NCBI GenBank assembly: GCA_963791285.1 | Contig: CAWBSC010000023.1 | Location: 399,767-463,766, forward strand | Direction: 5' to 3' | From: an uncultured delta proteobacterium | GTDB taxonomy: Bacteria; Desulfobacterota; Desulfobacteria; Desulfobacterales; SpSt-501 | Length of the DNA: 64,000 nucleotides | Shown: positions 1 to 64,000 of the stretch, in pieces | Position numbering within the stretch: the stretch's first letter is position 1 | How the letters are laid out: the number at the start of each line of letters is the position of its first letter | Made by a program: the position numbers and the translations under genes | Notes under the pieces: generated by a model | The model's input: only the letters and a program-made list of their open reading frames with translations | Told to the model about the DNA's origin: nothing | Databases searched by the model: none

Positions 1-1
1 G

Positions 2-1750
2 CTCAAGTCGATCGACAGCGCGATCGCGTCCTACCGCAAGGCGTCCGAACTGGCCCCGGGCCGGGCGGACATCCTCTACAACCTCGGCCTCGCCTGCCAG
101 GAAACCGGTCGCAACGGCGAGGCCATCGCCTGCTACCGCCGGGCCCTCGACGCCCGCCCGGATTTCGTGGAGGCGCACCACAACCTGGGGATTGCGCTGC
201 AGGAGGCCGGAGAGCTCGACGCGGCCGCGGACGCCTACGGCCATGCGCTCGCCCACCGCCCCGACTACGCCGAGACGCACTACAACCTCGGCCGCCTGCG
301 CCACCTCCAGCACCGCCTGCCCGAGGCGGTGGCGTCCTACGCTGAGGCGCTCCGCCATCGTCCCGACCACCACCAGGCGTGCAACAACACCGGCAAGGCC
401 TGCCAGGACCAGGGGCGGATCGAGGCCGCCATCGCGTGGTACCGCCGAACCCTGAGCCTGAAACCGGACTCCGCCGAGGCGCGCTTCAACCTGGCCACCG
501 CACAGCTGCTGAACGGGGAATACGAGGAGGGCTGGCAGAACTACGAGGCGCGCTGGGCACAATCCGACTGGCGGCGGTTCTACCCTCGTCGTCTGCCGCA
601 GCCCGCGTGGGACGGCGGGCCGCTCGACGGCAAAACCATCCTGGTGCACTCGGAGCAGGGGCTGGGAGACATGCTCCAGTTCGCGCGCTACCTCCCCATG
701 GTCAAGGCGCAGGGCGGCCGTGTCGTGTTCGAAACCCGAGCCGCCTTGATCGAGCTGTTCCGCGGCTGGGCCTGCCTGGACGACGTCGTGCCGATCACTC
801 CACCGGAAGCGGAGCTTAAGATAGAATTCGACGTCTATGCACCTCTGCTCAGCCTGCCGCGCCTGTTCGGCACGGTCCTGGACTCCATCCCGCGCCGGAT
901 TCCCTATGTGGCCGCAGATCCTGGGCGGGTCTCGGCCTGGGCCCCCCGCATCCAGGGCGATGACTTGCGGGTCGGACTGGTCTGGGCCGGGACGGCCACC
1001 GATCCGCGCCGCGCGACGCCCCTGGCCTGGTTCGCCCCGTGGTCGACCATCCCCGGCGTGCGGCTGTTCGGACTCCAGAAGGGACCCGCGGCGGACCTGC
1101 TGGAACGCGAAGGCCCGCCGCCGGGGATGACGATCGACAACCTCGGGCCCGAGTTCGGGGACTTCGCCGATACGGCGGCGGCCATCGCTCACCTGGACCT
1201 GGTGGTGTCCATCGACACGTCGGTCGCCCACCTGGCCGGCGCCATGGGCAAACCCGTCTACCTGCTCCTGCCCCATGTGCCGGATTGGCGCTGGCTGCTC
1301 GACCGCACGGCCAGCCCCTGGTACCCGACCATGCGGCTCATGCGGCAGGACTCGCCCGCGGACTGGGCGGCCCCCATGACCCGGGCGGCCCGGGGGATCG
1401 ACACCCTGGCGCGCAGCCTCGCGCTCGCACGGTCGGCCTCCGGAGATGACGGCCTCCAGGCTGGGGCCGCGCACTTCCACAAGCGGGGCGATGCGGTCGA
1501 GGCCACGCTTTTCTACCAGCGCCTGCTGCGCGAGCGCCCCGATCACCCGGAAGGCCTGCACGGCCTGGGGCTGCTGGCCTACCAGGCGGGGAACCCCGAG
1601 CGTGCGGTCGATCTCATCGGGCGTGCCGCGGCGCTCTCCCCTGCCGTCGATCGCTACCACTACCATCTCGGCCTCGCGCTCGCGGCCGTGCAGCGTCACG
1701 ACGCAGCGGAAAAGGCCTTCTCGGTGGCGTACGCTCTCAGCCCGGGATAG
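2..1750 (+). CDS. TPR-repeat protein with central GT9 (heptosyltransferase-like) glycosyltransferase domain; 5' end lies outside the window
   Basis: The frame of ORF 167..1750 stays open to the window start (LKSIDSAIASYRKASELAPG...). TPR-type repeats occur at both ends. Central motifs LVHSEQGLGDMLQFARYLP and SIDTSVAHLAGAMGKPVYLL are typical of the GT9 fold. Confidence 0.8.
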   Translation, partial: LKSIDSAIASYRKASELAPGRADILYNLGLACQETGRNGEAIACYRRALDARPDFVEAHHNLGIALQEAGELDAAADAYGHALAHRPDYAETHYNLGRLRHLQHRLPEAVASYAEALRHRPDHHQACNNTGKACQDQGRIEAAIAWYRRTLSLKPDSAEARFNLATAQLLNGEYEEGWQNYEARWAQSDWRRFYPRRLPQPAWDGGPLDGKTILVHSEQGLGDMLQFARYLPMVKAQGGRVVFETRAALIELFRGWACLDDVVPITPPEAELKIEFDVYAPLLSLPRLFGTVLDSIPRRIPYVAADPGRVSAWAPRIQGDDLRVGLVWAGTATDPRRATPLAWFAPWSTIPGVRLFGLQKGPAADLLEREGPPPGMTIDNLGPEFGDFADTAAAIAHLDLVVSIDTSVAHLAGAMGKPVYLLLPHVPDWRWLLDRTASPWYPTMRLMRQDSPADWAAPMTRAARGIDTLARSLALARSASGDDGLQAGAAHFHKRGDAVEATLFYQRLLRERPDHPEGLHGLGLLAYQAGNPERAVDLIGRAAALSPAVDRYHYHLGLALAAVQRHDAAEKAFSVAYALSPG

Positions 1751-1921
1751 AAGGACGCACGCGTCAACCGCGAACGCGCCCGCCGATAGATCCGCATCCT
1801 CCGCGCAGCGGCTCCATGCACCGGACGCACCGGTCACGCCGGCATTCTTCCAGAAGAATTTACCGTGTTCAAACGCGGGCAGAGCGGGATTGGGCGAAAC
1901 GCGGGTTACGGAGGATCGGAA

Positions 1922-3292
1922 TCAGCAGGAGGGAACGGCAGAGAGGGTTTTCGAGGCGGAAGCGTGGGGGGCGGACTGGCGCGGGGAACATCTCATCAGG
2001 CGGCGGCCGAGCTCTTCCTGCCCCGCGGCCGCCAGGGTTCGGGCCAGCTCGCGAAAGGAAACCGGCAGCATTGGGCCCAGGGCGGTTGCGCCTATCGGCT
2101 CGAGGGTCGCTGCGCATCTCTCCGCCTCGGCGTCGCAGGCGTAGGCGGCCGCCAGCAGGAAACGGGCGTGGACGTAGTCGGGAGCCTGCGCTATCAGGGG
2201 CTCCAGCACCGCGACGGCCCGGGCAGCGCCGCCGCAATGCAGCGCGGCCAGCGCCAGGTTGACGTGGGCCTCACGCATCGTGGGCGCGCACCGCAGGGCC
2301 GATTCGGCGCACCGCACGGCCTCGTCGTAGCGGCCCAGCTGCAGGCAGGCGGCGCCCATGTTCACGTAGGCTTCCGGTGAATCGGGGTGGCCCTTTAAAA
2401 AGCGGCCCCAGAGGTCGACCGAGTCCGCGTGGCGGCCCATCCGCGCGGCCTGGATGGCCGCCTCGCGCAGGCTTGCGGGCCGGTCGGTCGGCTCCTGGAG
2501 TTTCCGCCTTTCGAGCTCCGAGTAGGTCCGGGTCTTGCGCAGGGCCTGCTCGGCCTGCAGGGGCCCATAGTGGTGAACCTGCAGCTCGCATGCCTGAATG
2601 GGAATGCCCGCCTCTCTCAGGCTGTGCTCGACGAGCTCATGGACGGGGTGGCGGAACGCGACCCCCGGGGTTCTGGGAAACACCCTCACCTTCTCGCTCG
2701 GGAACCAGCCGGCGCCCGCCTCCTGCTCCGCGTACTCACCCGTGTTGGGCCGCCATCCGACGGTGTTGAGCTCGGAGGTGTAGTTGCGGGTCCGCACGGT
2801 GAACGCAGACGTCGGGGGACCGGCAACGATCTCGCGAAAGCGGCCGTAATCCTGCGGGGAGACGACTTCATCCCCGTCCAGCACGAGGATCCAGTCGCCG
2901 GACGCCTTGGAGATCGAGGCATTGCGCGCCTCGGAGAAATCGTCGCGCCACGGATGCTCGTAGACCCGGGCGCCGAACGCCCGGGCGATGTCCGCCGAGC
3001 GGTCCCGGGACCCGGTGTCGACCACGACGATTTCCTCCACGATCGGCTTGGCGCTGCGCAGGCACCGCGCCAGGTGGTCCGCTTCGTTTTTGACAATCAT
3101 GCACAGCGAGACGCAGGGGGGGCGCAGGCAGGCGGGCGGCCGCAGTTTCGAACGCACCGCCAGCGCCGCGTCGAGCAGGCCGTCATCGATTTCGAAATCC
3201 ACCATGGCCGACTCGATCTCAGTCATGGCGGATTCAAACCTCTCCCGACGCAGGAGCATCTCGATAAGCAGAAAGCGCAGCCGACGATTCAT
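1922..3292 (-). CDS. Family 2 glycosyltransferase with C-terminal TPR repeats
   Basis: 456-aa ORF. GT2 core VSLCMIVKNEADHLARCL...VVVDTGSRDRS...LVLDGDEVV, followed by TPR-like repeats. The start lies 4 nt after the upstream stop (operon packing). Confidence 0.85.
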   Translation of the reverse strand: MNRRLRFLLIEMLLRRERFESAMTEIESAMVDFEIDDGLLDAALAVRSKLRPPACLRPPCVSLCMIVKNEADHLARCLRSAKPIVEEIVVVDTGSRDRSADIARAFGARVYEHPWRDDFSEARNASISKASGDWILVLDGDEVVSPQDYGRFREIVAGPPTSAFTVRTRNYTSELNTVGWRPNTGEYAEQEAGAGWFPSEKVRVFPRTPGVAFRHPVHELVEHSLREAGIPIQACELQVHHYGPLQAEQALRKTRTYSELERRKLQEPTDRPASLREAAIQAARMGRHADSVDLWGRFLKGHPDSPEAYVNMGAACLQLGRYDEAVRCAESALRCAPTMREAHVNLALAALHCGGAARAVAVLEPLIAQAPDYVHARFLLAAAYACDAEAERCAATLEPIGATALGPMLPVSFRELARTLAAAGQEELGRRLMRCSPRQSAPHASASKTLSAVPSC

Positions 3293-3296
3293 GCCG

Positions 3297-5105
3297 TCAC
3301 CATGTCAGGCGCTGCTCAAGGTGCCCCAGGAGCTGAAGGGCTCTGGCGGATGTCGTGTGATGCGCCAGCAGATGGCGGTAACCGGCCGCGGCCACCTGCT
3401 CGGCCTCTTCGACGTGCGCACGGTAATACTGCAGCTGGTCCTCCAGCTCTGGCAGGTCATCAAAAAAAACTGCCGATTGTCCATCGATGAAATTGCTCGG
3501 AATACGGATCGGCGGATGTTCAGCCAGCAGCATGGCCCCATGCGCAGGAATTTCCCAATACCGAACGGTGTCAAACCCGGTTCCGAAAAACGAGAGCCCG
3601 ATTCGAGCCGAACGCAACCGCTCGGCGTACTCCGCCTGAGGGTAGCACGCTTGCAAGTGCCGGCCCAGCATGCGCTCGATCGCGGCCAGGTAAAGGGGAC
3701 GCAACCCCCAAACCGGCTTTCCCGCCCAGAACACGTCGAGGTTGCGTTGGATCGGTCCCCGCACCGGAATCAGGGTGTCGGGGTAGCCGAACGGCAACGG
3801 AATGGTTTTAGACCCGTAGTCTACTCCAGCGAGCATCTCCCGTTTGAACAGCACATCGATCGGCTTGCCGCCGATGTAGTTCGAAATCACATCGACGGGC
3901 GTGCAGCAGTTGTCCCACGTGTCGTAAACCACCAACGGCAGATCGCGGCCAGCCTCCATGATCCGCTGCACATCGGACATCCGCGTCATTTGCACCACAT
4001 CGGCATACAGAATCAGGTCAAAACGCCGGTCTCGGAGTTCCGATAGGATGGATACCAGAGGCACCGGTGACGACGCATGGTCGAAGACGCAAGGATAGTT
4101 GTGAGCGTTGTCCGCAGCACGGCCGTGAAGCATCGGCTTCCAGGGGTACTCCACAACGTTTTCTGAACCGATGGCCCGCACCAGAGCATCGAAAATAGTG
4201 TCCATCCCATAATCCGAATGATCATGGGTCAGAACGAGAATCCGCGGCGCCCTTCTGACCCCGCTCCACGTGACCGCATTCTCCATAGCCGACGGGCTGT
4301 CGCATGCCTGCGGCAATGCATCGAGATACCGTTGGCATTCAGGGTCGGGCGAGACATGAAGAACCGATCTCAACGTGCGCCGAGCCATGGCAGTATTGCC
4401 TATGTGCCGCCAGAACCCCGCCTCGCGGCAATACGCTGGATGGTGGTGCGGCAGCGCCGATGTGATCTGTGCGAACTCGCGCCGAGCTTTGAAATAAAGT
4501 TTGTGCAATGGCTGATCGGCCGGCAGTGCCTGCTGCCAGGCCAGATATAGCTTCTGTTTTTCGGCTGCCACATAAGCCAAGTTCTCGTCGGTGTGGAGCA
4601 GCTCGAACGGGATGTCCTCGAGGACCGCTATGGCATGTTGGAATTGTCCATCCCGTGCAAGCGCACCAGCATGCGCGGCGGGGTTGTAGGCGCAACGAAC
4701 CGCGACAACCCTTATAGCGGCAGCCTCTCCGGCCTCCGGTTGCAGGTGCACGGTTTTGAACCGCAACAGCCCATGCCGGTGCAGCAGCAGGTCCAATTCG
4801 CTCAGGAGGTCCCCTTCGGCGCCGTTCCGGGTGACAAAGCTTATCCTCCCGTTAGGGCCCAGGAACTGAAGCAAATAGGCCAAGTCTATGCGACGGTCGA
4901 CTCTGCCGGTTACGGGGTCGATCACCATGCAATCGAATTCGGCGTTACCCAACGCCGCGGAGCCGGCGGCCGGCATGCTTGGCAGGTACCAAACCCGGCC
5001 CCTCTGAGCGTATTGCTGCCTGCAGGCACCGGACGGGACGGCGCCGATATGCAAAATGCGGTCGATGAAAGGGGGGATCATTTCACCGCAGGCATTTGCC
5101 GTCAT
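3297..5105 (-). CDS. CgeB-like glycosyltransferase (Glyco_trans_1_2 type C-terminal domain) with N-terminal degenerate methyltransferase-like region
   Basis: 602-aa ORF. The C-terminus (GTGFDTVRYWEIPAHGAMLLAE...FFDDLPELEDQLQYYRAHVEEAEQVAAAGYRHLL) matches the pattern I recall for the CgeB/DUF3880 family. Confidence 0.7.
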   Translation of the reverse strand: MTANACGEMIPPFIDRILHIGAVPSGACRQQYAQRGRVWYLPSMPAAGSAALGNAEFDCMVIDPVTGRVDRRIDLAYLLQFLGPNGRISFVTRNGAEGDLLSELDLLLHRHGLLRFKTVHLQPEAGEAAAIRVVAVRCAYNPAAHAGALARDGQFQHAIAVLEDIPFELLHTDENLAYVAAEKQKLYLAWQQALPADQPLHKLYFKARREFAQITSALPHHHPAYCREAGFWRHIGNTAMARRTLRSVLHVSPDPECQRYLDALPQACDSPSAMENAVTWSGVRRAPRILVLTHDHSDYGMDTIFDALVRAIGSENVVEYPWKPMLHGRAADNAHNYPCVFDHASSPVPLVSILSELRDRRFDLILYADVVQMTRMSDVQRIMEAGRDLPLVVYDTWDNCCTPVDVISNYIGGKPIDVLFKREMLAGVDYGSKTIPLPFGYPDTLIPVRGPIQRNLDVFWAGKPVWGLRPLYLAAIERMLGRHLQACYPQAEYAERLRSARIGLSFFGTGFDTVRYWEIPAHGAMLLAEHPPIRIPSNFIDGQSAVFFDDLPELEDQLQYYRAHVEEAEQVAAAGYRHLLAHHTTSARALQLLGHLEQRLTW

Positions 5106-5151
5106 AATTTCCTGCCCTAAAGCGGGTCGTGGCGTACGGAGATCGCACGGA

Positions 5152-6582
5152 TCATGCGGCCTTGGAGGCGGCTGCCAATCGGTCCAGTTCCCGGCCGGCT
5201 TCGACGTTCCAGGGCTCGATTTCGAGCATGCGCTCGAAGAAGGTCCGCCCGTCCTCCGGTCGGCCGAGCGCCAGACAGAGCCTGCCCGTCGCGTGGAGGG
5301 TTTCCAGGTCCTCCGGGTAGGCGCTCAGGACGTCCACGTAGATCTTCAGGGCGTCTTCGTAGCGTCCGAACCCGACCCAGTAGCAGTCCGCCAGGTTCTT
5401 CTGAAACGTCAAGTTGGACGGTTCGAGGCGCGCGGCCTTCTCGTAACGCTCCAGGGCCTCCTGCCGGTCGCCGGCCTGGTAGGCGAGCACCCCCAGGTCG
5501 TTGTGGGCCAGCGCGAAGCCCGGGTGCGCGGCGACCATCTCGCGCAGCCGGTCCCGTCCGGCGCCCGTATCGCCGGCGGCGATCAGGCGCGCGGCGTCCT
5601 CATAGCTCGCCTGGGGTGAGGCGACGGCTGCGGCCGTATCGACCCGCGGCGCCCGGAGCTGGTTCAATGCGTCGTGGGCATCGGTGTTCCAGGGTTCGAG
5701 CTCCAGAATCCGTTCGTAGAACACCCGGGCGTCCTCACCCTGCCCTAATGCGGCGCAGACACGGGCCACTGCGGTGAGCGCTTCGATGTCCTGAGGGGAG
5801 TCCTCCAGCACACGGACATAGATCTTCAGGGCGTCCTCGGTGCGGCCCTGCTCGACCCAGTAGAAATCGGCGAGGTTCTTCTGGAATGTGCCGTTGCCCG
5901 GCTCCAGCCGGGCGGCCTGCTCGTAGTGCCGCAGCGCCCGGTCCTTGTCCCCCGCCTGGTAGCACATCACCCCGAGATCGTTGTGGGCCGCCGCGAATTC
6001 GGGATGCGCGGCAACCAGTTGCTCCAAGCGGGTTCGCGCCGCCGCCGTGTCGCCGCCCTGGACGAGGCGCTGCGCGTCGGCGTATAGCTCCTCCGCACCG
6101 CTCCGGCCGGCAGCCCCGCCCAGGATTCGCTGGATCTTCGCGAGGTTCTCGTTCGCTTCGGTGTTCCAGGGCTCGACGTCCAGCACCTTGCGATAGTGCA
6201 CGGCTGCTTCGGCGAAGCGCTGCAGGCTGACGTGAAGATGGGCCGCGGTCATCTGGATCGTCGTGTCGTTCGGCCGGATGGCCAGGATCCGGACGTACAG
6301 CGCGAGGGCGTCTTCGACACGCGAGAGCTCCACGTGGTAGTAATCGGCCAGGCTGGTCAGGAAGGTTGCGTCGCCGGGGTTTAGGTGGGCGGCGCGCTCG
6401 AAATGCCCCAGCGCCTTCTGCCCGTCCCCGGACCGGTAGTACAGCCCGCCGAGGTCGTGGTGCGCATCGGCGAAATCCGGGAAGGAACGCACCACGTTCC
6501 GCAGCGCCTGAAACGCGTCTTCGGGGCGAGCGGCCTGGAGCAGGGGCCGCATGTTCTCGTACATGTGTTCGATCGGCAGCAT
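5152..6582 (-). CDS. TPR-repeat protein built from three tandem ~160-aa modules
   Basis: ORF 5152..6687. The preferred start is ATG 6582, preceded by AGGAGG (revcomp of tcctaagggg region). Three colinear modules each end in ...EPWNTxA (HDLGGLYYRSGD..., HNDLGVMCYQAGD..., HNDLGVLAYQAGD...). Confidence 0.8.
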   Translation of the reverse strand: MLPIEHMYENMRPLLQAARPEDAFQALRNVVRSFPDFADAHHDLGGLYYRSGDGQKALGHFERAAHLNPGDATFLTSLADYYHVELSRVEDALALYVRILAIRPNDTTIQMTAAHLHVSLQRFAEAAVHYRKVLDVEPWNTEANENLAKIQRILGGAAGRSGAEELYADAQRLVQGGDTAAARTRLEQLVAAHPEFAAAHNDLGVMCYQAGDKDRALRHYEQAARLEPGNGTFQKNLADFYWVEQGRTEDALKIYVRVLEDSPQDIEALTAVARVCAALGQGEDARVFYERILELEPWNTDAHDALNQLRAPRVDTAAAVASPQASYEDAARLIAAGDTGAGRDRLREMVAAHPGFALAHNDLGVLAYQAGDRQEALERYEKAARLEPSNLTFQKNLADCYWVGFGRYEDALKIYVDVLSAYPEDLETLHATGRLCLALGRPEDGRTFFERMLEIEPWNVEAGRELDRLAAASKAA

Positions 6583-6679
6583 GTCTTGCCTCCTAAGGGG
6601 TTTGGCATCGCGCATACGGATGCGCGGGGAGTGGTAACGCTGGGACAGACTACGGATGCGCCTGCGGTGCATGGGAGAT

Positions 6680-7468
6680 TCATGCAAGATTCAGTCCCGC
6701 CATGCGGTTTGCGGGCTGGACATCGGGGATGCGGCGGAGGATTGCGCCGTCCCGTGCGGCCCGCCGATAGGCGGAGAGAATACGCGCGTCCTCGAGCGTC
6801 TTGAGGTCGCGGTGGCGGTGCTCGACGCTGTCGGGCCGGGACAGGTAGAGCCCGAGCGGCTCCCGGATGTGGTGGAATGAGTGGGTCTGGGAAATCCGCA
6901 GCCAGAATTCGAAATCGCCGGAAGAGACCAGGCTCTCGTCGAAGTATCCGTATTCCGCATGCACGCAGCGCCGCCACATGGGCTGGGGGCCGATGAAGCA
7001 GCCCTGCGTCAACAGCGTGTCGCGGTTCCAGTCGTGCCAGCTGAGGACCCGGGTCGGGGTGCAGCGGTCGAAGGTTTGGTTTTCGGCGACCGTTTCCACG
7101 ACATCCGCGTAGACCAGCGCCACGTCCTGCCGCAGCTCCAGCACCCGGCCCATGCGCTCGAACGCATTGGCCTTGTGGCGATCGTCGGTGTTGGCGTTGG
7201 TGAGGTACGTCCCCCGCGCCATGCGGATGGCCCGGTTCCAGGCGGCGTAGACCGTCTCCCGGCGCTCGGTGCGGGTGTAGCGGATGCTGGGGTAGCGTTC
7301 CTGCCAGCGGCGGACGATGGCCCCCTCGCCTTCCTCCGACGCACTGTCGACGACGATGATCTCGATCCGGTCGGCGATGGTCTGCGCTGCGAGATCGACC
7401 AGGCACCCCTCGATGAAGCGAGCCGAGTTGAACGTCGAGATGATGGCGGAGACGAGGGGGGGATTCAT
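6680..7468 (-). CDS. Family 2 glycosyltransferase
   Basis: 262-aa ORF. VSAIISTFNSARFIEGCL...IIVVDSASEEGE...NANTDDRH is a GT2 signature. There is a 4-nt ATGA overlap with the upstream gene. Confidence 0.85.
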   Translation of the reverse strand: MNPPLVSAIISTFNSARFIEGCLVDLAAQTIADRIEIIVVDSASEEGEGAIVRRWQERYPSIRYTRTERRETVYAAWNRAIRMARGTYLTNANTDDRHKANAFERMGRVLELRQDVALVYADVVETVAENQTFDRCTPTRVLSWHDWNRDTLLTQGCFIGPQPMWRRCVHAEYGYFDESLVSSGDFEFWLRISQTHSFHHIREPLGLYLSRPDSVEHRHRDLKTLEDARILSAYRRAARDGAILRRIPDVQPANRMAGLNLA

Positions 7469-10400
7469 GCTCGCGGCACTGGGTTCGCCGAAGGCGCGGC
7501 TCGGTCGGGTCGCGTTCCCGCGGGCGATGGGGCATGGGGGGAATCGCCCCGGAACAGCCGCTGCAGCGCCCGGGAAACTCTTCGGCCGTAGAGGGCCGGG
7601 TTCAGGAAGTCCGGGGTCAGGCTCATGCGCGCGCGAATCCGGCTGCGCAGCGCCTGCCGCAGCGATGCGTCGCGGCCGAGTCGCACGGCTAGCTGGACAT
7701 ATTCGTCTTCGCCGATCGCGACCATCTCCGGAACGCCCAGTTCCCGCAGCATGGCGGCCCCCTGAGCGAAACGCAGCGCGCCGCCGTCGGCGACCGCCAT
7801 GGGAATGTCGGCTCTCAGCGGATCAAGGAGAGAGGTGGCGCCGTTGTAAGGGACGGCGTCCAGATAGACGTCGGCCATCCGGTTGAGGGCGTCGATGCAT
7901 GCACGGTCCGGCATTGAGTCCAGGACGACCAGGCGCCGGGGGTCCACCCTTTTTTCGGAGAGCGCCCTCCGGTACATCCCGGTCATGGCGGCGCGGGGAT
8001 AGATGTCTCCCCACGCCGGACCGAAGGGGTAAAGCACTAAAGAGCTCCCCGGCGTCCGCTCCAGAACCGTCGCCCAAGTACGCATCAGCTCGGGCAAAAT
8101 CTTGAAACAGTTGGCCCCGGAGATGAACAACGTACCGTTGCCCGGGATGCCCAACTCCTCGCGCGACACGTCGATCCTCCGGGGCTCCGGCTGCTGCGTC
8201 AGGTCGAAACAGAGGCCCGATCCTTGGACGGTCAGCAGGGCTTCCGAGAACCCGGACTCTTCCGGGAGTCCGGCGGCGATCGACTCCCCCAGCAGGAAGA
8301 AGTCGACGTGGCGGGATCCCGACGAAACCGGACTGCAGAAATGGACCCCCTGGCGCCGTGCGATCCGGTGATGCGCCAGAATGACCTCGTGGGTGCATCC
8401 GGCCGTGATGTTGTTGCCGAAGAACAGAATATCCAGGTCGGCTTGCCGCATAAGCGCGATACTGGCCTTCAGGTCCCCCGGGAGAACGGTGAGCGAGTCG
8501 GCGTGCTGCCGCGCGTAGTGTTCCAGGGGATCGTGCGTGCGCCGCAGGACGAAGAGATGAACTTCAAACGCCTCCCGGTCGAGGCCGGTAAAGACGGGAA
8601 GCGTGGCAAACACCTCCGAGTGCGGCCGAATGGATCTCAGGTAGACGCCCAGGCGCAGCCGCTGCCGACGGTGCACCCGCGATGCGCAGGGAGCGTCGAC
8701 CGGGCTGCCCGCCCGCCGGAGCACGTACTCCATTATCCGGCCGCGCCGGGCATAGAACGGCCCGGGATCCCGATCGGAGAAAAACAGCTGCATGGGGTTG
8801 GCGGAGTTCAGGAACTCCGACGCCTTCCGGTACGACTCCGGGGATTGCGGATCGGCCTGGGTTTCAGCATGGACCTCTTCGGTGAGCCGCAGCAGATAGT
8901 CGCGGTAGGCGTCGACCTCGCCCGGCTTCTCGAAATACGACGGCCGCGCCAGCCGGTAGCGGAAGACGTCCTCGCGGAGCCAGTCGGGGACCGCGAACTT
9001 CAGGCCGTCGAGGCGGAGCGGCGACAGGTAAATCATGGCCGGCGGCAGGAGCCGCTGAACATGGGCCGCGGATGCCGCTTCGGCGAGCTCTTTCCGCAGA
9101 AGTTCGGCAAGGATCTGCTCCCGGGGCGACAAGGTTCGCGGCAGACTCAGCTGACTCAGGAGCTTGCGGGTCGCGTCGAGGACGCCGCCTAATCTTCCCG
9201 TGGCTATTCCGGTCAGGTCGGATTTGAGCCACACCCGGGCGAGAAACGCCCGCTGCCGTGCTCGGGCCTCGGTCCAGTCGTTGCCCCCGTCATGAGCCGC
9301 GCCGGGACGACCGGGAGCGGTCGACCCCGCAGAGGCGACGGACGCGCCCGCCGAGTCGGCCGGAGCAGCCGATTCGTCCCGATGGCCGTCTTCGGGCAGG
9401 GACGCCTTGAACACTTCGGCGTCGAGGAAGGCGCGGGTGAGGACGCTGTCGGGCATCGCGGCCATCGGGAACAGGCGGAGGTCGCGTCTGCCGGTGGGAT
9501 GGCTCGCCAGGCGTTCGTCGTAGACCGATCGGTATGCCGATAGGACGCGGTCCAGGTCGAATGTCGCCGTCGCGTGGCGCCGGGCCTCACGCGAGTAGGC
9601 CTCGCGGGCGTCCGGGTGCCGGATCAGAAATTCCAGGGACCGCAGCAGCCCCTGAATGTCCTCGTCTTCCACCAGGCATCCGTTCCGGCCGTCGAGCACC
9701 AGCTCCGGGATGCCGCCGATCCGGAACGACACGACCGGGACGCCGCAGGCGAGCGCCTCGATGACCACCAACGGGCAGTTGTCGGCCCTGGGCGTGTATA
9801 AAAAGACGTCCATCGCGTTCAACGCAGCGGCAACGTCCGGCTCGTTGTCGAGGTGCCCGGTGCTGACGACGCCCGGGACCTCAGGGGTCCGAGGCGCCCC
9901 GGCGTTTAGAAACACCAGACCGGGATGACTTCGTCGCATCTCCTGCAGGGTGCGTTGGAGGTGGTGCCCGCCTTTCCAGGCGTTGACCAGCGCCCCGCCG
10001 TGGGACAGGCAGCCGACGACGACTGCGGTGTCCGGGATGCCGAACCGGGCACGGGCCGCAGATCGCTCCGTCGGCTTGAAGACGTCGCAGTCGACCCCGT
10101 TGGCGACAAGCGTGACCGGGTGGTCGCGCAGGATGCTACGCTCCACTTTCTGCTGCAGCCAGCGGGACGGAACGACGATGTGCAGCTTCGAATGCGCGTA
10201 GATCAGTTTCTTGTGCACCCACAGCTCCGCGGTCCGGTCCGTCCAGACACCGGGCTGCGTGTCCGGATAGGGGCACCCGCCGCACCCCGACAGCCATTTC
10301 TCGCAGTCGAATGCGTGGGCGCAGTGCCCGGTGATGGCCTGCATGTCGTGCAGCGTCCAGACCGTCGGTTTCTGGTGCGACAGGACGGAGAGCGAGAACG

Positions 10401-10743
10401 GGTTGAAATAGCCGCCGTGCAGATTGTGGCAGTGGAGGACGTCGGCGGAGCGGACGGCCGGGTGGCGATGGAGCCCGTGACTGCCCTGGAACTCGTAATC
10501 CAGCTCCCCGCGGAGAAAACAGATCATCTCATCCAGCGGGTCCGCCCCGGCGTCGAAGCCCTCGACCCAATCCCATGCGCTCGTTCGGGTGCCGACGAGC
10601 ATCCGGGACGCGTGCCCCTGACGGCGCTGGCCGGTGCACAATCTTTCGGCGACCTTGGCGGCCCCGCCTGCAACGTCGTGTGTGTTGATGTGGAGCACGC
10701 CGGGCGGCCGGTCAACGGATGGGATGCGATTCAGCGGGTTCAA
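7465..10743 (-). CDS. Two-domain glycosyltransferase: N-terminal GT4 (GT-B) fused to a C-terminal OGT/SPINDLY-like (GT41) catalytic region without TPRs
   Basis: The ORF track gives 7465..11502, but the first ~250 codons overlap the upstream gene and are R/G/A/P-rich. The probable start is TTG 10743 (G-rich SD, overlaps the upstream TGA) or GTG 10698 (VLHINTHDVAGGAAKV, a typical GT4 N-terminus). GT4 motif: IEALACGVPVVS. The C-half (RLRLGVYLRSIRPHSEVF...ADVYLDAVPYNGATSLLDPL...) resembles GT41. Confidence 0.7.
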   Translation of the reverse strand: MNPLNRIPSVDRPPGVLHINTHDVAGGAAKVAERLCTGQRRQGHASRMLVGTRTSAWDWVEGFDAGADPLDEMICFLRGELDYEFQGSHGLHRHPAVRSADVLHCHNLHGGYFNPFSLSVLSHQKPTVWTLHDMQAITGHCAHAFDCEKWLSGCGGCPYPDTQPGVWTDRTAELWVHKKLIYAHSKLHIVVPSRWLQQKVERSILRDHPVTLVANGVDCDVFKPTERSAARARFGIPDTAVVVGCLSHGGALVNAWKGGHHLQRTLQEMRRSHPGLVFLNAGAPRTPEVPGVVSTGHLDNEPDVAAALNAMDVFLYTPRADNCPLVVIEALACGVPVVSFRIGGIPELVLDGRNGCLVEDEDIQGLLRSLEFLIRHPDAREAYSREARRHATATFDLDRVLSAYRSVYDERLASHPTGRRDLRLFPMAAMPDSVLTRAFLDAEVFKASLPEDGHRDESAAPADSAGASVASAGSTAPGRPGAAHDGGNDWTEARARQRAFLARVWLKSDLTGIATGRLGGVLDATRKLLSQLSLPRTLSPREQILAELLRKELAEAASAAHVQRLLPPAMIYLSPLRLDGLKFAVPDWLREDVFRYRLARPSYFEKPGEVDAYRDYLLRLTEEVHAETQADPQSPESYRKASEFLNSANPMQLFFSDRDPGPFYARRGRIMEYVLRRAGSPVDAPCASRVHRRQRLRLGVYLRSIRPHSEVFATLPVFTGLDREAFEVHLFVLRRTHDPLEHYARQHADSLTVLPGDLKASIALMRQADLDILFFGNNITAGCTHEVILAHHRIARRQGVHFCSPVSSGSRHVDFFLLGESIAAGLPEESGFSEALLTVQGSGLCFDLTQQPEPRRIDVSREELGIPGNGTLFISGANCFKILPELMRTWATVLERTPGSSLVLYPFGPAWGDIYPRAAMTGMYRRALSEKRVDPRRLVVLDSMPDRACIDALNRMADVYLDAVPYNGATSLLDPLRADIPMAVADGGALRFAQGAAMLRELGVPEMVAIGEDEYVQLAVRLGRDASLRQALRSRIRARMSLTPDFLNPALYGRRVSRALQRLFRGDSPHAPSPAGTRPDRAAPSANPVPRA

Positions 10744-13436
10744 TTGGCCTGCCCCCCCTGTGAATCCGCTGCCCGGCGGGCCGTCGGGGGGGCGGTGGGC
10801 CGGAGCCCGAACGTCTGCGTCCCTCCCGTCGCTGCCTGCTCCCCGCCGAGCCGCTCGCGCCGCTGCAGGAGCGCGAGCGATTCGAAGCGTTCGGCCCCAT
10901 TGGGCTCCGCCAGCCAGGTCGCGAATTGCTCCGCGTCCCAATTCCGCACGAGTTTGCGCGGCAGCGCAAAAAGGGCGGCCGGCAGTCTCAGGCTCCCCTG
11001 GATGTTGGCGATTCCGGCCCGATACCCTTCCCGGGCAACCATCTGCGCCGTCTCGACCGTGAAATCCGAGGCACTCCCGAATGGATAGGAGAAGAAGGCC
11101 ACCGCATCCCCGGTCATGCCTTCGATCTGTTTGCGGGACGCGACGATTTCCTCCAGTTGCTCGTTCGGGGGCAGCGTCGACAACCGCGCATGGGTGACCG
11201 AGTGCGCACCGATTTCGATCAGCGGCGAAGCGCTTAGCATGCCCAGCTGCCTGGCGCTCAACACCGGGTGTGCGACGGGCGTATCCGTCTGCACCTGAGC
11301 CCATTGCCTCAGCTGGGCCAGTGCCGCCTCGATGAGACGCGGAGGCATGGATCGCAGCAGGGCGCAGACACGATCGTGCGCCTGCAGGCGTGCGGGCCGG
11401 CTGCGCAGGTCGAAGTTCATTGCCTCCCGGGTCAGGCCGTCCACACGCAAATCGGAAGGCAGCCGGTCCTGGCGCAGCAGGATCTGCTCCACCTCGTCCC
11501 ACCAGAAGGCGTGCGTGGCGCCGACCATGCCGGAGGTGACGAAAACGGTCGCGGGGAGCCCCAGGGCTTCGAGGACGGGCAGCGCCCGGGTCAGGTTGTC
11601 CGCATACCCGTCGTCGAACGTTACGGCGACGGTGTTGCCGGGCAGCCTGCCCCGGCGCATGTCGTCCAGCAGATCTCCAAGCGGGAGCACCCGGAACCGA
11701 GACCGGAGGTGACCCATGTGGCTCTCGAAATGGTGCGGTGCGACCGAGAGAAGATGGGCATCGGACGGGTCGTCACACACCCGGTGATAGAGGAGAATCA
11801 TTGGAGGCAGTGCGGTTCCCGACGGGGTGACCGCCCGCCCGATCCCGGACGCACGCGGCTCCCCTGCCCCGGTCTTCACCGCCTTAGCGGTGACCAGGAC
11901 CTGATAATCCGGGTCGGAGGCGTCGAGCACGGCGGCAGGGATTTCCTGCATGCTGAGACCTTCCAGAAAGGCCTTGGCCACAGCCAGATTGCCGTGCGGC
12001 GCAACGTGGATCTCGTCGCCGGGCATCACCTCGGAGAGCAGCGTTTTCAATGCCCTGTCCGTGAACCGCCAGTACTCCCCCCACCGGTCCATGTCATAGC
12101 GGGATATCTGGCTGATCCCCGATCCGGTCGCCAGGAGGACGCCGCCGGGCTTGAGGGCGTCGACCGCGTGGCGCACGGCCGCCTTGACGTCGCAGATCAT
12201 CTGGAGCGTCTGGACCAGAATGATGCAGTCGTAGACGCCGCGCGGTATGTTTTCACCCGTGGCCAGGTCGCCCACGATGGTGGCCTGGGGGTCGTCCACC
12301 ACGCTGAGCACGTCGGCCCGCTCCACGTCGCGACCGTATTTTCGCGTGTACCCGCTGTCGCCGATTTCGAGCACCCGGCCGCGGATGAGATCCCGGTTGG
12401 CGTGCAGGAATTTTTCGATGTAGTAGCGGTCGATCGGGAGCCCGCGGTCGAGCCCGAACACCCGGCTGCGCGGCGTCGTACGGCAGTCGAAATCGGCGCC
12501 GTGTTTCGAGGGGCTCGCAACTCCCCCTGCCCGACCCGAGGCGGCCGCTGCCGTCGCCGGAGCGTCGGGCCTGCCGGCCCGGCCGACCAGCGACGGGTGC
12601 CCGTAGATACGCTGCCACAAGCGAGGGCATTCGGCGTCTTCCACCGCGGGCGGCCAGCAATCCGGTGGAGCGGGGGCCGGCTGCAAGGGCGGATTGGTGA
12701 ACCACTCCTCTTTCTTGGTGTTGGTGGCATCCTCCCCGTAGCCGATGTGCTCGACCATGCTCCTGGGCGGCCGCAGGCACAGGCCGCGCCGCAGGATGTG
12801 CCAGTAAAGGAACCGGACGGCCCAGACGTTCTTCTGCAGCTCCTGTTTGGCGGTCGCCGGCAGGTCCGCGCCGTACCGGAAGACATCGATGCCTCCGCGG
12901 TGGCACTGCTGCAGCAGGCTCCACGCGTCCTGCGTCATTCCCGTCCAGGACCGGGCCCATGCGCCCCATGCCAGCGACTCGGCGCGGCCGTCGAAGTAGG
13001 GCCGGTCCTGAACGCCGGCCGGCGTGACGCGCGGGTGGGTCCAGCCGGTGACGCTCATGACGCGCGGGTCGTCCCGGTAGTGCCGCAGGGCACTGCAGAG
13101 ATAGTCGTAGGTCCCCGGGACGCACACGAGGTCGTCTTCGAAGACGACGGCGGCCTCGTGCCGCTGAAAGATCTCGGTCACGCCGGTCAGGATGGAGCGC
13201 CCGAGGCCCAGGTTCTCCGATCGCTCGACCGACTTCACCTCGCACCAGTCGACGGACCGCAGAACGGACCGCACCGCTTCGACCAGCGGGCGGTCCGCGT
13301 CGGACCGGGCCCCGTCGCTGAAAGCGTAGATGAGGGGGACGTGGTTCTTTTCGAGACAGGACAGCGTCCGCCGCACGTGCTGCGGCCGGTTGTAGGCGAA
13401 AAGGACGACGGGGATTTCCGCTCGATTCATGCTCAT
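10740..13436 (-). CDS. Tri-domain protein: GT-A type glycosyltransferase / class I SAM methyltransferase / polysaccharide deacetylase (NodB-type)
   Basis: 898-aa ORF. N-terminus: IPVVLFAYNRPQHVRRTL...VVFEDDLV. Middle: RVLEIGDSGYTRKYG...LKPGGVLLAT. C-terminus: VAVTFDDGYADN...GAHSVTHARLS. Confidence 0.8.
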   Translation of the reverse strand: MSMNRAEIPVVLFAYNRPQHVRRTLSCLEKNHVPLIYAFSDGARSDADRPLVEAVRSVLRSVDWCEVKSVERSENLGLGRSILTGVTEIFQRHEAAVVFEDDLVCVPGTYDYLCSALRHYRDDPRVMSVTGWTHPRVTPAGVQDRPYFDGRAESLAWGAWARSWTGMTQDAWSLLQQCHRGGIDVFRYGADLPATAKQELQKNVWAVRFLYWHILRRGLCLRPPRSMVEHIGYGEDATNTKKEEWFTNPPLQPAPAPPDCWPPAVEDAECPRLWQRIYGHPSLVGRAGRPDAPATAAAASGRAGGVASPSKHGADFDCRTTPRSRVFGLDRGLPIDRYYIEKFLHANRDLIRGRVLEIGDSGYTRKYGRDVERADVLSVVDDPQATIVGDLATGENIPRGVYDCIILVQTLQMICDVKAAVRHAVDALKPGGVLLATGSGISQISRYDMDRWGEYWRFTDRALKTLLSEVMPGDEIHVAPHGNLAVAKAFLEGLSMQEIPAAVLDASDPDYQVLVTAKAVKTGAGEPRASGIGRAVTPSGTALPPMILLYHRVCDDPSDAHLLSVAPHHFESHMGHLRSRFRVLPLGDLLDDMRRGRLPGNTVAVTFDDGYADNLTRALPVLEALGLPATVFVTSGMVGATHAFWWDEVEQILLRQDRLPSDLRVDGLTREAMNFDLRSRPARLQAHDRVCALLRSMPPRLIEAALAQLRQWAQVQTDTPVAHPVLSARQLGMLSASPLIEIGAHSVTHARLSTLPPNEQLEEIVASRKQIEGMTGDAVAFFSYPFGSASDFTVETAQMVAREGYRAGIANIQGSLRLPAALFALPRKLVRNWDAEQFATWLAEPNGAERFESLALLQRRERLGGEQAATGGTQTFGLRPTAPPTARRAADSQGGQAN

Positions 13437-13470
13437 GCACCTTCATCTTTCGTTACATCGACGTGGCGCA

Positions 13471-14586
13471 TTATGATGCACTCGCCATGGTGGCGTAGTG
13501 GTCTGGACATGCCTGGTAATACGGCTTTATTGCGGAGGAGACGGCGTGCGGATCGGAACGGCGGAGCAGTGAATTCGCCGATTCAAATTGGCTGTGCGCT
13601 GAGATCTCAGGAAAAAAATACCGACAGACGTCCACGATTTCACTGAGCTCCATGCACCGATCCCGGTAAACCCACGAAGGCAGATGAGCGTCAACGGATA
13701 GTTGCTTTATTTGATTCAAAACATCGAATGCCTCATTCAGCATGAGGGATCCGAATCTGTGCCTAAAGCAGTTCCGGGTATCCACGAACAAGATGTCTTT
13801 TGCCTCAGTGGTAAGGGCGGAATCGCGGACAACCTTTATGTGCTCATAGGCCAACATCGTCCAAGGGGCGAGTGCCTTGGACCTGGATTTGACGAACCAG
13901 CTATATTGTCGCCGAGTCTGCTCTTGCGCGGTCTCGCACGGCCGGTTCAGTCGGCGAAAAAAAAGCGGAGTGTCTACCTGGGCAATTGAACCGATCAAAC
14001 TGAGTTTGGCAAATATGGTGTGATCGGAACCGATGGTCGTGTAATAATCAAGCGCTTCTTTTAAGATGGATGTGCGGTGTAGACCATAAAACATATTCCC
14101 CCAGTTAAACTCCCAGATGGTTTTGCTGAATCTCCGACACGGGTCCAACCCCTTGGTGTCGAAAGCATCCGCCACCAACTCGACCGGCCGGTCGTCCTCA
14201 TCAATCAGTATGGTTCGTGGATACGCGACGACAACGGACCCTTCCTGTTGGAGGATGTTCAGCAGAGTGGGCATAAACCGCGGGTGGTAGATATCATGGT
14301 CCGCCGCGCACATGATGAACTCGCCTGAACACAGATCGACGGCCTTAATACAGTTGCGTGCGGGTCCCATGTTCATCGTGTTGCGATAATACGTTATGCG
14401 ATTATCGCGCCGGGCATAGTCCCGGCATATCTCGCTGGATCCGTCTTCTGAGGCGTTGTCGGATATAATGAGCTCAATGTCCGGATGCTCCTGAGCCAGA
14501 AGGGATTCGATCGATTTGGCTATAAATGGAGCGGAGTTGAAAACGGTCATTGAAATGGATACCAGCGGTTTTTTTCCAGAGGCCAT
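13471..14586 (-). CDS. Family 2 glycosyltransferase in a low-GC cassette
   Basis: 371-aa ORF. VSISMTVFNSAPFIAKSIESLL...LIISDNASEDGS...AADHDIY. Local GC is about 40-50% against >=65% in the flanks (hand counts of 60-nt blocks at 13681 and 14041). Confidence 0.85.
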   Translation of the reverse strand: MASGKKPLVSISMTVFNSAPFIAKSIESLLAQEHPDIELIISDNASEDGSSEICRDYARRDNRITYYRNTMNMGPARNCIKAVDLCSGEFIMCAADHDIYHPRFMPTLLNILQQEGSVVVAYPRTILIDEDDRPVELVADAFDTKGLDPCRRFSKTIWEFNWGNMFYGLHRTSILKEALDYYTTIGSDHTIFAKLSLIGSIAQVDTPLFFRRLNRPCETAQEQTRRQYSWFVKSRSKALAPWTMLAYEHIKVVRDSALTTEAKDILFVDTRNCFRHRFGSLMLNEAFDVLNQIKQLSVDAHLPSWVYRDRCMELSEIVDVCRYFFPEISAHSQFESANSLLRRSDPHAVSSAIKPYYQACPDHYATMASAS

Positions 14587-14696
14587 CCTACCTCCCAGAG
14601 ACCTATTGCGTGCCGTCTATAACCACCATCGCCAAATTGGGGTGGCACATGGGTGAGGGGGACCCAACAGACCAGTAGTCCGCCTCGCCCCAACCG

Positions 14697-15509
14697 TCAC
14701 ACCCGTTTCAGGAAGCCGTCCGGGGCAGCGGTGATGGCAAGTTTGTGCTCAATCTGTTTGTCGATTTCCAGTTTCAGCGCCGCACCGTCGACGCCGGCAA
14801 GCGGTTTGGCCTGAAGCTGCCGCAAAAACTCGAACACCGCCGTTTTGGGGTTGTTGCCTTTGCCCCAGGGACGGTCGGTGACGAATCCCTCCGGCAGGTC
14901 CTCAACCCCCGTATCCCAAACTACGCAGTAACTGCTTTTCGAGACCAGGGGGGCGTAGGCGTGGAGTTCTGCAAGTACATGGCTGTGCGTGTGGTTGGAA
15001 TCGAGAAAAACCATGACGGTCTTGAATTCAGCGGCTCGCCCATGCACACGATGGACCACGGCCGGGTCTATCGATGAGCCCTCGATCATCTCAATCATGT
15101 GGCGCATCGGATGCGCATCGATTGCGTTGCGGTTGTGCGCGCGGATTTCGATGTCGATGCCCAGCACCCGTCGCCGCGACGCCGCGGGTAGGATCGTCGT
15201 GCCGGCGACGACGGCCTCGCAGTAGTCGAGCAAAGCCAACATCGAGGCGCTCATCACCAGGGAGCCGCCGTGAGCGATACCGGTCTCGATGACCAGATCG
15301 GGGCGAATGCGCCATATCAGCTCCTGAATGGCATATGCATCCTGCGGAACTTGGATGATGGGGCGGCCCAGCCAGGAAAAATTGTAGGCATAATGGTGCT
15401 TGATGGCCGCCTGGTTCCAGTCGTTGGACAAGGCGATAAACGACTTGTCCTCGCCGATCCCGCGGACGTTACGAGCCACTTCCTCCGAGAACAAAGCGAT
15501 TGGATCCAT
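14697..15509 (-). CDS. CmcI / cephalosporin-hydroxylase-family methyltransferase (rhamnosyl O-methyltransferase-like)
   Basis: 270-aa ORF. WLGRPIIQVPQDAYAIQELIWRIRPDLVIETGIAHGGSLV is characteristic of the CmcI family. Confidence 0.8.
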   Translation of the reverse strand: MDPIALFSEEVARNVRGIGEDKSFIALSNDWNQAAIKHHYAYNFSWLGRPIIQVPQDAYAIQELIWRIRPDLVIETGIAHGGSLVMSASMLALLDYCEAVVAGTTILPAASRRRVLGIDIEIRAHNRNAIDAHPMRHMIEMIEGSSIDPAVVHRVHGRAAEFKTVMVFLDSNHTHSHVLAELHAYAPLVSKSSYCVVWDTGVEDLPEGFVTDRPWGKGNNPKTAVFEFLRQLQAKPLAGVDGAALKLEIDKQIEHKLAITAAPDGFLKRV

Positions 15510-15523
15510 CGGTCGCCGGATTC

Positions 15524-17260
15524 CTATTTAAACGTAGTGGGCATGCGGAACGACACCGCCAAATCCTGCCAGCGCGGGTCTGCTGCAACGATGGCCTCAT
15601 AGCGGGACAGGTGTCGTGCGAAGACGTGGGGATCCACCCCCAGTGCCTGCTGCGCCTGAGCGAGGAAATAAAGGGCAAACGGGTGATCGGGATGCCGGTC
15701 CAGCACCTCCTCGAAGCACCGCTGGGCCGTGACGTAATCGCCGGTCCGCATCCGGTAATTGTCGACGAAGTTTGCCTCCAGGTTCAGGCGGTAGATCAGA
15801 TCGGTGATCCGCTGGGGATCTATGCCGGGTGCGCGGATAATGTACTCGGTCATATCCACCCGACCGATCCCGATGTACTTGCTGTCGATCCAGCCCTTTT
15901 CAAAGCAGGTCCTGAACAACTCCGAGCCGCGCAGCGGCGTAGCGTAATTGAAAAAACTCCAATCAATCCCGGCGTCGTGAATGAAGCGCCGGGTCGCCTC
16001 GCGATCTTCCTCGGTCTCGCCGGGGAATCCGATGATGAAAAAGGATTGCACGAAAATGTCGTTGCGGCGCAGGCAACCAATGACATCCTTAGCCTTGTCG
16101 AGCCTCACCGGCTTCTTGATGATGTTCTTGAGCACATGGTCGGACCCGGATTCGATCGCCAGAATCACCGTGTCGACCCCGCCCTGCTTCATCAGACAGG
16201 CCAATTCCTCGTCGATGAACGTCAGCGTGATGCCGTTCGGCATCTCGACCCGAATGCGGAATTCGGCGAGACGCCGAAACATCTCCTTGGCGCGCGGGAC
16301 ATCAATCAGCAACTGGTCGTCGTAGATCGTCAACACATTCATGCCATAGTGTTCGACCAGGTGGCGAACGTGCTCGACGATCGCGTCGACGTCGGCGAAC
16401 CTCATACTCCTGCCATGCAATGACGGCTCAGCGCAAAACACGCAATGGAAGGGGCAGCCGCGCGAGGTGACGATGAAGAACTGTCGGGTATTGCGATCAT
16501 TCCGGTAGCTGGCAAACGGCGAAAACGCCTCCTTCATGCTGTAGCGCGTGTTCTCCACCAGGTCGTAATCGAGTCGGATCGCCTCGTTGAGGTTTGCCGT
16601 CACCACGGATTTCGGCACCCGATGGGCGGCAAGCGACTCGCGTGTAACCCAAGGATCCTTTTCCAGTTCGCGCCGGGGGTCGTCCGACTCGACCAGCGAC
16701 AGCATCGCTTGCTCGCCTTCCGAGTAGCATAGCGCGTCCAGATTCGGCTGATCGGCCAGGATTTCCTCCCACGCGGTCGTCACTGCTGGACCCCCCATCA
16801 GGGTCAGGATGCGCGGGTCGAAGCGCTTGACCGTTTCCGCCAGGTAGGCAACATGAGTGTAGGACGTGTCGTAGCTCATCGAAAAGCCGATCACCTCGGG
16901 GCCGGTTTCGGCCAGCACTCGTTTCAGCTCTGCGATGCGCTGCCCCTCGGTGGCGTACAGATTGAGATCGAGGATTTTCACCTCGGGCGTCGGCCGCGCC
17001 TTGGCCTTAATGTACGAGGCCATGGCCAGCACACCATAGGGGAACGCCAGGAACGAGCGAACCGCCTTGCCGGGCACGGGTGCGCCAGCCTGGAATACCA
17101 GGTACGGCAACACGCACAATATCACCTTGGCCGGAACCTGACGCTTGACCTGATCCGAGACCGGAGCCCAGGGCTGAGCCAAAGACGGATTCGCCGAGCC
17201 GCCTCGAGGTAAGTACGCGAGTTCGCTGCCTCTCGGCACGATTGCCATAGCGTCGCCCAT
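15524..17260 (-). CDS. B12-binding-domain radical SAM enzyme (class B, putative methyltransferase), paralog 1
   Basis: 578-aa ORF. N-terminal cobalamin-binding-like region, radical SAM motif TSRGCPFHCVFCAEP, helical TPR-like C-terminus. Confidence 0.85.
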   Translation of the reverse strand: MGDAMAIVPRGSELAYLPRGGSANPSLAQPWAPVSDQVKRQVPAKVILCVLPYLVFQAGAPVPGKAVRSFLAFPYGVLAMASYIKAKARPTPEVKILDLNLYATEGQRIAELKRVLAETGPEVIGFSMSYDTSYTHVAYLAETVKRFDPRILTLMGGPAVTTAWEEILADQPNLDALCYSEGEQAMLSLVESDDPRRELEKDPWVTRESLAAHRVPKSVVTANLNEAIRLDYDLVENTRYSMKEAFSPFASYRNDRNTRQFFIVTSRGCPFHCVFCAEPSLHGRSMRFADVDAIVEHVRHLVEHYGMNVLTIYDDQLLIDVPRAKEMFRRLAEFRIRVEMPNGITLTFIDEELACLMKQGGVDTVILAIESGSDHVLKNIIKKPVRLDKAKDVIGCLRRNDIFVQSFFIIGFPGETEEDREATRRFIHDAGIDWSFFNYATPLRGSELFRTCFEKGWIDSKYIGIGRVDMTEYIIRAPGIDPQRITDLIYRLNLEANFVDNYRMRTGDYVTAQRCFEEVLDRHPDHPFALYFLAQAQQALGVDPHVFARHLSRYEAIVAADPRWQDLAVSFRMPTTFK

Positions 17261-17283
17261 GTTCCCGCACCCTCCACGGTGCT

Positions 17284-18471
17284 TCAGCGATTCAGGAGAT
17301 ACAGCACGGCGCCAGTGCCATGCCAGCTGTGCAGGCGGAATTTATAGCGATAGCCGCAATCCCTGAACGCCTCCATCAGCGCCTTCGGGCACTCCCAAAG
17401 CCCGAGGCGGTTGTGATAGACCGCCAAAGTAACCAGAGGACGCCACGCACGTATCGTGCCGACACCGCCTAAAATGGCGTCCAGTTCCGCCCCCTCGATG
17501 TGAGCCTTGATAAAACTCGGCCGCAGCCCGAGGTCGTCGATACGCCGGACCGCCACCTGGACGTTACCAAAGTCACAAAACTGCGACGCGAAATCCAGAC
17601 CATCGAAAAAGACCTGGGTCGTGCTCGCGCGACCCACGGCGCAGGCCAGCACATGCATCCGCAACCGTTCGTCGGCCGGAAGAGCGTCCATCCACATCTG
17701 CAATCGCGCGCGGTTCTCGTCATCAGGCTCGACCGCCCAGATCTCGCGGAAGCGATGCCCGACACGCTCCAGAAAGGTCCGGCACACACTGCCGTGGTGC
17801 GCGCCCAGGTCCAGCAGGCTTTCTTCGGTACCGAGGGTATCGGCCACTTCGTCGATAAAATAGCGGTTTTCAGTATTTACCGGGGCGTCGTCGAACAACC
17901 ACTCCTCGTGGAGACGATGCCATGCCAGGAACTGCAAGTGGTGGGCGCGCGACGCATCGTCGTCATAGGCTCTCAGCACGGCGCCGATACCGTCCACCTC
18001 ATCTTGAGTCAACTCGTCGACGAACCAGCCGTTTCCCAGCGGGTGGCGGTCGGCATAAGATGCGGTAATGGTATAGAAAGGGACCATGTCGCTCCATCCA
18101 CTCTCGGCCAGCGGCGTCACCACGCGGGTGTAGGGCACCTTGCCGACGCAGATCGCCAGCAGGTGTGCGGCCTTGTCGCGCGGCGAAACCTCTTCGGGGG
18201 CATGGAGGGCTACGCTTCGCCAAAACGGATCCGAGCGGCGGGTCGCCGCGTCGGCGTCGATGACGAAGGCCACGGGGATACCCAGCCGGTCGAAGTACTG
18301 TTTGGCCAGTTTGCCGAGCGCGCCGGCGCCGTAAAGCGCCAGCGGCTTGTCGACAGGCCGAGCCCGGGCCGTCACCGGCCGCGCGGCGATTTCGTGCAGC
18401 AGCGATATCGCTGCGTGAGCGTCCGGTGAGGTGGTCAGCCGGCGAGATGCCACTCGGTCCCGTGAGGCCAT
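17284..18471 (-). CDS. FkbM-family SAM-dependent methyltransferase with N-terminal Rossmann-like extension
   Basis: 395-aa ORF. LLDLGAHHGSVCRTF...AVEPDDENRARL...FIKAHIEGAELDAILGG has FkbM-type features. Confidence 0.75.
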   Translation of the reverse strand: MASRDRVASRRLTTSPDAHAAISLLHEIAARPVTARARPVDKPLALYGAGALGKLAKQYFDRLGIPVAFVIDADAATRRSDPFWRSVALHAPEEVSPRDKAAHLLAICVGKVPYTRVVTPLAESGWSDMVPFYTITASYADRHPLGNGWFVDELTQDEVDGIGAVLRAYDDDASRAHHLQFLAWHRLHEEWLFDDAPVNTENRYFIDEVADTLGTEESLLDLGAHHGSVCRTFLERVGHRFREIWAVEPDDENRARLQMWMDALPADERLRMHVLACAVGRASTTQVFFDGLDFASQFCDFGNVQVAVRRIDDLGLRPSFIKAHIEGAELDAILGGVGTIRAWRPLVTLAVYHNRLGLWECPKALMEAFRDCGYRYKFRLHSWHGTGAVLYLLNR

Positions 18472-18483
18472 GGCCGTCTCCCC

Positions 18484-20136
18484 TCAGACCGGCATGCCGA
18501 ATTCTACCGCGTACGAACGCCACTCCGGATCGTCGCGTACCAGTCTTCGGTAGGTGCGCATGTTCTCCTCGATCTGCACCGCATCCGCGTTCAGCGCCCG
18601 ATAGGACTGCGCCAGATAGTAATGGCCGAAGGCATGATTGCCGTAGCGCTCGATCACTTCTTCGAAGCAGCCGGCGGCGATCCGATAATCGCCTATTTTC
18701 ATGCGCCGATTGTTGACGAAATTAACGTCGAGGTTCATGAGATAGGCGCGCCGTGAAATCTTCGCAGGTTCCAGGCCTATTTCAGGCGCGTTGAGGATGT
18801 ACTGGTTGCCCTCGATATCGCCGAGCTTCATGTTGCGCGGGATATAGCCCTTTTCAGTCGCAATGCGATACAGCTCGCTACCCCGCACCGGCGACGCCAT
18901 GGAGAACCCGCTCCAATCGAGCCCCCACTCCTTGATGCAGCGCACGGTTTGCTCGCGGTCCTCCTCACGTTCGCCTGGCAGCCCGACGACGAAATAGGCT
19001 TGCACGAAGATATCGTTTTGTTGCAGCGCCTTAACCACCGGGCCGACACGCTCCAGGCGGATCGGTTTCCTGATCACCTTGCGCACCACATGGTCCGATC
19101 CCGACTCGATGGCCAGTGGCAGGGTATCCAGTCCCGCCTGCTTCATCAGGCAGGCCATCTCGTCGTCGATGAAAACCACGGTGACCCCGTTGGGCGTCTC
19201 CAGCCGCAACTTGAATTCCGCGAGCCGGCGGAACAGCTCCTTGGCTCGCCGCATATCCATCAGCAGTTGGTCATCATAGATCGTCAACACGTTCATGCCA
19301 TACCGGTCGACTCGAAACCGCACATGCTCGATGATGGCATCGACCTCGGCATAGCGCATGCTCTTGCCGTGCAGCGAGGGCTCGGCGCAGAACACGCACT
19401 TGAAAGGGCAGCCGCGTGAGGTGACGAGAAAAAACTGGCGCACATCGGTCTCGTTTCGATAGGAGGCGAACGGGGAGAATGCCTCTTTCATGCTGTAGAC
19501 CTTGCGGTCGATTAAGTCATAGTCGACCGCGATGACATCGTTGAGACGTGAAACATACACGCTGGTGGGTTTGACGCCCCGCGATAACGAAGCGCGGGTC
19601 ACCCATGGCGCGCCGGCGAACGCGTCGTCCAAGCTGGGCGAATTGACCACCTTCAGCATCGCCGCTTCGCCTTCGGAGTAGCACAACACATCGATATCCG
19701 GCTGGTCGGCGAGGATCTCCTCGTACGCGGTGGTTGCCGCTGCACCGCCGATGATGACTCGTGTCGCCGCCGAAAATGACTTGGCCTGGCCGGCGATTGC
19801 GGCAACGTGTTTATAAGACTGGTCAAACATCATTGAGATGCCGACGATGTCCGGCCGCAACTCGGCCATCGCCGCGTCGAGCGCCTGTGCATACTGGTCC
19901 GAAGAGTAGCGATTGAGATCGACAATTCGCAGATCGGGAACGGCATGGGCCCGGCGGCGCAAATACGTCGCAATCGACAACACGCCATATGGAAAGGCCA
20001 GGAAGCTGCGGGTCTTGCCCTGAGTGGCATCCTTCTTCTTTTCCAGGTAAGGCAATATCACGAACAGCAGCGACCGGCGCGGGGCGCGGCCCGCAACCGA
20101 TACCGTCGGATCGCAATGCGTTGGGTTCACATCCAT
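18484..20136 (-). CDS. B12-binding-domain radical SAM enzyme (class B), paralog 2
   Basis: ORF 18484..20181. The preferred start is ATG 20136, preceded by AGGAG. Motif TSRGCPFKCVFCAEP. Colinear with paralog 1 over its full length. Confidence 0.85.
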   Translation of the reverse strand: MDVNPTHCDPTVSVAGRAPRRSLLFVILPYLEKKKDATQGKTRSFLAFPYGVLSIATYLRRRAHAVPDLRIVDLNRYSSDQYAQALDAAMAELRPDIVGISMMFDQSYKHVAAIAGQAKSFSAATRVIIGGAAATTAYEEILADQPDIDVLCYSEGEAAMLKVVNSPSLDDAFAGAPWVTRASLSRGVKPTSVYVSRLNDVIAVDYDLIDRKVYSMKEAFSPFASYRNETDVRQFFLVTSRGCPFKCVFCAEPSLHGKSMRYAEVDAIIEHVRFRVDRYGMNVLTIYDDQLLMDMRRAKELFRRLAEFKLRLETPNGVTVVFIDDEMACLMKQAGLDTLPLAIESGSDHVVRKVIRKPIRLERVGPVVKALQQNDIFVQAYFVVGLPGEREEDREQTVRCIKEWGLDWSGFSMASPVRGSELYRIATEKGYIPRNMKLGDIEGNQYILNAPEIGLEPAKISRRAYLMNLDVNFVNNRRMKIGDYRIAAGCFEEVIERYGNHAFGHYYLAQSYRALNADAVQIEENMRTYRRLVRDDPEWRSYAVEFGMPV

Positions 20137-20161
20137 GCTGCACTCCTGTCCCCGCGCCGGA

Positions 20162-21478
20162 TCATGGCGCGCCGCAACCATCGCGCGTTCGGCTCAGTGC
20201 TTCGGCCCATTGCGCCAGCTTCGGGTCGGTGGGAAAGTAATGGTGGAATTGAAAGGCGCTGCCCTTGGTCTCTTCGAAGGCGTCGTGCGGCATGGTTGGG
20301 AGCGCTTTAATCGACAGCGTTCCGTCGTCATTGAAAATGCGGCCCGATTCCTGGCACGCCAGGAACCAGTTGTGGGGCTGATCCCCCAACACGCTTCGAA
20401 AATCGATCCGAGCGCGTGATCGCGACACCAGGTTCTGATAGGTGACGATGAATGCGTCGGCCAGACGCGCGCGGGTGAAACGCTGCCGGACATTCGACGC
20501 TGCCCGTCGAGCCATGGCCTGACGTTCGGCGGGGGTGCGAGATAACCACCGGATCGCCTCCGCGAACTCGCGTCGGGACGACACCACCATCCCCGTCACA
20601 CCGTGAGAGACGATCGCGGTCTCGGCCGCGTTGTCGAGGACAACGGGCACCACGCCCATCGCCATGGCCTCGATCAGCGCATTCTCGGCCGTGCCATAGT
20701 GCCGAGGGTTGAGCAAGTAAGCCAGGACATCCATCTGGCCGAGTTCGGCGGCCACATCGGTGACGTATCCCCGGAACTCGATCAGTTGCGGACGCCCCGC
20801 AGCGACACACTGGCGATGCAACTGCGCACGGTTCAGCTCGTCGCCCACCATCCGCACTCGAAATTCGGGGTCGCGTACGGCGGCTAACCAGTCGACGTAC
20901 TCGGGGTGCAACTTCGAGAAGTTCAAGCTGCCGAGGTAACCGGTCACCATGCGACGAGTTGGGTGGGCCTGTCGCCACAGGGGTGCCGGCAGATCTTCAC
21001 AGCCGACTCCACTGGAAATGACCGTGATCCGCCCCTCGGCCGCCGATCTTGTCCCGCGGATATTGGGAGCACCCAGCGAGCAAGGCGACGTGAGCACGAA
21101 CTGTGATGCCGCATCGGCCAGCCCGGCCGGTATCACCGGATTGACCAGACCGGACTGATGGCACCAGACCAGCAGCCTTGCCGTCAGAGCATGCAACCCG
21201 CACAGGGTCTCCAGAGTAGCTGGATGGTTCCACCACTCCACCTGGACGATGTCTGCCGTCTCGATGCGCCGCCTCAGCTCCTCACGGCCCGGCCGAACGA
21301 CAACGTCGCAGCCCGCGTCACGGATGGGCCGAACGAATTGGGTCTTTTCCGGACTCTCCAGACAAACGAACGAATGCCGAATGTCGCTACCGGCTGCGGC
21401 CGTTGCCCTGACCAGATTCGACAGCGCCCTGCCCACGCCACCGCCCAGATGCGGCGTCAAATGCAAAACGGTAATCAC
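20162..21478 (-). CDS. GT4-type (GT-B) glycosyltransferase with extra C-terminal domain
   Basis: 438-aa ORF. MITVLHLTPHLGGGVGRAL N-terminus; E-x7-E region GTAENALIEAMAMGVVPV. ATGA overlap with the upstream gene. Confidence 0.8.
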   Translation of the reverse strand: MITVLHLTPHLGGGVGRALSNLVRATAAAGSDIRHSFVCLESPEKTQFVRPIRDAGCDVVVRPGREELRRRIETADIVQVEWWNHPATLETLCGLHALTARLLVWCHQSGLVNPVIPAGLADAASQFVLTSPCSLGAPNIRGTRSAAEGRITVISSGVGCEDLPAPLWRQAHPTRRMVTGYLGSLNFSKLHPEYVDWLAAVRDPEFRVRMVGDELNRAQLHRQCVAAGRPQLIEFRGYVTDVAAELGQMDVLAYLLNPRHYGTAENALIEAMAMGVVPVVLDNAAETAIVSHGVTGMVVSSRREFAEAIRWLSRTPAERQAMARRAASNVRQRFTRARLADAFIVTYQNLVSRSRARIDFRSVLGDQPHNWFLACQESGRIFNDDGTLSIKALPTMPHDAFEETKGSAFQFHHYFPTDPKLAQWAEALSRTRDGCGAP

Positions 21479-22554
21479 GCAGAAACCGTCGAGATACGGT
21501 TCACGCCGGAGGTAACGCCTGGAACCGACTCGAGTTCGCCGGGTGCATACACTTTAAACTTCGCCAGCAGGCCTTCCCTGTACGCGTCAATATTGTCCGG
21601 CATGCCATGAGATAATTGTCCGCACTGACCGCACACCGGATTCTGCTTGCGCTTCCCCTGCAGATGCTGCTTGCGCAGGGCATTCATCCGATCACCATGC
21701 CAGATGGAAGGGATGGACTGGGTCCTGGCATCGCCGATGACCAGCTTCCGTCCCCAGTCCAGAAAGCAGGAACTCACCAAGCCATCCGCATTCACCGACA
21801 TCGAATAGAAAATGTAGGGGCAAGTGTCGGTGAAGGTGATCGGCTGCTTGTAAATCCCCTCGATGATTTTGGCGCCCGTGTACGCCTCGACATCGAACCC
21901 CGGCCAGCATGGAGCGAAATTCTCTATGAAGATGCGGTCACAGGAATCGCCGAAGGTATCCAGGAACTCCTGTCGTTGGGACGCAGAGATCAGATCGCCG
22001 GGAATCTTGATCACCACTTCGCAGCCGTTCCGGTTGGCATACAGCCATCGCACATTTTTGACAAAGCGGCCGAAATCGAAATCAAAGCCGGTGAACTTCA
22101 GGTAGTGCTCACGATTCATCCCGTCGACTGAAATATTGATCTTGTCGAGACCCGCGTCGAGGACGGGCCCAAGCCGCTCCGGCGTTATGAGTGAGCCGTT
22201 TGTGGTGGTGTCGACATACTCGACATGGCCGCTGGCCTTGGCGTACGCGATCATCTTCGCCAGGTTCGGGTTGAGGAAGGGCTCGCCGTCCTTGTACAAG
22301 CGCAGCACCTTTATCGGCTTTTCAAACGCGCCCAGGTCATCAACCACCTTCTGAAGAACCGGGAGTTTCATCACCCCTTGATAACGACCGGTTTCATCGA
22401 TCAAGTCTCGGTGCCCTGTCGGGCAAAATGAACAGTGAAAGTTGCAGACACTCGCCGGATCGGCGAAGACCACGAAGGGAGTGGTCAACGGGATCACGTC
22501 CTGCAACGGGGTGCGGCCTTCAAGATTTATTCCAGGTTTCAGCTTGGCTTTCAT
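21475..22554 (-). CDS. Radical SAM protein with SPASM/twitch-like C-terminal Cys cluster
   Basis: 359-aa ORF. CNFHCSFCP radical SAM motif. C-terminal Cys-rich region (TCPYIF...SSCFLDW...CGQCGQ). Confidence 0.85.
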   Translation of the reverse strand: MKAKLKPGINLEGRTPLQDVIPLTTPFVVFADPASVCNFHCSFCPTGHRDLIDETGRYQGVMKLPVLQKVVDDLGAFEKPIKVLRLYKDGEPFLNPNLAKMIAYAKASGHVEYVDTTTNGSLITPERLGPVLDAGLDKINISVDGMNREHYLKFTGFDFDFGRFVKNVRWLYANRNGCEVVIKIPGDLISASQRQEFLDTFGDSCDRIFIENFAPCWPGFDVEAYTGAKIIEGIYKQPITFTDTCPYIFYSMSVNADGLVSSCFLDWGRKLVIGDARTQSIPSIWHGDRMNALRKQHLQGKRKQNPVCGQCGQLSHGMPDNIDAYREGLLAKFKVYAPGELESVPGVTSGVNRISTVSA

Positions 22555-23494
22555 ATCTCACAGGCTGGTCAGCGACGGGGAACCGTCCGGATTCATCTGG
22601 TTTCGTGAATATGGTTTCCGCCATCCCCTCTTCGAGGGTATAGCGCGGCTGCCACCCCAGATTTTGCAACTGGGTATTCGCCCCGCAGATCATGGGCGGT
22701 TCCCATGCGCGATACGGCAGCGCACCGAACTGCACCAATTCCGAGCGACCGATCAGGGTGGCGATGGTCGTCACCACTTGACGAACGGACACCGGACGTC
22801 CGGACGAAACATTGAAGACGCCGCCGGCCCCCTTTTCCAACAGGACGCAGAAGGCTGCGGCCACATCGACGACGTAAATGTAATCCCGCACCTGCTCGCC
22901 GGCTGTTGTGAGAAACGGAGCGCCCCGCGTCAGCGCCCGGATGGCGGCAGGTGGCAGCCGGCGTTCGTCCTCCTGGGGACCATACGGGTAAAAGATCCGC
23001 CCCCAGGCAAACTGAATACCGGCCCGCGCGGCGATCTGCTGGCCCATCAGGCAGCAGGAAAGCTTGGCCGCCGCATATAGACTTTGGGGCCGGAGGGGGC
23101 TGTCCTCGTTCAGGCAGCCCGCGGCCGTGTCGTACTCGAAGCAGGTTCCCGCGCCCACGATCCGGCGGCAGCCCGCCCGGATCAGCTCGCCGAAGAGGGA
23201 TAGGCTCCCGGTCAACGAATGGATATTTTCCGCAGCATTCAGGTAGGCGCCGGGTTCGGCATGCCAGGCCAAGTGAACGCAACCCTCGGGCCGGACGTCC
23301 GACAGGGCGCGTCGCAGCGCTTCCGCGTCGCCGAGATCTCCGGGCATGACCCGGATCGACCGGCGCACCCCGCGCAGGCGATGCAAGTCATTCCCGGGCC
23401 TTGCCAGGACGACGACCTCGTGCCCCCTCGCCAGCAGGGCCCGGGTCAGGTGCGCCCCGATGAAGCCGGAGGCACCGGTCACGAACACCCTCAT
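22520..23494 (-). CDS. NAD-dependent epimerase/dehydratase-family enzyme (likely sugar-nucleotide 4-ketoreductase/epimerase)
   Basis: ORF 22520..23560. The start is taken at MRVFVTGASGFIGAHL (ATG 23494, ATGA overlap with the upstream stop). YAAAK catalytic motif. Confidence 0.85.
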   Translation of the reverse strand: MRVFVTGASGFIGAHLTRALLARGHEVVVLARPGNDLHRLRGVRRSIRVMPGDLGDAEALRRALSDVRPEGCVHLAWHAEPGAYLNAAENIHSLTGSLSLFGELIRAGCRRIVGAGTCFEYDTAAGCLNEDSPLRPQSLYAAAKLSCCLMGQQIAARAGIQFAWGRIFYPYGPQEDERRLPPAAIRALTRGAPFLTTAGEQVRDYIYVVDVAAAFCVLLEKGAGGVFNVSSGRPVSVRQVVTTIATLIGRSELVQFGALPYRAWEPPMICGANTQLQNLGWQPRYTLEEGMAETIFTKPDESGRFPVADQPVRYESQAETWNKS

Positions 23495-24027
23495 GGAAGC
23501 GGCTCCCAATCCCGGTAGGACATGTCCTTTGCGGAAATTGAGCCCACCGGCAGCGGCCACTCGATTTTAAAAGCGGGGTCGTCCCATCGCACACCCCCCT
23601 CGCTTCCCGGGTGGTAGAAGGCGGACACCTGGTAGAAGACTTCCGCACCCTCCGTGAGGGTCTGGTACCCGTGGGCGAAGCCCTCCGGAACATAGAGCAG
23701 CCTGCGATTTCCGGCCGACAGCTCGACCGCCGCCCATTGCGAGAAGGTCGGGGAGTCGGGCCTCAAATCGAGGATGACGTCGCAAATGGCCCCGGCGGTG
23801 CAGCGCACGAGCTTCGCCTCCGCGTGCGGCGCCCGCTGGTAATGCATTCCGCGCACCGTGCCGACCGTGTGATTGTAGGACAGATTGCACTGGACCAGAT
23901 CGGGGTTCAGGCCGTGCGCCAGGAATTCCCGACGGCAAAACGCACGCGCGAAAAAACCCCGTTCGTCCGCGCGGATTTCGGGTTCGATCAGGTAGGCGCC
24001 TTTCAACCGGGTGGCGACGAAACGCAT
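23491..24027 (-). CDS. NDP-4-dehydro-6-deoxyhexose 3,5-epimerase (RmlC/cupin family)
   Basis: 178-aa ORF. RGMHYQ and LYVPEGFAHGYQTL motifs. Confidence 0.9.
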   Translation of the reverse strand: MRFVATRLKGAYLIEPEIRADERGFFARAFCRREFLAHGLNPDLVQCNLSYNHTVGTVRGMHYQRAPHAEAKLVRCTAGAICDVILDLRPDSPTFSQWAAVELSAGNRRLLYVPEGFAHGYQTLTEGAEVFYQVSAFYHPGSEGGVRWDDPAFKIEWPLPVGSISAKDMSYRDWEPLP

Positions 24028-24033
24028 GCCGGG

Positions 24034-24810
24034 CTACCACACCTTCCACTCGGCGCGGCCGGATTCCCATAGTCGGTTGAGGTCTTCCTTGTCGCGCAGC
24101 GCATCCATACACTTCCAGAACCCGTGGTGCTTGTAGGCCATCAGCTGCTGGTCCCGCGAAAGGCTCTCCAGCGGGTCCTGTTCCCACATTTTCTGGTCCG
24201 AGTCCGGCGGCAAATAGGAGAACACGTCCGGCCGCAGGACGAAAAAACCGCCGTTGATCCAGCCGCCGTCGCCGACGATTTTTTCCTTGAAGCTGGATAC
24301 GCGTTCGTCGTCGTCCAGCGTCAGCAGGCCGAACCGCCCCGCCGGCTGGACGGCCGTCACCGTGGCGATTTTCCCGTGTCTGCGGTGAAACGCGATCAAC
24401 TCTTCCAGGCGGATGTCGGCGATGCCGTCGCCGTAGGTCAGCAGGAACTCTTCGTTGCCGACGTAGTGTTGGACTCGCTTCAGGCGGCCGGCCGTCCGAG
24501 TATGAAGCCCGGTTTCCACCAACGTCACCCGGAAATTCTCCGTATTGGCGTGATAGATTTCAAAGCTGTTGGTTTTCAGATTGAAGGTGACGTCCGAATT
24601 GTAGACGTAGTAGTTCATGAAGTACTCTTTGATCATGTACCCCTTGTAGCCCAGGCAGATGATGAAGTCGGTATGCCCCTGCGCGGCGTAAATTTTCATG
24701 ATGTGCCAGAGCATGGGTTTTTCGCCGATCTCGATCATCGGCTTGGGTTTCAGCCATGATTCTTCCGATATGCGAGTACCGAGTCCGCCGGCAAAAATGA
24801 CGACTTTCAT
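24034..24810 (-). CDS. rfbF: Glucose-1-phosphate cytidylyltransferase
   Basis: 258-aa ORF. MKVVIFAGGLGTRISEESWLKPKPMIEIGEKPMLWHIMKIY is a near-textbook RfbF N-terminus. Confidence 0.9.
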   Translation of the reverse strand: MKVVIFAGGLGTRISEESWLKPKPMIEIGEKPMLWHIMKIYAAQGHTDFIICLGYKGYMIKEYFMNYYVYNSDVTFNLKTNSFEIYHANTENFRVTLVETGLHTRTAGRLKRVQHYVGNEEFLLTYGDGIADIRLEELIAFHRRHGKIATVTAVQPAGRFGLLTLDDDERVSSFKEKIVGDGGWINGGFFVLRPDVFSYLPPDSDQKMWEQDPLESLSRDQQLMAYKHHGFWKCMDALRDKEDLNRLWESGRAEWKVW

Positions 24811-24870
24811 GTGATCTCCTGCTGGTCCTGTCGGTGCTTCAGGATATTCTGCGGCCTTGGTCCGCGCGGT

Positions 24871-26073
24871 CTATATTGCGATCGGCCTCGGCCCGCGACA
24901 CCGCGTGCGATCGGCCGGTTTGGGCGTCTCGACGACCGGACGCCTGCGACCCCGATGCTCAGCCGCGGGAGCGGCCGCCCCCATTGCTTTTTCTTCGACC
25001 TGTCGAATCTGCTCCCGACAATACGGGTACATGTCCTTTGCCGGGTGACCGGAGTAATAGGCTTTATACCAGTCGGTCGTCATGCGCAGGCATTCGTCGA
25101 CAGTGAGGACGCTGCGCCAATCGAGATCAGCATGGGCCTTGTCGCAGTTCAGCTTGAGACGCATCGCTTCGTGGGGGGCCTGCGGATCGGAGAGGTCATC
25201 CCAACATCCCTTACCCCAGCAGTCGATGAGCCGGTCGGCCATCGCGGCCACCGTCAGGGCGCTGCGGCTCTCGGGGCCGAAATTCCAGGCGCCGGAATAG
25301 GCCGCGGGGTCTCGCCAGAGGGCGGCGCCGAGGCGCAGATAACCGTGAAGGGGTTCCAGAACGTGCTGCCAGGGCCGGATGGCGTTGGGGTTGCGAATGC
25401 CGATGGCCCGCCCGCTGCTGAGGGCACGGATGCAATCGGGGACGAGGCGGTCTGCACCCCAGTCGCCGCCGCCGATGACATTCCCCGCCCGCGCGGATGC
25501 GGCTCCGATGCACGCGACCCCGGGCCGTGAACCGGAAGGGCGCGGGGAAAAAAACGATTTCAGATACGCCTTGAAGACCAGTTCCGCGCACCCCTTGGAT
25601 GCGCTGTAGGGATCATGGCCCCCCAGCGGGTCGTTCTCCCGGTAGCCCCAGGCCCACTCCTGGTTTTCATAACACTTGTCGCTGGTCACATTGACCATGA
25701 CTCTGACGCTGGCGGTTCGGCGGACAGCCTCCAGCACGTTCACCGTGCCGCCGACGTTCGTGTCGAAGGTCGTTTTCGGCTCATCGTATGAAAGACGAAC
25801 AATGGGCTGGGCGGCCAAGTGAAAGACCACCTCCGGCTGATAGGTAGTGAACGCCTCCATCAGCCCGTTCAAATTTCGAATGTCTCCGTAAAGGTGCGTT
25901 ATTTTCTCGTGCAGCCTCGTTGCCATAAAATTGCTGGGGCTGCTCGGGGGCGCGAGTGAATAGCCGATGACGTCCGCACCCAATTCCTTCAGCCAGATCG
26001 CCAGCCAGGACCCTTTGAAACCGGTGTGGCCCGTGATGAGCACCGTCTTGTCTTTGTAGCTGTCAGCGAACAC
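24871..26073 (-). CDS. rfbG: CDP-glucose 4,6-dehydratase (with ~40-aa low-complexity C-terminal tail)
   Basis: 400-aa ORF. KTVLITGHTGFKGSWLAIWL and YSASKGCAEL motifs. Confidence 0.9.
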   Translation of the reverse strand: MFADSYKDKTVLITGHTGFKGSWLAIWLKELGADVIGYSLAPPSSPSNFMATRLHEKITHLYGDIRNLNGLMEAFTTYQPEVVFHLAAQPIVRLSYDEPKTTFDTNVGGTVNVLEAVRRTASVRVMVNVTSDKCYENQEWAWGYRENDPLGGHDPYSASKGCAELVFKAYLKSFFSPRPSGSRPGVACIGAASARAGNVIGGGDWGADRLVPDCIRALSSGRAIGIRNPNAIRPWQHVLEPLHGYLRLGAALWRDPAAYSGAWNFGPESRSALTVAAMADRLIDCWGKGCWDDLSDPQAPHEAMRLKLNCDKAHADLDWRSVLTVDECLRMTTDWYKAYYSGHPAKDMYPYCREQIRQVEEKAMGAAAPAAEHRGRRRPVVETPKPADRTRCRGPRPIAI

Positions 26074-26512
26074 GAACGTGTTTTCCCCTTGGGCTGCCGG
26101 TTTGAAACGACTCGTCGATCTGCGTCAGATCCCCCTCCGTGTTTGGCGGCGCGAGGGACTGAGTGGGGGCCGACGCCGCGCTCTCGAAATAGCGATTGAC
26201 CTCGTGCTTGACCAGTTCGGCGATTCGCGCGGCAAGGTGCTCCAGTGAAGGCGCAGGTGACATCGCTGCGTCCTTCCGGCCCGACGATATCCGCACATCG
26301 ATTTCATCCAGGCTCAGGCCGTCCGCCTTTAGGCGCTTGATCAGCGCGATCACCGCGACATGCTCGGGGGAGTACCGCCTCTGGCCGCCTTTGCTGCGAT
26401 CGGGGAACATATGGGCTTGGAATTTTCTCTCCCAAAACCGCAGCGTGGACTTGGACACCCCGCACTGCGCGCTGACCTGCTGGATGGTGAATAACTGAGA
26501 ATTGGGTTTCAT
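26063..26512 (-). CDS. MerR-family transcriptional regulator
   Basis: ORF 26063..26602. The start is taken at MKPNSQLF (ATG 26512). HTH: FTIQQVSAQCGVSKSTLRFWERKF...RRYSPEHV. Its 3' end overlaps the rfbG start by 11 nt. Confidence 0.75.
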   Translation of the reverse strand: MKPNSQLFTIQQVSAQCGVSKSTLRFWERKFQAHMFPDRSKGGQRRYSPEHVAVIALIKRLKADGLSLDEIDVRISSGRKDAAMSPAPSLEHLAARIAELVKHEVNRYFESAASAPTQSLAPPNTEGDLTQIDESFQTGSPRGKHVRVR

Positions 26513-26835
26513 CTGAATGATCGATTTTCCGGGAGGTGTGGGATGCCAGGGCATGAGGTCGCGAGCCGGGAATATGGCTCCGCCCCTTCGATTACATCCC
26601 AAGGCGGATTTTCGGGCGTGAACTTTAACTTCCGGTTCAACTTAGCAACATATATGCCATGGACTTCCGCAAAAATTTTTATGTTTATTTTCAGAGTATT
26701 GAACGTGGTTTCACGAGGATAACGTGATCGGAAGTCAAGTCGCTGACGTTCAATCTTCAACCACATGCGCTGCAAGTTTGACGGTCCAAAATCGGGCCGG
26801 CGCCTAAACCTTTCCCCGGCACGGGCGATATTCAT

Positions 26836-28074
26836 ATGCGGGACCTACGGATTTCATGCGGCAGGAGCAGGCAAGACGTGGACAGCGAAATCATAGCGGC
26901 AGTCGCGAACAGACTCTTCGGCGCCAGCACGATCCGGACCGACGGGCTCGAGAGCATGGCCAACGCCGCCCTGCAGCGCGGCATCGACGCCTTCATGGAC
27001 AAGCACTACGAAAAGGCCGTGGAGGAGTTCAAACGCTCGGTCGGGATCGGGCGCAACGGGGCGTATGCGGCGGACGCCGCGCAGTACATGGCCATGTCCT
27101 ACCTCCAGATGGACCAGCCGGAGGAGGCCGTCAAAGCGTACCAGACGGCCCTCGAGATCGACCGCTATCGCGACGATCTACGCGTCAAATTGGGGAATCT
27201 GTACTTTTCCCAGGAAAAATACGAGGACGCACGCACGCAGTACGCCGAAGCCGTGCGCTTGAACCCCAGCACGGTCAACCGTTACTCCCTCGGCCAGGCC
27301 TACATCGAGCTCGGCCGTTACGACGATGCCGAGGCCCAGTACGCCGAAATCCAGCGCATCAGCCCCGAGCAGGCCGGCGGCTACCTGGGCATGGGGTTGA
27401 CCTACAGCCGCAACGGGAAACACGAGGACGCCCTGCAGCAGTTCGACCAGGCGATCGCGCGCGACCCCGGGCTCTTCGATGCCTACGCCCAGAAGGGGTA
27501 CACCTACGCCGACATGGGCGACATGGACAGTGCCCAGAAGATGGTCGACCACCTCGAAAGCGTCGACCAGGCCGACACGGCCGACACCCTCAGCCGCTAC
27601 ATGTACAAGGTGGACCCGCCGAAGATGCTGTTCGGGATGTCGACCAGCTCGTTTCAATTCTCGATGGGAAAGGGCACGCCGTTGGTCGCTCTGAACAGCT
27701 ACCTGGCGACGCCGGGAGCCTCGCGCACCTTGACGATGACGATCCAGTTCGACAAGACCATGGACCGGGCCTCGATCGAGAACGTCGCCAACTGGCAGAT
27801 CAGCCGCACGACCGGCGCGGGGCCGGGGGAATCCTACAACTTCGGCCTGCGGATCCCGTCGACCGAGGTCGGGGTCCAGGGGATCCCGGAGGCGGTCGCC
27901 TGGGACGAGGACAACCTGACGGCGACGGTCTACTTCAAGATCCGGCAGAACTCGAAGGCCAACGGGACGATCGACCCCTCCCACATCGAGTTCCGGTTCT
28001 CCGGCAAGGACATCTACGGCCTGAGCATGGACCCCAAGGCCGACCAGTTCACCGGGTTCAAGGGAGTCGCCTGA
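26836..28074 (+). CDS. TPR-repeat protein with C-terminal Ig-like (SbsA-type) domain
   Basis: 412-aa ORF (alternative start ATG 26956). TPRs in the N-terminal two-thirds. The C-terminus (TLTMTIQFDKTMDRASIENVANWQI...) looks like a bacterial Ig-like fold. Confidence 0.7.
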   Translation: MRDLRISCGRSRQDVDSEIIAAVANRLFGASTIRTDGLESMANAALQRGIDAFMDKHYEKAVEEFKRSVGIGRNGAYAADAAQYMAMSYLQMDQPEEAVKAYQTALEIDRYRDDLRVKLGNLYFSQEKYEDARTQYAEAVRLNPSTVNRYSLGQAYIELGRYDDAEAQYAEIQRISPEQAGGYLGMGLTYSRNGKHEDALQQFDQAIARDPGLFDAYAQKGYTYADMGDMDSAQKMVDHLESVDQADTADTLSRYMYKVDPPKMLFGMSTSSFQFSMGKGTPLVALNSYLATPGASRTLTMTIQFDKTMDRASIENVANWQISRTTGAGPGESYNFGLRIPSTEVGVQGIPEAVAWDEDNLTATVYFKIRQNSKANGTIDPSHIEFRFSGKDIYGLSMDPKADQFTGFKGVA

Positions 28075-28078
28075 TACC

Positions 28079-28564
28079 GTGCCGCATCTGATCGAACATG
28101 CCCGCCGCCATCCGGTCGGCGGCACCTCCGGGGAAACGCTGCGGCGGTCGCTGCGGCGGGCGTTCGAGCTCTCGCGGGACGGGATGTTCCTGGTCGAGGG
28201 GGGGCGGATCCGGGCCGGCAATCGTTTTCTGTCGGAGTGGGGCGGTTACCGCGGGGAAGAAATCGACGGCACCTGCTTCGCGAGCTTTTTCGCCCCCCAG
28301 AGCATGGCGGCGGTCGAGGCGCTGTGCGGCGCAACCGGGGCCGAAGGTTCGCCGACTGAAGCTGCGGCCGTCCTGGTCCGCAAGGACGGCGGGCGGTTCG
28401 CGGTCGGGTTGAAGGCGGAGGGCTGCCGCTTCGACGGGCGTTCCTGCGTCTTGATCGTCGTGGAGCCGCGGGAGCGGGTGTGCCGCGACGCCGCCGGGTG
28501 GGACAGCGACGTGGAGGGCTGTTTCGCGTCCGAGGATGCTCCGTGCGCGCCCGCCTGCGCCTGA
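28079..28564 (+). CDS. Small stand-alone PAS-like domain protein
   Basis: 161-aa ORF starting 5 nt after the previous stop. GMFLVEGGRIRAGNRFLSEWGGYRGEEIDGTCF...VLVRKDGGRFAV resembles a PAS fold. Confidence 0.5.
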   Translation: MPHLIEHARRHPVGGTSGETLRRSLRRAFELSRDGMFLVEGGRIRAGNRFLSEWGGYRGEEIDGTCFASFFAPQSMAAVEALCGATGAEGSPTEAAAVLVRKDGGRFAVGLKAEGCRFDGRSCVLIVVEPRERVCRDAAGWDSDVEGCFASEDAPCAPACA

Positions 28565-28577
28565 GTCTCGGCGCTTG

Positions 28578-28826
28578 TCACCCCTTGGAGGCCATAGCCT
28601 TCAACGCGGCTTCCAGCGTGCGGTTGATGGCGAGCGTCAGATCCACGGCCTCCATGAGCCGCCCTCCGACATCCCCCAGCGCCATCTCCTCGGCCCGTTG
28701 CGCCCACTGCCGGTAGGTCTCGGCGTGGGCGTCGTTGTGCTTCATCCAGTGCGCCAGCAGAATTCTCAGCTTGTCGGCCGGACCCGGTTCGGGATCGGCC
28801 TGCGGATGGTCGTGCAAATGCGGCAT
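28578..28826 (-). CDS. Small helical His-rich hypothetical protein
   Basis: Internal ATG of ORF 28578..28922 (MPHLHDHPQADPEPG...HWMKHNDAHAETYRQW...). Lies downstream of the 353-aa unknown gene. No family recognised. Confidence 0.4.
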   Translation of the reverse strand: MPHLHDHPQADPEPGPADKLRILLAHWMKHNDAHAETYRQWAQRAEEMALGDVGGRLMEAVDLTLAINRTLEAALKAMASKG

Positions 28827-28879
28827 GGGGTTCCCCGGATCGGTTTCCCGGCAGCGTCGCGGCCCCGGCGGGGTGCGCG

Positions 28880-29941
28880 TCAGGAGTAGATGAAGTTCAC
28901 AGGCAGCGGCGGGTACTTCCACACTCCCGGCTTGGGCAGGATGTGCTGGTCGCCGACCGTGAGCCAGTTCAGGTCGGGTTTGAGGTCGCGCAGCTTCCCG
29001 TCTTCCGGCGGCCGTGCCTGCGAGGTCAGCGCATAGGTGGCCTGCACCGTGCAGACGCGCTCCCGGCCTTCCCGGGCGATCACGTAGTACTTCTTGATCT
29101 TGTGGGGCGAAAGCCCGGTTTCCGCCGCGATCCGCTCCAGGTCCTCCTTGTGGAACTTCATCAGCACGAGCTTGGACACCCCGCGCTCGCAGATCCGGAT
29201 CAGGGCCCGCGCCGCGCTGCTGCTCACGTAAACGGTGCTGATGCCGCCGATGCGTCGCAGATACTGCGCCGCCACGATCCCCGCCGTGCGCCGCCCGCCC
29301 GAAATGAAGGACTGGTTGTAGTACTCGAAAAACTTGCGCTGCATGTCCTCCGCGTACTTCTCCCCCTTTTCGTAAAGCTCTTTGGAGATGTAACGCAGGG
29401 TGCGGCCGAGGTCCTCGGCCGCCTCGCTGATCGGCCAGTCGATGCGCACGTGGTAGTGCGACAGGTGATAGCGGTTGCGGCTGACGCCGAGCGGGTCCCG
29501 CTGGATCAGCACCGCGTAGTCCACCGGGAGCAGGCCCCGGATGAAGTTGCGGAAATGGATCGATTCCAGGTAGCGGGCCTGCCGGTCCTGCCGGTCGAGG
29601 ACGGGCACGATGTCCGAGCGCATCAGGTTCGCCTTGGTCGCCCGGTTCTCGTCGAAGAAGCGGATGTATTTCTTGTGCACGGCCGGGATCGCGTCCTCGA
29701 CGAACACCACGAGGAAGGTGTTGTGCAGCTCGTATTCCTGCTCCGGGATACGGCCGCGTGGCTTGAGCTCCCGTTTCTCGACGAACGGATAGGCCAGCCC
29801 GCGGTTCAGGAAGTTGTGATAGGAGTCGATGAGGGCGTACTGGATGAGGAACTGATCGAGGTCGTCCCGCAGCAGTTCGTAGTAGGAGCGCCTCAGCTTG
29901 TGGGCCAGGCTCAGCTCTTCACGGTACAACCAGAATGCCAA
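28880..29941 (-). CDS. Hypothetical protein, 353 aa, no family recognised
   Basis: Complex, non-repetitive composition (MAFWLYREELSLAHKLRRSYYELL...). High GC3 consistent with coding. No motif I can assign. Confidence 0.65.
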   Translation of the reverse strand: MAFWLYREELSLAHKLRRSYYELLRDDLDQFLIQYALIDSYHNFLNRGLAYPFVEKRELKPRGRIPEQEYELHNTFLVVFVEDAIPAVHKKYIRFFDENRATKANLMRSDIVPVLDRQDRQARYLESIHFRNFIRGLLPVDYAVLIQRDPLGVSRNRYHLSHYHVRIDWPISEAAEDLGRTLRYISKELYEKGEKYAEDMQRKFFEYYNQSFISGGRRTAGIVAAQYLRRIGGISTVYVSSSAARALIRICERGVSKLVLMKFHKEDLERIAAETGLSPHKIKKYYVIAREGRERVCTVQATYALTSQARPPEDGKLRDLKPDLNWLTVGDQHILPKPGVWKYPPLPVNFIYS

Positions 29942-30049
29942 GGGGGCTCTCCTTCGATCGGTTCAGCCGTGGCGGCTGGGAGGCGTCCGCGAATCGTCAC
30001 ATAAGATATAGCATAAGGTTCAAAGGAGGAAAAGCGTTCGCCCGGGCGC

Positions 30050-30787
30050 TTACGGCGCCAAGTCGCACGTGCTTCTCTTCCTCAACCGGGCCATCCAGCG
30101 GTAGAGCGGGTCGCGCAGCAGCCAGGCGGCCAGCGCGAACACGAGGGTCAGCGCCGTCACGATGGCGAAGAACATGTAGTCCTTCTCGAAGACCGAGGCC
30201 CCCTGCAGGCTCAGCGCCAACGTCCCGGGAATCCGCCCGATGGTGGAGATGACGAAGAATACCCGCCCCGGGAGCGTCGTCAGCCCGAGGAACATGCAGA
30301 GGTAGTCTTTCGGGAACCCGGGGACCAGGAAAAAGATGAAGATGACCAGGATCCCCTTGTACTGGACCATCTGGTTGTATTTTTCGAAGCTCTCGCAGCG
30401 CACGAGCTTGCGGACGACTCGTTCGCCCAGGAAATGCCCGATCCCGAAGGCCAGCATGGAGCCGATGGTCAACCCGACCGTCGACAGCAGAAAACCGTTG
30501 AGCACGCCGAACATGTAACCGCCGAGGAAGCCGGTTACCTCCCCGGGAATGGGGGCAAAGAGGACCTGCCCGACTTGCAGCCCGACGAACACCAGCGCGG
30601 AGGCCCACCCGGCCGACTTCACCATGTCCCGCACCCACACGCGGTCTGTGAACAGGTCGTAGTACGCCATCAGGTGTTGCCACCAGCTGGATTCGACCAG
30701 CAGGAAGACCGCCAGACAGGAGAGCAGGAACATGACCACCACGATGGTGATGAGCGTCCAGCCGGTTTTAGCTGTGGATTTAGGCAT
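30050..30787 (-). CDS. TVP38/TMEM64 (DedA-related) integral membrane protein
   Basis: 245-aa ORF with multiple hydrophobic helices and the motif GQVLFAPIPGEVTGFLGGYMFG. Confidence 0.85.
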   Translation of the reverse strand: MPKSTAKTGWTLITIVVVMFLLSCLAVFLLVESSWWQHLMAYYDLFTDRVWVRDMVKSAGWASALVFVGLQVGQVLFAPIPGEVTGFLGGYMFGVLNGFLLSTVGLTIGSMLAFGIGHFLGERVVRKLVRCESFEKYNQMVQYKGILVIFIFFLVPGFPKDYLCMFLGLTTLPGRVFFVISTIGRIPGTLALSLQGASVFEKDYMFFAIVTALTLVFALAAWLLRDPLYRWMARLRKRSTCDLAP

Positions 30788-30808
30788 GCGGTTCTATGTT
30801 GAATCCGT

Positions 30809-31127
30809 TCACTTGGATCCGATGCGCCGCAGCCGGCCCCAGATACCGGCCCATCGAGATCCTTGAGGTTCTTGCCCTGCGATGCTTTTCTGGCGCGCCC
30901 ACCGCTCTAAAAACCCCACGCTCCCGGCTCGGTAGGCCCGCTCGAGCCGTTCCGCATGCACGGGAAGCCCCTGCTCGCCCGAAACGGCGCGGCGCAGGCA
31001 CTCGGTCTTCACCTCGCACCGAACGCAGCCCTGGAGGCGACTCCCTCAGGCCCTCGGGTCCGACCGGGAACACCTGCTCGAGGCGCCCAAAGCACTCCGG
31101 GGGCGTCTTGCTGAGATTATCGGCCAT
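30809..31127 (-). pseudogene. Small Cys-rich hypothetical ORF split by a 1-nt frameshift (or sequencing error)
   Basis: ORF 30780..31127 (MADNLSKTPPECFGRLEQVFPVGPEGLRESPP...) continues sensibly only after a frame change near 31029-31037 into ORF 30809..31012 (...GCVRCEVKTECLRRAVSGEQ...). Confidence 0.35.
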
Positions 31128-31145
31128 ATGTCGATCCGGCTTTAT

Positions 31146-31877
31146 TCACGGTCGGGCCGCCCGTTCAGCGCCGAACTCGGAGTTCATGCGCGCGATGTAG
31201 CCCTCGTCGGCGAAGCTGAAGCAGCGGTTGTCGCCGATGATCAGATGCTCGTGCACCACCAACCCCATCACACGAGCCGCAAACACCAATTGCCGCGTGA
31301 CCGCCAAGTCCTCCTCCGAGGGGCGCGGCTCACCCGACGGATGGTTGTGGGAGAAGATCAGGGCGGCTGCGTGATGCTGCAGCGCGGACCGGATCACCTC
31401 CCGCGGGTAGACGCTGCTCGCCGTCAGGGTCCCCTCGGAGAGCGTTTCCAAGGCGATCACCCGGTTCTTGGCGTCCAGGTAGACGGCCAGGAAACACTCG
31501 CGCGTCCGGTCCCGCAAGACGCCCGTCAGGTAGCGCAGGAGGTCCTGCGAGTTGGCCACCATCTCCCGGCCGACCACCTTCTTGGCCAGATAGCGGTCGC
31601 AGACGGACTTGACCAGTCGGAGGCCGATCGCGTTTATCGGCCCGACCCCCGGGACCTCCTGCAGGTCGGCCGGGTCGGCCTCGAGCGCCCCCTGCAGGGT
31701 TTTGAACCGCTTGAGGACGGCCTTGGCGGCGTCCTTGCAGTCCCGGCGCGGCGTGCCCAGCGTGAGCAGCAGCTCGATCACCTCGTAGTCCAGAAAGGCG
31801 TCGAGCCCGGCCGTCAGGAAGCGCTGCCGCAGGCGCCCCCGGTGCCCCGCCCCCTTGTGGTCCTCCCGCTCAGGCAT
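31146..31877 (-). CDS. radC: RadC-family (JAB/MPN domain) protein
   Basis: 243-aa ORF. GHRGRLRQRFL N-terminus and HNHPSGEPRPSEEDLAVT JAB motif. Confidence 0.9.
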   Translation of the reverse strand: MPEREDHKGAGHRGRLRQRFLTAGLDAFLDYEVIELLLTLGTPRRDCKDAAKAVLKRFKTLQGALEADPADLQEVPGVGPINAIGLRLVKSVCDRYLAKKVVGREMVANSQDLLRYLTGVLRDRTRECFLAVYLDAKNRVIALETLSEGTLTASSVYPREVIRSALQHHAAALIFSHNHPSGEPRPSEEDLAVTRQLVFAARVMGLVVHEHLIIGDNRCFSFADEGYIARMNSEFGAERAARP

Positions 31878-31916
31878 TGCGAATCCGTCCAGTCAGATTC
31901 AGGTAAGGACGTCTAT

Positions 31917-32037
31917 AAGGCGAAGCCCAAAGCCCAAGTTCAAGGCGCGCGAGCCCTGCCGAACGAGGCGTGCTGTCGGCACGCCGCAGCCAGTGCAAGG
32001 CGAAGCGCAACGCCGAAATTGGGCTTTCGGCTTCGCC
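31917..32037. repeat. Nested inverted repeat between gpsA and radC
   Basis: GGCGAAGCCCAAAGCCC (31919-31935) pairs with GGGCTTTCGGCTTCGCC (32021-32037), 1 mismatch over 17 bp. Inner hairpin GGCGTGC-tgtcg-GCACGCC near 31967-31985. AAGGCGAAGC also occurs as a direct repeat. Confidence 0.7.
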
Positions 32038-32038
32038 A

Positions 32039-33074
32039 TCAGTCGTCGTCCAGCTCCGGTTTGGGGTCCCGCGTCATCAGTTCGTGCAGCGCCTCCCGCG
32101 GCGGCAGGTCCTCGTAGAGGATCCGATACGTCTGCCGGCTGATCGGCATCTCCACCCCTAGCCGGCTGGACAGCTGGTGGACCGATTGCGCTGTGCGCAC
32201 CCCTTCGGCCACCATGCGCATCGACTCCAGGACGTCGCTCAGCCGCCGGCCGGCCGCAAGCTCGCGGCCCACCGTGTGGTTGCGGCTCAGATTCCCCCGT
32301 GCAGGTCAGGATCAGGTCCCCGTAGCCGGCCAGCCCGCTGAACGTCCGCGGGTTGGCCCCCATGCGCTTGCCCAGCCGGCGGATCTCGGTCATGCCGCGG
32401 GTGATGAGGGCCGCCCGCGTGTTCAGCCCCAGCCCCAGCCCGTCGACGATTCCCGCAGCGATAGCGATCACGTTCTTGAGCGCCCCACCCAGCTCGACCC
32501 CGACCGTGTCCCGGCTGGTGTACACCCGGAAGTTGGGCGTCGCGAAGGTGCGTTGCACCGCCCGCGCCAGTTCGGCCTTGCGCGCGGCCACCGTCACCAC
32601 CGTCGGCATCCGGCGCGCCACTTCCACCGCAAAGCTCGGACCCGAGAGCACCGCCAGGCGCTCATCCGATAGCCCGAGCGTCTCCTTCAGCACCCCGGTC
32701 ATGGTCAGCTCGGTCCCGTTCTCGATCCCCTTGGAGACCGAGACCACGGCCGCCCCGGGTTCCATCCGTGCAGACAGGGCCCCGGCGACCGCGCGCAGGT
32801 GCTGGGAGGGCACCGCCATCACCACCAGGTCCTTGCCGACGACCGCGCGGCCGAGGTCGCCCGTGGCCGTCAGGGTTTCGGCCAACCGGATGCCTTTCAG
32901 AAAGAGCCCGTTTTCATGCCACGCGTTGACCTGCTCCACGATCTCGGGCTCGCGCGCCCAGAGGTCCACCCGATGCCCGTTGCGCGCGAGCAGGTCGGCC
33001 AGCACCGTCCCCCAGCTCCCCGCGCCGACTACTCCGACAAGCCGGCTCTTGCCGGCGGCCGCCTCAGCCCGCAT
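32039..33074 (-). pseudogene. gpsA: NAD(P)H-dependent glycerol-3-phosphate dehydrogenase, disrupted by +1 frameshift in a homopolymer run (probably an assembly error)
   Basis: The N-part is in ORF 31899..33074 (VGVVGAGSWGTVLA...GYGDLILTCTG). The C-part is in ORF 32039..32272 (GRELAAGRRLSDVLESMRMVAEGVRTA...). The switch is at the C5/G5 run 32294-32298. Confidence 0.85.
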
Positions 33075-35535
33075 CGGTCCCCTCCACGCCCGGCTCCACG
33101 CCGTCCTCGTCCTCCTTCTCGGCCAGGCGCGCCGCCCCGACGATGCGCTCGCCCAGATCGACGTCCATCAGCTTCACCCCCTGGGTGTTGCGGCTGATGA
33201 CCGAGATCTCCCGGATCCGCGTGCGGATGACCTTGCCGATGTTGGTCATCAGCATGACGTCGTCCTCCTCCTCGACTCCCATGATGGCGACGACGTTGCC
33301 GTTGCGCTGGCTGGTCTTGATCGAAATGACCCCCTTGCCTCCGCGGTTGTGGACCGGGTACTCGTCGATCGACGTCCGCTTGCCGAACCCGTGCTCGGTG
33401 ACCGCGAACAGGGTCTGGCCGTGGCTGAGCACCTCCATGCTGACCAGGCGGTCCCCCGGGTCGACCGTCATGCCGCGGACACCGCTCGCCACCCGGCCGG
33501 TGGGGCGCACGTCCGACTCGTGGAAGCGGATCGCCTTGCCGCCGGCCGACCCCAGGAAGACGTTCATGGTGCCGTCCGTGATGCGCGCGGAGATCAGCTC
33601 GTCGCCCTCCAGCAGGTTGATGGCAATGATGCCGCCCGCACGCGGGCGGCTGTAGGCCATGATGTCGGTTTTCTTCACGAGCCCGTTGCGCGTGGCCATG
33701 AGGACAAAGGCGCCCGGGACGAACTCCGGCACGGCCAGCACGGTGGCCAGCGTCTCGTTCTCCTGCAGGTTGAGCAGGTTGACGATGGCCTTGCCGAGAC
33801 TCAGGCGGCCGGCCTGCGGGATGTCGTAGCACTTGCACCAGTAGACCTTGCCGAGGTTGCTGATGAAGAGGAAGGTGTGGTGGGTCGAGGCCACAAAAAG
33901 CCGTTCGACGAAGTCGTCCTCGCGCGTGCCCATCGCGGTCACGCCCTTGCCGCCGCGTCGCTGGCTGCGGTAGAGGGTGATCGGGTTGCGCTTGATGTAG
34001 CCGCGACTCGAAATGGTGACCACCATGTCTTCCTCGGCGATCATGTCCGCGCGGGAGATCTCGCCGGTCTCGTCCACGATCTCGGTCAGCCGCGGGTCCC
34101 CGTACTGCTGCTGGATCTCCCCGAGCTCGTCCTTGATGATCTGCAGCACCAGCCGCTCGCTCGCCAGGATCTCGCGGAAGCGTGCGATGTCCTGCAGGAC
34201 ACTCCGGTATTCCTCGAGGATCTTTTCGCGCTCCAGCCCGGTCAACCGCTGCAGCCGCATGTCCAGGATCGCCTGGGCCTGGATGTCCGAGAGCGCGAAG
34301 GTCGCCGCCAGCCCCGCACGCGCCTCGGCCGGCGACGCCGAGCGCCGGATCAGCGCCACCACCTCGTCGAGGTGGTCGAGAGCGATCTTGAGCCCTTCCA
34401 GGATATGGGCCCGGGCCTCGGCCTTGGCCAGGTCGTAACGCGTGCGCCGCACGATGATCTCCTTGCGGTGCATGACGAAGTGCTCCAGAACCTCCTTGAG
34501 GTTCAGCAGCTCGGGGCGGTTGTTGACGATGGCGAGGAATATGATCCCGAAGGTGGACTCCATCCGCGTGTGCTTGAACAGCTGGTTGGTGACCACCTCG
34601 GCCATGGCCTCCTTCTTGAGGCCGAGGGCGATGCGCATGCCCTCGCGGTCGGACTCGTCGCGCACGTAGCGGATGCCGTCGATCTCCTTGTCCCGGATCA
34701 GCTCGGCGATCTTCTCGACCAGCTTGGCCTTGTTGACCTGGTAGGGCAGCTCGGTGACGACCAGGGTTTCGGCCTGGGTGCGCTTGTCCTTCTCGACCGC
34801 CACCCTCGCCCGCACCCGGATGATGCCGCGGCCGGTGGCGAAGGCCTCCCGGATGCCCGTCCGGCCGTAGATGATCCCGCCGGTCGGGAAGTCGGGGCCG
34901 GGGATGTGGCGCATGAGCTCCTCGCAGGTGGTCTGCGGGCGGTCGATCAGCACCTGCAGCGCCTGCACCACTTCGCCCAGGTTGTGCGGGGGGATGTTGG
35001 TCGCCATGCCGACGGCGATGCCGGCCGACCCGTTGATGAGCAGGTTGGGGATCTTGGACGGCAGCACCGAGGGCTCGGAGAGGGACTCGTCGTAGTTCGG
35101 GGTGAAGTCGACCGTCTCCTTTTCGAGGTCCGCGAGCATCTCGTGAGCCAGGCGCTGCATCCGGATCTCGGTGTACCGCATGGCAGCCGCCGGGTCGCCG
35201 TCGATCGACCCGAAGTTCCCCTGCCCGTCGATCAGGGGATAGCGCATGGAGAACCCCTGCGCCATGCGCACGATCGTGTCGTACACGGCCGAGTCCCCGT
35301 GCGGGTGGTATTTACCGATGACGTCGCCGACAATGCGGGCGGATTTCTTGTATGGTTTGTTCCAGTCGTTGTTCAGCTCCCCCATGGCGTAGAGCACGCG
35401 GCGGTGCACCGGCTTCAACCCGTCGCGCACGTCGGGCAGCGCCCGCCCGATGATCACGCTCATGGCGTAATCGAGATAGGACTTCTTCATCTCTTTTTCG
35501 ATGCTGACTTCCGGCGATCGGTCGATCTGGTTCAT
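33064..35535 (-). CDS. gyrA: DNA gyrase subunit A
   Basis: ORF 33064..35694. The start is taken at [16 protein letters not shown] (ATG 35535, AGGAG upstream). Motifs: [35 protein letters not shown]. Confidence 0.95.
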
Positions 35536-35748
35536 CTCCACTCCTGAGACAACGGGCGGTTTGCGAGCCTCCCGGGCGGCCGGCGGCTTGCCCGGGGGTT
35601 CGGCGAAAACGACGTTCGGGGTCGGGAAGGCTTTCGCCCGGCGAAGAGGGCCTTTCGACTGCAGGCGGACACATCGCACCGCCGACGGCCGCACGTGGGG
35701 CAGCGGCCGCCGCGGAGCGGCGGGGCAACCGCTCGGGATACGACGGCG

Positions 35749-35904
35749 TTACCGGCTGACGAAGGCGCCTGCTCCCACCAGGAGCAACACCACGAAAACG
35801 GCCACCGCCGTCAGCGAACCGAAGGTGTAGTATACGACGCCCCCGCCGACGATGGCGGGCACGGCGCAGAATACCAGAATCCCAAGCTTGCGAGCGACAT
35901 CCAT
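35749..35904 (-). CDS. Small hydrophobic (two-helix) hypothetical membrane protein
   Basis: MDVARKLGILVFCAVPAIVGGGVVYYTFGSLTAVAVFVVLLLVGAGAFVSR. Short, so the call is weak. Confidence 0.35.
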   Translation of the reverse strand: MDVARKLGILVFCAVPAIVGGGVVYYTFGSLTAVAVFVVLLLVGAGAFVSR

Positions 35905-35980
35905 GGGGGTGATCTCCTGTGGGAAGGTTTCAAATTGTGTTAACAACAACCCCGAACCAAGTAAAGTGAAAATCAGGGCC

Positions 35981-37267
35981 TCAGCGCTCCACGATCATGG
36001 CCATGCCCATCCCGCCGCCGATGCACATGCTGATCAGGCCGGTGCGGTAGCCCTTGCGCCGCATGTGGTGCATGGCGGTCACCATCTGCCGGGCCCCGGT
36101 GGCGCCGATCGGGTGCCCGAGCGAAATGCCGCTGCCCACTTCGTTCGGCCGGTCGTTCTTCAGCCCGAGCTCGCGCATGCATCCGATCGCCTGAGCTGCA
36201 AAGGCCTCGTTCAGCTCGATCATATCGATGTCCGAAAGCTGCATCCCGGCCCGCTTCAACGCCTGGCGCACCGCCGGCACCGGCCCCAGGCCCATGTAGG
36301 CAGGGTCGAGCGCACCCGAGGCGAAGGCCTTGACCTTCACGAAGGGGGTCAACCCGAGCGCCTTGGCCTTCTCGGCGCTCATGATCAGGACCGCGGCCGC
36401 GCCGTCGTTGATGCCCGAGGCGTTGCCGGCGGTCACGGTGCCGTCGGCCTTGAAGGCCGGCCGGAGCTTGCCCATCTTCTCAACGGAGGTCTCCATGGGC
36501 CGCTCGTCCGTCTTGACGACGATGTCGCCCTTGCGGTCCTTGATCACCACCGGGACGATTTCCTCGTCGAACCAGCCGGCTCTGATCGCGGCCATGGCGC
36601 GCGTGTGGCTGAGCACCCCGAGCTCGTCCTGTTCGGCGCGCGAGATCCCGTAGAGCGCGGCGATGTTCTCCGCCGTGACCCCCATGTGGTAGCCGTAGAA
36701 GATCTCGTACAGGCCGTCGAACACCATCAGGTCCAGGACCTCGCCCTTGCCGGTGAGCTCCATGCGGTAGCCCCAGCGGGCCTTGGTCATGGCCATCGGG
36801 GCGAGGCTCATGGTCTCCATGCCGCCGGCCACGACCACGTCGGCCTGGCCGGACATGACCGCGGACGCGCCGAGCGCGATGGCTTTGAGCCCGGAGCCGC
36901 AGACCTTGTTGACCGTCATCGCGGGGGTCTCCTTGCAGAGCCCGGCGCGGATCACGGCCTGACGGGCCGGGTTCTGGCCCTGGGCGGCCTGCAGCACGTT
37001 GCCCATGATGACCTCGTCCACCGCCAGCGGAGCGGCCGCGGCGTCCCAGTCGGCCGCCTTCTTCTCCAGATCGATCACCCCCTGGTTCTTGAGCTTGTCC
37101 GGGGCCGCGGCCTGCATGTCGGCGCTCGGAGCCGGCCTGAGGTTGACGCGCTTCAGCGTCTGCTTGATCACCAGCGCCGCCAGGTCGATGGCCGCCACGT
37201 CCTTCAACGCGCCGCCGAACCCGCCGATGGCCGTCCGCGCACCGCTCACGATCACCGCATCTCTCAT
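35981..37267 (-). CDS. Acetyl-CoA C-acetyltransferase (thiolase)
   Basis: 428-aa ORF. MRDAVIVSGARTAIGGFGG, NKVCGSGLKA, GISLGHPIGATGAR, CIGGGMGMA. Confidence 0.9.
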   Translation of the reverse strand: MRDAVIVSGARTAIGGFGGALKDVAAIDLAALVIKQTLKRVNLRPAPSADMQAAAPDKLKNQGVIDLEKKAADWDAAAAPLAVDEVIMGNVLQAAQGQNPARQAVIRAGLCKETPAMTVNKVCGSGLKAIALGASAVMSGQADVVVAGGMETMSLAPMAMTKARWGYRMELTGKGEVLDLMVFDGLYEIFYGYHMGVTAENIAALYGISRAEQDELGVLSHTRAMAAIRAGWFDEEIVPVVIKDRKGDIVVKTDERPMETSVEKMGKLRPAFKADGTVTAGNASGINDGAAAVLIMSAEKAKALGLTPFVKVKAFASGALDPAYMGLGPVPAVRQALKRAGMQLSDIDMIELNEAFAAQAIGCMRELGLKNDRPNEVGSGISLGHPIGATGARQMVTAMHHMRRKGYRTGLISMCIGGGMGMAMIVER

Positions 37268-37351
37268 GTCCGAGCTCCTTCAGTGGTGGGTTGACCGGGC
37301 CGCCGCTCAGCGCCGTTATTCAGCCCGGTTGATTGATCAGAAAAGGTTATT

Positions 37352-38728
37352 TTATAGCAGAGTTGGGTGGACAGGGTCAACCGGTATCACCGGGGGGGAG
37401 GACGTCTTGCCCCTGGACTGGGCGCGCAGTTTGCGCCAGCGTTCCAGCCGCTCCGCGACCGTACGCTCGTAACCCCGGTCGGTCGGATGGTAGAACACCT
37501 CGCCCTGCAACTCGTCGGGCAGGTAGTCCTGCGGCGCAAAGGCGTCCCGGTAGTGGTGGGCGTAGCGGTACCCCTGGCCGTACCCGAGCTCTTTCATGAG
37601 CTTCGTCGGGGCGTTGCGGATGTGCAGCGGGACCGGCAGCGACCCGCCCCGGGTGACGGCATCCTGCGCGCTGCCGTAAGCGGCGTAGATGCTGTTGCTC
37701 TTGGGGGCCGTGGCCAGATAGACGGCGGCCTGCGCCAGCGCGAGCTCGCCTTCGGGGTGCCCGAGGAAGCGAAACGCCTCCATGGCGGCCAGCGTGACCG
37801 CCAAAGCCTGCGGGTCGGCGTTGCCGATGTCCTCGGAGGCAAAGCGGACCATGCGCCGCGCGATGAAGAACGGGTCCTCGCCCGCCGCCAGCATGCGCGC
37901 CATCCAGTACAATGCGGCGTCGGGGTCGCTGCCGCGCAGGCTCTTGTGCAGGGCCGAAATCAGGTTGTAGTGCTCGTCGCCGGACTTGTCGTAGACGAGC
38001 GCCTTCTTCTGGAGCGCCTGCTCCATCAGCTCGCGCGTGATGCACCCGCCCCCGGTCAGCGACGCAGCCACCTCCAGGCTGTTCAGGGCCGAGCGCCCGT
38101 CCCCGTCGGACACCCGCACCAGGAGCTCGAGGGCGTCGGGCGCCAGGGTGAGGCGCAGGGTGCCGAGGCCCCGCTCCGCGTCGTCGAGGGCCTGGCGGAC
38201 GATCGTCGCGAGGTCCTCCTCGGTCAGGCGGTTCAGGGTCACCACGCGGCAACGCGACAGCAGCGGGGCGATGACCTCGAACGAGGGGTTTTCGGTCGTG
38301 GCGCCGATCAGGGTGATCAGGCCGCTTTCGACGTGGTGCAGGAAGGCGTCCTGCTGGGCCTTGTTGAAGCGATGGATTTCGTCCACGAAGAGGACGGTGC
38401 GGCGGCGCTGCAGCTGCTGCTGGCGCCGGGCCTCGTCGATCACGGCCCGGATCTCCTTGACCCCCGAGAGCACGGCGGAGAACTGGAGGAAGTGCGAGCG
38501 GGTCTCGCCGGCGATGATGCGCGCCAGGGTGGTCTTGCCGCACCCCGGCGGCCCCCACAGGATCATCGAAAAAATACGGTCCTGCTCGGCCGCCATGCGG
38601 ACGATCGACCCCTCGCCCACGAGGTGCGGCTGCCCGACGAACTCGGACAGGCGGCGCGGCCGCATGCGTTCGGCCAAGGGCCGTCCGGCCTGGGACTCTT
38701 TTTCGGCGTGGTAGTCGAAGAGGTCCAT
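37352..38728 (-). CDS. rarA: Replication-associated recombination protein A (AAA+ ATPase)
   Basis: 458-aa ORF. MILWGPPGCGKTTLA, LFVDEIHRFNKAQQD, and a C-terminal MgsA domain. Confidence 0.9.
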   Translation of the reverse strand: MDLFDYHAEKESQAGRPLAERMRPRRLSEFVGQPHLVGEGSIVRMAAEQDRIFSMILWGPPGCGKTTLARIIAGETRSHFLQFSAVLSGVKEIRAVIDEARRQQQLQRRRTVLFVDEIHRFNKAQQDAFLHHVESGLITLIGATTENPSFEVIAPLLSRCRVVTLNRLTEEDLATIVRQALDDAERGLGTLRLTLAPDALELLVRVSDGDGRSALNSLEVAASLTGGGCITRELMEQALQKKALVYDKSGDEHYNLISALHKSLRGSDPDAALYWMARMLAAGEDPFFIARRMVRFASEDIGNADPQALAVTLAAMEAFRFLGHPEGELALAQAAVYLATAPKSNSIYAAYGSAQDAVTRGGSLPVPLHIRNAPTKLMKELGYGQGYRYAHHYRDAFAPQDYLPDELQGEVFYHPTDRGYERTVAERLERWRKLRAQSRGKTSSPPVIPVDPVHPTLL

Positions 38729-38762
38729 GACGGACGGCCTTACCGCCAGGGTCAGTGTAAAA

Positions 38763-38831
38763 GGGTTCAGGGTTCAGGAAAGGGAGATGCCCTGATGCTT
38801 GCGTTTCCTACTGAACCTGAACCCCGAACCC
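38763..38831. repeat. Imperfect hairpin whose arms are tandem GGTTCAG heptamers
   Basis: Left arm GGGTTCAGGGTTCAGGAAA. Right arm TTTCCTACTGAACCTGAACCCCGAACCC. Lies in the der-rarA intergenic space. Confidence 0.7.
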
Positions 38832-38866
38832 TCTATACTCCGTTCTGAATCCTGTCTCCTGCCCTC

Positions 38867-40201
38867 TTAGTCCGTTGGGCTCTCGCGCCGCTCCCGCTTC
38901 CGCAGGATCAGCCGGATCGGGGTCTGGTCCAGTCCCGTGTGCTCCCGGAGCTGGTTGAGCAGGTAGCGCTGGTAGGAGAAGTGCACGGCATCCGGGTGGT
39001 TCACGAAGAAGAGCACCGTCGGCGGCTTGGCTGCGGGCTGAGTGACGTAGTAGAATTTCACCGGTCGGCCCCGGTACAGCGGCGGCGGGTTGCGCGCGAG
39101 CGCGTCCTCGAGGATCCGGTTGAGCTGCCCGGTGGCGATGCGCTGAGTGTACTGGCCGTACACCTGGTCCACCACGCTGAAAATGCGCGTCACCCTCCGC
39201 CCGGTAAGGGCCGAGACCGTGATGGCCGGGGCAAAGCTCAGGAACTTGGCCTGATCGCGCAGATCGGCCACCATCCGGTGTTCCACGGCGCCGGCGGTTT
39301 CCGCCAAGTCCCACTTGTTCAACACGAACACGCAGCCGCAGCCGCGGTCGTGGGCGTATCCGGCGATCGTGATGTCCTGCTCGGTGATGCCCTCGCTCGC
39401 GTCCATGACGACCAGGGCGACATCGCAGCGCTCGAGGCCGCGCAGCGCCTTGATCACCGAAAATTTCTCCAGTTTTTCGGACACGCGCCCCTTGCGGCGG
39501 ATCCCGGCCGTGTCGATCAGCCGGTAGGTTCGCCCCCGGCGCTGGTAGAGGCTGTCGATGGCGTCACGCGTGGTCCCCGGCTGGGCGCTGACGACGAGTC
39601 GACGCTCCCCTAAAATGGCGTTGATCAACGAGGATTTGCCCACGTTGGGACGGCCGACCACGGCCAGCCCGACGACGTCGCCCTCCCCTTCCGCCGGCGC
39701 ACCGTCGGGCGGCGCGGGCAGGGCTGCCACCAGGTCGTCCAGGAAATCGTTCATGCCGTAGCGGTGTTCGGCGGAAACCGGGTACAGGGTTTCGAGCCCC
39801 AGGCGGTAAAAATCGGAGAGCTTGCCCTCCTGCTCGGGGCCGTCGATCTTGTTCACGGCCACCATGACCGGTTTGGGCGTTCCCCGCAGCAGGTCGAGCA
39901 TGTCGCGGTCGAACGGCGAAAGCCCTGTTTTTCCGTCCAGCACGAGCACCAGGAGATCGGCCTCTTCGACCGCCTGCACGATCTGGAACCGGATTTCCTC
40001 CGAAAAGGCCTCGCCGTCCACAAAACCGCCGGTGTCGACCACCGTGAACTCGACCTCGTTCCAGCTGGCGCTGCCGTGATGCCGGTCGCGCGTCACGCCG
40101 GGATGGTCGTCCACCAGCGCATCCCGGGAACGCGTGATGCGGTTGAACAGGGTCGATTTGCCCACGTTGGGCCGTCCGACGATGGCGACGATCGGGGTCA
40201 T
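38867..40201 (-). CDS. der: Ribosome-associated GTPase Der (EngA), two G domains plus KH-like domain
   Basis: 444-aa ORF with two GRPNVGKS P-loops (IVGRPNVGKSTLFN, VVGRPNVGKSSLIN). Confidence 0.95.
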   Translation of the reverse strand: MTPIVAIVGRPNVGKSTLFNRITRSRDALVDDHPGVTRDRHHGSASWNEVEFTVVDTGGFVDGEAFSEEIRFQIVQAVEEADLLVLVLDGKTGLSPFDRDMLDLLRGTPKPVMVAVNKIDGPEQEGKLSDFYRLGLETLYPVSAEHRYGMNDFLDDLVAALPAPPDGAPAEGEGDVVGLAVVGRPNVGKSSLINAILGERRLVVSAQPGTTRDAIDSLYQRRGRTYRLIDTAGIRRKGRVSEKLEKFSVIKALRGLERCDVALVVMDASEGITEQDITIAGYAHDRGCGCVFVLNKWDLAETAGAVEHRMVADLRDQAKFLSFAPAITVSALTGRRVTRIFSVVDQVYGQYTQRIATGQLNRILEDALARNPPPLYRGRPVKFYYVTQPAAKPPTVLFFVNHPDAVHFSYQRYLLNQLREHTGLDQTPIRLILRKRERRESPTD

Positions 40202-40417
40202 GTGAAATCCGTCATGGTCTCTTAGATAGGGTTTTCAAGGCTGGTATGTCTAATATGGGCCTCAGCCTTAAAAAGCAAGGGCAAACGATTGCGACGATTG
40301 GGAATCCAACGCCCGCAGCTCTCCTTTGAGGCTGAAGATTGCAATTGACAGGAATTTGAAAAACACCTAAAAAATTTCCGGTATATTCACACCCCGACCG
40401 AATCGGAGGGCAAGACC

Positions 40418-40957
40418 ATGCTGGCTGCGGCGGAAACGATACTGCTGGTGGTCGACGTCCAGGAGAAGCTCTCCCGGGCCATGGCGGGCCGCGAGGAACT
40501 CGTCCTCAAGACCCGGCAGCTCGTGGAAGGCGCCCGCGTGCTGGGGGTCCCGATGGTGTTCAGCGAGCAGAACCCCAAAGGCCTCGGCCCGACCCTGCCC
40601 GAAATCGCGGCGCTGGTGCCCGACTTCCGGCCGGCGGAAAAGACCAGCTTCAGCTGCTGCGGCAGCCCGGACTGCATGCAGCAGCTCCGCCGCAGCGGCC
40701 GCCGCGACGTGGTCGTCGCGGGGATCGAAACCCACGTCTGCGTCTACCAGACGGTGGTCGACCTTCTCGCGGAGGGGTTTCGCGTGGAGGTGGTCGCCGA
40801 CGCCTGCGCCTCGCGCACGGTCGAGAACAAGCAGATCGGACTCGAGCGCTGCCGCCGCGCGGGCGCGGCGGTCACCAGTGTCGAAACCCTCCTGTTCGAG
40901 CTGCTCAAGGCAGCCGAAGGGATGCTGTTCAAGGAAATCCTTAGAATTGTCAAATAG
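40418..40957 (+). CDS. Isochorismatase-family cysteine hydrolase
   Basis: 179-aa ORF. LLVVDVQEKL...VVVAGIETHVCVYQT. Confidence 0.85.
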   Translation: MLAAAETILLVVDVQEKLSRAMAGREELVLKTRQLVEGARVLGVPMVFSEQNPKGLGPTLPEIAALVPDFRPAEKTSFSCCGSPDCMQQLRRSGRRDVVVAGIETHVCVYQTVVDLLAEGFRVEVVADACASRTVENKQIGLERCRRAGAAVTSVETLLFELLKAAEGMLFKEILRIVK

Positions 40958-41038
40958 CCCGTCACGGTACGTGAAGCAGCTTCCCAGAGGTGCCGCCCGA
41001 GCCGCGCGCGCAACTTCAGCGGACCGCAGGAGAACGAG

Positions 41039-42106
41039 ATGACTACCCCACCCCGGGTCCTCGTCATCGGCGCCGGTATCGGCGGCCTCACGGCCGCGAT
41101 CGTCCTGGCGGATCACGGGGTCGAGGTCGACCTGGTTGAACGGGGACCGGCGCCCGGCGGCCACGCGGCTCGACTGGCCTGCAAGGCGACCGACCACTGC
41201 GTCCGGTGCGGCGCCTGCCTAGTGACCGCGGCGATCGAGGTCGCGACGGATCACCCCCGCATCCGCCTGCGCCTCTCCAGCCGCGCGGAGACCGTCCGCG
41301 CGACCGACGCGGGCTTCACGTACCAGGTGGTCTCGGAATCCGCCTCCACGAAGGCTGCGGCCGATGCGGTTCTGATCGCAGCGGGCTTCGACCTGTTCGA
41401 CCCCCGGGACAAGCCTTACGGGTTCGGTCTCTACCCCGATGTCGTCACCAACCTGCAGGTCGAGACCCTGCTGCGCTCGCCCGGCGGAGTGGTCAAGCCG
41501 TCCGACGGAACCCCGCCGGCCCGGGTGGCCTTTCTGCAGTGCGTCGGCAGCCGCGACCGGAAACTCGATCACCTGTGGTGCTCCACATTTTGCTGCGGCG
41601 CTTCGGTGAGGGCCGCCGCGCGCATCCAGGCGGCCCATCCGGAGACCGAAATCACCGTCTTCTATATCGACATCCAGTCGTTCGGCCGGGATTTCGAGGC
41701 GGCCCGGAGCGAATACCGCCGCAGCCTGCGCTTCGTGCGCGGGGTGCCGGCCGAGGCATTCCAGGACGGCACCGCGGGGATCCGCCTGACCTGGCTGGAC
41801 CTGGAATCGCGCCAGGCCAGCGAGGAAACCTTCGACCTGGTGGTCCTGGCCTGCGGCATGGTGCCGGCGGCCGGGCTGGCCGAGCCGGCGGCCGGGTTCG
41901 GCCTGCACCCGGAGGCGACCGGCTTCCTCCCCGCGGCCGGTGCCCCGGGTGTCTTTGCCGCCGGTGCGGTGCGCGGGCCGATGACGATCCCCGAGACCAT
42001 CGCAGATGCGCGCCACGCGGCCGCCCGGCTGCTGTCCCATTTGAAACCAGACGCGGCTGAGCGCCCGGGCCGGTCCGCCGCGACCCGACGGACGATCTTC
42101 CCGTGA
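41039..42106 (+). CDS. HdrA-like FAD-dependent oxidoreductase (thioredoxin-reductase-like domain only)
   Basis: 355-aa ORF. VLVIGAGIGGLTAA dinucleotide fold, CVRCGAC, and the HdrA-type CSTFCCG motif. Confidence 0.75.
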   Translation: MTTPPRVLVIGAGIGGLTAAIVLADHGVEVDLVERGPAPGGHAARLACKATDHCVRCGACLVTAAIEVATDHPRIRLRLSSRAETVRATDAGFTYQVVSESASTKAAADAVLIAAGFDLFDPRDKPYGFGLYPDVVTNLQVETLLRSPGGVVKPSDGTPPARVAFLQCVGSRDRKLDHLWCSTFCCGASVRAAARIQAAHPETEITVFYIDIQSFGRDFEAARSEYRRSLRFVRGVPAEAFQDGTAGIRLTWLDLESRQASEETFDLVVLACGMVPAAGLAEPAAGFGLHPEATGFLPAAGAPGVFAAGAVRGPMTIPETIADARHAAARLLSHLKPDAAERPGRSAATRRTIFP

Positions 42107-42134
42107 CCGCGGCCGAACCGGACGAGGACACGCC

Positions 42135-43685
42135 ATGACCCATCCCGTGTGCATTTTCGGCACCCCGGCCGATTCTCGGGAGATCGTCGACGTCTTCCTG
42201 GAGCAGGGACGGCACGTCCTGCTTGTGCCCGGCCCGGACGCGGAGGCCGCGCTCGCGCGGGAGGGTGGGCGCACGGACGGATTGGAGGTTCTGGCGCCGG
42301 CGCGGCTGCTCGCCTGCGGCGGCCGACCCGGTGAGTTCGATCTGACGTTCACCGCCGCAGATGCGGTGGTGCGGCGCCGGGTGTCGGCGCTCGTGCTCGC
42401 CCACAGGCCGGAACGGCATCCGCATTACGCTTCGTACGGGCTGCGGCCCGCACCCGCCGTCCTGCCGGCTGCGCGTCTCGTCGAAATGGGCTGCCGCCCC
42501 CCGGCCGGCACGGTCTGGAAGGAGGTGGCGATCCTGAACGGGCTGCAATCCGAAAGCTCCCCGCGGGCAACCGGCGCGCTGCTGCAGATCGCCCTGCGGC
42601 TCCGGCGTGAGATGCGCGCCCGCTGTCACGTCTTCACCCGCAACCTCCAGGTCGCCGCCGACGGGCTGGAGGCGCTCGCTTACGACGCGCGCACCGCCGG
42701 GGTGGTGTTCCACAAGTTCACCCACTCCGCCCCGGTCATTCGCCAGGACGAGGACGGCCGGGCGCATTTCGCATTCACGGACGAGATCACGGGGGTCGAG
42801 CTCCGGCTCGCGCCCGATCTCGTGGTCGTCGACGAAGCCTTCGAGCCCCCGGCCGTCGTGCGCGAGCTCGCCCGCACCCTCGAACTGGAGACCGATGCAG
42901 CGGGCTTTCCCCAGGCCGACAACGTCCACCGGCTCCCCGTGTTCACGAACCGCCGGGGGGTGCTGATCGCGGGGGCGGCGCTGCCGTGCGGTGCTGCGGG
43001 GGCCGCGGACGCATCCAATCTGATCCTGGCGCTGCGACCCGAATCGAATCCGACCGCCGCGCAGATCGACCCCGCACGGTGCGTACGCTGCCTCACCTGC
43101 TACCGGGTCTGCCCCTACCGCGCGGTGTCGCTTGTCAATCGGCCCGAGGTGCAGCCGGCCGCCTGCGAGGGGTGCGGGATCTGCCGTGCCGAGTGTCCCC
43201 GCCAGGCCATCCGCATCCCCGGGCTGGAGCCGGCGGATATTCGCGGCCTCATCGCGTCCGAGCGGCCCGCGTCCGGGCGGCGGCCGCGCCTGACGGTGTT
43301 CGCCTGCGCACGCTCCGGCGGGCCGGCCGTGCGCTCGGCCGCGGCCGCCGGGCCGTCGTGGGAGGCGCAGGTCACGGTCGTCGAGGTGCCGTGCGCCGGC
43401 AGCCTGAGCCGGGATTTCATCCACTCGGCCTTCGACCTCGGCGCCGACGGCGTCCTGGTCCTCACCTGCCACGACGAGAACTGCCACTCCCGCACGGGCA
43501 ACCGTCTGGCCCGCTCCCGGGTCGCACAGACCCAGGCCTTTCTGGACGGCTGCGGACTGGCGGGCCGGCTCGTCCTTCGGACGATCGCCGCCAACATGCC
43601 GGCCGAGACCGGCCGCGCCCTGGCGGAGCTTGCGGCGCAGCTGACCGCGACCGAGCCGGGTCCCGTCCCGGGGCCGGCCGACTGA
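42135..43685 (+). CDS. Fusion protein: degenerate HdrA-like domain + 2x[4Fe-4S] ferredoxin domain + MvhD-like domain
   Basis: 516-aa ORF. CVRCLTCYRVCP and CEGCGICRAECP. The C-terminus (VFACARSG...VPCAGSLS...LVLTCHDENCHSRTGN) is MvhD-like. Confidence 0.75.
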   Translation: MTHPVCIFGTPADSREIVDVFLEQGRHVLLVPGPDAEAALAREGGRTDGLEVLAPARLLACGGRPGEFDLTFTAADAVVRRRVSALVLAHRPERHPHYASYGLRPAPAVLPAARLVEMGCRPPAGTVWKEVAILNGLQSESSPRATGALLQIALRLRREMRARCHVFTRNLQVAADGLEALAYDARTAGVVFHKFTHSAPVIRQDEDGRAHFAFTDEITGVELRLAPDLVVVDEAFEPPAVVRELARTLELETDAAGFPQADNVHRLPVFTNRRGVLIAGAALPCGAAGAADASNLILALRPESNPTAAQIDPARCVRCLTCYRVCPYRAVSLVNRPEVQPAACEGCGICRAECPRQAIRIPGLEPADIRGLIASERPASGRRPRLTVFACARSGGPAVRSAAAAGPSWEAQVTVVEVPCAGSLSRDFIHSAFDLGADGVLVLTCHDENCHSRTGNRLARSRVAQTQAFLDGCGLAGRLVLRTIAANMPAETGRALAELAAQLTATEPGPVPGPAD

Positions 43686-43695
43686 AGGATTCCCT

Positions 43696-44913
43696 ATGCC
43701 GAACACAACGGATCCGACCCCCCCGGCGACCGCACGCGAGGTGTCCCACCCTTTCGACCTCGAAGCCTGCATGACCTGCGGCCTGTGCGCGAGCGTCTGC
43801 CCGGTTGCGGGCGTGGACGACTTCGACCCGCGCCTGTTCGTGCGTCTGCTGGCCCTCGGCCTCGAGCAGACGGCCGTCGATGCCCGCTGGCCGTGGATCT
43901 GCACCATGTGCGGCAAGTGCGAACACATCTGCCCCATGCAGGTCCGCATCGCCGACGCCGTGCGCCGGGTGCGCTCGCTGCGCGCGCGGGACCGGGTGCC
44001 GGGCGTCCTGCACAAGGGGCTGCAGGCGGCGCTCGAGACCGGCAACAACCTGCGCCTGCCCCGGGAGGACTTCCTGTTTATCCTGGAGGACGTAGCGTCT
44101 GAAATCCGCGAGGAGAAGGGGTTCGAGACGTTCCAGGTCCGGCCGGACCAACGGGGCGCCCGCGTCCTCACGACGATTCACAACAAGCTCGTCAACACCC
44201 ACACCGAGGACCTGAAGCACTGGTGGAAGATTTTCCACGCAGCGGGGGAACGCTGGACGGTGTCCTCTGAGAACTGGGAGGGGACGAGCTGGGGGTACTT
44301 CACGGGCGACGACGACGCCATGAAGACCATGGCCGGCCGCATCCTCCGGCAGATGGAAGATCTGCAGGTCGAGACTCTGCTCTGGCCCGAGTGAGGGCAC
44401 GCCTACCTCGCGACCCGGTCCGGGTTCGAAGCGCACTTCCCCGAGGCAATGAAGACATACCGCTTTGTGACGGTGTTCGACCTGCTCACGGAGTACATCC
44501 GTCAGGGCCGCATCCGTCTCGACCGCAGCCGCTTCCCGCAGCGGGTCGCCTACCACGACCCGTGCAACTACGGCCGCAAGGCCCAGATGAAATTCGGCCA
44601 CGGGTTCTTCGAGGAGCCGCGCTGGATCCTTGGCCAGTGCGTCGAGGATTGGGTCGACCTCTATCCCAACCGCATGAACCAGACCTGTTGCGGCGGCGGG
44701 GGCGGCGCCCTCACGACCGGCTACAAGGCGGAAGGCCTTTTCTACGGCCGGCGCAAGATGGAGCAGATCCGGGCGACCGGCGCCGCGATGGTCGCCGTCC
44801 CCTGCCACAGCTGCCACGGCCAGCTGGAGCAGGTCAAATCCCATTACGGAATGGCGGATCTGGAGGTCAAATACCTCTGGGAGCTCGTGGCGGACGCCCT
44901 CGTGATCGGCTGA
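43696..44913 (+). CDS. HdrD/GlpC-like (Fe-S)-binding CCG-domain protein with probable selenocysteine at the in-frame TGA 44392-44394
   Basis: ORFs 43696..44394 and 44449..44913 are in the same frame and separated only by one TGA. The read-through codons make sense (LLWPE-U-GHAYLATRSGFEAHFPEAMKTYRF). N-terminus: CMTCGLCASVCP and CTMCGKCEHICP. C-terminus: HDPCNYG...TCCGGGGG...VPCHSCHG (CCG domain). Confidence 0.7.
44409..44434 (+). promoter_or_regulatory. Candidate bacterial SECIS hairpin downstream of the in-frame UGA
   Basis: ACCC (44413-16) pairs with GGGU (44422-25) around an apical GGUCC loop. Flanking GCG/CGC can extend the stem. The loop GU lies about 27 nt after the UGA. Confidence 0.5.
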
Positions 44914-44933
44914 CCCTCTCTGGCCCCATCCCG

Positions 44934-44971
44934 CCGCCTCGGCGCCGCAAGGCGCCGAGGCGGTTTTGTTT
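44934..44971 (+). terminator. Rho-independent terminator of the Hdr-like operon
   Basis: Perfect 13-bp stem CCGCCTCGGCGCC / GGCGCCGAGGCGG with a GCAA loop, followed by TTTTGTTT. Confidence 0.85.
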
Positions 44972-45005
44972 CCGAGCGCAGCGAATCTGTCTTCGGAATT
45001 TCCGA

Positions 45006-46241
45006 CTACGCGGGTGATGTCGTGCGGAGCCGGCTGGCCAGGAAAGAACCGAGCAGAACGAGCACGCCCGTGACGACCAGCCCCCCGGCGAACGACCACA
45101 CGTCGCCGGCGAACCCGATGAGGGTGGGCACGACGCCGGCCCCGATGATGAAGGCCGCCGGGGTGGTCAGAGCGACCGCCAGGTTGCGGGCGTTTGGGGG
45201 TACGGACAGGCCGATGGCCGAGAACCCGGCCGGAAAGAAGCAGACCGAGAGCGCCGGCTGGATGCAGACCGGGACGATGAGCCAGGGCATGGGCAGAACG
45301 GCCAGGGCGATCGTCAGGCACCCGTTCAGCAGCAGGACGGTCGTCATGGTGCGCTGCGGGCCGAAGCGGTCGCTGAACCACCCGCTCACGAAAGCAACCG
45401 CGACGCCGGGAATCCGCGAGAGGGCCAGGATGGTGTTGGCCTGCTCACGCCCCAGCCCGTGGCCGTCCACCAGAACGATCGGCAGCACGGCGTAGATCCC
45501 CAGGCTGGCGCCGATCCCGAGACCGAACACCAGCATCAGGATCCAGTAGGCGCGCCCCGCGAGGATCGTCCGCACGGCCCGGAAGTCGGGCGCCTCGCCC
45601 CGGAACTCGCCGGAGCGCCCCCACACCGCGAAGGCGGCCGCCGCCGCCCAGGCCGCAACCCCGAAGGCGCCGATGGCGGCGGTCCAGGGCAGTACCGCCA
45701 GCAGCGCCTCGCACAGGAACGGGGCCAGCACGAAGGCCAGATTGGGGGCCGCTTCGTGGATGGCGATGCCCTTGCCCCAGTGCCGCGTCGGCAGGAAGTC
45801 CATGATGGCCGCCATGGCCGACGGCAGGTAGAGGCCGGCCGCCAGCCCGGCCGCGATCAACCCCAGGCGGACGGTCCAGAGATGGGACCCGGCGGCGGTG
45901 AACAGCAGGGCGGCGCCCAGACCCGTCATGGACAGGATGATCGTCCACCGGTGCGTCAGGCGCGAGGAGACCAGGCCCGAGCCGAGCAGGGCCACGCAGT
46001 ACCCGGCCGAGAGAATGAAAAAAAGGAACCCCGACTGCGCGTGGGAAATGTGCAGGTCGCGCTCGATGGCGGGCAGCAGCGGGGCCAGCGCGATCCGGCC
46101 CACGAAGTTGACGAAGAAGACGACGCTCAGCAGGCAGAGCGGGCCCAGGCGGGTGCGGAACGGATCGTTGCCGGTCGACGGACGGGGCATCATCGACATC
46201 GGTGCACGCTCATACCCGTCGACGCAGTCCGGAGTCGACAC
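45006..46241 (-). CDS. MFS transporter
   Basis: 411-aa ORF with about 12 hydrophobic segments. Motif: FFVNFVGRIALAPLLPAIERDL. Confidence 0.85.
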   Translation of the reverse strand: MSTPDCVDGYERAPMSMMPRPSTGNDPFRTRLGPLCLLSVVFFVNFVGRIALAPLLPAIERDLHISHAQSGFLFFILSAGYCVALLGSGLVSSRLTHRWTIILSMTGLGAALLFTAAGSHLWTVRLGLIAAGLAAGLYLPSAMAAIMDFLPTRHWGKGIAIHEAAPNLAFVLAPFLCEALLAVLPWTAAIGAFGVAAWAAAAAFAVWGRSGEFRGEAPDFRAVRTILAGRAYWILMLVFGLGIGASLGIYAVLPIVLVDGHGLGREQANTILALSRIPGVAVAFVSGWFSDRFGPQRTMTTVLLLNGCLTIALAVLPMPWLIVPVCIQPALSVCFFPAGFSAIGLSVPPNARNLAVALTTPAAFIIGAGVVPTLIGFAGDVWSFAGGLVVTGVLVLLGSFLASRLRTTSPA

Positions 46242-46383
46242 GCGTGGCCTCTGCGTCGGCAGCCCTCTCGATTCCGGCTCATGATTGAAAAACGGCGCCG
46301 CAGACCGCCTGCCGGCGACGGAGGGATCGGCCTGCGAGCCGGCAGGAAAAGGAAACCCGGGTCATGATCCTATGCGCCGTTTT

Positions 46384-47970
46384 TCAAAGCTCGAAGGCCA
46401 TGACGTCGATGATGAGCGGCAGGCTGCGCAGTTCCTGCATGACCTCGTCCGGGATGAGAGAGTCCGTCCGGAAGTAGATCATGGTCTTGTCGCCGTCCTC
46501 CTGCTGCCCCACACGCATCTGGCTGATGTTGATCCGCTTGTTGCCGAGCAGGGTCCCGATGCTGCCGATCGCCCCCGGGCGGTCATGGTTGTGGATCAGC
46601 ACGAAGCGCCCGTAGGGGGGCAGCTCGAGGCGGAAGTTCTCGATCTTGACCAGGCGCGGGTACTTGCGGCCGAAGATGGTCCCGGCCACGCTGTGCGCGG
46701 TCCCGTTGGCCACGGCCCGCACGGTCACGAGGTTGATGTACTCGTCCGAGGGCGCCCGCGTCTCGGAGACCTTGATCCCGCGCTCGCCGGCCATGACCTT
46801 GGCGTTCACGAAGTTGACCGTGTCCTGCACCATGGGCGTGAGGAAGCCTTTCAGCAGCGCGGTGCTCACCGGTGAGAGGTCCTGCTCCGGGAACTCCCCG
46901 GCGTACTCGATGGCGATCTCGCGCGCCGGCCCGCGGCAGAGCTGGGCCAGCAGGCACCCCATGCGCTCGACCAGCGTGAGCAGCGGCCCGATCTTGCCGA
47001 GCAGCTCTCCGCTCACGGCCGGAACGTTCACGGCGTTGATGATGGTGCCCGTCTTCAGGAAGGCCAGGATCTGCTCGGAGATCTGGACCGCCACGTTCGT
47101 CTGGGCCTCGAGCGTCGAGGCGCCCAGGTGCGGGGTGCACACGACCCGCTCGAGCTCGAAGAGCGGCAGCGCCCCGGGCGGCTCGGTTTCGAACACGTCC
47201 AGCGCGGCGCCCGCGACCTTGCCCGAACGCAGCGCCGCGTTGAGGTCGGCCTCGTTCACGATCCCGCCCCGGGCGCAGTTGATGATCATGACGCCGTCCT
47301 TCATCTTCGCGAAGGCGTCCCGGTTCAACAGGCCGGCCGTGTCCTTGAGCTTGGGGACGTGCACGGTGATGTAGTCGGAGCGCCGGTAGAGCTCGTCCAG
47401 CGCGACGGCCTCGTAGCCGGCTTTTTCCACCGCCTCGGCCGTGACGAAGGGGTCGTGCACGATGACCTGCATCTTCAGCCCCCGGGCGCGGTCGGCGACG
47501 ATTGAGCCGATCTTGCCGAAACCGATCAACCCGAGCACCTTGTTGAACACCTCCCTGCCCTGCAGCTTCTTCTTCTCCCAGACGCCCGCCTTCATCGTCG
47601 CGGTCGCCCAGGGGATGTTGCGGCTGAGGGCCATCAGCATCGCGATCGTGTGCTCGGCGGTCGTGACCACGTTGCCGCCGGGGGTGTTCATCACGATGAT
47701 GCCGCGACGAGTCGCGGCCGGGATATCGACATTGTCCAGCCCGATGCCCGCGCGCCCGACCACCTTCAGCCGGGACGCCGCCTCCATCAGGCTCTCCGTC
47801 ACCTTCGTGGCGCTGCGGATGATCAGCGCATCGTAATCGCCGATGATCGCCCTGAGTTCGTCGGGCTTCAGACCGCTGCGAACGTCCACCTGGATGTCCG
47901 CCTCCCGACGCAGGATCTCGAGGCCGACCTCTTCGAGGTTGTCGCTGACCAACACCTTGAACATGCGCAA
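46384..47970 (-). CDS. serA: D-3-phosphoglycerate dehydrogenase (long form with ACT domain)
   Basis: 528-aa ORF. LGLIGFGKIGSIVA NAD fold, the PHLGAST motif, and a C-terminal ACT region. Confidence 0.95.
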   Translation of the reverse strand: MRMFKVLVSDNLEEVGLEILRREADIQVDVRSGLKPDELRAIIGDYDALIIRSATKVTESLMEAASRLKVVGRAGIGLDNVDIPAATRRGIIVMNTPGGNVVTTAEHTIAMLMALSRNIPWATATMKAGVWEKKKLQGREVFNKVLGLIGFGKIGSIVADRARGLKMQVIVHDPFVTAEAVEKAGYEAVALDELYRRSDYITVHVPKLKDTAGLLNRDAFAKMKDGVMIINCARGGIVNEADLNAALRSGKVAGAALDVFETEPPGALPLFELERVVCTPHLGASTLEAQTNVAVQISEQILAFLKTGTIINAVNVPAVSGELLGKIGPLLTLVERMGCLLAQLCRGPAREIAIEYAGEFPEQDLSPVSTALLKGFLTPMVQDTVNFVNAKVMAGERGIKVSETRAPSDEYINLVTVRAVANGTAHSVAGTIFGRKYPRLVKIENFRLELPPYGRFVLIHNHDRPGAIGSIGTLLGNKRINISQMRVGQQEDGDKTMIYFRTDSLIPDEVMQELRSLPLIIDVMAFEL

Positions 47971-47990
47971 GACTCCCTTCTGGATGAATG

Positions 47991-48263
47991 TTACCCCTCA
48001 GGCGGTTTCGAGCGCTCCGCCAGCCCGACGAGACAGGCCGTCTTCGGCATGGGGCGTGCGATCAGCAACCGCTCGAAGGCCTGCTCCGGCAGGTGGTCCT
48101 TTAAAAACCGCACCACGTCGAAGATTTCCCACCAGCAGTCGATCACCTTGAAACACGGGCCGGAGTTCTCGCCGGTCAGGCAGTAGCGGAAGGTCACCGG
48201 ACCGCCCAGCCGCGGGCATCGCCGGCATAACGGATGCGCGCGTTCGTTTTCAGGCTCCGACAT
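47991..48263 (-). CDS. Small Cys-rich hypothetical protein between trpB2 and serA
   Basis: 90-aa ORF (MSEPENERAHPLCRRCPRLGGPVTFRYCLTGENSGPCFKVIDCWW...), tightly packed in the operon. No family recognised. Confidence 0.45.
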   Translation of the reverse strand: MSEPENERAHPLCRRCPRLGGPVTFRYCLTGENSGPCFKVIDCWWEIFDVVRFLKDHLPEQAFERLLIARPMPKTACLVGLAERSKPPEG

Positions 48264-48294
48264 CCCTACTCCCTCCGACCGGATAACGCGCCCA

Positions 48295-49676
48295 TCAGCG
48301 GCTCTTCAGGGCCTGAGGCTTCGGGTATTTCGCCAGGAGCCGCACGGCCTCGTCGATCTCGTGCGCCGGGTACTCGATGTCCGTCAGACCGCCGGCCAGG
48401 TATTTCGCGTAGGACCCGAGGTCGATCAGCCCGTGGCCGCTCCAGTTGAAGAGGATGACCTTTTCGCGCCCTTCCTCCTTGGCCTTGCGCGCCTCGTCAA
48501 CCACGCAGGCGATGGCGTGGTTGGTCTCGGGCGCCGGGATGACCCCCTCGGTGCGGGCGGCGAGCATGCCGGCTTCGAAGGTGGCCATCTGACCGTAGGC
48601 CCGCGGCTCGGCCAGGCCCTCGGCGACGATCTGGCTCACGGTGGGCGCCATGCCGTGGTAGCGCAGGCCGCCGGCGTGGATCGGCGGCGGCACGAAGGTG
48701 TGGCCCAGGCGTGTGCATGGGCAGCAGCGGCGTGTAGCCGGCCGTGTCGCCGTGATCGTAGACGAACGGGCCCTTGGTCAGGGTGGGGCAGGCGGCCGGC
48801 TCGACCGGCAGGATCGACACCTGACGCCGTTGATCTTGTCGAGCACGAAGGGGAAGGCGATCCCGGCGAAGTTGCTCCCGCCGCCGGCGCAGCCGATGAC
48901 GACATCCGGGTACTCCGCCGATCTTCTCCATCTGCTTCTTGGCCTCCAGGCCGATGATGGTCTGGTGCAGCATCACGTGGTTGAGCACGCTGCCGAGCGA
49001 GTAGCGCGTCTTGCCGGAGGTGTCGCTGACGGCCGCCTCGATGGCCTCGCTGATGGCGATGCCCGAGGCTGCCGGGGGTGTCGGGGTGCTGCGCCAGGAT
49101 GTCGCGGCCGGCCTTGGTCTCGTTGCTGGGGCTGGGCACGCACTCGGCCCCCCAGGTCTGCATCATGAGTCTTGCGGAAGGGCTTCTGGTCGAAGCTGAT
49201 GCGCACCATGTACACCTTGCACTCGAGGCCGAACTGAGCGCAGGCGAAGGCCAGCGCGCTGCCCCACTGGCCGGCGCCGGTCTCGGTGGTCAGCCGCTTG
49301 ATGCCGAACACCTTGTTGTAATAGGCCTGCGGGATGGCCGTGTTGGGCTTGTGGCTGCCCGGCGGGCTGACGCCCTCGTACTTGTAGTAGATACGTGCCG
49401 GCGTCTTCGAGCGCCGCTTCGAGCGACCGGGCGCGGCACGAGCGGGCTCGGGCGCCAGATCGTGTAGAGCCTGCAGCACCTCCTCCGGGATGTCGATCCA
49501 GCGCTGGGTGCTGACCTCCTGCTCGATCAGGTTCATCGGGAACACGGGGGCCAGTTGTCCGGGCTGATGGGCTTGCCGTCCGGGCCGAGGGGCGGGTTCA
49601 TTTTGATGTCGGCCAGAATGTTGTACCACTGGCGCGGCATCTCGTCTTCGCTCAGAAAGACCTTCTTCGTTTCCAC
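48295..49676 (-). pseudogene. trpB: Tryptophan synthase beta chain, TrpB2 type, interrupted by at least eight single-nt indels
   Basis: GTG 49676 with AGGAGG upstream. The TrpB2-like sequence is recoverable only by hopping among all three frames: VETKKVFLSEDEMPRQWYNI / GQLAPVFPMNLIEQEVS / LYTIWRPSPLV / TPARIYYKYEGVSPPGSHKPNTA...[14 protein letters not shown] / [16 protein letters not shown] / [13 protein letters not shown]...[18 protein letters not shown] / [18 protein letters not shown] / [17 protein letters not shown] / [16 protein letters not shown]... Confidence 0.85.
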
Positions 49677-49806
49677 GGGTATGCCCTCCTGGTTGCATCG
49701 GGACCGGACGGTGCGCGGCAAGCATGTGACGCCTGGAGCCGCCCGCGGTTCGCCTCGGATCCGGAATTTGTGCCACGCTTATAGCACATCGAAAATCGGC
49801 AAGTAA

Positions 49807-49820
49807 AATGGTAAACCATT
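49807..49820. promoter_or_regulatory. Perfect 6-2-6 palindrome, candidate TetR operator
   Basis: AATGGT-AA-ACCATT lies in the trpB2/tetR divergent intergenic region, about 165 nt upstream of the TetR start. Confidence 0.35.
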
Positions 49821-49985
49821 CATCGACGAGCGGTCGACCCACGCTGGCGCCGGGGCCGTCATCGGCCTGGATGCCCTGGCGTGGGCACCCGGGTTTTCTG
49901 TGGACATTTCGACGCAAATCGGGGTAAGTTTTTTACTTCAGCGCGATAGGCCCGAGGGGCAGGACCGAAGGAGGAAGCACCACCC

Positions 49986-50603
49986 ATGGTTCAGAAACGC
50001 AGAAGCACCGCCATCCGCAAGCAGCAGATCATCGACGCCGCCCGCAAGCTGATCATCCGCAAGGGCAGCGAGCACCTCACCGTCAGGGCGCTGGCCAAGG
50101 AAGTCGGCCTGACCGAGGCCGCCATCTACCGCCACTTCAAGAGCAAGCGCGAAATCCTCTCCTTCCTGATGACCCACATCATGGACGGCATGCTGTTGGA
50201 GATGGAACGGACCGTGAGCAACGGCCTGGAATCCCTCGACACGGTCGGGCACGCCCTGCGCCAGCACCTCTCGGAGATCGAGCAGCGCAAGGGCATGTCC
50301 TTCCAGATCATTGCCGAAATCATCAGCCTGGGGGACAAGCGCCTGAATCGCGAGGTCTACGAAAAGCTCCAGATCTACATCAGCCAGCTGGAGCATCTGC
50401 TTTCGCAGGGCTCCCGCAGCGGCCACGTCCGCGACGACCTCGACCTGCAGGCCTGTGCCACCCTGCTCTTCGGGATGATCCAGGGGCTGGTCAACATCTG
50501 GGCGCTGGCGGGCTACAACTTCGACCTCGCCACCAAGTACGAATCCATGTGGAGCATCTTCCAACTGGCCATCCGCAAGCCCGCCGGCGAGCAGACGGGC
50601 TGA
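49986..50603 (+). CDS. TetR/AcrR-family transcriptional regulator
   Basis: 205-aa ORF. The N-terminal HTH (IIDAARKLIIRKGSEHLTVRALAKEVGLTEAAIYRHFKSK) is typical of TetR. Confidence 0.9.
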   Translation: MVQKRRSTAIRKQQIIDAARKLIIRKGSEHLTVRALAKEVGLTEAAIYRHFKSKREILSFLMTHIMDGMLLEMERTVSNGLESLDTVGHALRQHLSEIEQRKGMSFQIIAEIISLGDKRLNREVYEKLQIYISQLEHLLSQGSRSGHVRDDLDLQACATLLFGMIQGLVNIWALAGYNFDLATKYESMWSIFQLAIRKPAGEQTG

Positions 50604-50660
50604 TCGGCCGCGCGCTTCAGCCCCACACCCGCCATCACGCTCCCCACATCATCCTCGGGA

Positions 50661-50837
50661 TCAATAGCGCCGCCGTGCCCCGTGCGCGCGGCGCGACGGG
50701 TCGCGCGCCTCCTCGAGCGTCACGAGCCCCCGGGCGGCCAGCAGGGGGATCTGCCGCAGAAAGACTTCGGCCGTCGCGACGGCATCCCCGAGCGCGGTGT
50801 GGCACCCGATGACGATGACGCCCAACCGCTCCGCCTC
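50661..50837 (-). pseudogene. 3'-terminal remnant of a DEDDh (DnaQ/epsilon-like) 3'-5' exonuclease gene
   Basis: The minus-frame translation EAERLGVIVIGCHTALGDAVATAEVFLRQIPLLAARGLVTLEEA... carries the Exo III H-x4-D motif. The frame is closed by a TGA at 50838-50840, exactly where GC collapses. No start codon and no Exo I/II region. Confidence 0.5.
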
Positions 50838-51029
50838 TCAAAGCCGGTCAACCCAACTAACCCTCCAATTGCCGATACGATTCCAACCATTTGGATTTTA
50901 TCGTATTTGCCTTACCGATATTGTTGCAGCTTGACCGTGGTGAAGTTTTGCAGAAATCCCTTTTACCAGTACCACATTGTAGTGATAATCATTATATGCT
51001 TGACAGTTGAAAATATGAAAATATTTTTG

Positions 51030-51059
51030 TTGACAAACTATAAATAGGTTTTTTATAAT
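51030..51059 (+). promoter_or_regulatory. Near-consensus sigma70-type promoter inside an AT-rich islet
   Basis: TTGACA (51030-35), an 18-nt spacer, then TATAAT (51054-59). A second TTGACA sits at 51000-05. It lies about 520 nt upstream of the acs start. Confidence 0.5.
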
Positions 51060-51577
51060 TTAGCACAATATAAATCAAATTTAGTTTCTTTAATTTTGTT
51101 CACGAATCGCACTCTCAGTCCCTCTTTTTTTCCGGCAATTTGGGTACCGGCGGAGAAGCCGGCGAAGGAAGCCCTGTGATGGTTTACACCGCCTCTCCTG
51201 CGCAGCGTGTAAGACACCGGCCCCTCCCCAGCGGGTCAGAAGCCTCTACTTCGAATTCCCGAAGAGTATCACCGTGCGGTCCTCAACTTCCCCCTGTTCT
51301 GTCCGAAGGCTTTGGCTGGTAGTGGCGCAAGAGCAAACGAGGCGCGTAGTGCAAGTGTTGGTGTGAAACCCTTTCGACTCGTCACGATTCTTTACCTCAC
51401 AATTGGCGGATAGTGACTTGCGGATGAAACGGCCCCGTGCAGCATCCGCATCACTCCTGCATTTCCATGGGACAGGTGGGCGTTGTGCGCGCACGTACTC
51501 CTTCACGGGTACGCGTGGGGCACCAGGCAGGAGCTTTTCAAAACCAACAACAGGGGGTTTAACGAAGGAGGACAAAG

Positions 51578-53612
51578 ATGGCAGGCAAAGAGCTAACCGG
51601 GTCTTCGGAAGCTGAAATTGCGGTACACTGGGGGGAAGAAGGGCTGATTTACCCAACGCCTGATTTTATCTCCCAAGCCAACATGACCGACCCATCCATC
51701 TACAAGCGGTTCAGCCTGGAGGATTTTCCCAACTGTTTCAAAGAGTACGCTGACATGCTCGACTGGTACGAGTATTGGCACACCATGCTGGACACCAGCG
51801 ACGCTCCCTGCTGGAAGTGGTTTGTGGGGGGCAAGATCAACGCATCTTACAACTGCATCGACCGGCACCTGGCGAAGAACAAGAACAAAGCCGCCATTCA
51901 CTTTGTCCCCGAGCCCATGGGCGAGAAGTACGAGCACATCACCTACCAGGAGCTCTACAAGCGGGTGAACGAGTTTGCGGCATTGCTGCGCGACTTCGCC
52001 AAGCTTAAAAGGGGCGATCGCGTCACACTGCACATGCCGATGGTACCTGAACTGCCGATCACCATGCTGGCCTGCGCCCGACTCGGGGTGATTCACTCCC
52101 AAGTATTCGGAGGCTTTTCGGGACGCGCCTGCGCCGACCGCATCGTGGACTCGCAGAGCCGGGTGCTGATCACGATGGATGCCTACTGGCGCAACGGCAC
52201 CCTGGGCGACCACAAGCAGAACGCGGATATTGCCTGCGACCTGGCAGCCAAAGACGGCCAGAAGGTGGACACCGTGCTGGTGTGGCAGCGCTACCCCGGC
52301 AAGGCCTCCAGTCCTGCGCCCATGGTCAAGGGCCGCGACCACTTCGTAAATGATATCCTCAAGGACTTCTACGGCGCGATCGTCGAGCCGGAAAAGATGC
52401 CGGCCGAAGCACCGCTCTTCCTGATGTACACCAGCGGCACCACCGGCAAGCCCAAGGGCTGCCAGCACAGTACGGGCGGCTACCTGGCCTACACGGCCGG
52501 CACCTCCAAGTACGTGCAGGACATCCACCCCGAGGACGTCTACTGGTGCATGGCCGACATCGGCTGGATCACCGGGCATTCCTACATCGTCTACGGTCCT
52601 CTCGCGATCGGCGCCTCCACCGTCGTGTACGAAGGCGTACCCACCTTCCCGGATGCCGGCCGGGCCTGGCGGATCGCCCAGGACCTGGACGTGAACATCT
52701 TCCACACGGCGCCGACCACCATCCGGGCGCTGCGCAAGCTCGGGCCGGAAGAGCCGGCCAAGTACAACTTCAACTTCAAACACATGACCACCGTGGGCGA
52801 ACCGATCGAACCGGAGGTCTGGCGCTGGTACTACGAACGTTGTCGGAAAGGGTAAGGCCGCCATCGTGGACACCTGGTGGCAGACCGAAACCGGCGGCTT
52901 CCTGTGCAGCACCCTCCCCGCGATGAAACCCATGAAACCGGGCAGCGCCGGACCGGGGATGCCGGGCATCCATCCCATCATCTACGATGAGAACGGGAAC
53001 GTCATCCCGCCGGGGGCCGGCCGCGCCGGGAACATCTGCATCCAGAACCCCTGGCCGGGCGGGTTCCAGACCATCTGGGGCGATCGCGACCGCTTCGTGA
53101 GCACCTACTACGCGCGCTACTGCAAGAACCCCAAGAGCAAGGACTGGCGCGACTGGCCTTACATGACGGGCGATGCCGCGGTCGAGGCGCCGGACGGCTA
53201 TTACCGTATCCTGGGACGCGTGGACGACGTGATCAACGTGTCCGGGCACCGCCTGGGGACCAAGGAAATCGAGTCCGCGGCCCTGGCGGTGGAGGAGGTG
53301 GCCGAGGCGGCGGTAGTGCCGGTGGCGCACGAGATCAAGGGCCGCGAGCCGGATCTCTACATCGCGCTCAAGCCGGGGTTCTCCTCAAGCCCCGAGTTGG
53401 AGAAGAAGATCTCCGACGCCATCATCCGCGAGATCGGCAAAATCGCCAAGCCGCGCAGGGTCTGGATCGTGAAAGACATGCCCAAGACACGCTCCGGGAA
53501 GATCATGCGTCGGGTGTTGGCCGCCATTTCCAACAAGCGGGACGTGGGAGACGTCACCACCCTAGCCAACCCCGAGATCGTCGAGGACATCCAGAAAATG
53601 GCCGCCAAATAG
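51578..53612 (+). pseudogene. acs: AMP-forming acetyl-CoA synthetase with one +1 frameshift (likely sequencing error)
   Basis: ORF 51578..52855 (…YTSGTTGKPKG…WRWYYER) continues in ORF 52866..53612 (VGKGKAAIVDTWWQTETGG…PKTRSGKIMRR). The shift is near 52838-52842 (CGTTGTC versus expected CGTGTC). Confidence 0.9.
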
Positions 53613-53681
53613 GGCGTCGCCCATGGGCGCCCTTCCGCTTACAGCCACGCGCCATTCGCGCGTGGCGAAAGGAGAGAGGGT

Positions 53682-55250
53682 ATGTCGGACACGTACGTAA
53701 AGGAACCGACTCAGGCGTGGGTCACGACCTTCGCCGGAATGGCCATCAATCTCTGCCTCGGAATTCTGTATGCCTGGAGCATGTGGGGGGGGGCGTTGGT
53801 CAGTGAAATGACCCTGTCGGCCGGGGACATCGTCACCCCGAGCAAGGTCATTTCCGCCGCCCAGGCCCAGAAGAACGCCTACGCGGTGCAGCCCGGGGAC
53901 ATCGTGGTCAAACCGGCCAACGCCGTATCCCGGGTCGAGGCACTGAAAGTCAAATTCGGAACCGCTTCGAAGGAAGGATACGCCCTTTTAAGCGAGGTCA
54001 CCCAAAAGGGCGAGGCGCTGAAAGCCGGCGACATCATCACGCACGCCGGCGAGCCGATGTCCGACCCGAAGAACGCGGGGTGGCTATACCTGAACAACGC
54101 CGAAGCCGCCACGCCCTTTTCGCTGTGCGTAATCATGTTCGCCCTGCTGATGATCCCCGGGGGCAAGATCCAGGACCGGATCAGCCCCAAGTTCGGCGCC
54201 ACATTGGGCGGGCTGTTCCTGGCGGCGGGGTGCATCATCGCGGGGCTCATGAAAAGCTATGCCGGACTGATCATCGGATTCGGCATTCTCGGCGGCATGG
54301 GGATGGGGATCGGGTACGCGGCGCCGACCCCGGCCGCGCTCAAGTGGTTCGGGCCCCACCGGCGCGGTCTGATAGCCGGACTGGTCGTGGGGGGATACGG
54401 CGGGGCGGCGCTCTACATCGGCCCGCTGGCGAAATATCTCATCGGCGAATACGGACTCACCCAGAGCTTCGTCATCCTGGGGATCGGCTTTGCCACCATC
54501 GTGATCGTCGCCGGCCAGCTCATCAAGATCCCGCCCCCCGGCTATGTGCCGGCGCCGCCGAGGGTCGCGCAAACCGCCAAGCAGCTGGCGGCCTCGACCA
54601 AGCACAACTGGGAAGCGGGCGAAATGGTCAAGACCTGGCAGTTCTATGCGCTCGTCTTCATGTTCATCCTGACCACGCAGTCCGGCTTGCTGATCATCGC
54701 CAACGCGGCGGGGTTGCTGAGCAAGACCGGCGCAAAGATCCCGTTTTTCGCCGAGAACGCGTGGCTGCTCGTTTCGTTCGGCGGCCTCATCAATGCGTCC
54801 GGCCGCGTGGGCACCGGCTTCTACTCGGACAAGATCGGAAGACAGAACGCCTACTGCCTGAACTGCGGTCTCTCCGCCCTGTGCCTGTTCCTCCTGCCCT
54901 ACATCATTCAGTCCGAGAACATCCTGCTGCTCTTCCTGGCGGTCGGCGTCGCCTACTGGCAGTACGGCGGGGGGTTGGCCCTGATGCCGTCGTTCGTCGG
55001 GGACTTCTTCGGGCCCAAGAACCTGGGCTTCAACTACGGCCTCGTGTTCATCGGCTGGGGCCTCGGCATGTTCATGGCGCGCCTGGGCGGCACCATCAAA
55101 GACCTGACCGGAAGCTTGAACTACGCCTTCTACATTTCCGGCGCGCTGCTGGTCATCAGCGTCGTCCTGGCGCTCGGCACCAAGCGGCCGCTGTGGGAGG
55201 ATTTGAAAGAGCAGGCCAAGTTCAAGGCCAAGGTGGCCAAACCCGCGTGA
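53682..55250 (+). CDS. MFS transporter of the oxalate/formate-antiporter (OFA) type with a ~100-aa hydrophilic insert after TM1
   Basis: 522-aa ORF. TM1 is WVTTFAGMAINLCLGILYAWSMW, followed by a hydrophilic stretch (residues ~42-140) and then 11 more hydrophobic segments. Confidence 0.85.
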   Translation: MSDTYVKEPTQAWVTTFAGMAINLCLGILYAWSMWGGALVSEMTLSAGDIVTPSKVISAAQAQKNAYAVQPGDIVVKPANAVSRVEALKVKFGTASKEGYALLSEVTQKGEALKAGDIITHAGEPMSDPKNAGWLYLNNAEAATPFSLCVIMFALLMIPGGKIQDRISPKFGATLGGLFLAAGCIIAGLMKSYAGLIIGFGILGGMGMGIGYAAPTPAALKWFGPHRRGLIAGLVVGGYGGAALYIGPLAKYLIGEYGLTQSFVILGIGFATIVIVAGQLIKIPPPGYVPAPPRVAQTAKQLAASTKHNWEAGEMVKTWQFYALVFMFILTTQSGLLIIANAAGLLSKTGAKIPFFAENAWLLVSFGGLINASGRVGTGFYSDKIGRQNAYCLNCGLSALCLFLLPYIIQSENILLLFLAVGVAYWQYGGGLALMPSFVGDFFGPKNLGFNYGLVFIGWGLGMFMARLGGTIKDLTGSLNYAFYISGALLVISVVLALGTKRPLWEDLKEQAKFKAKVAKPA

Positions 55251-55440
55251 TCCGAACGCAGCCGAGACGGTGGCGGGCCCGCCGCGTTTACTGCAGCGTG
55301 ACGGCAGCCAAACCGCAGCGGGCTCAGCTGAACAGACCGGGCACCCGGTGCCACGGGATACCCATGATTGCCGGTCGTGTGGCGATTCATACCCGGCCGC
55401 GACCCGCTCCATCGCATATCCACTTCAACAGGAGAGGCCC

Positions 55441-57351
55441 ATGAGCAACGCCTATGACATTGCTTACACCCAATCGATCCAGGACCCCGATGCGTTCTGG
55501 GGCAAGGTCGCCGAGGACTGCCACTGGTACAAGAAGTGGGACAAGGTCCTGGACGACTCGCGCAAGCCCTTTTACCGCTGGTTCACCGGCGGCGAGCTCA
55601 ACACATGCTACAACGCTCTCGACTTGCATGTGGACCGCGGGCGCGGCGGTCAGACCGCCTTGGTCTACGACAGCCCAGTGACCCAGACGGTCAGGACGTT
55701 CACCTACCTGCAACTCCGCGACGAGGTGGCTCGTTTCGCGGGCGCCTTGGCCGCCCGAGGCGTCACCAAGGGCGACCGGGTCATCATCTACATGCCGATG
55801 ATCCCCGAAGCGCTCGTCGCCATCCTGGCCTGCGCCCGGCTGGGCGCCGTGCATTCGGTGGTGTTCGGCGGGTTTGCCCCGCCGGAGCTGGCCGTTCGCA
55901 TCAATGACGCCAAACCCAAATTGATCGTGTCGGCCTCCTGCGGGATCGAGATCAACCGGGTGATCCCCTACAAGCCCCTGCTGGATGCGGCCATCGACAT
56001 CGCCTCGTCCAAGCCCGACGCACTGCATCATCGTCCAGCGGCCGATGCAGAGGGCCGAGATGAAGCCCGGGCGCGACCTCGACTGGAACGAGGTCCTGGA
56101 GAAGGCCAAGCCCCACGACTGCGTGCCGGTGAAGGCCACCGACCCCCTGTACATCCTGTACACCTCCGGCACCACCGGCGTCCCCAAGGGCGTGGTGCGC
56201 GACAACGGCGGCCACGTGGTCGCCCTGAAGTGGACCATGAAGGCCATCTACAACGTGGACGCGGGCGACGTCTTCTGGGCGGCTTCGGACGTGGGCTGGG
56301 TGGTGGGGCATTCCTACATCGTGTACGGGCCCCTCTTCAAAGGCTGCACCACCATCCTCTACGAGGGCAAGCCGGTGGGCACGCCGGATGCGGGTGCGTT
56401 CTGGCGGGTGATCTCGCAGCATAAGGTCAAGTGCCTCTTCACGGCGCCGACGGCGTTCCGCGCCATCAAACGCGAGGACCCGAACGCCCTGTTGATGCAG
56501 ACGTACGACCTCTCCGTGCTTCAAGACGCTGTTCCTGGCCGGCGAGCGCCTGGACCCGGACACCCTGCGCTGGGCACAGAACAGCCTGGGCACGCCGGTG
56601 ATCGACCACTGGTGGCAGACCGAGACCGGTTCGGCCATCGCCGGGAACTGCCTGGGCCTTCACCAGTTCCCAGTCAAGGAAGGCTCCCCGACCAAGGCCG
56701 TGCCCGGCTGGGACCTGGCGGTCCTGGGGCCCGACAAGCAACCGGCCAACACCGAGGAAATCGGCGCTCTGGTGGCCAGGCTACCCATGCCGCCCGGCAC
56801 ACTGCCCACCCTGTGGAACAACGACCAGGGATTCCTGAAGTCCTACCTCGAGGAGTTCCCGGGCTATTACAAGACAGCCGATGCAGGCTTCATCGATAAG
56901 GACGGATACGTCTTCGTGATGTCACGCACCGATGACATCATCAACGTGGCCGGGCACCGGCTTTCCACCGGTGCGATGGAGGAAGTCCTGTCCGACCACA
57001 AGGACGTGGCCGAGTGCGCAGTGCTGGGGGTGGACGATGCCCTGAAGGGCCAGGTGCCCATCGGGTTCATCGTCTTGAAAACCGGGGTGACGCGCAGACC
57101 CCGAAGAGATCGTCAAGGATGTCGTCCAGATGGTGCGGGACCGCATCGGCCCGGTGGCTTCCTTTAAGACGGCCACGGTCGTCAAGCGGCTACCCAAGAC
57201 CCGCTCGGGCAAAATCCTGCGCGGCACGATCCAGAAGATCGCCGACAACAAGGACTGGAAAATGCCGGCCACCATCGACGACCCTGTGGTTCTGGATGAA
57301 ATCAAGCAGGCGCTGGGAAAGGTCGGGTATGCTCAGAGACGGAAACCCTGA
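55441..57351 (+). pseudogene. prpE: Propionate--CoA ligase / acyl-CoA synthetase with three +1 frameshifts (likely sequencing errors)
   Basis: MSNAYDIAYTQSIQDPDAFWGK... The frame order is 1 > 2 > 0 > 1, with switches near 56020, 56520 and 57100 (CCC to CCCC). Motifs: YTSGTTGVPKG, DHWWQTETG, PKTRSGKILR. Confidence 0.85.
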
Positions 57352-57458
57352 AAAGCAGCGACCGACAACAGGCTGATGGCTTTTGAGTGTGGAATGGGGG
57401 TGCGAGCGGTTGCTCCGCCCCCATTTCATTGCGGACCGAGCGGGGTTCCGACGGTGAG

Positions 57459-58641
57459 CTAAACGTACCTGCGCAACGCCTTCTCGAACCCGGGCAACGA
57501 ATTGCGGATGGTGTCGTCGCTCACGCAGAAGGCGATGCGGAAATGACCCGGGCCGTGGAACCCGCTGCCGGGCACGACCAGCACGCGTTCGGCCTTGAGG
57601 GCCTGCACGAACTCCACGTCGTCGGGAATCGGCGCCTGAGGGAACAGGTAAAACGTGCCGGCCGGCTTCACGAACCGGTAGCCCATCGCGGCCAGGCCGT
57701 CGCACAGCAGCTCCCGCTTGCGCCGGTAGGCCCTCGATATCGGCGTGCTCGCCCTGCAGCCGTTCGATCGCGCGCTGCATGAGGGCCGGCGCGTTGACGA
57801 AGCCGAGGATGCGGTTGGCGAGCGCCATGCCCGCGATCAGTTTCTTGCGATGCGCGGCCTGCGGGTTCACGGCTACGAACCCGATGCGCTCGCCCGGGAT
57901 CGAAATGTCCTTGGAGTACGAGGTTGCCAGAACGCTCTCGGGGTAAAACGCAAACAGGCTCGGCACCTCGATCCCGTCGTAGACCACCTTGCGGTAGGGC
58001 TCGTCCGAAATCAGGTAGATGGTGCGGTTGAATTCGCGCTGTTTCTGCCGGAGCAGCTCCCCGAGCGCCTTCAGGCTCTCGGCACCGTACACGGCGCCCG
58101 TCGGATTGTTGGGCGAGTTGATGAGGACGATCTTGGTCCGCGGCCCGATGGCCGCACGCATGGCCTCGAGGTCCAGCTGAAAGTCGGGGCGGCTCGGCAC
58201 CGTGCGGAGGACGCCGCCGTGGTTGTCGGCATAGAAGCCGTACTCGACGAAACAGGGGACCGGGGTCAGCACTTCGTCCCCCGGGTCGAGCAGCGCCTTG
58301 AAGGCGATGTTCAGCGCACCGGCCGCCCCGCAGGTCAGGATGACATCCGACCCTTCCAGGGCGACGCCCTGCTCGCGGCCGACGAAACCGGCCACGGCCG
58401 CGCACGCGCTCGGGTAGCCGGTGTTGGGCATGTAAGCATGCGAGTCGTCACGGCCGGTTGCGACGAGTTCCCGCAGGACCTCCCGGAACCGGGGCGGCGG
58501 CGGCAGGTTGGGGTTCCCGAGGCTGAAGTCGTAGACGTTCTCGGGCCCGTGGATACGCTTGAGCTCGGCGCCCTCCTCGAACATGCGCCGGATCCAGGAG
58601 GACCGGGACAGGGTGTCCTCGATTTTCTTTGCGACCGTCAT
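57459..58641 (-). pseudogene. PLP-dependent (class I, aspartate-type) aminotransferase with one frameshift (likely sequencing error)
   Basis: The N-part is in ORF 57190..58641 (…NSPNNPTGAVY…SYSKDISIPGERIGF…). The C-part is in ORF 57459..57686 (GYRFVKPAGTFYLFP…RIAF). The switch is at GG to GGG near 57729-57733. Confidence 0.85.
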
Positions 58642-58817
58642 GGGGGTGTGCGCTCCTGCATGGGTCAGTCGTTAAAACCGAACGCTGCGCATCTTATCAC
58701 CTCGCCCGTAGACTGGCAATCTCGATCGTCGGGTCATGCGGGTGAGCACGCGTGGAATGGAATTGAAAACGGGCAGGGCCGATGATATGGGAGAGAAAAA
58801 CTCCGAGGAGGCGCTGA

Positions 58818-59096
58818 ATGAGGGGATATCGGGTGATCGGGCTGCTGCTGCTCGTGATACTGCTGGCCGGCTGCGGTACCGCCAGCCGGCTGAACTCCGT
58901 CCAGCTGGGGATGACCAGGGACCAGGTCGTCGGCGTGGCCGGCACGCCCAGCAGCACGAGCGAGATGGGCAACACGCAATATCTGAGGTACCAGTTGATA
59001 AGCGACTGGATCTTCACGGACCGGTACTATGTACGACTGACGGACGGTCGCGTGGACGCGTTCGGGCGGGTCGGGGATTTCAACCTGGGGTTCTGA
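58818..59096 (+). CDS. Small lipoprotein with SmpA/OmlA (BamE-like) domain
   Basis: 92-aa ORF. Lipobox LLAGC. LGMTRDQVVGVAGTP is typical of the BamE-like fold. Confidence 0.7.
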   Translation: MRGYRVIGLLLLVILLAGCGTASRLNSVQLGMTRDQVVGVAGTPSSTSEMGNTQYLRYQLISDWIFTDRYYVRLTDGRVDAFGRVGDFNLGF

Positions 59097-59115
59097 CCGG
59101 GTCGCGGTCGGCTGA

Positions 59116-59895
59116 TCATGCCTTCAGGCCGGCGTAGCCCAGGACCCGCTTCACGTACTGGCGGGTTTCCGCGAAGGGGACATTGCCGTTGTACTGCTCG
59201 ACCGCCCCGGGGCCGGCGTTGTAGGCCTGCAGCGCCAGCTTGACGTCCCCATTGAAGCGGTCCAGCATCTGGCGCAGGTAGCGGGTCCCGCCGTCGACGT
59301 TCTGCCGGACGTCGAAGGCGTTGGTGACCCCGAGGTCTTTGGCGGTCTCGGGCATCAGCTGCATCAATCCCATCGCCCCGGCGGAGGAGACGGCGGTTGG
59401 CTGAAAATTGGACTCGGCGCGGATGACGCTGCGGACCAAGTCGGGGGAGAGGCTGTACTTGGCGGCTGCCTGCCGGATCGCGGTTTCGACTGCGCCGCTC
59501 GAGGCGGCCTCGGCCGGGACGTTCGACCCGACGGAACGGCTGCGCGCGGTGCGGCGCAGCGCCTGGGCTTCCGCGGCCGGCGTCACGGCCTTCGCCGCGA
59601 CCGGGGTCCCGGACGCCTGGGCCGGTGCGGCCTGGGCGCTCGCGATCGACGCGGCGTCGGCTGCCGTGACCGCCGCCCGGGGGGCCTGCACGTTGCCGAC
59701 CGGCCGTTTCAGGTACTCCGCGACCTTCAGACCGGCCGCGGCCGGCGCGCCTGTCTCCCCGGTTTTCTCGGCCTTCAGCATCTCCTCGAACGTGCCGAAC
59801 CGACGACGGGCGGCCGTCCCCACCCGCGCCCCGGCGGCGGCCGAGTGTCGGGGCTCGAGGTAGTCGCGCACGGTGAACGTTTTTTCCAGTGCCAT
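59116..59895 (-). CDS. Lytic transglycosylase (SLT domain)
   Basis: ORF 59116..59994. The start is taken at ATG 59895 (GGGAGG upstream). Motif: AESNFQPTAVSSAGAMGLMQLMPETA. Confidence 0.85.
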   Translation of the reverse strand: MALEKTFTVRDYLEPRHSAAAGARVGTAARRRFGTFEEMLKAEKTGETGAPAAAGLKVAEYLKRPVGNVQAPRAAVTAADAASIASAQAAPAQASGTPVAAKAVTPAAEAQALRRTARSRSVGSNVPAEAASSGAVETAIRQAAAKYSLSPDLVRSVIRAESNFQPTAVSSAGAMGLMQLMPETAKDLGVTNAFDVRQNVDGGTRYLRQMLDRFNGDVKLALQAYNAGPGAVEQYNGNVPFAETRQYVKRVLGYAGLKA

Positions 59896-60174
59896 CCGGG
59901 CCTCCCGTGGGAATTCGCTCCCCGTATTAAAGCAAAGAGCATTCCACTCTCCCCCGGCACGGGCAGATGATTTGTCAACCGCCTGTAAAAACAAATGATT
60001 TGACTAGTCCGGCCGCCGCGTCCACCGGAAGCGACGCGGCGGAGGTCGGCAAAATCGTCCCGGGCGACCAATATCTTGGCGCCTCGGCCGACGCCGAACC
60101 GCGGGCGGGCGGTGCACACGCCGAAACAAGAAGACCGGTCCGGACCAAGACCATCCCGAAAGGAGATACGTCAC

Positions 60175-61518
60175 GTGACTACCGAAAACGCGGGCCTGCG
60201 CCGGGACGCCCTGTCCATTTTCCAGGCTGCGCTGACGGCCGTCGACCCCGAGGAGGCCGTGCGCCGTTTCGTACGGCTCGAACGCCAGACCCTGCGGGTC
60301 GACGGCGAGGCCATCGACCTCTCCGCCTGCGAGAACATCTGGGTGGTGGGGGCCGGCAAGGCCGTGGCGCCGATGGCCAAAGCGCTGGAAGACCTGCTCG
60401 GCGAGCGCATCTCCGGCGGGGTGCTGGTGGTCAAGGACGGGCACGGCCTGCCGCTCAAACGCGTCCGGATCTGCGAGGCGAGCCACCCGGTGCCGGACGA
60501 ACGCGGCGTGCAGGGCACGCTCGAGATCCTCGATCTGCTCTCCGGCGCCGGCGAGCGCGATCTGGTGATCTGCCTCATCAGCGGCGGCGGCTCGGCCCTG
60601 CTGATCGCGCCCTCGGAGGGAATCGACCTGGCCGACAAGCAGGCCACGACCCGCAGCCTGCTCGCCTGCGGCGCGACGATTCACGAGATCAACACCATCC
60701 GCAAGCACCTGTCGCGCGCCAAGGGCGGCCGGCTGGCCGAGGCCGCCTACCCGGCCCGGGTCGTGAGCCTCATCCTCTCGGACGTGGTCGGCGACGATCT
60801 GGACGTCATCGGCTCCGGCCCGACGGTTCCGGACCGCAGCACCTACCGGGACACGCTGGAAATCCTCACGCGCTACGAGATCTGGGAGCGGATCCCGGCG
60901 GCGGTACGCGCGCGCGTGGTCGCAGGGGTCGAGGGGCGCCTGCCCGAGAGCCCCAAGCCGGGTGCACCGGCCTTCGCGCGCTGCTCCCAGGTGCTGGTGG
61001 GCTCCTGCCTGCGCGCGCTCGCCGCGGCCTCCGAGAAGGCCGTCCAGCTCGGCTACCGCAGCCTGGTCCTTTCCTCCAAGGCGGAGGGCGAGGCGCGCGA
61101 GGTGGCCAAGGCCTTTGCATCGATCGGCAAGGAAATCCGTTCCTCCGGCCTGCCCCTGGCCCCGCCCGCCTGTGTGCTGATCGGCGGCGAGACGACCGTC
61201 ACCCTGCAAGGGGACGGCCGCGGCGGACGCAACCAGGAGTTCGTGCTGGCGGGCGCACTCGCGCTGGATGGTCTGGACGGCATCGTGCTGCTTGCGGCCG
61301 GAACCGACGGCACCGACGGGCCGACCGATGCCGCCGGTGCGGTTGCGGACGGGCGCACCTGCGCGGCTGCCCGCGCACTGGGGCTGGACCCGCACGCCTT
61401 TCTCAAGCGCAACGACTCCTACGCCTTTTTCAAGGGGCTCGGCGACCTGATCGTCACCGGCCCCACGCGCACGAACGTGATGGACGTCTACCTGCTGCTC
61501 GTCGGGCCCGCCGCCTGA
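60175..61518 (+). CDS. Glycerate 2-kinase / hydroxypyruvate reductase-like protein (DUF4147 + MOFRL)
   Basis: ORF 60076..61518. The start is taken at GTG 60175 (AAGGAG 9 nt upstream). Motifs: VVGAGKAVAPMA, LISGGGSALL, GTDGTDGPTDAAGA. Confidence 0.85.
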   Translation: MTTENAGLRRDALSIFQAALTAVDPEEAVRRFVRLERQTLRVDGEAIDLSACENIWVVGAGKAVAPMAKALEDLLGERISGGVLVVKDGHGLPLKRVRICEASHPVPDERGVQGTLEILDLLSGAGERDLVICLISGGGSALLIAPSEGIDLADKQATTRSLLACGATIHEINTIRKHLSRAKGGRLAEAAYPARVVSLILSDVVGDDLDVIGSGPTVPDRSTYRDTLEILTRYEIWERIPAAVRARVVAGVEGRLPESPKPGAPAFARCSQVLVGSCLRALAAASEKAVQLGYRSLVLSSKAEGEAREVAKAFASIGKEIRSSGLPLAPPACVLIGGETTVTLQGDGRGGRNQEFVLAGALALDGLDGIVLLAAGTDGTDGPTDAAGAVADGRTCAAARALGLDPHAFLKRNDSYAFFKGLGDLIVTGPTRTNVMDVYLLLVGPAA

Positions 61519-61543
61519 GCGGACGACGGCGCACAAGGCGGTA

Positions 61544-62485
61544 ATGACCGGCAACTTCCGACGAACGCTGCGGGTAATGGCGCTGGCGCTCGCCGGGCTG
61601 GCGGCGGGCTGTGCGGCGCTGCACCGCCCGGCCTGGCCCCCGGCCGTGGCGACGCTCCCGCAGCGGAGCGAGATCGCGACCGTGCCCTTCTTCGCCCAGG
61701 CGGAGTACCAGTGCGGCCCGGCGGCCATGGCCATGGCGATCGGCCGCAGCGGCCTGCACGTAACCCCGGCGGAGCTGACCGAAAAAGTCTACACGGCCTC
61801 GCTGCGCGGCAGCCTGCAGCCGGCGCTGGTCGCGGCCGCGCGGCGCCTCGGGCGGGTCGCCTACGTCATCTCCACCCCGGACGCGCTCTTCCGGGAGATG
61901 GCCGCGGGATACCCGGTCATCGTGCTGCAGAACCTCGGCCTGTCGTGGGTCCCGGTCTGGCACTATGCGGTCGCGATCGGCTACGACATCCCGGCCGGCA
62001 AGATCGTCCTGCACTCGGGGCTGGAGGAAGGCCTGCGCCTCGACTGGGGCGTGTTCGCGGCCACCTGGGCGCGCGCGGACGACTGGGGGCTGCTGGTGCT
62101 GCGGCCGGAGGAGATGCCGGCCACGGCGGAGGAGACGATGTACGTGGAGGCAGTGGCCGGGGTCGAACGCGCCGGCAGCCGGGAGGCGGCGGTCGTGGGC
62201 TACGAAACCGCCCTCTCCCGCTGGCCGGACAACCTCACGGCGCTGATGGGGCTGGGGAACAGCCGCTATGCTCTGGGGGACATGGTCGCGGCGGAAGCGG
62301 TCTTCCGCCGCGCCACCGCGGCGCACCCCGGGGCGGGCGCGGCGTGGAACAACCTCGCGGACACCCTGCTGCGGCTCGGGCGCAAGGCGGATGCGCTGGA
62401 AGCGGCCGCCACCGCGATAAAGCTGGGCGGGCCGCTCGCGGCGACGTTTCAAAAAACCCTTGACGAGATCCGGTCCACCCCCTGA
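61544..62485 (+). CDS. Lipoprotein with papain-like/C39-type cysteine peptidase domain and C-terminal TPRs
   Basis: 313-aa ORF. Signal plus lipobox LAGLAAGC. YQCGPAAMAMAI around the putative catalytic Cys. TPRs at the C-terminus. Confidence 0.75.
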   Translation: MTGNFRRTLRVMALALAGLAAGCAALHRPAWPPAVATLPQRSEIATVPFFAQAEYQCGPAAMAMAIGRSGLHVTPAELTEKVYTASLRGSLQPALVAAARRLGRVAYVISTPDALFREMAAGYPVIVLQNLGLSWVPVWHYAVAIGYDIPAGKIVLHSGLEEGLRLDWGVFAATWARADDWGLLVLRPEEMPATAEETMYVEAVAGVERAGSREAAVVGYETALSRWPDNLTALMGLGNSRYALGDMVAAEAVFRRATAAHPGAGAAWNNLADTLLRLGRKADALEAAATAIKLGGPLAATFQKTLDEIRSTP

Positions 62486-62501
62486 ACACCCCCGGGTTCG
62501 A

Positions 62502-63419
62502 TCAACCGACCGGGACGATCCAGTCCGAAAAATCAGCGTTCGCGCCCGACGTGATCCCGCTCAGGATTCCGGCCAGGCGCACCTGCATCGGACCGGGCAC
62601 GGGCGCGAGCTCGCGGTGCTCGATCCGGCGCACGGGAATCACCTTGAACGGGGTGTTGCCGAAAAAGATCTCCTCGGCCTCGAACAGCAGCGCCGGCGTG
62701 TAGCGCCCCTCCTCGCAGGGAATGTCGAAGCGGCGGCAGATCTCCAGGATCGAGCGCCGGGTGATGCTGTCGAGCACGGTCCCCAAGCCCGGAGTCATGA
62801 CGCGGCCGCCCCGGACCATGAAGACCGACTCCGTCCCGCCCTCCGCGATGAATCCCTCGCTGTCGAGCATGATGGCCTCCTCGAACCCCCGCTGCTGCAC
62901 GTCCAGCTTGGCGACCATCCCGTTCAAGTAGTTGGCGGCCGCCTTGGCGGCCACCGGCACGGTGCGGGGATCCAGCTTGCGCCAGGCGGCGATCCCGGCC
63001 GTGGTGCCCGCCCCGAGCCCCGCACCCGAAAGGCCCAGGTCGGCCGCAGGGTCGAGCGCGAAGACCGCGAGGTCCAGCCGCCGCTGCGGTGGCTGGATGT
63101 CGAGAGCGAGCTGCGGGTAGTACCCGACCATCTTGACGACCCCCTGCTCCAGGCGGTTGGCGCGCACGGCCTCCGCGACGGCCGCGCACAGCTCCGCGTG
63201 TCCGCCCGGCAATTCCATGTGCAGGAGCTCGGCCGAGCGGCGCAGGCGCGCGATGTGGTCGTTCAACCGGAAGACGGCCGGCCCGGCCGGGGTCCGGTAG
63301 AAGCTGATGACCTCGAAGATGGTCGACCCGCGCGCGAAGCTGTGCGACATCATGTGTACCGACGCCTCGTTCCACTTCACCAGATTTCCGTTGATCCAGA
63401 CGAGCCGTTCATCGAGCAT
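62502..63419 (-). CDS. Class IV aminotransferase (branched-chain amino acid aminotransferase-like)
   Basis: 305-aa ORF. FARGSTIFEVISFY, NYLNGMVAKL and GITRRSIL-type (DSITRRSIL) motifs. Confidence 0.85.
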   Translation of the reverse strand: MLDERLVWINGNLVKWNEASVHMMSHSFARGSTIFEVISFYRTPAGPAVFRLNDHIARLRRSAELLHMELPGGHAELCAAVAEAVRANRLEQGVVKMVGYYPQLALDIQPPQRRLDLAVFALDPAADLGLSGAGLGAGTTAGIAAWRKLDPRTVPVAAKAAANYLNGMVAKLDVQQRGFEEAIMLDSEGFIAEGGTESVFMVRGGRVMTPGLGTVLDSITRRSILEICRRFDIPCEEGRYTPALLFEAEEIFFGNTPFKVIPVRRIEHRELAPVPGPMQVRLAGILSGITSGANADFSDWIVPVG

Positions 63420-63442
63420 GGGGGGTCCTTAAAGAGTGAGTG

Positions 63443-63564
63443 TTTGGGTATTTGGGTATTTGGGTATTTGGGTGTTCGGTGTTCGGCAATTGGAAAGTGT
63501 CAGGTTTCAGGTGATAGGTTTTAAGCGCATTGCCCTTAACTCGTAACCTGTAACTCGTAACTCA
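63443..63564. repeat. Cluster of short tandem repeats (8-mer and 7-mers) in the GNAT-ilvE intergenic space
   Basis: TTTGGGTA x3.75 (63443-63474), TTCGGTG x2, CAGGTTT/CAGGTGA/TAGGTTT (63501-63521), and TAACTCG/TAACCTG/TAACTCG/TAACTCA (63537-63564). Confidence 0.8.
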
Positions 63565-64000
63565 TCCCTTTATCCCATAGCACAGCCACTTGAAGCGCTG
63601 GCGCGCGGCGGGGGGCAGGTCGGCGCCGATGCGCGCCAGGAAAAGGTTCTCGGGCTTGAGGCAGAGGTTGGCCTCGTTGGTCGCGTGCTCCCGGAACCCG
63701 CCCGGCGCGAACAGCCGGGCCATCATGCGACGGTAGGCGACAGCGTCCAGGCCGAGCCCCCGCAGGTCCCAGCTCCAGGCGTAGCCGACCACCACGACCG
63801 CCCACTCCTCGATCCGGGGATGTCGGGCGAGCAGGCCGAGCACGGCCCCGGCGATGCCGCGGCCGCGCCGGCTCCGGCTGGTTTCGATTGCGCCGACCTC
63901 CATCACCTCGTCCATCGCGGCCCAGCGCTCCTCGGGCCCGGGCCGGCACAGAACCCCGTAGCCCACGATCCGGTCTGCGGCCAGGGCGAGCACGACCTCG
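63562..64000 (-). CDS. GNAT-family N-acetyltransferase; 5' end outside the window
   Basis: The frame is open to the window end. RSRRGRGIAGAVLGLL matches GNAT motif A. Confidence 0.7.
   Translation of the reverse strand, partial: EVVLALAADRIVGYGVLCRPGPEERWAAMDEVMEVGAIETSRSRRGRGIAGAVLGLLARHPRIEEWAVVVVGYAWSWDLRGLGLDAVAYRRMMARLFAPGGFREHATNEANLCLKPENLFLARIGADLPPAARQRFKWLCYGIKG

Follow-up and report, generated by a model that had tools for sequence, protein, structure and literature searches.

Flagellin is bound by the TPR domains of FlmG and Maf-1, and Maf-2 is served by a separate adaptor, GlfM. To our knowledge, every characterised member of glycosyltransferase family GT41 glycosylates proteins. 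In the Listeria flagellin O-GlcNAc transferase GmaR a GT2 domain is followed by a TPR domain (PMC9638930), an order shared by the last gene of the operon described here (1922-3292). That operon lies in an island that, judging from sequence, is probably a cytoplasmic flagellin O-glycosylation island of an uncultured Desulfobacterales-like bacterium.

The window, i.e. the whole 64-kb stretch of DNA analysed, contains 18 consecutive minus-strand ORFs running from 26512 to 1922 plus one convergent gene, as a preliminary description had stated; there are no internal stops, and all junctions fall between -35 and +110 nt. The ATGA overlaps reported at 7465/7468 and 23491/23494 are present, while that at 21475/21478 is a GTGA; a TTGA overlap occurs at 10740/10743. 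Domains were assigned by Pfam profile searches, and NCBIfam matches were counted above the curated cutoff. The features are as follows.

1..1750, plus: 3' part of a TPR-GT9-like protein gene, 527 codons from 167 (Pfam TPR; Glyco_transf_9, 22.6 bits)
1922..3292, minus: GmaR-like glycosyltransferase, 456 aa, GT2 at residues ~59-246 and TPR at ~279-391 (Pfam GT2, 83 bits; TPR)
3297..5105, minus: 602-aa protein with a CgeB-like GT-B C-terminal domain, residues 486-593 (Pfam Glyco_trans_1_2, 65.5 bits)
5152..6582, minus: TPR-only protein, 476 aa (many Pfam TPR families, up to 158 bits)
6680..7468, minus: GT2 glycosyltransferase, 262 aa (Pfam GT2, 75.9 bits)
7465..10743, minus: GT4 (residues ~26-420)-linker-GT41 (residues ~685-1040) protein, 1092 aa (Pfam Glyco_trans_1_4, 71.5 bits; Glyco_transf_41, 65.6 bits, cutoff 25)
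10740..13436, minus: GT-A-like/class I methyltransferase-like/NodB-type deacetylase protein, 898 aa (Pfam Polysacc_deac_1, 81.7 bits; weak Methyltransf_23, 26.1 bits, and GNT-I, 16.9 bits)
13471..14586, minus: GT2 glycosyltransferase, 371 aa (Pfam GT2, 93.7 bits)
14697..15509, minus: CmcI/rhamnosyl O-methyltransferase family protein, 270 aa (Pfam RMNT_CmcI, 282 bits)
15524..17260, minus: B12-binding radical SAM enzyme, 578 aa (Pfam B12-binding, 54.6 bits; Radical_SAM, 83.2 bits)
17284..18471, minus: FkbM-family methyltransferase, 395 aa (Pfam Methyltransf_21; NCBIfam fkbM_fam, 47.5 bits, cutoff 37.7)
18484..20181, minus: second B12-binding radical SAM enzyme, 565 aa (Pfam B12-binding, 60 bits; Radical_SAM, 74.4 bits)
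20162..21478, minus: GT4 glycosyltransferase, 438 aa, GTG start (Pfam Glyco_trans_1_4, 57.9 bits; Glycos_transf_1, 49.8 bits)
21475..22554, minus: radical SAM-SPASM enzyme, 359 aa (Pfam Radical_SAM, 64.4 bits; SPASM, 49.5 bits)
22520..23494, minus: SDR-type NAD-dependent sugar epimerase/reductase, 324 aa (Pfam Epimerase, 146 bits)
23491..24027, minus: RmlC-type 4-keto-6-deoxyhexose 3,5-epimerase, 178 aa (Pfam dTDP_sugar_isom, 216 bits; NCBIfam rmlC, 177.5 bits, cutoff 155.75)
24034..24810, minus: glucose-1-phosphate cytidylyltransferase RfbF, 258 aa (NCBIfam TIGR02623, 394.8 bits, cutoff 300.25)
24871..26073, minus: CDP-glucose 4,6-dehydratase RfbG, 400 aa (NCBIfam TIGR02622, 477.4 bits, cutoff 278.45)
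26063..26512, minus: MerR-family HTH regulator that opens the operon, 149 aa if begun at the 26512 ATG (Pfam MerR_1, 69.1 bits)
26644..26659, minus: sigma-54-type -24/-12 element TGGCATATATGTTGCT, ~130 nt ahead of the MerR start codon
26836..28074, plus: divergent 412-aa protein, TPRs at residues ~80-250 and a conserved, beta-rich C-terminal domain at ~250-412 (Pfam TPR)

The island had been taken to start at base 1, which is an artefact of the window: in close relatives it runs at least 13.7 kb further left, through a TPR-GT41/TPR/TPR-GT9 trio and further glycosyltransferases. The plus-strand trio is present in loci L004, L088 and L089; the edge gene (1..1750), whose reading frame meets no upstream stop and continues beyond the window start, comes third in this trio, the other two genes lying left of the window. 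The island spans at least 40 kb, of which the window shows the right-hand 26.5 kb. Full-length orthologues of the edge gene (92-60% identity) measure 665-759 aa, about 700 aa, and the AF2 model of the 92% identical one (pLDDT 90) predicts TPRs at 22-288, a GT-B fold at 300-555 and TPRs at 585-700. The GC3 of the variable arm is 0.71-0.80 versus 0.87-0.95 in the flanks, and a relative with an 81% identical GyrA has other island content at the same chromosomal site.

The eighteenth gene, 26063-26512, does not encode an enzyme but the MerR-family regulator; locus L103 carries a gene for a 52% identical HTH immediately ahead of its giant glycosyltransferase gene. The element TGGCATATATGTTGCT, preceded by an AT-rich tract (~26670-26720), is a weak candidate for the operon promoter. 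Although it is the sole match in the window to TGGCAC-N5-TTGCW (at most one mismatch), it is suggestive by position alone, because chance alone would give 1.63 matches per window; no sigma-70-like site was found in 26450-26900. Beyond it, the 26836-28074 protein has likewise divergent orthologues in L090 (73%, C-terminal domain), L097 (58%) and L105 (48%), and a 70% match in L091 about 9 kb from a GmaR-like gene. It is a conserved neighbour of such islands and might be an adaptor or regulator; its single-sequence AF2 model (pLDDT 46) was unusable.

The operon-like block codes for at least seven soluble glycosyltransferase domains. Pfam bears out most of the set proposed earlier, namely GT2 three times (1922-3292, 6680-7468, 13471-14586), GT4 twice (the N-terminal half of 7465-10743, and 20162-21478), GT41 and the CgeB-like domain, but the GT9-like (22.6 bits, cutoff 22) and GT-A (GNT-I, 16.9 bits) assignments lie at or below threshold. 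The same holds for the TPR of 15524-17260 (those of 167-1750, 1922-3292 and 5152-6582 stand) and for the methyltransferase domain of 10740-13436, as opposed to the CmcI and FkbM enzymes; the three radical SAM enzymes, two B12-binding and one SPASM, were all recovered. Many island proteins have no NCBIfam equivalog. The GT41 domain of 7465-10743 has no TPRs of its own, aligns over both lobes with the bacterial OGT structures 5DJS and 2JLB (E ~1e-16), and keeps the His (RPHS), Lys (CFKILP) and NGATS motifs, the His and Lys being equivalents of catalytic residues. The TTG start of this gene is supported by an identical 1092-aa protein in a representative library.

Among the remaining proteins, 3297-5105 has no NCBIfam or PDB sequence match and no assignment for its N-terminal ~480 residues; orthologues (73-91% identity) occupy the equivalent position in L001, L002 and L089. 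The TPR-only protein (5152-6582) is exactly 476 aa long also in L001, L002, L088 and L089, and is a candidate scaffold or acceptor-binding adaptor. The C-terminal domain of 10740-13436 matches PDB deacetylases at 1e-7.

The nucleotide-sugar pathway holds up, with RfbF, RfbG and the RmlC-type epimerase all above their NCBIfam cutoffs: the block codes for conversion of CDP-glucose to CDP-4-keto-6-deoxyglucose, together with a 3,5-epimerase and an SDR protein. The latter (22520-23494), for which the ATG at 23494 gives both a canonical N-terminus, MRVFVTGASGFIG, and the ATGA overlap, is likely the 4-reductase of a CDP-6-deoxyhexose branch. The block also holds O-methyltransferases, B12/radical-SAM enzymes and a NodB deacetylase domain. 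The product of 14697-15509 scores 74.9 bits, below cutoff, against the NCBIfam rhamnosyl O-methyltransferase, and 15524-17260, whose best NCBIfam relatives are B12-rSAM methyltransferases (every one below cutoff), is likely a C-methyltransferase.

What narrows the proposed cytoplasmic protein glycosylation to flagellin is indirect evidence: the GmaR homology of 1922-3292 and the synteny of its relatives in other lineages. Leaving TPR matches aside, the top PDB match of 1922-3292 is GmaR (22ao_A, E 2e-27, DxD kept), followed by the peptide S-glycosyltransferase SunS (1e-12), which makes its product a candidate flagellin-directed transferase. When metagenomes were scanned with this family as the anchor (flagellin called by tblastn at E<1e-10 within 10 kb), a flagellin gene was found at 20 of 80 family loci versus 0 of 87 other loci (1.48 Mb; Fisher p about 1e-7), and at 16 of the 49 family loci whose flanks reach 5 kb or more. 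FlaF accompanies 12, and FlbT 11, of the 20 nearest full-length relatives (38-51% identity); these relatives directly adjoin FlaF/FlbT genes at 12 of the 20 loci, nine of which also carry flagellin 1.5-4 kb away.

Fused counterparts of the operon occur at such loci. L097 encodes a 2072-aa fusion (GT-A, GT4, TPR, GT2, TPR, GmaR-like) that is colinear with the window genes from 13436 to 1922 at 30%, 27%, 57%, 29% and 44% identity, the 30% being to the N-terminal domain of 10740-13436, the 57% to 6680-7468 (internal GT2), and the 29%, over 428 aa, between 5152-6582 and the TPR linker joining the GT2 and GmaR-like domains. An orthologue of 26836-28074 flanks this fusion on one side and FlaF-FlbT-flagellin on the other. 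In L098, a fusion of B12-rSAM, five GT2 domains, GT4, TPRs and a GmaR-like domain adjoins two Flagellin_N proteins and FlgK/N/I/H. L103 has a MerR-like HTH, a giant MT/GT fusion with a terminal GmaR-like domain, a TPR-GT9 homologue (48% identical to the edge gene in the catalytic domain) and then FlaF-FlbT-flagellin.

The main caveat is the absence of flagellar genes from the sampled DNA of this lineage: no flagellin, FlaF, FlbT, FlgK or other flagellar gene occurs in the 64-kb window, in ~13.7 kb of leftward DNA sampled in L001-L004, L085, L088 and L089, or in the ~20 kb fetched for each of three MAG loci with an equivalent 'big island' core (L042, L048, L056). The right flank, made up of housekeeping genes (GyrA, GpsA, RadC, Der), also counts against flagellin, as does a complement of at least 10 glycosyltransferase domains (about 15 with the left arm), which exceeds the need of any characterised flagellin glycan. 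The acceptor could instead be a pilin, a group of intracellular proteins, or an adhesin whose export is of the Sec, two-partner or type I kind; in that case the GT41/GT9-like enzymes would be acting like OGT, HMW1C or TibC. Besides the missing flagellar genes, this is favoured by the intact GT41 motifs, the full TPR-GT41 gene in the relatives' left arm, and the edge-gene orthologue model, whose best full-length fold matches are SPINDLY and OGT; moreover, bacterial GT41 enzymes reportedly modify a pilin (Synechococcus Ogt; PMC9306852) and multiple proteins (Y. pestis HmwC; PMC11329713). We nevertheless regard it as unlikely, given that the nearest characterised homologue of the last operon gene is a flagellin transferase, that the neighbours of its family are flagellin, FlaF and FlbT rather than pilins or adhesins, and that neither the window nor the loci showed a candidate acceptor such as a pilin or a Ser/Thr-rich or repeat protein.

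Less probable still is a lipid-linked polysaccharide (O antigen, capsule or exopolysaccharide), assembled on undecaprenyl phosphate by soluble or peripheral multidomain transferases as in ABC-transporter-dependent pathways, with genes for an exporter and an initiating transferase that lie elsewhere or past the left end. GT2, GT4, O-methyltransferases, a NodB deacetylase domain and a CDP-6-deoxyhexose pathway are common in O-antigen/capsule loci; the NodB domain and the WavE protein of L004 are more typical of polysaccharide pathways and count against flagellin. The family of a 314-aa left-arm glycosyltransferase is spread over many glycan loci, including those of non-motile Pelagibacter, and the left boundary lies beyond the sampled DNA. 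The TPR-bearing capsule-polymerase multienzyme 8qoy is also among the fold matches of the edge-gene orthologue, and thus TPRs joined to a glycosyltransferase, proposed earlier as a hallmark of protein glycosylation, are not diagnostic alone, though the GT41 and TPR assignments themselves hold. Against a polysaccharide, GT41 has no known role in such pathways, the GmaR/SunS-type GT2 is far closer to protein and peptide transferases than to polysaccharide GT2s (only ~1e-4), and the fused miniatures adjoin flagellin genes, not exporters.

Exporters are normally encoded within O-antigen/capsule-type clusters. Here no Wzx/Wzy/ABC/WecA/WbaP-type family was matched among the predicted products scanned in 64 kb, and no initiating transferase, flippase or polymerase was found in the extra DNA of relatives (five loci with ~10 kb to either side of the edge gene, one relative with 13.7 kb leftward). 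A Kyte-Doolittle scan (19 residues) gave no convincing membrane span in the island products, segments of at least 1.6 lying only inside Rossmann or B12-binding domains, and ORFs with two or more hydrophobic spans are absent over at least 40 kb in the lineage and from the five close-relative loci. None of the findings named beforehand as contrary to protein glycosylation (contiguous lipid-carrier machinery, real transmembrane helices, failed GT41/TPR calls) was made. A soluble or small-molecule glycoconjugate, such as a glycosylated natural product or a polysaccharide like the polymethylated storage or chaperone polysaccharides of mycobacteria (MMP/MGLP), with the TPRs merely as scaffolds, would suit the all-soluble, methyltransferase-rich enzyme set (CmcI, FkbM, two B12-rSAM enzymes, one methyltransferase domain) and its many proteins without equivalog, but is very improbable, as it leaves GT41, the GmaR-type homology and the relatives' flagellar synteny unexplained, polyketide, NRPS and RiPP precursor genes were not seen, and the way the arm varies between strains points to a product exposed at the surface.

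Under flagellin glycosylation, one or more TPR-bearing transferases would use their TPRs to capture freshly synthesised flagellin in the cytoplasm and would place the first sugar on Ser/Thr, candidates being the GmaR-like GT2-TPR, the FlmG-like TPR-GT-B and the TPR-GT41 just left of the window. The remaining soluble GT2, GT4, GT41 and CgeB-like enzymes, probably kept together by the TPR-only protein, would lengthen the glycan in place on the protein, drawing on nucleotide sugars that may include a CDP-activated 6-deoxy-L-hexose, with tailoring by methyltransferases, radical-SAM enzymes and the deacetylase. The glycoprotein would leave via the flagellar type III export apparatus, and for this reason the proposal needs no lipid carrier, flippase or polymerase. 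Although the gene combination had been taken for a system not described before, it is best understood as a flagellin-glycosylation island in expanded form, most likely of a known kind but unusually large, unfused and equipped with OGT-like enzymes, in which the arm from ~7.4 kb to 26 kb would be the strain-variable part that sets glycan structure.

Scans of open reading frames, Pfam and NCBIfam confirm, with minor corrections, the block of glycosylation genes that the preliminary description had read on the minus strand from 26512 down to 1922. Its 18 co-directional ORFs are without internal stops and are joined by junctions of -35 to +110 nt, in a window with a GC content of about 65%. The ATGA overlaps taken as a sign of translational coupling are present at 7465/7468 and 23491/23494, whereas the junction at 21475/21478 reads GTGA; that at 10740/10743 is TTGA.

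Genes of the island operon in transcription order. Domain calls are from Pfam and NCBIfam, with scores in brackets where available.
26063-26512, minus: MerR regulator
24871-26073, minus: CDP-glucose 4,6-dehydratase RfbG (477 bits, above cutoff)
24034-24810, minus: glucose-1-phosphate cytidylyltransferase RfbF (395 bits, above cutoff)
23491-24027, minus: RmlC-type 3,5-epimerase (above cutoff)
22520-23494, minus: SDR epimerase/reductase
21475-22554, minus: radical SAM-SPASM enzyme
20162-21478, minus: GT4
18484-20181, minus: B12-radical SAM enzyme
17284-18471, minus: FkbM methyltransferase
15524-17260, minus: B12-radical SAM enzyme
14697-15509, minus: CmcI/rhamnosyl O-methyltransferase (282 bits)
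13471-14586, minus: GT2
10740-13436, minus: fusion of GT-A-like, methyltransferase-like and NodB deacetylase domains
7465-10743, minus: fusion of GT4 and GT41
6680-7468, minus: GT2
5152-6582, minus: TPR-only protein, 476 aa
3297-5105, minus: 602-aa protein with CgeB-like C-terminus
1922-3292, minus: GT2 and TPR protein

The TPR assignments are strong for three island proteins and for the neighbouring gene 26836-28074, which encodes a TPR/beta-domain protein whose single-sequence AF2 model (pLDDT 46) is unusable; the 602-aa CgeB-like protein (3297-5105) had no match in a PDB sequence search. A sigma-54-type element at 26644-26659, with an AT-rich tract upstream and no sigma-70-like site near it, may drive the operon; we grade it as weak because the motif count is not above chance window-wide (1.63 matches expected per window). 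Convergent with the operon is a plus-strand gene ending at 1750 that encodes TPRs and a weak GT9 domain (hereafter the edge gene). It has no in-frame stop upstream and is thus truncated by the window start; its orthologues encode 665-759 aa.

Judging from sequence comparison and gene neighbourhood, flagellin glycosylation is the probable function of this island. The last gene of the operon (1922-3292) encodes a candidate flagellin Ser/Thr glycosyltransferase, the GT2 domain of which (residues 59-246) matches GmaR (PDB 22ao_A, E = 2e-27) with high identity through the nucleotide-binding region and the DxD (DWILVLDGDE in the window protein, DWIVAIDADE in GmaR). The next PDB match is the peptide S-glycosyltransferase SunS (1e-12), with polysaccharide GT2s following at about 1e-4. 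In GmaR, the flagellin O-GlcNAc transferase of Listeria, the GT domain is followed by TPRs, a linker and an anti-repressor domain (PMC9638930). With the L. monocytogenes enzyme, which is also the MogR anti-repressor, the window protein shares the GT2 (GT-A) domain, the DxD, TPRs behind the catalytic domain (Pfam TPR_16/14/19/2/1, residues 279-391) and solubility. It is shorter, however (456 aa as against 637), ends at residue 456 with no Pfam domain past the TPRs, and lacks the MogR-binding linker and anti-repressor domain, so that no MogR-type regulation is expected and the protein is not a GmaR orthologue in the regulatory sense. Moreover, the gmaR gene sits in a flagellar operon and its product adds a single GlcNAc, whereas 1922-3292 closes an 18-gene operon with many further transferases.

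The wider family of this gene is linked to flagellin. In a metagenome scan anchored on the GmaR-like family (A2, an alignment of six orthologues), 20 of 80 loci carried a flagellin gene within 10 kb, as did 16 of the 49 with at least 5 kb of flank (tblastn, B. subtilis Hag and E. coli FliC as probes, E<1e-10). The same probes gave no flagellin in 87 other loci or in the window (1.48 Mb in all), the matches in the scan loci doubling as a positive control. The enrichment over those 87 loci is significant (Fisher p ~1e-7), the comparison set being imperfect in that it consists partly of genome loci of a 314-aa glycosyltransferase from the DNA left of the window, five of which share the island core. 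The 20 closest full-length relatives of 1922-3292 (38-51% identity) looked flagellin-negative at first but carry a divergent flagellin type, 270-545 aa long, which starts near 'MA(L/I)N..LT.GMR..L.SLQ', has a Ser/Thr-rich variable middle and ends in '...EEGANMLMLQTRQALGTTALSLS.QAAQSVLRLF'; these proteins match Pfam Flagellin_N, and two also match Flagellin_C. Such a flagellin lies 1.5-4 kb from the GmaR-like gene in nine of the 20 loci, FlaF is encoded in 12, directly beside the GmaR-like gene, and FlbT in 11; most of the remaining loci stop within ~1.5 kb of the GmaR-like gene.

In the closest-relative loci the GmaR-like module forms the C-terminus of giant multidomain proteins. The fusion in locus L098 (L098:3341-11536, 2731 aa) runs from B12-binding/radical SAM through five GT2, TPR, GT4 and TPR to a GmaR-like GT2-TPR, and adjoins two Flagellin_N proteins together with FlgK, FlgN, FlgI and FlgH. 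That in L103 (L103:3707-11380, 2557 aa) joins FkbM, GT10-like, TylF-type methyltransferase, three GT2, TPR and GmaR-like domains; NeuB and a MerR-like HTH protein (52% identical to that of the window) are encoded ahead of it, and behind it come a TPR-GT9-like protein, with a catalytic domain 48% identical to that of the edge gene, then FlaF, FlbT and flagellin. In L097 (L097:3146-9364, 2072 aa) the order GT-A-like, GT4, TPR, GT2, TPR, GmaR-like is colinear with 10740-13436, 7465-10743, 6680-7468, 5152-6582 and 1922-3292 (30%, 27%, 57%, 29% and 44% identity, respectively), and the operon diverges from an orthologue of 26836-28074 (58% identity in the C-terminal domain) and converges on FlaF-FlbT-flagellin; L105 (L105:7220-11449) has the same layout. 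On this evidence the window operon is an unfused, expanded form of a module that is elsewhere flanked by a 26836-28074-type TPR gene and flagellin. Added to the L097 set are its GT41, methyltransferase and deacetylase domains, its CgeB-like protein, the whole sugar/methylation arm and a set of three plus-strand genes on the left. The four fusions are in themselves single-polypeptide 'assembly lines' of 1409-2731 aa beside FlaF-FlbT-flagellin, and we know of no description of giant proteins ending in a GmaR-like domain.

The edge gene can be likened, by architecture and context alone, to the FlmG class of Caulobacter crescentus and Brevundimonas, which is defined by an N-terminal TPR and a C-terminal GT-B domain (PMC7591256, whose text names no family for FlmG). 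The AF2 model of P0001, its 92% identical orthologue (pLDDT 90), shows this layout, and the homologue in L103 adjoins flaF-flbT-flagellin and a NeuB gene, as expected of a FlmG-type enzyme. It differs in an extra C-terminal TPR block; and whereas FlmG, described as confined to Caulobacterales, uses pseudaminic/legionaminic acid, the window is without this pathway, Pfam and NCBIfam finding no NeuB or other Pse/Leg enzyme there (NeuB is present in L103). A fold search with the TPR-GT9 model gives an architectural resemblance only, since the TPRs dominate the matches (TM ~0.35).

The GT41-like domain recognized in the preliminary description is well supported by PF13844 (65.6 bits, cutoff 25). 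The C-terminal 400 residues of the 1092-aa product of 7465-10743 align over both lobes with the solved bacterial OGTs 5DJS (residues 154-493) and 2JLB (residues 196-534; E ~1e-16), and retain, relative to XcOGT, the motifs RPHS/AHPT (His), CFKILP/SYKLNP (Lys) and NGATS/NAHTT (nucleotide motif). We take the His and Lys to be the equivalents of hOGT H498 and K842 and, with the (H)TT motif, to be catalytic or UDP-binding as in OGT and XcOGT. Both lobes and these motifs are shared with the GT41 family (OGT, SPINDLY, XcOGT/TtOGT, HMW1C/NGT). The OGT/SPY subtype bears its own TPRs, whereas in Pfam the window polypeptide has no N-terminal TPR superhelix, its GT41 domain being preceded by a GT4 domain; relatives have a separate gene for a TPR-GT41 protein (616-722 aa) in the DNA that lies left of the window. 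The placement of GT41 within a multi-transferase operon suggests the building of a complex glycan rather than the addition of a single regulatory sugar. Among 1.84 billion representatives searched, many relatives were found of each half of the GT4-GT41 protein and few spanning both, one entry (P0361) being identical to the 1092-aa protein, and a literature search on GT41-containing bacterial gene clusters found no paper.

The island extends beyond the window. Loci around edge-gene orthologues carry it 10 kb to the left and P0127 a further 3.7 kb, for a total of at least 13.7 kb. In L001 the DNA is ~95% identical to window 1-10016 but for an additional methyltransferase gene, and in L002 88% identical across 12-7432, diverging beyond. 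L004, L088 and L089, in which the upstream genes are intact, show the edge gene at the end of a plus-strand trio of TPR-GT41 (616-722 aa), TPR (~600 aa) and TPR-GT9-like genes; the first of these is called only as a 226-aa GT41 fragment (166 bits) in L001 and L002, and in L003 the position is taken instead by TPR genes and a short GT9-like ORF. Further GT1, GT2, CgeB-like and methyltransferase genes lie left of the trio in relatives, for at least 13.7 kb. A relative with an 81% identical GyrA carries at the same chromosomal site a ~28-kb island of different content, adjoining orthologues of the TPR gene 26836-28074, the 353-aa protein, DedA, RadC, GpsA and GyrA. Together with a GC3 of 0.71-0.80 in the genes of the ~13.4-26.6 kb arm, as against 0.87-0.95 in the flanks, these observations show the island to span at least 40 kb, to vary between strains and to occupy a fixed locus.

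Several smaller observations concern the island and its relatives. The extra gene of L001 (L001:12205-13668), a 487-aa Methyltransf_24, lies between the TPR-GT9 and GmaR-like genes, where the window has a 171-nt spacer, and shows gene gain or loss within a conserved core. GC dips to 0.57 (background 65%) at 14000-16000, within the variable arm (CmcI/B12-radical SAM genes). A genome-collection scan with the 314-aa left-arm glycosyltransferase, a GT-B family protein with no Pfam match, gave a best match of 53% identity, to judge from which the species is not among the GTDB species representatives; members of the family turn up in numerous unrelated glycan loci (L005-L084), in Polynucleobacter, Hydrogenophaga, Pelagibacteraceae, Chlamydiae and Patescibacteria. 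Five of these loci hold island-core homologues: GmaR-like, GT41 and GT9-like in L042, L048 and L056, GT41 and GT9-like in L012, and GmaR-like and GT9-like in L068.

On the other side, 28-64 kb holds unrelated genes, mostly of housekeeping and central metabolism (DedA, RadC, GpsA, GyrA, thiolase, MgsA, Der, Hdr/Mvh-like proteins, a SerA-like dehydrogenase, MFS transporters, acetyl-CoA synthetase fragments); genes for flagella, Wzx/Wzy, ABC exporters or initiating transferases are absent from it. On the minus strand at 31117-31144 a sequence, TAAAG-N15-GCCGATAA, fits the sigma-28 (FliA-type) promoter consensus perfectly (0.02 matches expected by chance). It lies just past the radC stop and ~330 nt ahead of the DedA/VTT gene (30050-30787), which is followed by the 353-aa gene 28880-29941; this predicted flagellar-regulon promoter beside the island is suggestive. 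Both genes are syntenic island neighbours in L090, where the 353-aa protein is 75% identical; encoded on the minus strand and of conserved sequence, it has no Pfam, NCBIfam or PDB match and is followed by a 114-aa His-rich ORF (28578-28922, minus). The window GyrA is 79-93% identical to proteins from MAGs named 'Desulfobacterales bacterium' or 'Deltaproteobacteria bacterium', which places the host in an uncultured lineage of Desulfobacterota; its longest ORF (33064-35694, minus, 876 aa, GTG start) is ~53 residues longer than the 821-823-aa homologues, and the true start probably lies downstream. Two acetyl-CoA-synthetase-like genes (AMP-binding) on the plus strand are split into N- and C-terminal ORFs, at 51578-52855/52866-53612 (10 nt apart) and 55270-56424/56598-57167 (~170 nt apart), and may represent frameshifts, pseudogenes or assembly errors; L001 and L002 likewise show frameshifted genes. 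A second dip of GC to 0.57, at 50000-52000, surrounds a TetR gene and ~1 kb with no gene call (50604-51577). An operon-like set at 41039-44913 (plus) encodes a FAD oxidoreductase, an MvhD/FlpD-ferredoxin fusion, 4Fe-4S proteins and a CCG-domain protein (heterodisulfide-reductase-like), typical of energy metabolism in sulfate reducers and their relatives and unrelated to the island.

Several points stand against flagellin as the acceptor. The adjacency to flagellin genes that is usual for such islands was not found in the sampled DNA of the window lineage, with no flagellar gene in the 64 kb of the window or in the 13.7 kb to its left from close relatives, and the number of transferase domains exceeds that behind any characterised flagellin glycan. 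The ~20 kb fetched around each same-core MAG locus (L042 and L056, Desulfobacterales; L048, Pseudomonadota) is likewise without flagellar genes. The preliminary description had proposed inspecting the 20 kb upstream for flagellin or pilin genes or for wzx/wzy/wecA; in those 13.7 kb its expectation of no exporter or initiating transferase holds, and flagellin was not found. A protein acceptor other than flagellin is, against the flagellin linkage of the GmaR-like family, unlikely.

A lipid-linked polysaccharide with its machinery encoded elsewhere is quite improbable. The NodB and WavE domains do suggest polysaccharide chemistry, the fold matches of the TPR-GT9 model include a capsule polymerase with TPRs, and loci for ABC-transporter-dependent O-antigen and group 2 capsule share with the island multidomain GT/MT proteins, O-methyltransferases, TPR-GT fusions and assembly of the glycan on the cytoplasmic side. 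Those loci, however, encode Wzm/Wzt or KpsMT and an initiating transferase, whereas the island has neither these nor membrane proteins over at least 40 kb, and its relatives show flagellar synteny. By Kyte-Doolittle scan none of the island products has a convincing membrane span, as had been judged by eye, and ORFs of the island and of L001-L004 and L085 contain at most one hydrophobic span. Pfam and NCBIfam gave no match to Wzx/Wzy or to a Wzm/Wzt-KpsMT exporter in the island, nor were any found in the relatives' loci (at least 40 kb covered), and a polyprenyl-phosphate initiating transferase (WecA/WbaP type) is absent from the 64-kb window and from those loci. The proposal of a cytoplasmic, protein-directed system therefore stands in the DNA examined, which has no contiguous lipid-carrier machinery or transmembrane helices, and in which the GT41 and TPR assignments hold. 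A soluble or small-molecule glycoconjugate we consider most improbable. A PEP-CTERM/exosortase EPS locus was rejected (sub-threshold matches only, no exosortase or membrane genes), and spore-crust-type glycosylation, with its CgeB and CDP-glucose genes, is a conceptual parallel only.

If flagellin is the acceptor, TPR-bearing transferases would recognize it in the cytoplasm and attach the first sugar. FlmG and Maf-1 bind flagellin via TPRs and Maf-2 uses a separate adaptor; by analogy, the stand-alone TPR protein could serve as adaptor or scaffold. Other soluble transferases would lengthen the chain from nucleotide sugars, one of them a CDP-6-deoxy-L-hexose presumably made by RfbF, RfbG, the RmlC-like epimerase and the SDR enzyme in analogy with the dTDP-rhamnose pathway. 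CmcI, FkbM, the B12-radical SAM enzymes and the NodB domain would tailor the glycan, and the glycoprotein would leave via the flagellar apparatus. That this soluble, TPR-scaffolded line, including two GT41 enzymes, builds a long, O-/C-methylated, partly de-N-acetylated, 6-deoxy-L-hexose-containing heteroglycan on flagellin before export is a tentative and rather doubtful proposal. If true, these would be the first GT41 enzymes in flagellin glycosylation or in any multi-step glycan-building pathway, and the first case of B12-radical SAM tailoring of a protein-linked glycan; in the 2000-2700-aa fusions of L097, L098 and L103, the same machinery would be contained in one polypeptide.

In function the island probably corresponds to a flagellin glycosylation island; the closest characterised enzymes are GmaR in sequence and the FlmG class in architecture and context alone. 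Several of the glycans made by the flagellin islands of Pseudomonas, Burkholderia, Aeromonas, Campylobacter and Clostridioides contain rhamnose-type 6-deoxyhexoses and methylated sugars. With these islands it shares soluble transferases, nucleotide-sugar enzymes, methyltransferases, a lack of lipid-carrier machinery and strain-variable content. They adjoin flagellin genes and mostly span 5-20 kb (Campylobacter ~50 genes), whereas the present island, near which no flagellin gene was seen, spans at least 40 kb and has two GT41-domain proteins, a TPR-only protein, two B12-radical SAM enzymes and a CDP rather than dTDP 6-deoxyhexose branch. What is new is this scale, the unfused build with separate TPR proteins, the two GT41 modules, the B12-radical SAM enzymes and the CDP-sugar branch, in Desulfobacterota; a search for flagellin glycosylation in Desulfovibrio or Desulfobacterota, or for such a cluster, found no paper.

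Most knowledge of cytoplasmic flagellin O-glycosylation comes from a few pathogens and Caulobacter, where usually one to a few sugars are involved. The island bears on how soluble transferases choose their acceptor and on how far a glycan can grow directly on a protein, and it offers a natural comparison: catalytic modules that are spread here over some ten individual proteins, with stand-alone TPR partners, are joined in relatives into giant fusions beside flagellin, which yields testable predictions on complex formation and acceptor recognition. Should the flagellin link fail, this would still be a 40-kb membrane-free glycosylation system. The island would also widen the roles of bacterial OGT-family enzymes, the functions of which are mostly unknown, into a defined pathway, and it points to a flagellar glycan chemistry in Desulfobacterota that would include a CDP-activated 6-deoxy-L-hexose and radical SAM methylation.

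Follow-up and report, generated by a model that had tools for sequence, protein, structure and literature searches.

A GT4–GT41 fusion glycosyltransferase of an uncultured Desulfobacterota bacterium and its TPR-less GT41 subfamily

Family GT41 is the paradigm of cytoplasmic protein glycosylation, and the choice of substrate is usually ascribed to its TPRs. A stretch of 64,000 nucleotides from an uncultured Desulfobacterota bacterium, analysed here as a whole and called the window, encodes a protein in which a GT4 domain is joined to a GT41-like catalytic region. The locus raises the question of where this gene begins, what its GT41 part is, and how an enzyme of this kind might recognize and modify its acceptor. 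A preliminary description had pictured the protein as an OGT stripped of its TPR superhelix, with substrate recognition provided in trans by one of the stand-alone TPR proteins encoded nearby.

The gene and its start

The ORF list of the window contains a frame of 1345 codons at 7465..11502 on the minus strand. The preliminary description considered this frame inflated by about 250 codons that run over the upstream gene, and the analysis agrees. The long ORF and the upstream gene overlap by 763 nt in different frames. Upstream of position 10750, GC3 is 0.44-0.59 in the frame of the long ORF versus 0.79-0.89 in that of the upstream gene, and downstream of 10750 it climbs to 0.80-0.90 in the frame of the long ORF. 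Alanine, glycine, arginine and proline account for 61% of the 253-codon extension versus 36% of the remaining protein, and the extension has no Pfam match. The 1092-aa product of a start at TTG 10743 is identical to a public protein (P0001). A real protein of 1345 aa is ruled out by GC3, by composition, by the N-termini of homologues and by this public gene model.

Two start codons had been suggested, TTG 10743 and GTG 10698, and the first is the better candidate. The TTG (10743-10741) shares bases with the TGA stop codon of the upstream gene (10742-10740) in a TTGA overlap, and a Shine-Dalgarno-like G-rich run lies about 8 nt 5' of it. The sequence 5' of GTG 10698 contains no such signal. Initiation at the GTG would also lose the TTGA coupling and a (V/L)DR motif, which reads VDR in the window protein and P0003 and LDR in P0002. 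This start is thus less likely. Judged from these sequence features, the gene begins at TTG 10743, not at 11502. The practical lesson of the present case is that shadow ORFs enlarge gene models in DNA with a GC content of 65-70%. The features of the gene and its immediate neighbours are collected in Table 1.

Table 1. Coordinates of the predicted features in the window
Feature	Position	Strand	Details
Upstream translationally coupled gene, GT-A-like / methyltransferase / polysaccharide deacetylase	10740..13436	-	898 aa; Pfam
Spurious 253-codon 5' extension, shadow frame on the upstream gene's 3' end	10744..11502	-	
Predicted true CDS of the GT4 / all-alpha / GT41 bifunctional glycosyltransferase	7465..10743	-	1092 aa + stop
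GT4 domain, GT-B fold	9508..10698	-	residues ~16-412; PF13439, PF13692, PF00534 and PF13524 matches
Cys/His cluster GHCAHAFDCEKWLSGCGGC within the GT4 N-lobe	10273..10329	-	motif GHCxH..C..W..CxxC
Low-complexity A/S/G/P-rich spacer between modules	9283..9507	-	residues 413-487; not conserved, raised GC2
Family-specific all-alpha domain, ~10 helices	8695..9282	-	residues 488-683; AF2 pLDDT 91.1
GT41 (OGT/SPY-like) GT-B core	7552..8670	-	residues ~692-1064; N-lobe ~696-847, C-lobe ~872-1064
Pro/Ala-rich disordered C-terminal tail	7468..7551	-	residues 1065-1092; pLDDT <50, not conserved
Downstream GT2 gene	6680..7468	-	start overlaps the GT4-GT41 stop (ATGA)
Stand-alone TPR protein	5152..6687	-	511 aa; Pfam; conserved neighbour in closest relatives

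A distinct TPR-less GT41 subfamily

From the N-terminus to the C-terminus, the protein comprises a GT4 domain, a low-complexity spacer of about 75 aa, an all-alpha domain of about 195 aa and a GT41 GT-B core. The GT4 domain had been recognized earlier, and the profile searches bear it out. PF13439 (N-lobe) as well as PF00534 and PF13692 (C-lobe) exceed their cut-offs, so that both lobes are covered, and the EX7E-type motif is read from the sequence as a DX7E variant (D321..E329; E-x7-E in P0003). By these profiles and this motif, the module can be assigned to CAZy GT4. Its matches in the PDB are BshA, PimB and MshA, and it is 45-50% identical to more than 100 multidomain glycosyltransferases. 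The NCBIfam matches of the module are weak and are to polysaccharide glycosyltransferases. The Cys/His cluster of its N-lobe, the motif of which is present in 77 of 120 GT4 homologues, is a possible metal site.

The OGT/SPINDLY-like nature of the C-terminal region is likewise upheld. In the Glyco_transf_41 search that the preliminary description had proposed, PF13844 scored 64.9 bits (cut-off 25), and the match covers only profile positions 357-528, which correspond to the C-lobe. A phmmer search of the PDB retrieved TtOGT and XcOGT (E 2e-16), and a family profile retrieved OGT and SPY (E 1e-31). The AF2 model (pLDDT 87.3, pTM 0.87) matched SPY, TtOGT, hOGT and XcOGT in Foldseek with a probability of 1.0, E values of 6e-23 to 1e-20 and TM scores of 0.58-0.62. 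The profile match and the superimposable GT-B fold of the model confirm, as far as sequence and prediction reach, that the core belongs to CAZy GT41.

The region between the two catalytic parts had been described as a linker of about 300 aa. The spacer fits that description; the linker reading is unsupported for the remainder, because most of the region is a conserved, folded all-alpha domain. This domain makes up two thirds of the supposed linker and is part of the GT41 module. It carries the conserved motifs P-x-W-L..DY, GE..Y and ANFIPLYF. A profile search with the domain collected 809 representatives, and in 120 of the 136 top representatives it lies directly N-terminal to the catalytic core. 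The all-alpha domains of seven members gave no Pfam match at E<=10, to TPRs or otherwise, and Foldseek with the domain alone gave no hit with an E value under 0.07 and listed no TPR in the top 50. A degenerate TPR is thus unsupported by Pfam or Foldseek. The whole protein has no Pfam TPR match either, and the earlier observation that it lacks TPRs holds at the level of both profile and fold. In cyanobacterial relatives, the N-terminal half of the domain (~115 residues) is also present as three to four tandem C-terminal copies.

Together, the all-alpha domain and the GT41 core (~600 aa) constitute a distinct TPR-less GT41 subfamily. At 50% identity it comprises about 800 clusters, most of them from Oscillatoriales cyanobacteria and Desulfobacterota, and the nearest relatives are Desulfobacterota MAGs. 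Members score above 300 bits versus about 165 bits for canonical TPR-OGTs. They stand alone or are fused to GT4, GT2 or methyltransferase domains. These fusions recur, and the module is also found inside giant proteins of 1000-3300 aa together with such domains. Since the subfamily is separate and TPR-less by default, the protein is not an OGT that was stripped of its TPRs. A literature search for a characterized TPR-less GT41 of the OGT clade, in systems for either polysaccharides or flagellin, yielded genomic surveys only.

The conservation of catalytic residues was judged on an alignment of 21 diverse members, which come from different phyla and share 32-48% overall identity. In the FISGAN-CF-K segment, the Lys (equivalent to hOGT K842) and the Asn (equivalent to XcOGT N385 and hOGT Q839) are invariant in the 21 sequences, as is the C-lobe motif D-x-Y-L-D...P..G.T-S..D. 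The roles of hOGT K842 and Q839 and of XcOGT N385 in the donor site have been described (PMC11329713). By the alignment alone, the column of the essential His (hOGT H558, XcOGT H218, ApHMW1C H277) is occupied by R706 in the window protein and varies across the family. His708, two residues further on, occurs in the window protein only, and the column of hOGT H562 holds a Glu (E710) that is invariant. The equivalent of hOGT H920 is Ala, and the uridine-side K898 and H901 are apparently not kept, according to an unconfirmed reading of the profile alignment. The loss of the H558 and H920 equivalents would be expected if the GT41 module were a catalytically dead scaffold and GT4 alone were active. 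This is very improbable, because members of different phyla, at 32-48% overall identity, all keep the donor-phosphate Lys and Asn and the C-lobe motif, and stand-alone members are the only glycosyltransferase in minimal cassettes.

The island and the candidate acceptor

The genes around the fusion encode CDP-6-deoxyhexose synthesis, O- and C-methyltransferases, TPR proteins and TPR-glycosyltransferase fusions. The sugar genes RfbF, RfbG and RmlC exceed their equivalog cut-offs. None of the 19 listed genes in 167..28074 encodes a plausible membrane protein (0-1 weak hydrophobic segment each). The P0002 and P0003 loci have the same GT-A-like/methyltransferase/deacetylase gene immediately upstream, and an orthologous GT2 gene follows the GT41 gene in the near-identical island L083. 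The possibility that a neighbouring protein of 602 aa (3297-5105) duplicates the module was rejected (hhalign probability 1.7%). No flagellin, pilin or other obvious acceptor was found among the window ORFs scanned; the island continues past the left end of the window.

Related loci give some indication of the acceptor. The GT41 gene of one relative (L084) adjoins Flagellin_N, FlgK and FlgE genes. It is the sole flagellar-adjacent locus of 87; around the remaining 86, tblastn detected neither flagellin nor FlgK. Six of the 87 loci (Microcoleus, Pleurocapsa and four Nostoc/Nostocales) have a type IV pilin gene no more than 10 kb away. A minimal cassette (L086) consists of four genes, for a C-methyltransferase, a reductase, FkbM and the GT41 protein, which is its only glycosyltransferase; no TPR gene is nearby. 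Between the window protein and its counterpart in L083, identity is 70-80% over the C-lobe, drops to 55% for the N-lobe and is 22-39% for the all-alpha domain.

The reading that we favour, and to which we give about an even chance, is cytoplasmic protein O-glycosylation by a soluble bifunctional GT4 and all-alpha/GT41 enzyme, a fused primer and elongator. The enzyme probably helps to decorate a surface protein with methylated deoxy-sugars. In this enzyme, the flexible spacer tethers the GT4 module to the all-alpha/GT41 module, in which the all-alpha domain packs on the GT41 core. In the proposed mechanism, the enzyme would act in the cytoplasm, within a large protein-glycosylation island that lacks membrane and export components. 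The GT41 module would move a sugar onto Ser/Thr residues of a secreted filament or surface protein, for example flagellin or pilin. The all-alpha domain and the GT41 N-lobe may set the choice of acceptor, and the GT4 module would then attach a further sugar; which module primes and which elongates is a guess. The soluble-only island, the flagellar neighbours in L084, the six pilin loci, the L086 cassette, the GT41-methyltransferase fusions of enterobacterial flagellin glycosylation islands and the acceptor-side divergence from L083 all count for protein glycosylation. Against it count the lack of an acceptor gene among the scanned window ORFs, the low number of flagellar and pilin loci, the polysaccharide-deacetylase domain of the upstream gene and the lack of conservation of the H558 equivalent. 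A fuller version, in which the all-alpha domain is a new acceptor-recognition module replacing TPRs and the lineage O-glycosylates flagellins and type IV pilins with methylated 6-deoxyhexoses, using non-UDP donors, His-independent catalysis through the invariant Glu and TPR adaptors in some clades, is quite doubtful when its parts are taken jointly.

The TPR genes of the island bear on the split OGT of the preliminary description. Orthologues of the 511-aa TPR protein (48-97% aa identity) lie directly downstream of the GT41 gene or one gene from it in L002, L012, L082 and L083. P0003 and L003 carry a similar block (42% identity over 323 aa) in cis, located between their GT4 domain and the module; this is a link of the Rosetta-stone type, and in P0003 TPR repeats occupy the position of the spacer. 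FlmG binds flagellin through its TPR domain, and its GT domain has no activity by itself (PMC7591256). These observations would suit a GT41 module that has no acceptor-binding domain of its own and relies in trans on the 511-aa protein or on other TPR proteins of the island. Such a split enzyme is nevertheless doubtful. At the position of the OGT TPRs, the module carries a conserved, folded all-alpha domain of its own, most members have no fused TPR, and minimal cassettes such as L086 do without a neighbouring one. TPR genes were found at only 27 of the 87 loci in a crude scan, and many neighbouring TPRs are fused to GT2, GT9 or GT61 domains of their own and may serve those enzymes. Under the favoured protein O-glycosylation, the neighbouring TPR proteins would possibly be adaptors and not intrinsic to the subfamily.

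Several glycosyltransferases and methyltransferases in one protein are also typical of polysaccharide polymerases. The enzyme could accordingly be a polysaccharide or oligosaccharide synthase, in which both modules extend a glycan chain on a lipid carrier or primer. The product would be of the O-antigen, EPS or S-layer-glycan type, made in the ABC-transporter-dependent style, and the GT41 fold would have been recruited for a sugar acceptor. The giant multidomain proteins, the upstream deacetylase domain, the NCBIfam matches of GT4 and the absence of the canonical catalytic His are consistent with such a synthase. We regard it as unlikely, because no phosphoglycosyl transferase, flippase, polymerase or ABC transporter was found in the 28-kb island, in the syntenic L002 locus or in the Microcoleus locus L018, although these components could sit elsewhere in the genome. 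A TM-rich ORF of the Microcoleus-type loci was considered as Wzm, but the single one checked is BrkB/YihY. In addition, some relatives adjoin flagellin or pilin genes, and to our knowledge every characterized GT41 acts on proteins.

Relation to known systems

The window protein resembles the OGT/SPINDLY enzymes (hOGT, Arabidopsis SPY, XcOGT and TtOGT) in its GT-B core, which superimposes on theirs (Foldseek E~1e-22), and in the residues corresponding to Lys K842, Asn/Gln N385/Q839 and the C-lobe pattern LD..P.NG.T(T/S)..D. In contrast to these enzymes, it has no contiguous TPR superhelix but an all-alpha fold without a structural match, its H558 and H920 equivalents are not conserved and replaced by Ala, respectively, and its GT41 module is fused to GT4. 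The sugar genes of the island make CDP-6-deoxyhexoses and not UDP-GlcNAc.

The HMW1C/NGT enzymes represent a plan of cytoplasmic protein glycosyltransferase (PMC11329713) that is similar to the subfamily in size (~600 aa), in the order of an all-alpha domain and a GT-B core, and in the absence of TPRs. Foldseek aligned AaNGT over 532 columns with an rmsd of 6.0. However, the sequence link is much weaker than that to OGT/SPY (E 3e-6, over only ~80 C-lobe residues), the all-alpha domain alone did not retrieve the NGT domain in Foldseek, and the catalytic His of ApHMW1C (H277) is absent from the window protein. These comparisons do not place the protein in the HMW1C/NGT clade, for which a homologous AAD and HMW1C as the closest relative would be expected.

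FlmG of Caulobacter and the enterobacterial GT41 fusions are soluble cytoplasmic O-glycosyltransferases with separable recognition and GT parts, and their islands also contain sugar-synthesis genes and genes for FkbM/AdoMet methyltransferases (PMC7591256, PMC4875605). In the enterobacterial flagellin glycosylation islands, GT41-methyltransferase fusions occur together with FkbM (PMC4875605). FlmG differs from the window protein in carrying its TPRs in cis and in the use of pseudaminic acid, and no flagellin gene was seen in the window ORFs scanned. Bifunctional and multidomain glycosyltransferases include dGT1 (streptococcal SRRP glycosylation), WsaE and WbdA (O-antigen polymerases). Like the window protein, they combine at least two GT modules, often with methyltransferase domains, in one polypeptide that adds successive sugars. 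We know of none among them that pairs GT4 with a GT41-type module.

The subfamily represents a sizeable GT41 lineage that has an unannotated helical domain at the position of the TPRs and does without the canonical catalytic His. If it acts on proteins, it would provide a second solution to acceptor recognition in the GT41 fold. In that case, the fusion with GT4 would be a compact primer-plus-elongator enzyme, which may be of use in glycoengineering.

Gene model and domain order

The ORF listing of the window gives a long ORF of 1345 codons that overlaps the 898-codon ORF upstream of it by 763 nt in a different frame. The GC content of the window is 57-73%, so that third-position GC (GC3) distinguishes coding frames from shadow frames. 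From 11502 to about 10750, GC3 is 0.44-0.59 in the frame of the long ORF versus 0.79-0.89 in the frame of the upstream gene, and below 10750 the long-ORF frame climbs to 0.80-0.90. Ala, Gly, Arg and Pro make up 61% of the 253-codon extension versus 36% of the remaining protein, and a Pfam domain search found no match in the extension. The public protein P0001 (NCBI, ENA), encoded on a contig of 701 kb, is the exact 1092-aa product of a start at TTG 10743. This TTG (10743-10741) overlaps the stop TGA of the upstream gene (10742-10740), and a Shine-Dalgarno-like G-rich run lies about 8 nt 5' of it. The preliminary description was thus correct in calling the ORF inflated and in proposing TTG 10743. 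Its other candidate, GTG 10698, has no comparable Shine-Dalgarno signal and would lose a three-residue motif, (V/L)DR, which reads VDR in the window protein and its public relative P0003 and LDR in the relative P0002. At the other end, the stop of the focal gene shares nucleotides with the ATG of the GT2 gene that follows (ATGA, 7468-7465). With the TTGA at 10740-10743, this arrangement makes three consecutive genes (methyltransferase-deacetylase, GT4-GT41, GT2) look translationally coupled within an operon.

Features of the focal protein and of the window (residue numbers refer to the 1092-aa protein)
Feature	Window position	Strand	Residues	Remarks
Long ORF	7465-11502	-		
Upstream 898-aa protein	10740-13436	-		GNT-I-like GT-A N-terminus (weak match), class I methyltransferase, polysaccharide-deacetylase
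GT4 module			~16-412	PF13439, PF13692, PF00534, PF13524
Cys/His cluster in GT4 module	10273-10329	-	139-157	GHCAHAFDCEKWLSGCGGC
Spacer			413-487	A/S/G/P-rich, not conserved
All-alpha domain			488-683	Conserved across phyla and in stand-alone relatives
GT41 core			~692-1064	PF13844, 64.9 bits, C-lobe part of profile only
Glycosylation island	167-28074			
B12-binding radical-SAM enzyme	15524-17260	-		C-terminal TPR
B12-binding radical-SAM enzyme	18484-20181	-		
CDP-type sugar-nucleotide genes, RmlC-type 3,5-epimerase, SDR	22520-26073	-		
ORF with strong coding signal	28880-29941	-		GC3 0.90; no Pfam or NCBIfam match
AMP-binding enzyme, first ORF	51578-52855	+		ACAS_N, AMP-binding positions 2-310
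AMP-binding enzyme, second ORF	52866-53612	+		AMP-binding 317-378, AMP-binding_C
ORF with strong coding signal	59967-61544	+		No Pfam match; open frame 60004-61518 (+), covering most of it, GC3 0.88

The GT4 domain named in the preliminary description is borne out by its Pfam matches and by PDB sequence matches to BshA, PimB and MshA. More than 100 multidomain glycosyltransferases are 45-50% identical to it. It has D321-x7-E329 where EX7E is usual. The pattern GHCxH..C..W..CxxC of its Cys/His cluster recurs in 77 of 120 GT4 homologues, pointing to a putative structural metal site; we know of no description of this cluster. In P0003, genuine TPR repeats are inserted at the position of the spacer. 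A conserved folded domain follows the spacer, so the supposed ~300-aa linker consists of a genuine domain preceded by a short spacer.

The all-alpha domain and the GT41 core

The all-alpha domain carries the motifs P-x-W-L..DY, GE..Y and ANFIPLYF and one invariant Arg. Modeled alone from 40 sequences, it is predicted to form about ten helices (pLDDT 91.1). A PDB fold search with this domain gave no match below E 0.07; the weak matches were 14-3-3, ARM/HEAT and designed repeat proteins (TM 0.2-0.4), and the top 50 included no TPR protein, OGT TPR or NGT all-alpha domain. Pfam detected no TPR in the domain from seven family members, even at E<=10. Among 1.84 billion representatives, 809 proteins matched its profile at E<=1e-3, 258 of them at E<=1e-30. 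A family-type catalytic core directly follows it in 120 of the top 136, the exceptions being mostly fragments ending at or just past the domain, or proteins with only tandem copies of its N-terminal ~115 residues. Three or four such copies form a ~430-aa C-terminal extension, without any Pfam match, in cyanobacterial giants (P0259-P0264 and similar; 11798-13111 in locus L018). The N-terminal half of the domain therefore behaves as an autonomous repeat unit.

The expected GT41 domain was found with the Glyco_transf_41 model (PF13844), and phmmer against the PDB aligned residues 685-1040 to TtOGT and XcOGT (E 2e-16). A profile built from six relatives matched DmOGT, hOGT, TtOGT and SPY at E~1e-31 and XcOGT at E~1e-25, and the HMW1C/NGT clade at only 3e-6. 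An AlphaFold2 model of residues 488-1092, the module of all-alpha domain and core, reached pLDDT 87.3 and pTM 0.87 with a 23-sequence alignment. Foldseek matched it to SPY, TtOGT, hOGT and XcOGT in the PDB (E 6e-23 to 1e-20) and to AaNGT (E 5e-18), whose 6.0 Å rmsd is the lowest in the list.

With one genome scanned per GTDB species, 239 relatives of the module were identified. Most of the best 80 come from Oscillatoriales and Nostocales cyanobacteria (32-37% identity); Desulfobacterota MAGs (45-48%) are also among them. The proteins at these loci have 600-3300 aa, with the module typically behind GT4, GT2 or methyltransferase domains. In a profile search of 5.8 billion proteins, more than 110 members exceed 300 bits, whereas the canonical TPR-OGTs, separated from them by a gap, score ~165 bits. 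A stand-alone form of ~600-630 aa, with PF13844 as its sole annotated domain, is common; in other members the module is joined to methyltransferases, GT2, GT4, FkbM or, rarely, TPRs, and the public proteins P0206 and P0210 share the GT4 fusion of the focal protein. No model in Pfam or NCBIfam names the lineage. The module forms a distinct branch of GT41 that has an N-terminal domain of its own; it is not, as first proposed, an OGT that lost its TPRs. The focal protein is a new architecture (GT4 plus all-alpha/GT41) within this recognizable, uncharacterized lineage.

Active-site equivalences were taken from a profile alignment to hOGT and a 21-sequence family alignment. K842 of hOGT corresponds to an invariant Lys, and Q839 (XcOGT N385) to an invariant Asn in the motif FISGAN..K. 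The hOGT segment D-x-x-L-D-T...N-G-H920-T921-T922..D925 becomes the largely invariant D-V-Y-L-D-A..P.N-G-A-T-S..D, with Ala in place of H920. By alignment, the donor-binding half is strongly constrained, and this speaks against a dead enzyme. Roles have been described for N385 and for the catalytic His, the latter reported to be crucial for activity (PMC11329713). Characterized GT41s have this His (hOGT H558 = XcOGT H218 = ApHMW1C H277), whereas the aligned residue of the focal protein is R706, in a column that varies across the family; a defining catalytic feature of characterized GT41s thus appears to be missing. H562 of hOGT corresponds to E710, an invariant Glu. Two residues past R706, H708 is a His in the focal protein only.

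The island and its relatives

The island contains TPR-GT9, GT2-TPR, a 602-aa GT-like protein, a TPR protein, GT2, the focal gene with the GT-A/methyltransferase/deacetylase gene upstream, another GT2, a CmcI-type O-methyltransferase, two B12-radical-SAM enzymes, FkbM, GT4, a SPASM radical-SAM protein, SDR, RmlC, glucose-1-phosphate cytidylyltransferase and CDP-glucose 4,6-dehydratase. The last three pass equivalog cut-offs. Together with the SDR, these genes indicate that the donors are probably CDP-6-deoxyhexoses rather than UDP-GlcNAc. None of the 19 listed island genes encodes a plausible membrane protein (0 or 1 weak hydrophobic segment each), and the island has no phosphoglycosyl transferase, flippase, polymerase or ABC exporter. 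The upstream 898-aa protein lacks a signal peptide and a TM segment, and the P0002 and P0003 loci have its counterpart directly before their GT41 gene. The best NCBIfam matches of the TPR-bearing B12-radical-SAM enzyme are P-methyltransferase families (Sden_1168, PhpK), far under cut-off; the pair suggests that the glycan is C- or P-methylated in an unusual way. Housekeeping genes lie to the right of the island. Elsewhere in the window, an acetyl-CoA-synthetase-like AMP-binding enzyme is split over two adjacent ORFs, either a frameshifted pseudogene or an assembly indel error.

The layout is kept in relatives. The related locus L002 has the order GT-GT41, TPR, 601-aa protein, GT2-TPR, then TPR-GT9 on the opposite strand, and its variable side carries a different GT set and a GDP-mannose dehydratase. 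In the metagenomic contig L083 (3337-10138 versus window 1-8471), the TPR/GT2 core is 85-91% identical in nucleotides, and the TPR protein, called there as two ORFs, is 91-97% identical in amino acids. A GT9 gene and then a stand-alone GT41 replace the methyltransferase-deacetylase and GT4-GT41 genes. Identity between the GT41 genes is highest over the C-lobe (70-80%), lower over the N-lobe (~55%) and lowest over the all-alpha domain (22-39%). In GT-B enzymes, the parts corresponding to the last two normally bind the acceptor, and these parts thus differ between otherwise near-identical islands. Such decay within one gene suggests that recombination or module swapping has acted on a hypervariable glycosylation island.

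Possible target and proposed role of TPR proteins

Three gene contexts point to protein as the target. At locus L084, C-methyltransferase, reductase, FkbM, GT41, TPR and FkbM genes directly adjoin Flagellin_N, FlgK and FlgE. In Microcoleus vaginatus (L085, 10001-18736), a type IV pilin gene lies between two GT41 family members and is also flanked by FkbM-TPR and methyltransferase genes. Type IV prepilin genes (motif GFTLIELLVV) occur within 10 kb in six loci (L085, L044, L050, L073, L076, L078), from Microcoleus, Pleurocapsa and four Nostoc/Nostocales. A four-gene cassette of Pseudolabrys (L086; sugar C-methyltransferase, reductase, FkbM, GT41) lies amid housekeeping genes with the GT41 enzyme as its only GT. 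To our knowledge, every characterized GT41 acts on proteins. According to published surveys, the islands for flagellin glycosylation in enterobacteria contain GT41 (COG3914) enzymes, which are mostly methyltransferase-fused and lie alongside FkbM and rhamnose genes (PMC4875605), and Synechococcus pilin glycosylation reportedly requires a GT41 Ogt (PMC9306852). Against a protein target, flagellar genes adjoin the GT41 gene in only 1 of 87 loci, no acceptor gene was seen in the window, and polysaccharide synthesis, too, typically involves multidomain GT/methyltransferase proteins and a deacetylase domain. Synthesis of a glycan only is a reading that we consider improbable. Weighing these contexts and surveys against the contrary points, we regard cytoplasmic protein O-glycosylation as evenly balanced between true and false. 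The GT41 module would attach the first sugar to a protein in the cytoplasm, and the fused GT4 would elongate from that sugar.

A separately encoded TPR protein might serve the GT41 module in trans, as the preliminary description proposed. Orthologues of the 511-aa TPR protein of the island (5152-6687, -) lie directly after the GT41 gene or one gene off in L002, L012, L082 and L083, at 48-97% amino acid identity, and P0003 and locus L003 have a similar block (42% identity over 323 aa) on the same polypeptide, between their GT4 part and the module. In the Caulobacter TPR-GT FlmG, the TPR domain binds flagellin and the GT domain is inactive alone (PMC7591256). This support is real but circumstantial. 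As a general mechanism, however, the proposal faces a family that has an N-terminal domain of its own and whose members mostly lack TPRs, fused or adjacent; many nearby TPRs belong to other GTs (GT2, GT9, GT61). We regard it as somewhat doubtful. The focal protein would gain in interest should its all-alpha domain turn out to be a module that recognizes the acceptor, or should the active site, lacking the His, work by a different mechanism.

What the first reader, a model, noticed from the sequence alone, without database searches (positions are those of the whole stretch)
14697..26073. CDP-activated 6-deoxy-L-hexose pathway coupled to B12-radical-SAM, SPASM radical SAM, CmcI and FkbM enzymes: a C-/O-methylated (vinelose-like?) sugar
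rfbF and rfbG make CDP-4-keto-6-deoxy-D-glucose. The E1/E3 (ddhC/ddhD) genes needed for 3,6-dideoxyhexoses are absent. Instead an RmlC-type 3,5-epimerase and an SDR reductase follow, which is a rhamnose-like logic run on a CDP scaffold. The same operon carries two class-B (cobalamin) radical SAM enzymes (typical C-methylases of unactivated carbons), a SPASM/twitch radical SAM enzyme (a class that includes sugar dehydrogenases and epimerases), a CmcI-family enzyme (a family that includes rhamnosyl O-methyltransferases) and an FkbM methyltransferase. The only CDP-linked, C-methyl, O-methyl 6-deoxy-L-hexose I know of is vinelose (6-deoxy-3-C-methyl-2-O-methyl-L-talose, found as the CDP-sugar in Azotobacter). 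To my knowledge its genetics are not established. This cluster has every enzyme class such a sugar would need, although C-methylation by B12-rSAM rather than a TylC3-type enzyme would be novel.
Basis: inference. Interest (0 to 1): 0.72.

Follow-up and report, generated by a model that had tools for sequence, protein, structure and literature searches.

The report
Radical-SAM sugar-tailoring cassette in glycosylation island

Summary
No E1 (RfbH) or TylC3-type C-methyltransferase occurs anywhere in the 64 kb.

The operon lies in a lower-GC3 island (about 167-28074) of soluble TPR, GT41, GT2 and GT4 proteins. The island has no flippase, polymerase or other multi-pass membrane protein. The host is an uncultured Desulfobacterales-like bacterium.

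The same cassette recurs across phyla:
- A Rhodocyclaceae MAG has the identical gene order between two flagellin genes, and a Nitrospirota MAG also has it next to flagellin.
- An Elusimicrobia contig has it in a Wzx/Wzy locus.
- Some relatives add RfbH, giving a 3,6-dideoxy version.
- Others have TylC3, with conventional methyltransferases in exactly the slots held here by the B12-rSAMs.

The SPASM enzyme folds most like BtrN and DesII, which act on carbohydrates. The B12-rSAMs form their own clade. Their best fold match is AprD4, a cobalamin-free sugar dehydratase, but their N-terminal domain aligns with the true cobalamin domains of TokK, OxsB and CysS.

Verdict: a new variant of NDP-sugar tailoring, probably for protein (flagellin-type) glycosylation. 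C-methylation is plausible but unproven, and vinelose is unsupported.

The parts
26063..26602 (-). MerR-family regulator, overlaps the rfbG start by 11 nt
   Evidence: PF13411, 69 bits. The same gene is called in the near-identical contig L004.
24871..26073 (-). CDP-glucose 4,6-dehydratase (RfbG/DdhB)
   Evidence: TIGR02622, 477 bits against a cutoff of 278.
24034..24810 (-). Glucose-1-phosphate cytidylyltransferase (RfbF/DdhA)
   Evidence: TIGR02623, 395 bits against a cutoff of 300.
23491..24027 (-). RmlC-type NDP-4-keto-6-deoxyhexose 3,5- (or 5-) epimerase
   Evidence: TIGR01221, 177.5 bits against a cutoff of 155.75. PF00908, 216 bits. Catalytic His, Lys, Tyr and Asp candidates are visible in the sequence.
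22520..23560 (-). Extended SDR, putative NDP-4-ketohexose reductase. The likely true start is near 23494.
   Evidence: PF01370, 146 bits. PDB matches are generic (GalE, GDP-4-keto-6-deoxy-mannose reductases). L004 calls a 322-aa product.
21475..22554 (-). Twitch/partial-SPASM radical SAM enzyme. It is the most conserved gene of the cassette.
   Evidence: PF04055 and PF13186. About 2000 homologs, many at 70-79% identity across classes. Model pLDDT is 76.6, and the top fold matches are BtrN and DesII. Cysteine pattern.
20162..21478 (-). GT4 glycosyltransferase dedicated to the cassette
   Evidence: PF13692 and PF00534. It is 29-55% identical and adjacent to the SPASM gene in nearly all related loci.
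18484..20181 (-). B12-binding-domain radical SAM enzyme, paralog B
   Evidence: PF02310, 60 bits, and PF04055, 74 bits. It occupies the slot held by a class-I methyltransferase in L090 and L156.
17284..18471 (-). FkbM-family methyltransferase with an uncharacterised N-terminal domain of about 210 aa
   Evidence: TIGR01444, 47.5 bits against a cutoff of 37.7. PDB match 2py6, FkbM. It is 48% identical to FkbM1 of L090.
15524..17260 (-). B12-binding-domain radical SAM enzyme, paralog A, with a C-terminal TPR-like helical domain
   Evidence: PF02310, 54.6 bits, PF04055, 83 bits, and weak TPR hits. The model (pLDDT 83) has a 5-strand/5-helix Rossmann domain, a TIM barrel and a helical tail. It occupies the slot held by a second FkbM in L011, L090 and L156.
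14697..15509 (-). CmcI/rhamnosyl-O-methyltransferase-family enzyme
   Evidence: PF04989, 282 bits. It is 52-74% identical in most related cassettes that carry it (37-45% in L010 and L088).
13471..14586 (-). GT2 glycosyltransferase
   Evidence: PF00535, 94 bits.
10740..13436 (-). Large soluble protein with a weak methyltransferase region and a polysaccharide deacetylase domain
   Evidence: PF01522, 82 bits, and PF13489 (weak).
7465..11502 (-). Large soluble GT4 plus GT41(OGT-like) glycosyltransferase. The true start is probably near 10740.
   Evidence: PF13692, PF13439 and PF13844. Weak similarity to the flagellin-adjacent TPR-GT41 protein of L087.
6680..7468 (-). GT2 glycosyltransferase
   Evidence: PF00535, 76 bits.
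5152..6687 (-). TPR-repeat protein
   Evidence: Multiple TPR families.
3297..5105 (-). GT-B-like glycosyltransferase
   Evidence: PF13524, 65 bits.
1922..3292 (-). GT2-TPR fusion protein
   Evidence: PF00535 and TPR families. Weak resemblance to the SunS peptide glycosyltransferase.
167..1750 (+). TPR-repeat protein at the left edge of the island
   Evidence: TPR families.
26836..28074 (+). TPR-repeat protein at the right edge of the island, divergently transcribed
   Evidence: TPR families.

Best explanation
The region is the sugar-making and sugar-decorating core of a horizontally acquired glycosylation island with no membrane-embedded glycan-assembly or export machinery. The host is an uncultured Desulfobacterales-like bacterium.

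Proposed steps, each marked as shown or inferred:
1. RfbF and RfbG make CDP-4-keto-6-deoxy-D-glucose. This is assigned at equivalog level.
2. An RmlC-type epimerase and an SDR convert it to a CDP-6-deoxy-L-hexose. The enzyme families are shown. The substrate nucleotide and the product stereochemistry are inferred.
3. A highly conserved twitch radical-SAM enzyme with a BtrN/DesII-like fold abstracts a hydrogen from the sugar, to oxidise or epimerise an unactivated carbinol centre. This is inferred.
4. A dedicated GT4 transfers the sugar onto a growing glycan. This is inferred.
5. A stack of four tailoring enzymes then acts. CmcI and FkbM are probable O-methyltransferases. The two paralogous B12-domain radical-SAM enzymes probably add methyl groups to non-nucleophilic carbons, either ring or C6 carbons or an O-methyl group. 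This is inferred.
6. Soluble TPR, GT41 and GT2 enzymes in the island build and attach the glycan to a protein. In relatives that protein is most likely flagellin. This is inferred from the orthologous cassettes.

The cassette is modular and mobile. Relatives swap the carbon-modification modules: RfbH for 3-deoxygenation, TylC3 for enolate C-methylation, and B12-rSAMs in place of ordinary methyltransferases.
For: - HMM assignments are above curated cutoffs for RfbF, RfbG, RmlC and FkbM, and Pfam hits are strong for the rest.
- The gene spacing is tight.
- GC3 is 0.74-0.80 in the cassette against 0.88-0.95 in flanking housekeeping genes. GC is 57-62% against 64-70% in most of the rest of the window.
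- No multi-pass membrane protein is encoded in 167-28074, and no Wzx, Wzy or ABC transporter domains were seen.
- L087 (Rhodocyclaceae) has the identical gene order, 35-77% identical gene by gene, followed by a TPR-GT41 gene. The whole block lies between two flagellin genes and next to flaG, fliD, fliS and fliT.
- L008 (Nitrospirota) has B12, CmcI, TPR-GT41, flagellin, flaG and fliD in a row.
- The cassette is conserved in Pelobacter, Methylomagnum, Fibrobacteres, Thermodesulfovibrionales, Rickettsiaceae, Elusimicrobia and Alphaproteobacteria.
- The SPASM enzyme's top fold matches are BtrN and DesII.
- The N-terminal domain of the B12-rSAM family aligns by sequence with the cobalamin domains of TokK, OxsB and CysS, and the model has a 5-strand/5-helix Rossmann fold.
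- The B12-rSAMs replace conventional methyltransferases slot for slot. Compare SPASM-GT4-B12B-FkbM1-B12A-CmcI here with B12-FkbM1-FkbM2-CmcI in L011 and SPASM-GT4-MT23-FkbM1-FkbM2-CmcI in L090 and L156.
- GyrA is 84-93% identical to Desulfobacterales MAG proteins.
Against: - The window has no flagellin or flagellar gene. Its GT41 protein is only 23% identical to the flagellin-adjacent one.
- One relative (L088) puts the cassette in a Wzz/Wzy/Wzx polysaccharide locus.
- The best structural match of the B12-rSAM model is AprD4, which binds no cobalamin and is a dehydratase (PMC12931638).
- The enzymes fall far below every curated class-B subfamily cutoff.
- Two of 14 loci with 49-54% identical B12-rSAM homologs have no glycan genes nearby (L005/L006 and L012).
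- L156 and L157 have the SPASM-GT4-methyltransferase module without rfbF or rfbG nearby, so the donor sugar need not always be the CDP-hexose.
- No step has biochemical support, and no paper on this cassette was found.
Confidence: 0.55

Rival explanations
1. First reader's hypothesis. The operon makes CDP-vinelose (6-deoxy-3-C-methyl-2-O-methyl-L-talose) or a close analogue. A B12-rSAM installs the 3-C-methyl group, and CmcI or FkbM installs the 2-O-methyl group.
For: - The pathway is CDP-activated and RmlC plus SDR logic is present.
- O-methyltransferase candidates are present.
- Sibling cassettes with a TylC3-type C-methyltransferase show that this cassette family does make C-branched CDP-6-deoxyhexoses.
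Against: - The window has no TylC3-type enzyme.
- Four methyl-transfer candidates plus a twitch rSAM are more than vinelose needs.
- RfbH-containing siblings keep the B12, SPASM and FkbM genes although C3 is deoxygenated. This argues against a role tied to a C3 carbinol.
- No link to Azotobacter could be tested, and the library holds no paper that mentions vinelose.
Confidence: 0.05
2. The two 'B12' radical-SAM enzymes are not methyltransferases. They perform cobalamin-independent, or cobalamin-dependent but non-methylating, radical chemistry on the sugar. Examples are AprD4-like 1,2-diol dehydration (deoxygenation), ring contraction or rearrangement.
For: - AprD4 is the top fold match (E = 1e-18, TM 0.73-0.75 on the target). 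It acts on a sugar ring.
- A review states that AprD4 binds no cobalamin although it sits in B12-rSAM similarity networks (PMC12931638).
- The class also contains BchE, HpnJ and OxsB, which are not methylases.
- E1 and E3 are absent here, so a radical route to deoxygenation would fill a gap.
Against: - Sequence similarity to AprD4 is confined to the rSAM core. The N-terminal domain aligns with the true cobalamin domains of TokK, OxsB and CysS.
- The best sub-threshold HMM hits are methyltransferases (Sden_1168 and PhpK P-methyltransferases, QCMT).
- The genes sit in the slots of ordinary methyltransferases in sibling cassettes.
- RfbH-containing relatives also keep a B12-rSAM.
Confidence: 0.25
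3. The cassette supplies a modified sugar for a lipid-carrier-dependent polysaccharide (O-antigen, capsule or EPS), not for protein glycosylation. The transport and polymerisation genes lie elsewhere in the genome.
For: - The Elusimicrobia relative L088 has the cassette between Wzz/Wzy and a Wzx flippase.
- The Pelobacter locus L001 has no flagellar genes.
- rfbF and rfbG are classically O-antigen genes.
- The window contains no flagellin.
Against: - Every protein in the 28-kb island is soluble. TPR and GT41 fusions are abundant, and there is no initiating phosphoglycosyltransferase, flippase, polymerase or ABC transporter.
- Two independent relatives place the cassette directly between or next to flagellin genes.
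- Other relatives fuse it to nonulosonic-acid genes, which are typical of flagellin glycosylation islands.
Confidence: 0.2
4. The radical-SAM enzymes act on the protein acceptor (for example side-chain C-methylation of flagellin) or on a non-sugar small molecule, not on the sugar.
For: - A C-terminal TPR-like domain on the B12-rSAMs could bind a protein.
- QCMT/MgmA, which modifies a protein, is the best sequence match in the PDB.
- Homologs at 49-54% identity occur in loci without glycan genes.
Against: - The genes are interleaved with sugar genes in 12 of 14 loci, including a Wzx/Wzy polysaccharide locus where no protein acceptor is expected.
- The SPASM enzyme resembles carbohydrate-acting BtrN and DesII.
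- No precursor-peptide gene was seen in the operon.
Confidence: 0.1

Closest known systems
CDP-ascarylose / 3,6-dideoxyhexose pathway (RfbF/DdhA, RfbG/DdhB, RfbH/DdhC=E1, RfbI/DdhD=E3, AscE epimerase, AscF reductase) of Yersinia and Salmonella
   Same: - The first two enzymes are the same, assigned at equivalog level.
- An RmlC-type epimerase plus an SDR reductase acts on a CDP-4-ketohexose.
- Sibling cassettes (Pelobacter, Methylomagnum) also carry a true RfbH.
   Different: - The window lacks E1 and E3, so C3 keeps its hydroxyl.
- Three radical-SAM enzymes, two methyltransferases and a dedicated GT4 are appended.
- The context is a soluble protein-glycosylation-type island, not an O-antigen locus.
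Class-B radical-SAM sugar C-methyltransferases of antibiotic pathways (GenK, GenD1, Fms7, MoeK5). Named from the review PMC12931638 and from general knowledge.
   Same: - The domain architecture matches: an N-terminal Rossmann/B12 domain plus a CxxxCxxC TIM barrel.
- The enzymes are embedded in a carbohydrate pathway.
- The plausible role is methylation of an unactivated sugar carbon.
   Different: - No sequence-level membership could be shown, because no GenK or MoeK5 model or sequence was available.
- Every curated class-B model scores far below its cutoff.
- These enzymes have a C-terminal TPR-like domain.
- They occur in primary cell-surface or flagellin glycan loci of many phyla, not in actinomycete antibiotic clusters.
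BtrN and DesII (twitch and related radical-SAM enzymes acting on carbohydrates and NDP-sugars)
   Same: - They are the top fold matches of the SPASM enzyme model (E = 6.5e-12 and 7.7e-10).
- The C-terminal auxiliary-cluster domain aligns with the BtrN twitch domain by sequence.
- The gene position next to NDP-sugar genes is similar.
   Different: - Identity is only 17-19% and TM scores are modest (0.5 on the query).
- The protein is larger and has an extra insert of low model confidence (residues 203-216).
- The substrate and reaction are unknown.
- It scores far below the DesII equivalog cutoff (21.6 against 450 bits).
AprD4 (radical-SAM 1,2-diol dehydratase of apramycin biosynthesis)
   Same: - It is the best structural match of the B12-rSAM model.
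- Its substrate is a sugar.
- It has an N-terminal Rossmann-like domain.
   Different: - AprD4 does not bind cobalamin (PMC12931638).
- Sequence similarity is limited to the rSAM core.
- The NCBIfam AprD4 model scores 54-60 bits against a cutoff of 500.
Flagellin glycosylation islands with TPR-glycosyltransferases (for example the FlmG, GmaR and Maf types; from general knowledge) and with FkbM methyltransferases (PMC5109656)
   Same: - The glycosyltransferases are soluble TPR or GT41 fusions.
- NDP-sugar genes and methyltransferases are clustered together.
- Orthologous cassettes lie between flagellin genes (L087, L008) or next to nonulosonate genes (L090, L156).
- The GC content is island-like.
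   Different: - The window has no flagellar gene.
- No paper in the searchable library describes an island that combines flagellin glycosylation with radical-SAM enzymes. Whether described islands contain CDP-6-deoxyhexose genes was not established.
TylC3-type NDP-hexose C-methyltransferase pathways (branched 6-deoxyhexoses such as mycarose; vinelose is presumed to belong here)
   Same: Sibling cassettes (L088, L089, L090, L010) contain a PF08421/PF08484 C-methyltransferase between the rmlC and SDR genes. These cassettes share the same SPASM, GT4, FkbM and CmcI core.
   Different: The window has no such gene. If a C-methyl branch is made here, it must come from a different, radical mechanism.

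Membership tests
CDP-glucose pathway entry (RfbF + RfbG) | Glucose-1-phosphate cytidylyltransferase, matched by an equivalog HMM above its curated cutoff | tested here: met
   TIGR02623, 394.8 bits against 300.25.
CDP-glucose pathway entry (RfbF + RfbG) | CDP-glucose 4,6-dehydratase, matched by an equivalog HMM above its curated cutoff | tested here: met
   TIGR02622, 477.4 bits against 278.45.
3,6-dideoxyhexose (ddh/asc) pathway | Presence of the E1 3-dehydrase (RfbH/DdhC) | tested here: not met
   tblastn of a true RfbH (L001, 721 bits to NF011936) against the whole window gave a best E-value of 0.83.
3,6-dideoxyhexose (ddh/asc) pathway | Presence of the E3 reductase (RfbI/DdhD: Fer2, FAD and NAD domains) | tested here: inconclusive
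   No such architecture was seen among the ORFs scanned with Pfam. Not every ORF of the window was scanned, and the rest of the genome is unseen.
RmlC 3,5-epimerase family | Equivalog HMM above its cutoff, and the catalytic His/Lys/Tyr/Asp set | tested here: met
   TIGR01221, 177.5 bits against 155.75. RGMH, AKLV, Tyr and Asp are visible in the translation. The residue roles come from general knowledge of RmlC.
RmlC 3,5-epimerase family | Acts on the CDP-linked (not dTDP-linked) 4-keto-6-deoxyhexose, and performs double rather than single epimerisation | not testable with these tools
   This is inferred only from operon context. There is no rmlA, rmlB or rmlD in the operon.
Class-B (cobalamin-dependent) radical-SAM methyltransferases | A CxxxCxxC radical-SAM core plus an N-terminal B12-binding-type Rossmann domain | tested here: met
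   PF04055 and PF02310 are above gathering scores in both paralogs. The motif CPFHCVFC is present. The model has a 5-strand/5-helix Rossmann fold. The N-terminal domain aligns with the B12 domains of TokK, OxsB and CysS.
Class-B (cobalamin-dependent) radical-SAM methyltransferases | Actual cobalamin binding and methyl transfer | not testable with these tools
   No diagnostic sequence motif exists, because the cofactor is bound base-off and His-off (PMC12931638). AprD4 is the top fold match, which is a warning.
Class-B (cobalamin-dependent) radical-SAM methyltransferases | Membership of a characterised subfamily (PhpK/Sden_1168, QCMT, HpnR, KedN5, TsrM type, and so on) | tested here: not met
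   The best hit is NF038361 at 141.5-142.2 bits against a cutoff of 575. All others are lower.
SPASM/twitch radical-SAM enzymes | A radical-SAM core plus a C-terminal auxiliary Fe-S (SPASM) domain | tested here: met
   PF04055, 64 bits, and PF13186, 49.5 bits against a cutoff of 21.5. The BtrN twitch domain aligns by sequence.
SPASM/twitch radical-SAM enzymes | The full seven-cysteine SPASM motif (two auxiliary clusters) versus twitch (one cluster) | tested here: inconclusive
   Five C-terminal Cys are conserved in the alignment. The window protein has Gly where most orthologs have a further Cys. This is closer to twitch.
CmcI / rhamnosyl O-methyltransferase family | Pfam family membership | tested here: met
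   PF04989, 282 bits against a cutoff of 23.2.
CmcI / rhamnosyl O-methyltransferase family | Equivalog of the mycobacterial rhamnosyl 2-O-methyltransferase | tested here: not met
   NF045824, 74.9 bits against a cutoff of 400.
Vinelose (CDP-6-deoxy-3-C-methyl-2-O-methyl-L-talose) biosynthesis | CDP activation and a 4-keto-6-deoxy intermediate | tested here: met
   RfbF and RfbG are assigned at equivalog level.
Vinelose (CDP-6-deoxy-3-C-methyl-2-O-methyl-L-talose) biosynthesis | An enzyme able to place a methyl branch at C3 | tested here: inconclusive
   No TylC3-type gene is present in the window. The B12-rSAMs could do it in principle, but their regiochemistry and even their methylase activity are unknown.
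Vinelose (CDP-6-deoxy-3-C-methyl-2-O-methyl-L-talose) biosynthesis | L-talo configuration, 2-O-methylation, and occurrence in Azotobacter | not testable with these tools
   Stereochemistry and regiochemistry cannot be read from sequence.
Flagellin glycosylation island | Physical linkage to flagellin or flagellar genes | tested here: not met
   The window has no flagellin, FlaG, FliD or FliS homolog. The feature is met for the orthologous cassettes L087 and L008.
Flagellin glycosylation island | Soluble (TPR-)glycosyltransferases without lipid-carrier export machinery | tested here: met
   GT41, GT4, GT2 and TPR proteins are present. No multi-pass membrane protein is encoded in 167-28074.

The most novel reading that the evidence does not exclude
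The two B12-domain radical-SAM paralogs and the twitch radical-SAM enzyme act on a CDP-derived 6-deoxy-L-hexose, or on its glycoside. They install methyl or alkyl groups at unactivated carbons. Possible outcomes are C-branches, extension of C6, or CysS-like growth of an O-methyl group into O-ethyl or O-isopropyl. They would also invert or oxidise a carbinol centre. The product would be a previously unseen, poly-alkylated deoxysugar on flagellin or another surface glycoprotein. This would be the first cobalamin-dependent radical-SAM chemistry described in primary (non-antibiotic) bacterial glycan biosynthesis. It would also be a radical alternative to TylC3-type branching and to ordinary methyltransfer, used across many phyla.
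Probability: 0.35. Interest if true: 0.8.

Novelty: new variant of a known kind. Interest (0 to 1): 0.62.

Why it matters
- **Scale.** The SPASM enzyme has about 2000 relatives at E <= 1e-10. The B12-rSAM query has more than 1400 relatives at E <= 0.001, and the best 120 are at least 50% identical. Carriers span Proteobacteria, Desulfobacterota, Nitrospirota, Fibrobacterota and Elusimicrobiota.
- **New chemistry.** If the rSAM enzymes act on the sugar, this defines new enzymology for surface or flagellar glycans. Until now such enzymology has been known mainly from aminoglycoside and moenomycin antibiotic pathways.
- **A ready-made comparison.** Natural variants of the cassette differ in RfbH, TylC3, B12-rSAM and ordinary methyltransferase content. 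Comparing them can assign each enzyme to a position on the sugar.
- **Tractable test organisms.** Cultured carriers exist: Methylomagnum ishizawai, Pelobacter (Syntrophotalea) carbinolicus, Mariprofundus aestuarium and Oceanibaculum pacificum.
- **Vinelose.** The TylC3-bearing relatives give a concrete genetic lead for the long-unassigned CDP-vinelose-type sugars.

Tried and rejected
- **Exact-sequence lookup of the window B12-rSAM.** It is not on record. The 99% identical P0001 was used instead.
- **Genome-contig scan with alignment A1.** Only about 9 of 80 loci were close relatives.
- **Metagenome-contig scan with the single protein.** It returned almost only distant class-B rSAMs (21-37% identity) on short contigs and added nothing.
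- **Literature.** Nine of the ten searches found no paper on this cassette. The combinations covered radical SAM, cobalamin, CDP-glucose, vinelose, FkbM, flagellin, 3-C-methyl, Azotobacter and flagellin glycosylation island. The tenth search (AprD4 + cobalamin) was a look-up of AprD4's cobalamin status. A 2026 review of B12-rSAM enzymes does not mention sugar, glycan or polysaccharide substrates beyond listing GenK, GenD1, Fms7 and MoeK5.
- **Placement against GenK, Fom3 and MoeK5.** This was not possible because no sequences or curated models were available. NCBIfam and PDB profiles served as proxies and gave no membership.
- **PDB sequence searches of the SDR, CmcI and FkbM proteins.** They gave only generic family matches and no stereo- or regiochemical information.
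- **NCBIfam scan of the other island proteins.** Nothing was above cutoff.
- **An apparent 66% identity of rfbF between the window and L004.** This was a pair of compensating frameshifts in L004, not divergence.
- **Rejected idea: the RmlC gene belongs to an ordinary dTDP-rhamnose pathway.** There is no rmlA, rmlB or rmlD in the operon.
- **Rejected idea: the two B12-rSAMs are a recent tandem duplicate.** They are 52% identical, both copies are conserved in L087, and a rough NJ tree groups each with different single-copy homologs.

Full report

Yes. The interval 14697-26073 holds ten tightly spaced minus-strand genes.

| Gene product | Coordinates | Key match |
|---|---|---|
| CDP-glucose 4,6-dehydratase (RfbG) | 24871-26073 | TIGR02622, 477 bits (cutoff 278) |
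| Glc-1-P cytidylyltransferase (RfbF) | 24034-24810 | TIGR02623, 395 bits (cutoff 300) |
| RmlC-type epimerase | 23491-24027 | TIGR01221, 177.5 bits (cutoff 155.75) |
| Extended SDR | 22520-23560 | PF01370, 146 bits |
| SPASM radical-SAM enzyme | 21475-22554 | PF04055 + PF13186 |
| GT4 glycosyltransferase | 20162-21478 | PF13692 + PF00534 |
| B12-rSAM, paralog B | 18484-20181 | PF02310 + PF04055 |
| FkbM methyltransferase | 17284-18471 | TIGR01444, 47.5 bits (cutoff 37.7) |
| B12-rSAM, paralog A | 15524-17260 | PF02310 + PF04055 |
| CmcI-family enzyme | 14697-15509 | PF04989, 282 bits |

- The RmlC-type protein shows the expected catalytic-residue candidates.
- The two B12-rSAMs are 52% identical paralogs.
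- A true E1 (RfbH) used as a tblastn probe finds nothing in the 64 kb (best E = 0.83). A TylC3-type C-methyltransferase probe also finds nothing.

**2. Context in the window**

- The operon continues on both sides. A MerR gene overlaps the rfbG start.
- Downstream lie a GT2 gene, a large deacetylase/methyltransferase-like protein, a GT4+GT41 protein of more than 1000 aa, another GT2, TPR proteins, a GT-B-like protein and a GT2-TPR fusion. These reach about 1922. Divergent TPR genes sit at both edges.
- None of these proteins has multiple hydrophobic segments. No flippase, polymerase, ABC transporter or initiating transferase was seen.
- The cassette has GC3 of 0.74-0.80 against 0.88-0.95 in the flanking housekeeping genes (gyrA, gpsA, der, mgsA, thiolase, serA). 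GC dips to 57-62%. This marks an acquired island.
- GyrA is 84-93% identical to proteins from Desulfobacterales MAGs.
- A contig that is 98.6% identical exists in ENA (L004).

**3. Relatives elsewhere**

The B12-rSAM query has more than 1400 homologs at E <= 0.001, and the best 120 are at least 50% identical. The SPASM enzyme has about 2000 homologs, many at 70-79% identity across classes. A uniform tblastn panel over the fetched loci, together with precomputed gene calls, shows a modular cassette.

*Core genes.* The SPASM enzyme, GT4, FkbM and usually CmcI form the core. They are nearly always preceded by rfbF, rfbG, rmlC and the SDR.

*Variable modules:*
- RfbH/E1 is present in Pelobacter carbinolicus, Methylomagnum ishizawai and L079. 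It is confirmed at 715-721 bits against a cutoff of 423 for the Pelobacter and Methylomagnum proteins. This gives an ascarylose-like 3,6-dideoxy version.
- A TylC3-type C-methyltransferase is present in Mariprofundus aestuarium, Oceanibaculum pacificum, L088 and L010.
- One or two B12-rSAMs are present in the window, L087, L007, L001, L003, L008-L011, L013, L079 and L088.
- A second SPASM type is present in some loci.

*Slot-for-slot replacement of methyltransferases:*

| Locus | Gene order |
|---|---|
| Window and L087 | SPASM-GT4-B12(B)-FkbM1-B12(A)-CmcI |
| L011 | B12-FkbM1-FkbM2-CmcI |
| L090 and L156 | SPASM-GT4-(class-I MT)-FkbM1-FkbM2-CmcI |

*Where the cassette sits:*
- In the Rhodocyclaceae MAG L087, the window's exact gene order is followed by a 1128-aa TPR-GT41 protein. 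The block lies between two flagellin genes and next to flaG, fliD, fliS and fliT.
- In the Nitrospirota MAG L008, the B12 and CmcI genes are followed by TPR-GT41, flagellin, flaG and fliD.
- In L090 and L156 the module abuts nonulosonic-acid genes.
- In the Elusimicrobia contig L088 it lies in a Wzz/Wzy/Wzx locus.

*Exceptions.* Two loci with 49-54% identical B12-rSAMs lack glycan genes (L005/L006 and L012).

**4. What the radical-SAM enzymes look like**

*SPASM enzyme.*
- The model has pLDDT 76.6.
- Its best solved-structure matches are BtrN (E = 6.5e-12) and DesII, followed by MoaA, anSME, BlsE and SpeY.
- Its C-terminal cysteine domain aligns with the BtrN twitch domain.
- It has five conserved C-terminal cysteines rather than the full SPASM set.
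- These features fit a carbohydrate-directed dehydrogenase or epimerase type of radical enzyme.

*B12-rSAM.*
- The model has pLDDT 83.3. It has a 5-strand/5-helix Rossmann domain, a TIM barrel and a C-terminal TPR-like helical domain.
- Foldseek ranks AprD4 first (E = 1e-18). MgmA/QCMT, TsrM, CysS, OxsB and TokK follow.
- AprD4 is a sugar 1,2-diol dehydratase that does not bind cobalamin (PMC12931638). The methylase assignment is therefore not automatic.
- At the sequence level, however, AprD4 matches only the rSAM core. TokK, OxsB and CysS match the N-terminal domain.
- The best sub-threshold curated models are methyltransferases.
- Together with the slot replacement of ordinary methyltransferases, I judge methyl transfer the more likely function, at roughly 0.5-0.6.

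**5. Most likely mechanism**

1. CDP-D-glucose is converted to CDP-4-keto-6-deoxy-D-glucose. This is assigned at equivalog level.
2. Epimerisation and 4-ketoreduction give a CDP-6-deoxy-L-hexose. The enzyme families are shown; the product is inferred.
3. The twitch enzyme performs a radical oxidation or epimerisation. This is inferred.
4. The dedicated GT4 transfers the sugar. This is inferred.
5. CmcI and FkbM add two O-methyl groups. The B12-rSAM paralogs add two methyl groups at non-nucleophilic carbons. This is inferred, and the order relative to glycosyl transfer is unknown.
6. The soluble TPR, GT41 and GT2 enzymes attach the glycan to a protein. In relatives that protein is flagellin.

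Because RfbH-bearing siblings keep the same radical enzymes, their chemistry probably does not need the 3-OH.

**6.

- The 'rhamnose-like logic on a CDP scaffold' holds.
- The vinelose proposal is not supported by anything specific. It fits the TylC3-bearing, B12-less relatives better.
  - ddhC is absent from the window but present in sibling cassettes.
  - Clade placement is undecidable, because the family is a separate clade.
  - Biochemistry is untested.

**7. Novelty**

Nine of the ten library searches turned up no paper on such a cassette, and the tenth only looked up AprD4's cobalamin status. A 2026 review of B12-rSAM enzymes lists no glycan-pathway members beyond antibiotic sugars. The components are known kinds. 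Their combination, spread and probable target are not described. I rate it a new variant of a known kind, with interest 0.62.

Noticed in passing
window 51578-52855 and 52866-53612 (+): Two adjacent ORFs are the N-terminal and C-terminal parts of one AMP-binding, acetyl-CoA-synthetase-like gene. This is a frameshift, a pseudogene or an assembly indel.
   Followed up: no
window 167-28074 compared with the flanks: The glycosylation island has lower GC (57-62%) than most of the rest of the window (64-70%). GC3 of the cassette genes (14697-26073) is 0.74-0.80, against 0.88-0.95 in the neighbouring housekeeping genes; several other island genes are higher (0.85-0.91). This suggests horizontal acquisition.
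   Followed up: partly
window 10740-11502 (-): Two long minus-strand ORFs overlap by about 760 bp in different frames. One encodes the 898-aa deacetylase-containing protein and the other the 1345-aa GT4+GT41 protein. The GT protein probably starts near 10740, which makes it about 1090 aa.
   Followed up: no
L004 2450-3226 (ENA ERZ25039487 contig_42162): This contig is 98.6% identical to the window, but its rfbF carries two compensating frameshifts (residues about 91-187 are garbled) and its large GT and deacetylase genes are fragmented. The window is the cleaner assembly.
   Followed up: yes
L019 52-10190 (marine MAG JAHJDJ010000220): Seven class-B radical-SAM paralogs lie in a row within 11 kb. 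Their function is unknown.
   Followed up: no
L001 15302-20656 (Pelobacter carbinolicus CP000142): The cassette is followed by an acetolactate-synthase-like ThDP enzyme, a short-chain dehydrogenase, an ATP-grasp enzyme, a PIG-L deacetylase and a formyltransferase. The ThDP enzyme plus dehydrogenase pair recalls the YerE/YerF chemistry that builds the yersiniose branched chain.
   Followed up: no
L005/L006 8491-15106 and L012 9719-11629: B12-rSAM homologs that are 49-54% identical to the window enzymes occur without any glycan genes. In L005/L006 the neighbours are a second B12-rSAM, an SDR, a methyltransferase, a ThDP enzyme and EamA transporters. In L012 they are a GntR regulator and acyl-CoA genes.
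   Followed up: partly
L156 2829-16781, L157, and L090 1-16652: The SPASM-GT4-MT-FkbM-FkbM-CmcI module lies directly downstream of NeuB, NeuC-like and CMP-nonulosonate-type genes. In L156 and L157 there is no rfbF or rfbG nearby. This suggests the module can decorate glycans that contain nonulosonic acids.
   Followed up: partly
window 1922-3292 (-): The GT2-TPR fusion has weak similarity (49 bits, far below the cutoff) to the SunS family of peptide S-glycosyltransferases.
   Followed up: no
window 15524-17260 (-), residues about 482-570 of the product: Both B12-rSAM paralogs and their homologs end in a conserved TPR-like helical domain with an invariant NLxxNFVxN motif. None of the curated class-B rSAM models aligned across it in these searches. 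It may be a docking domain.
   Followed up: partly
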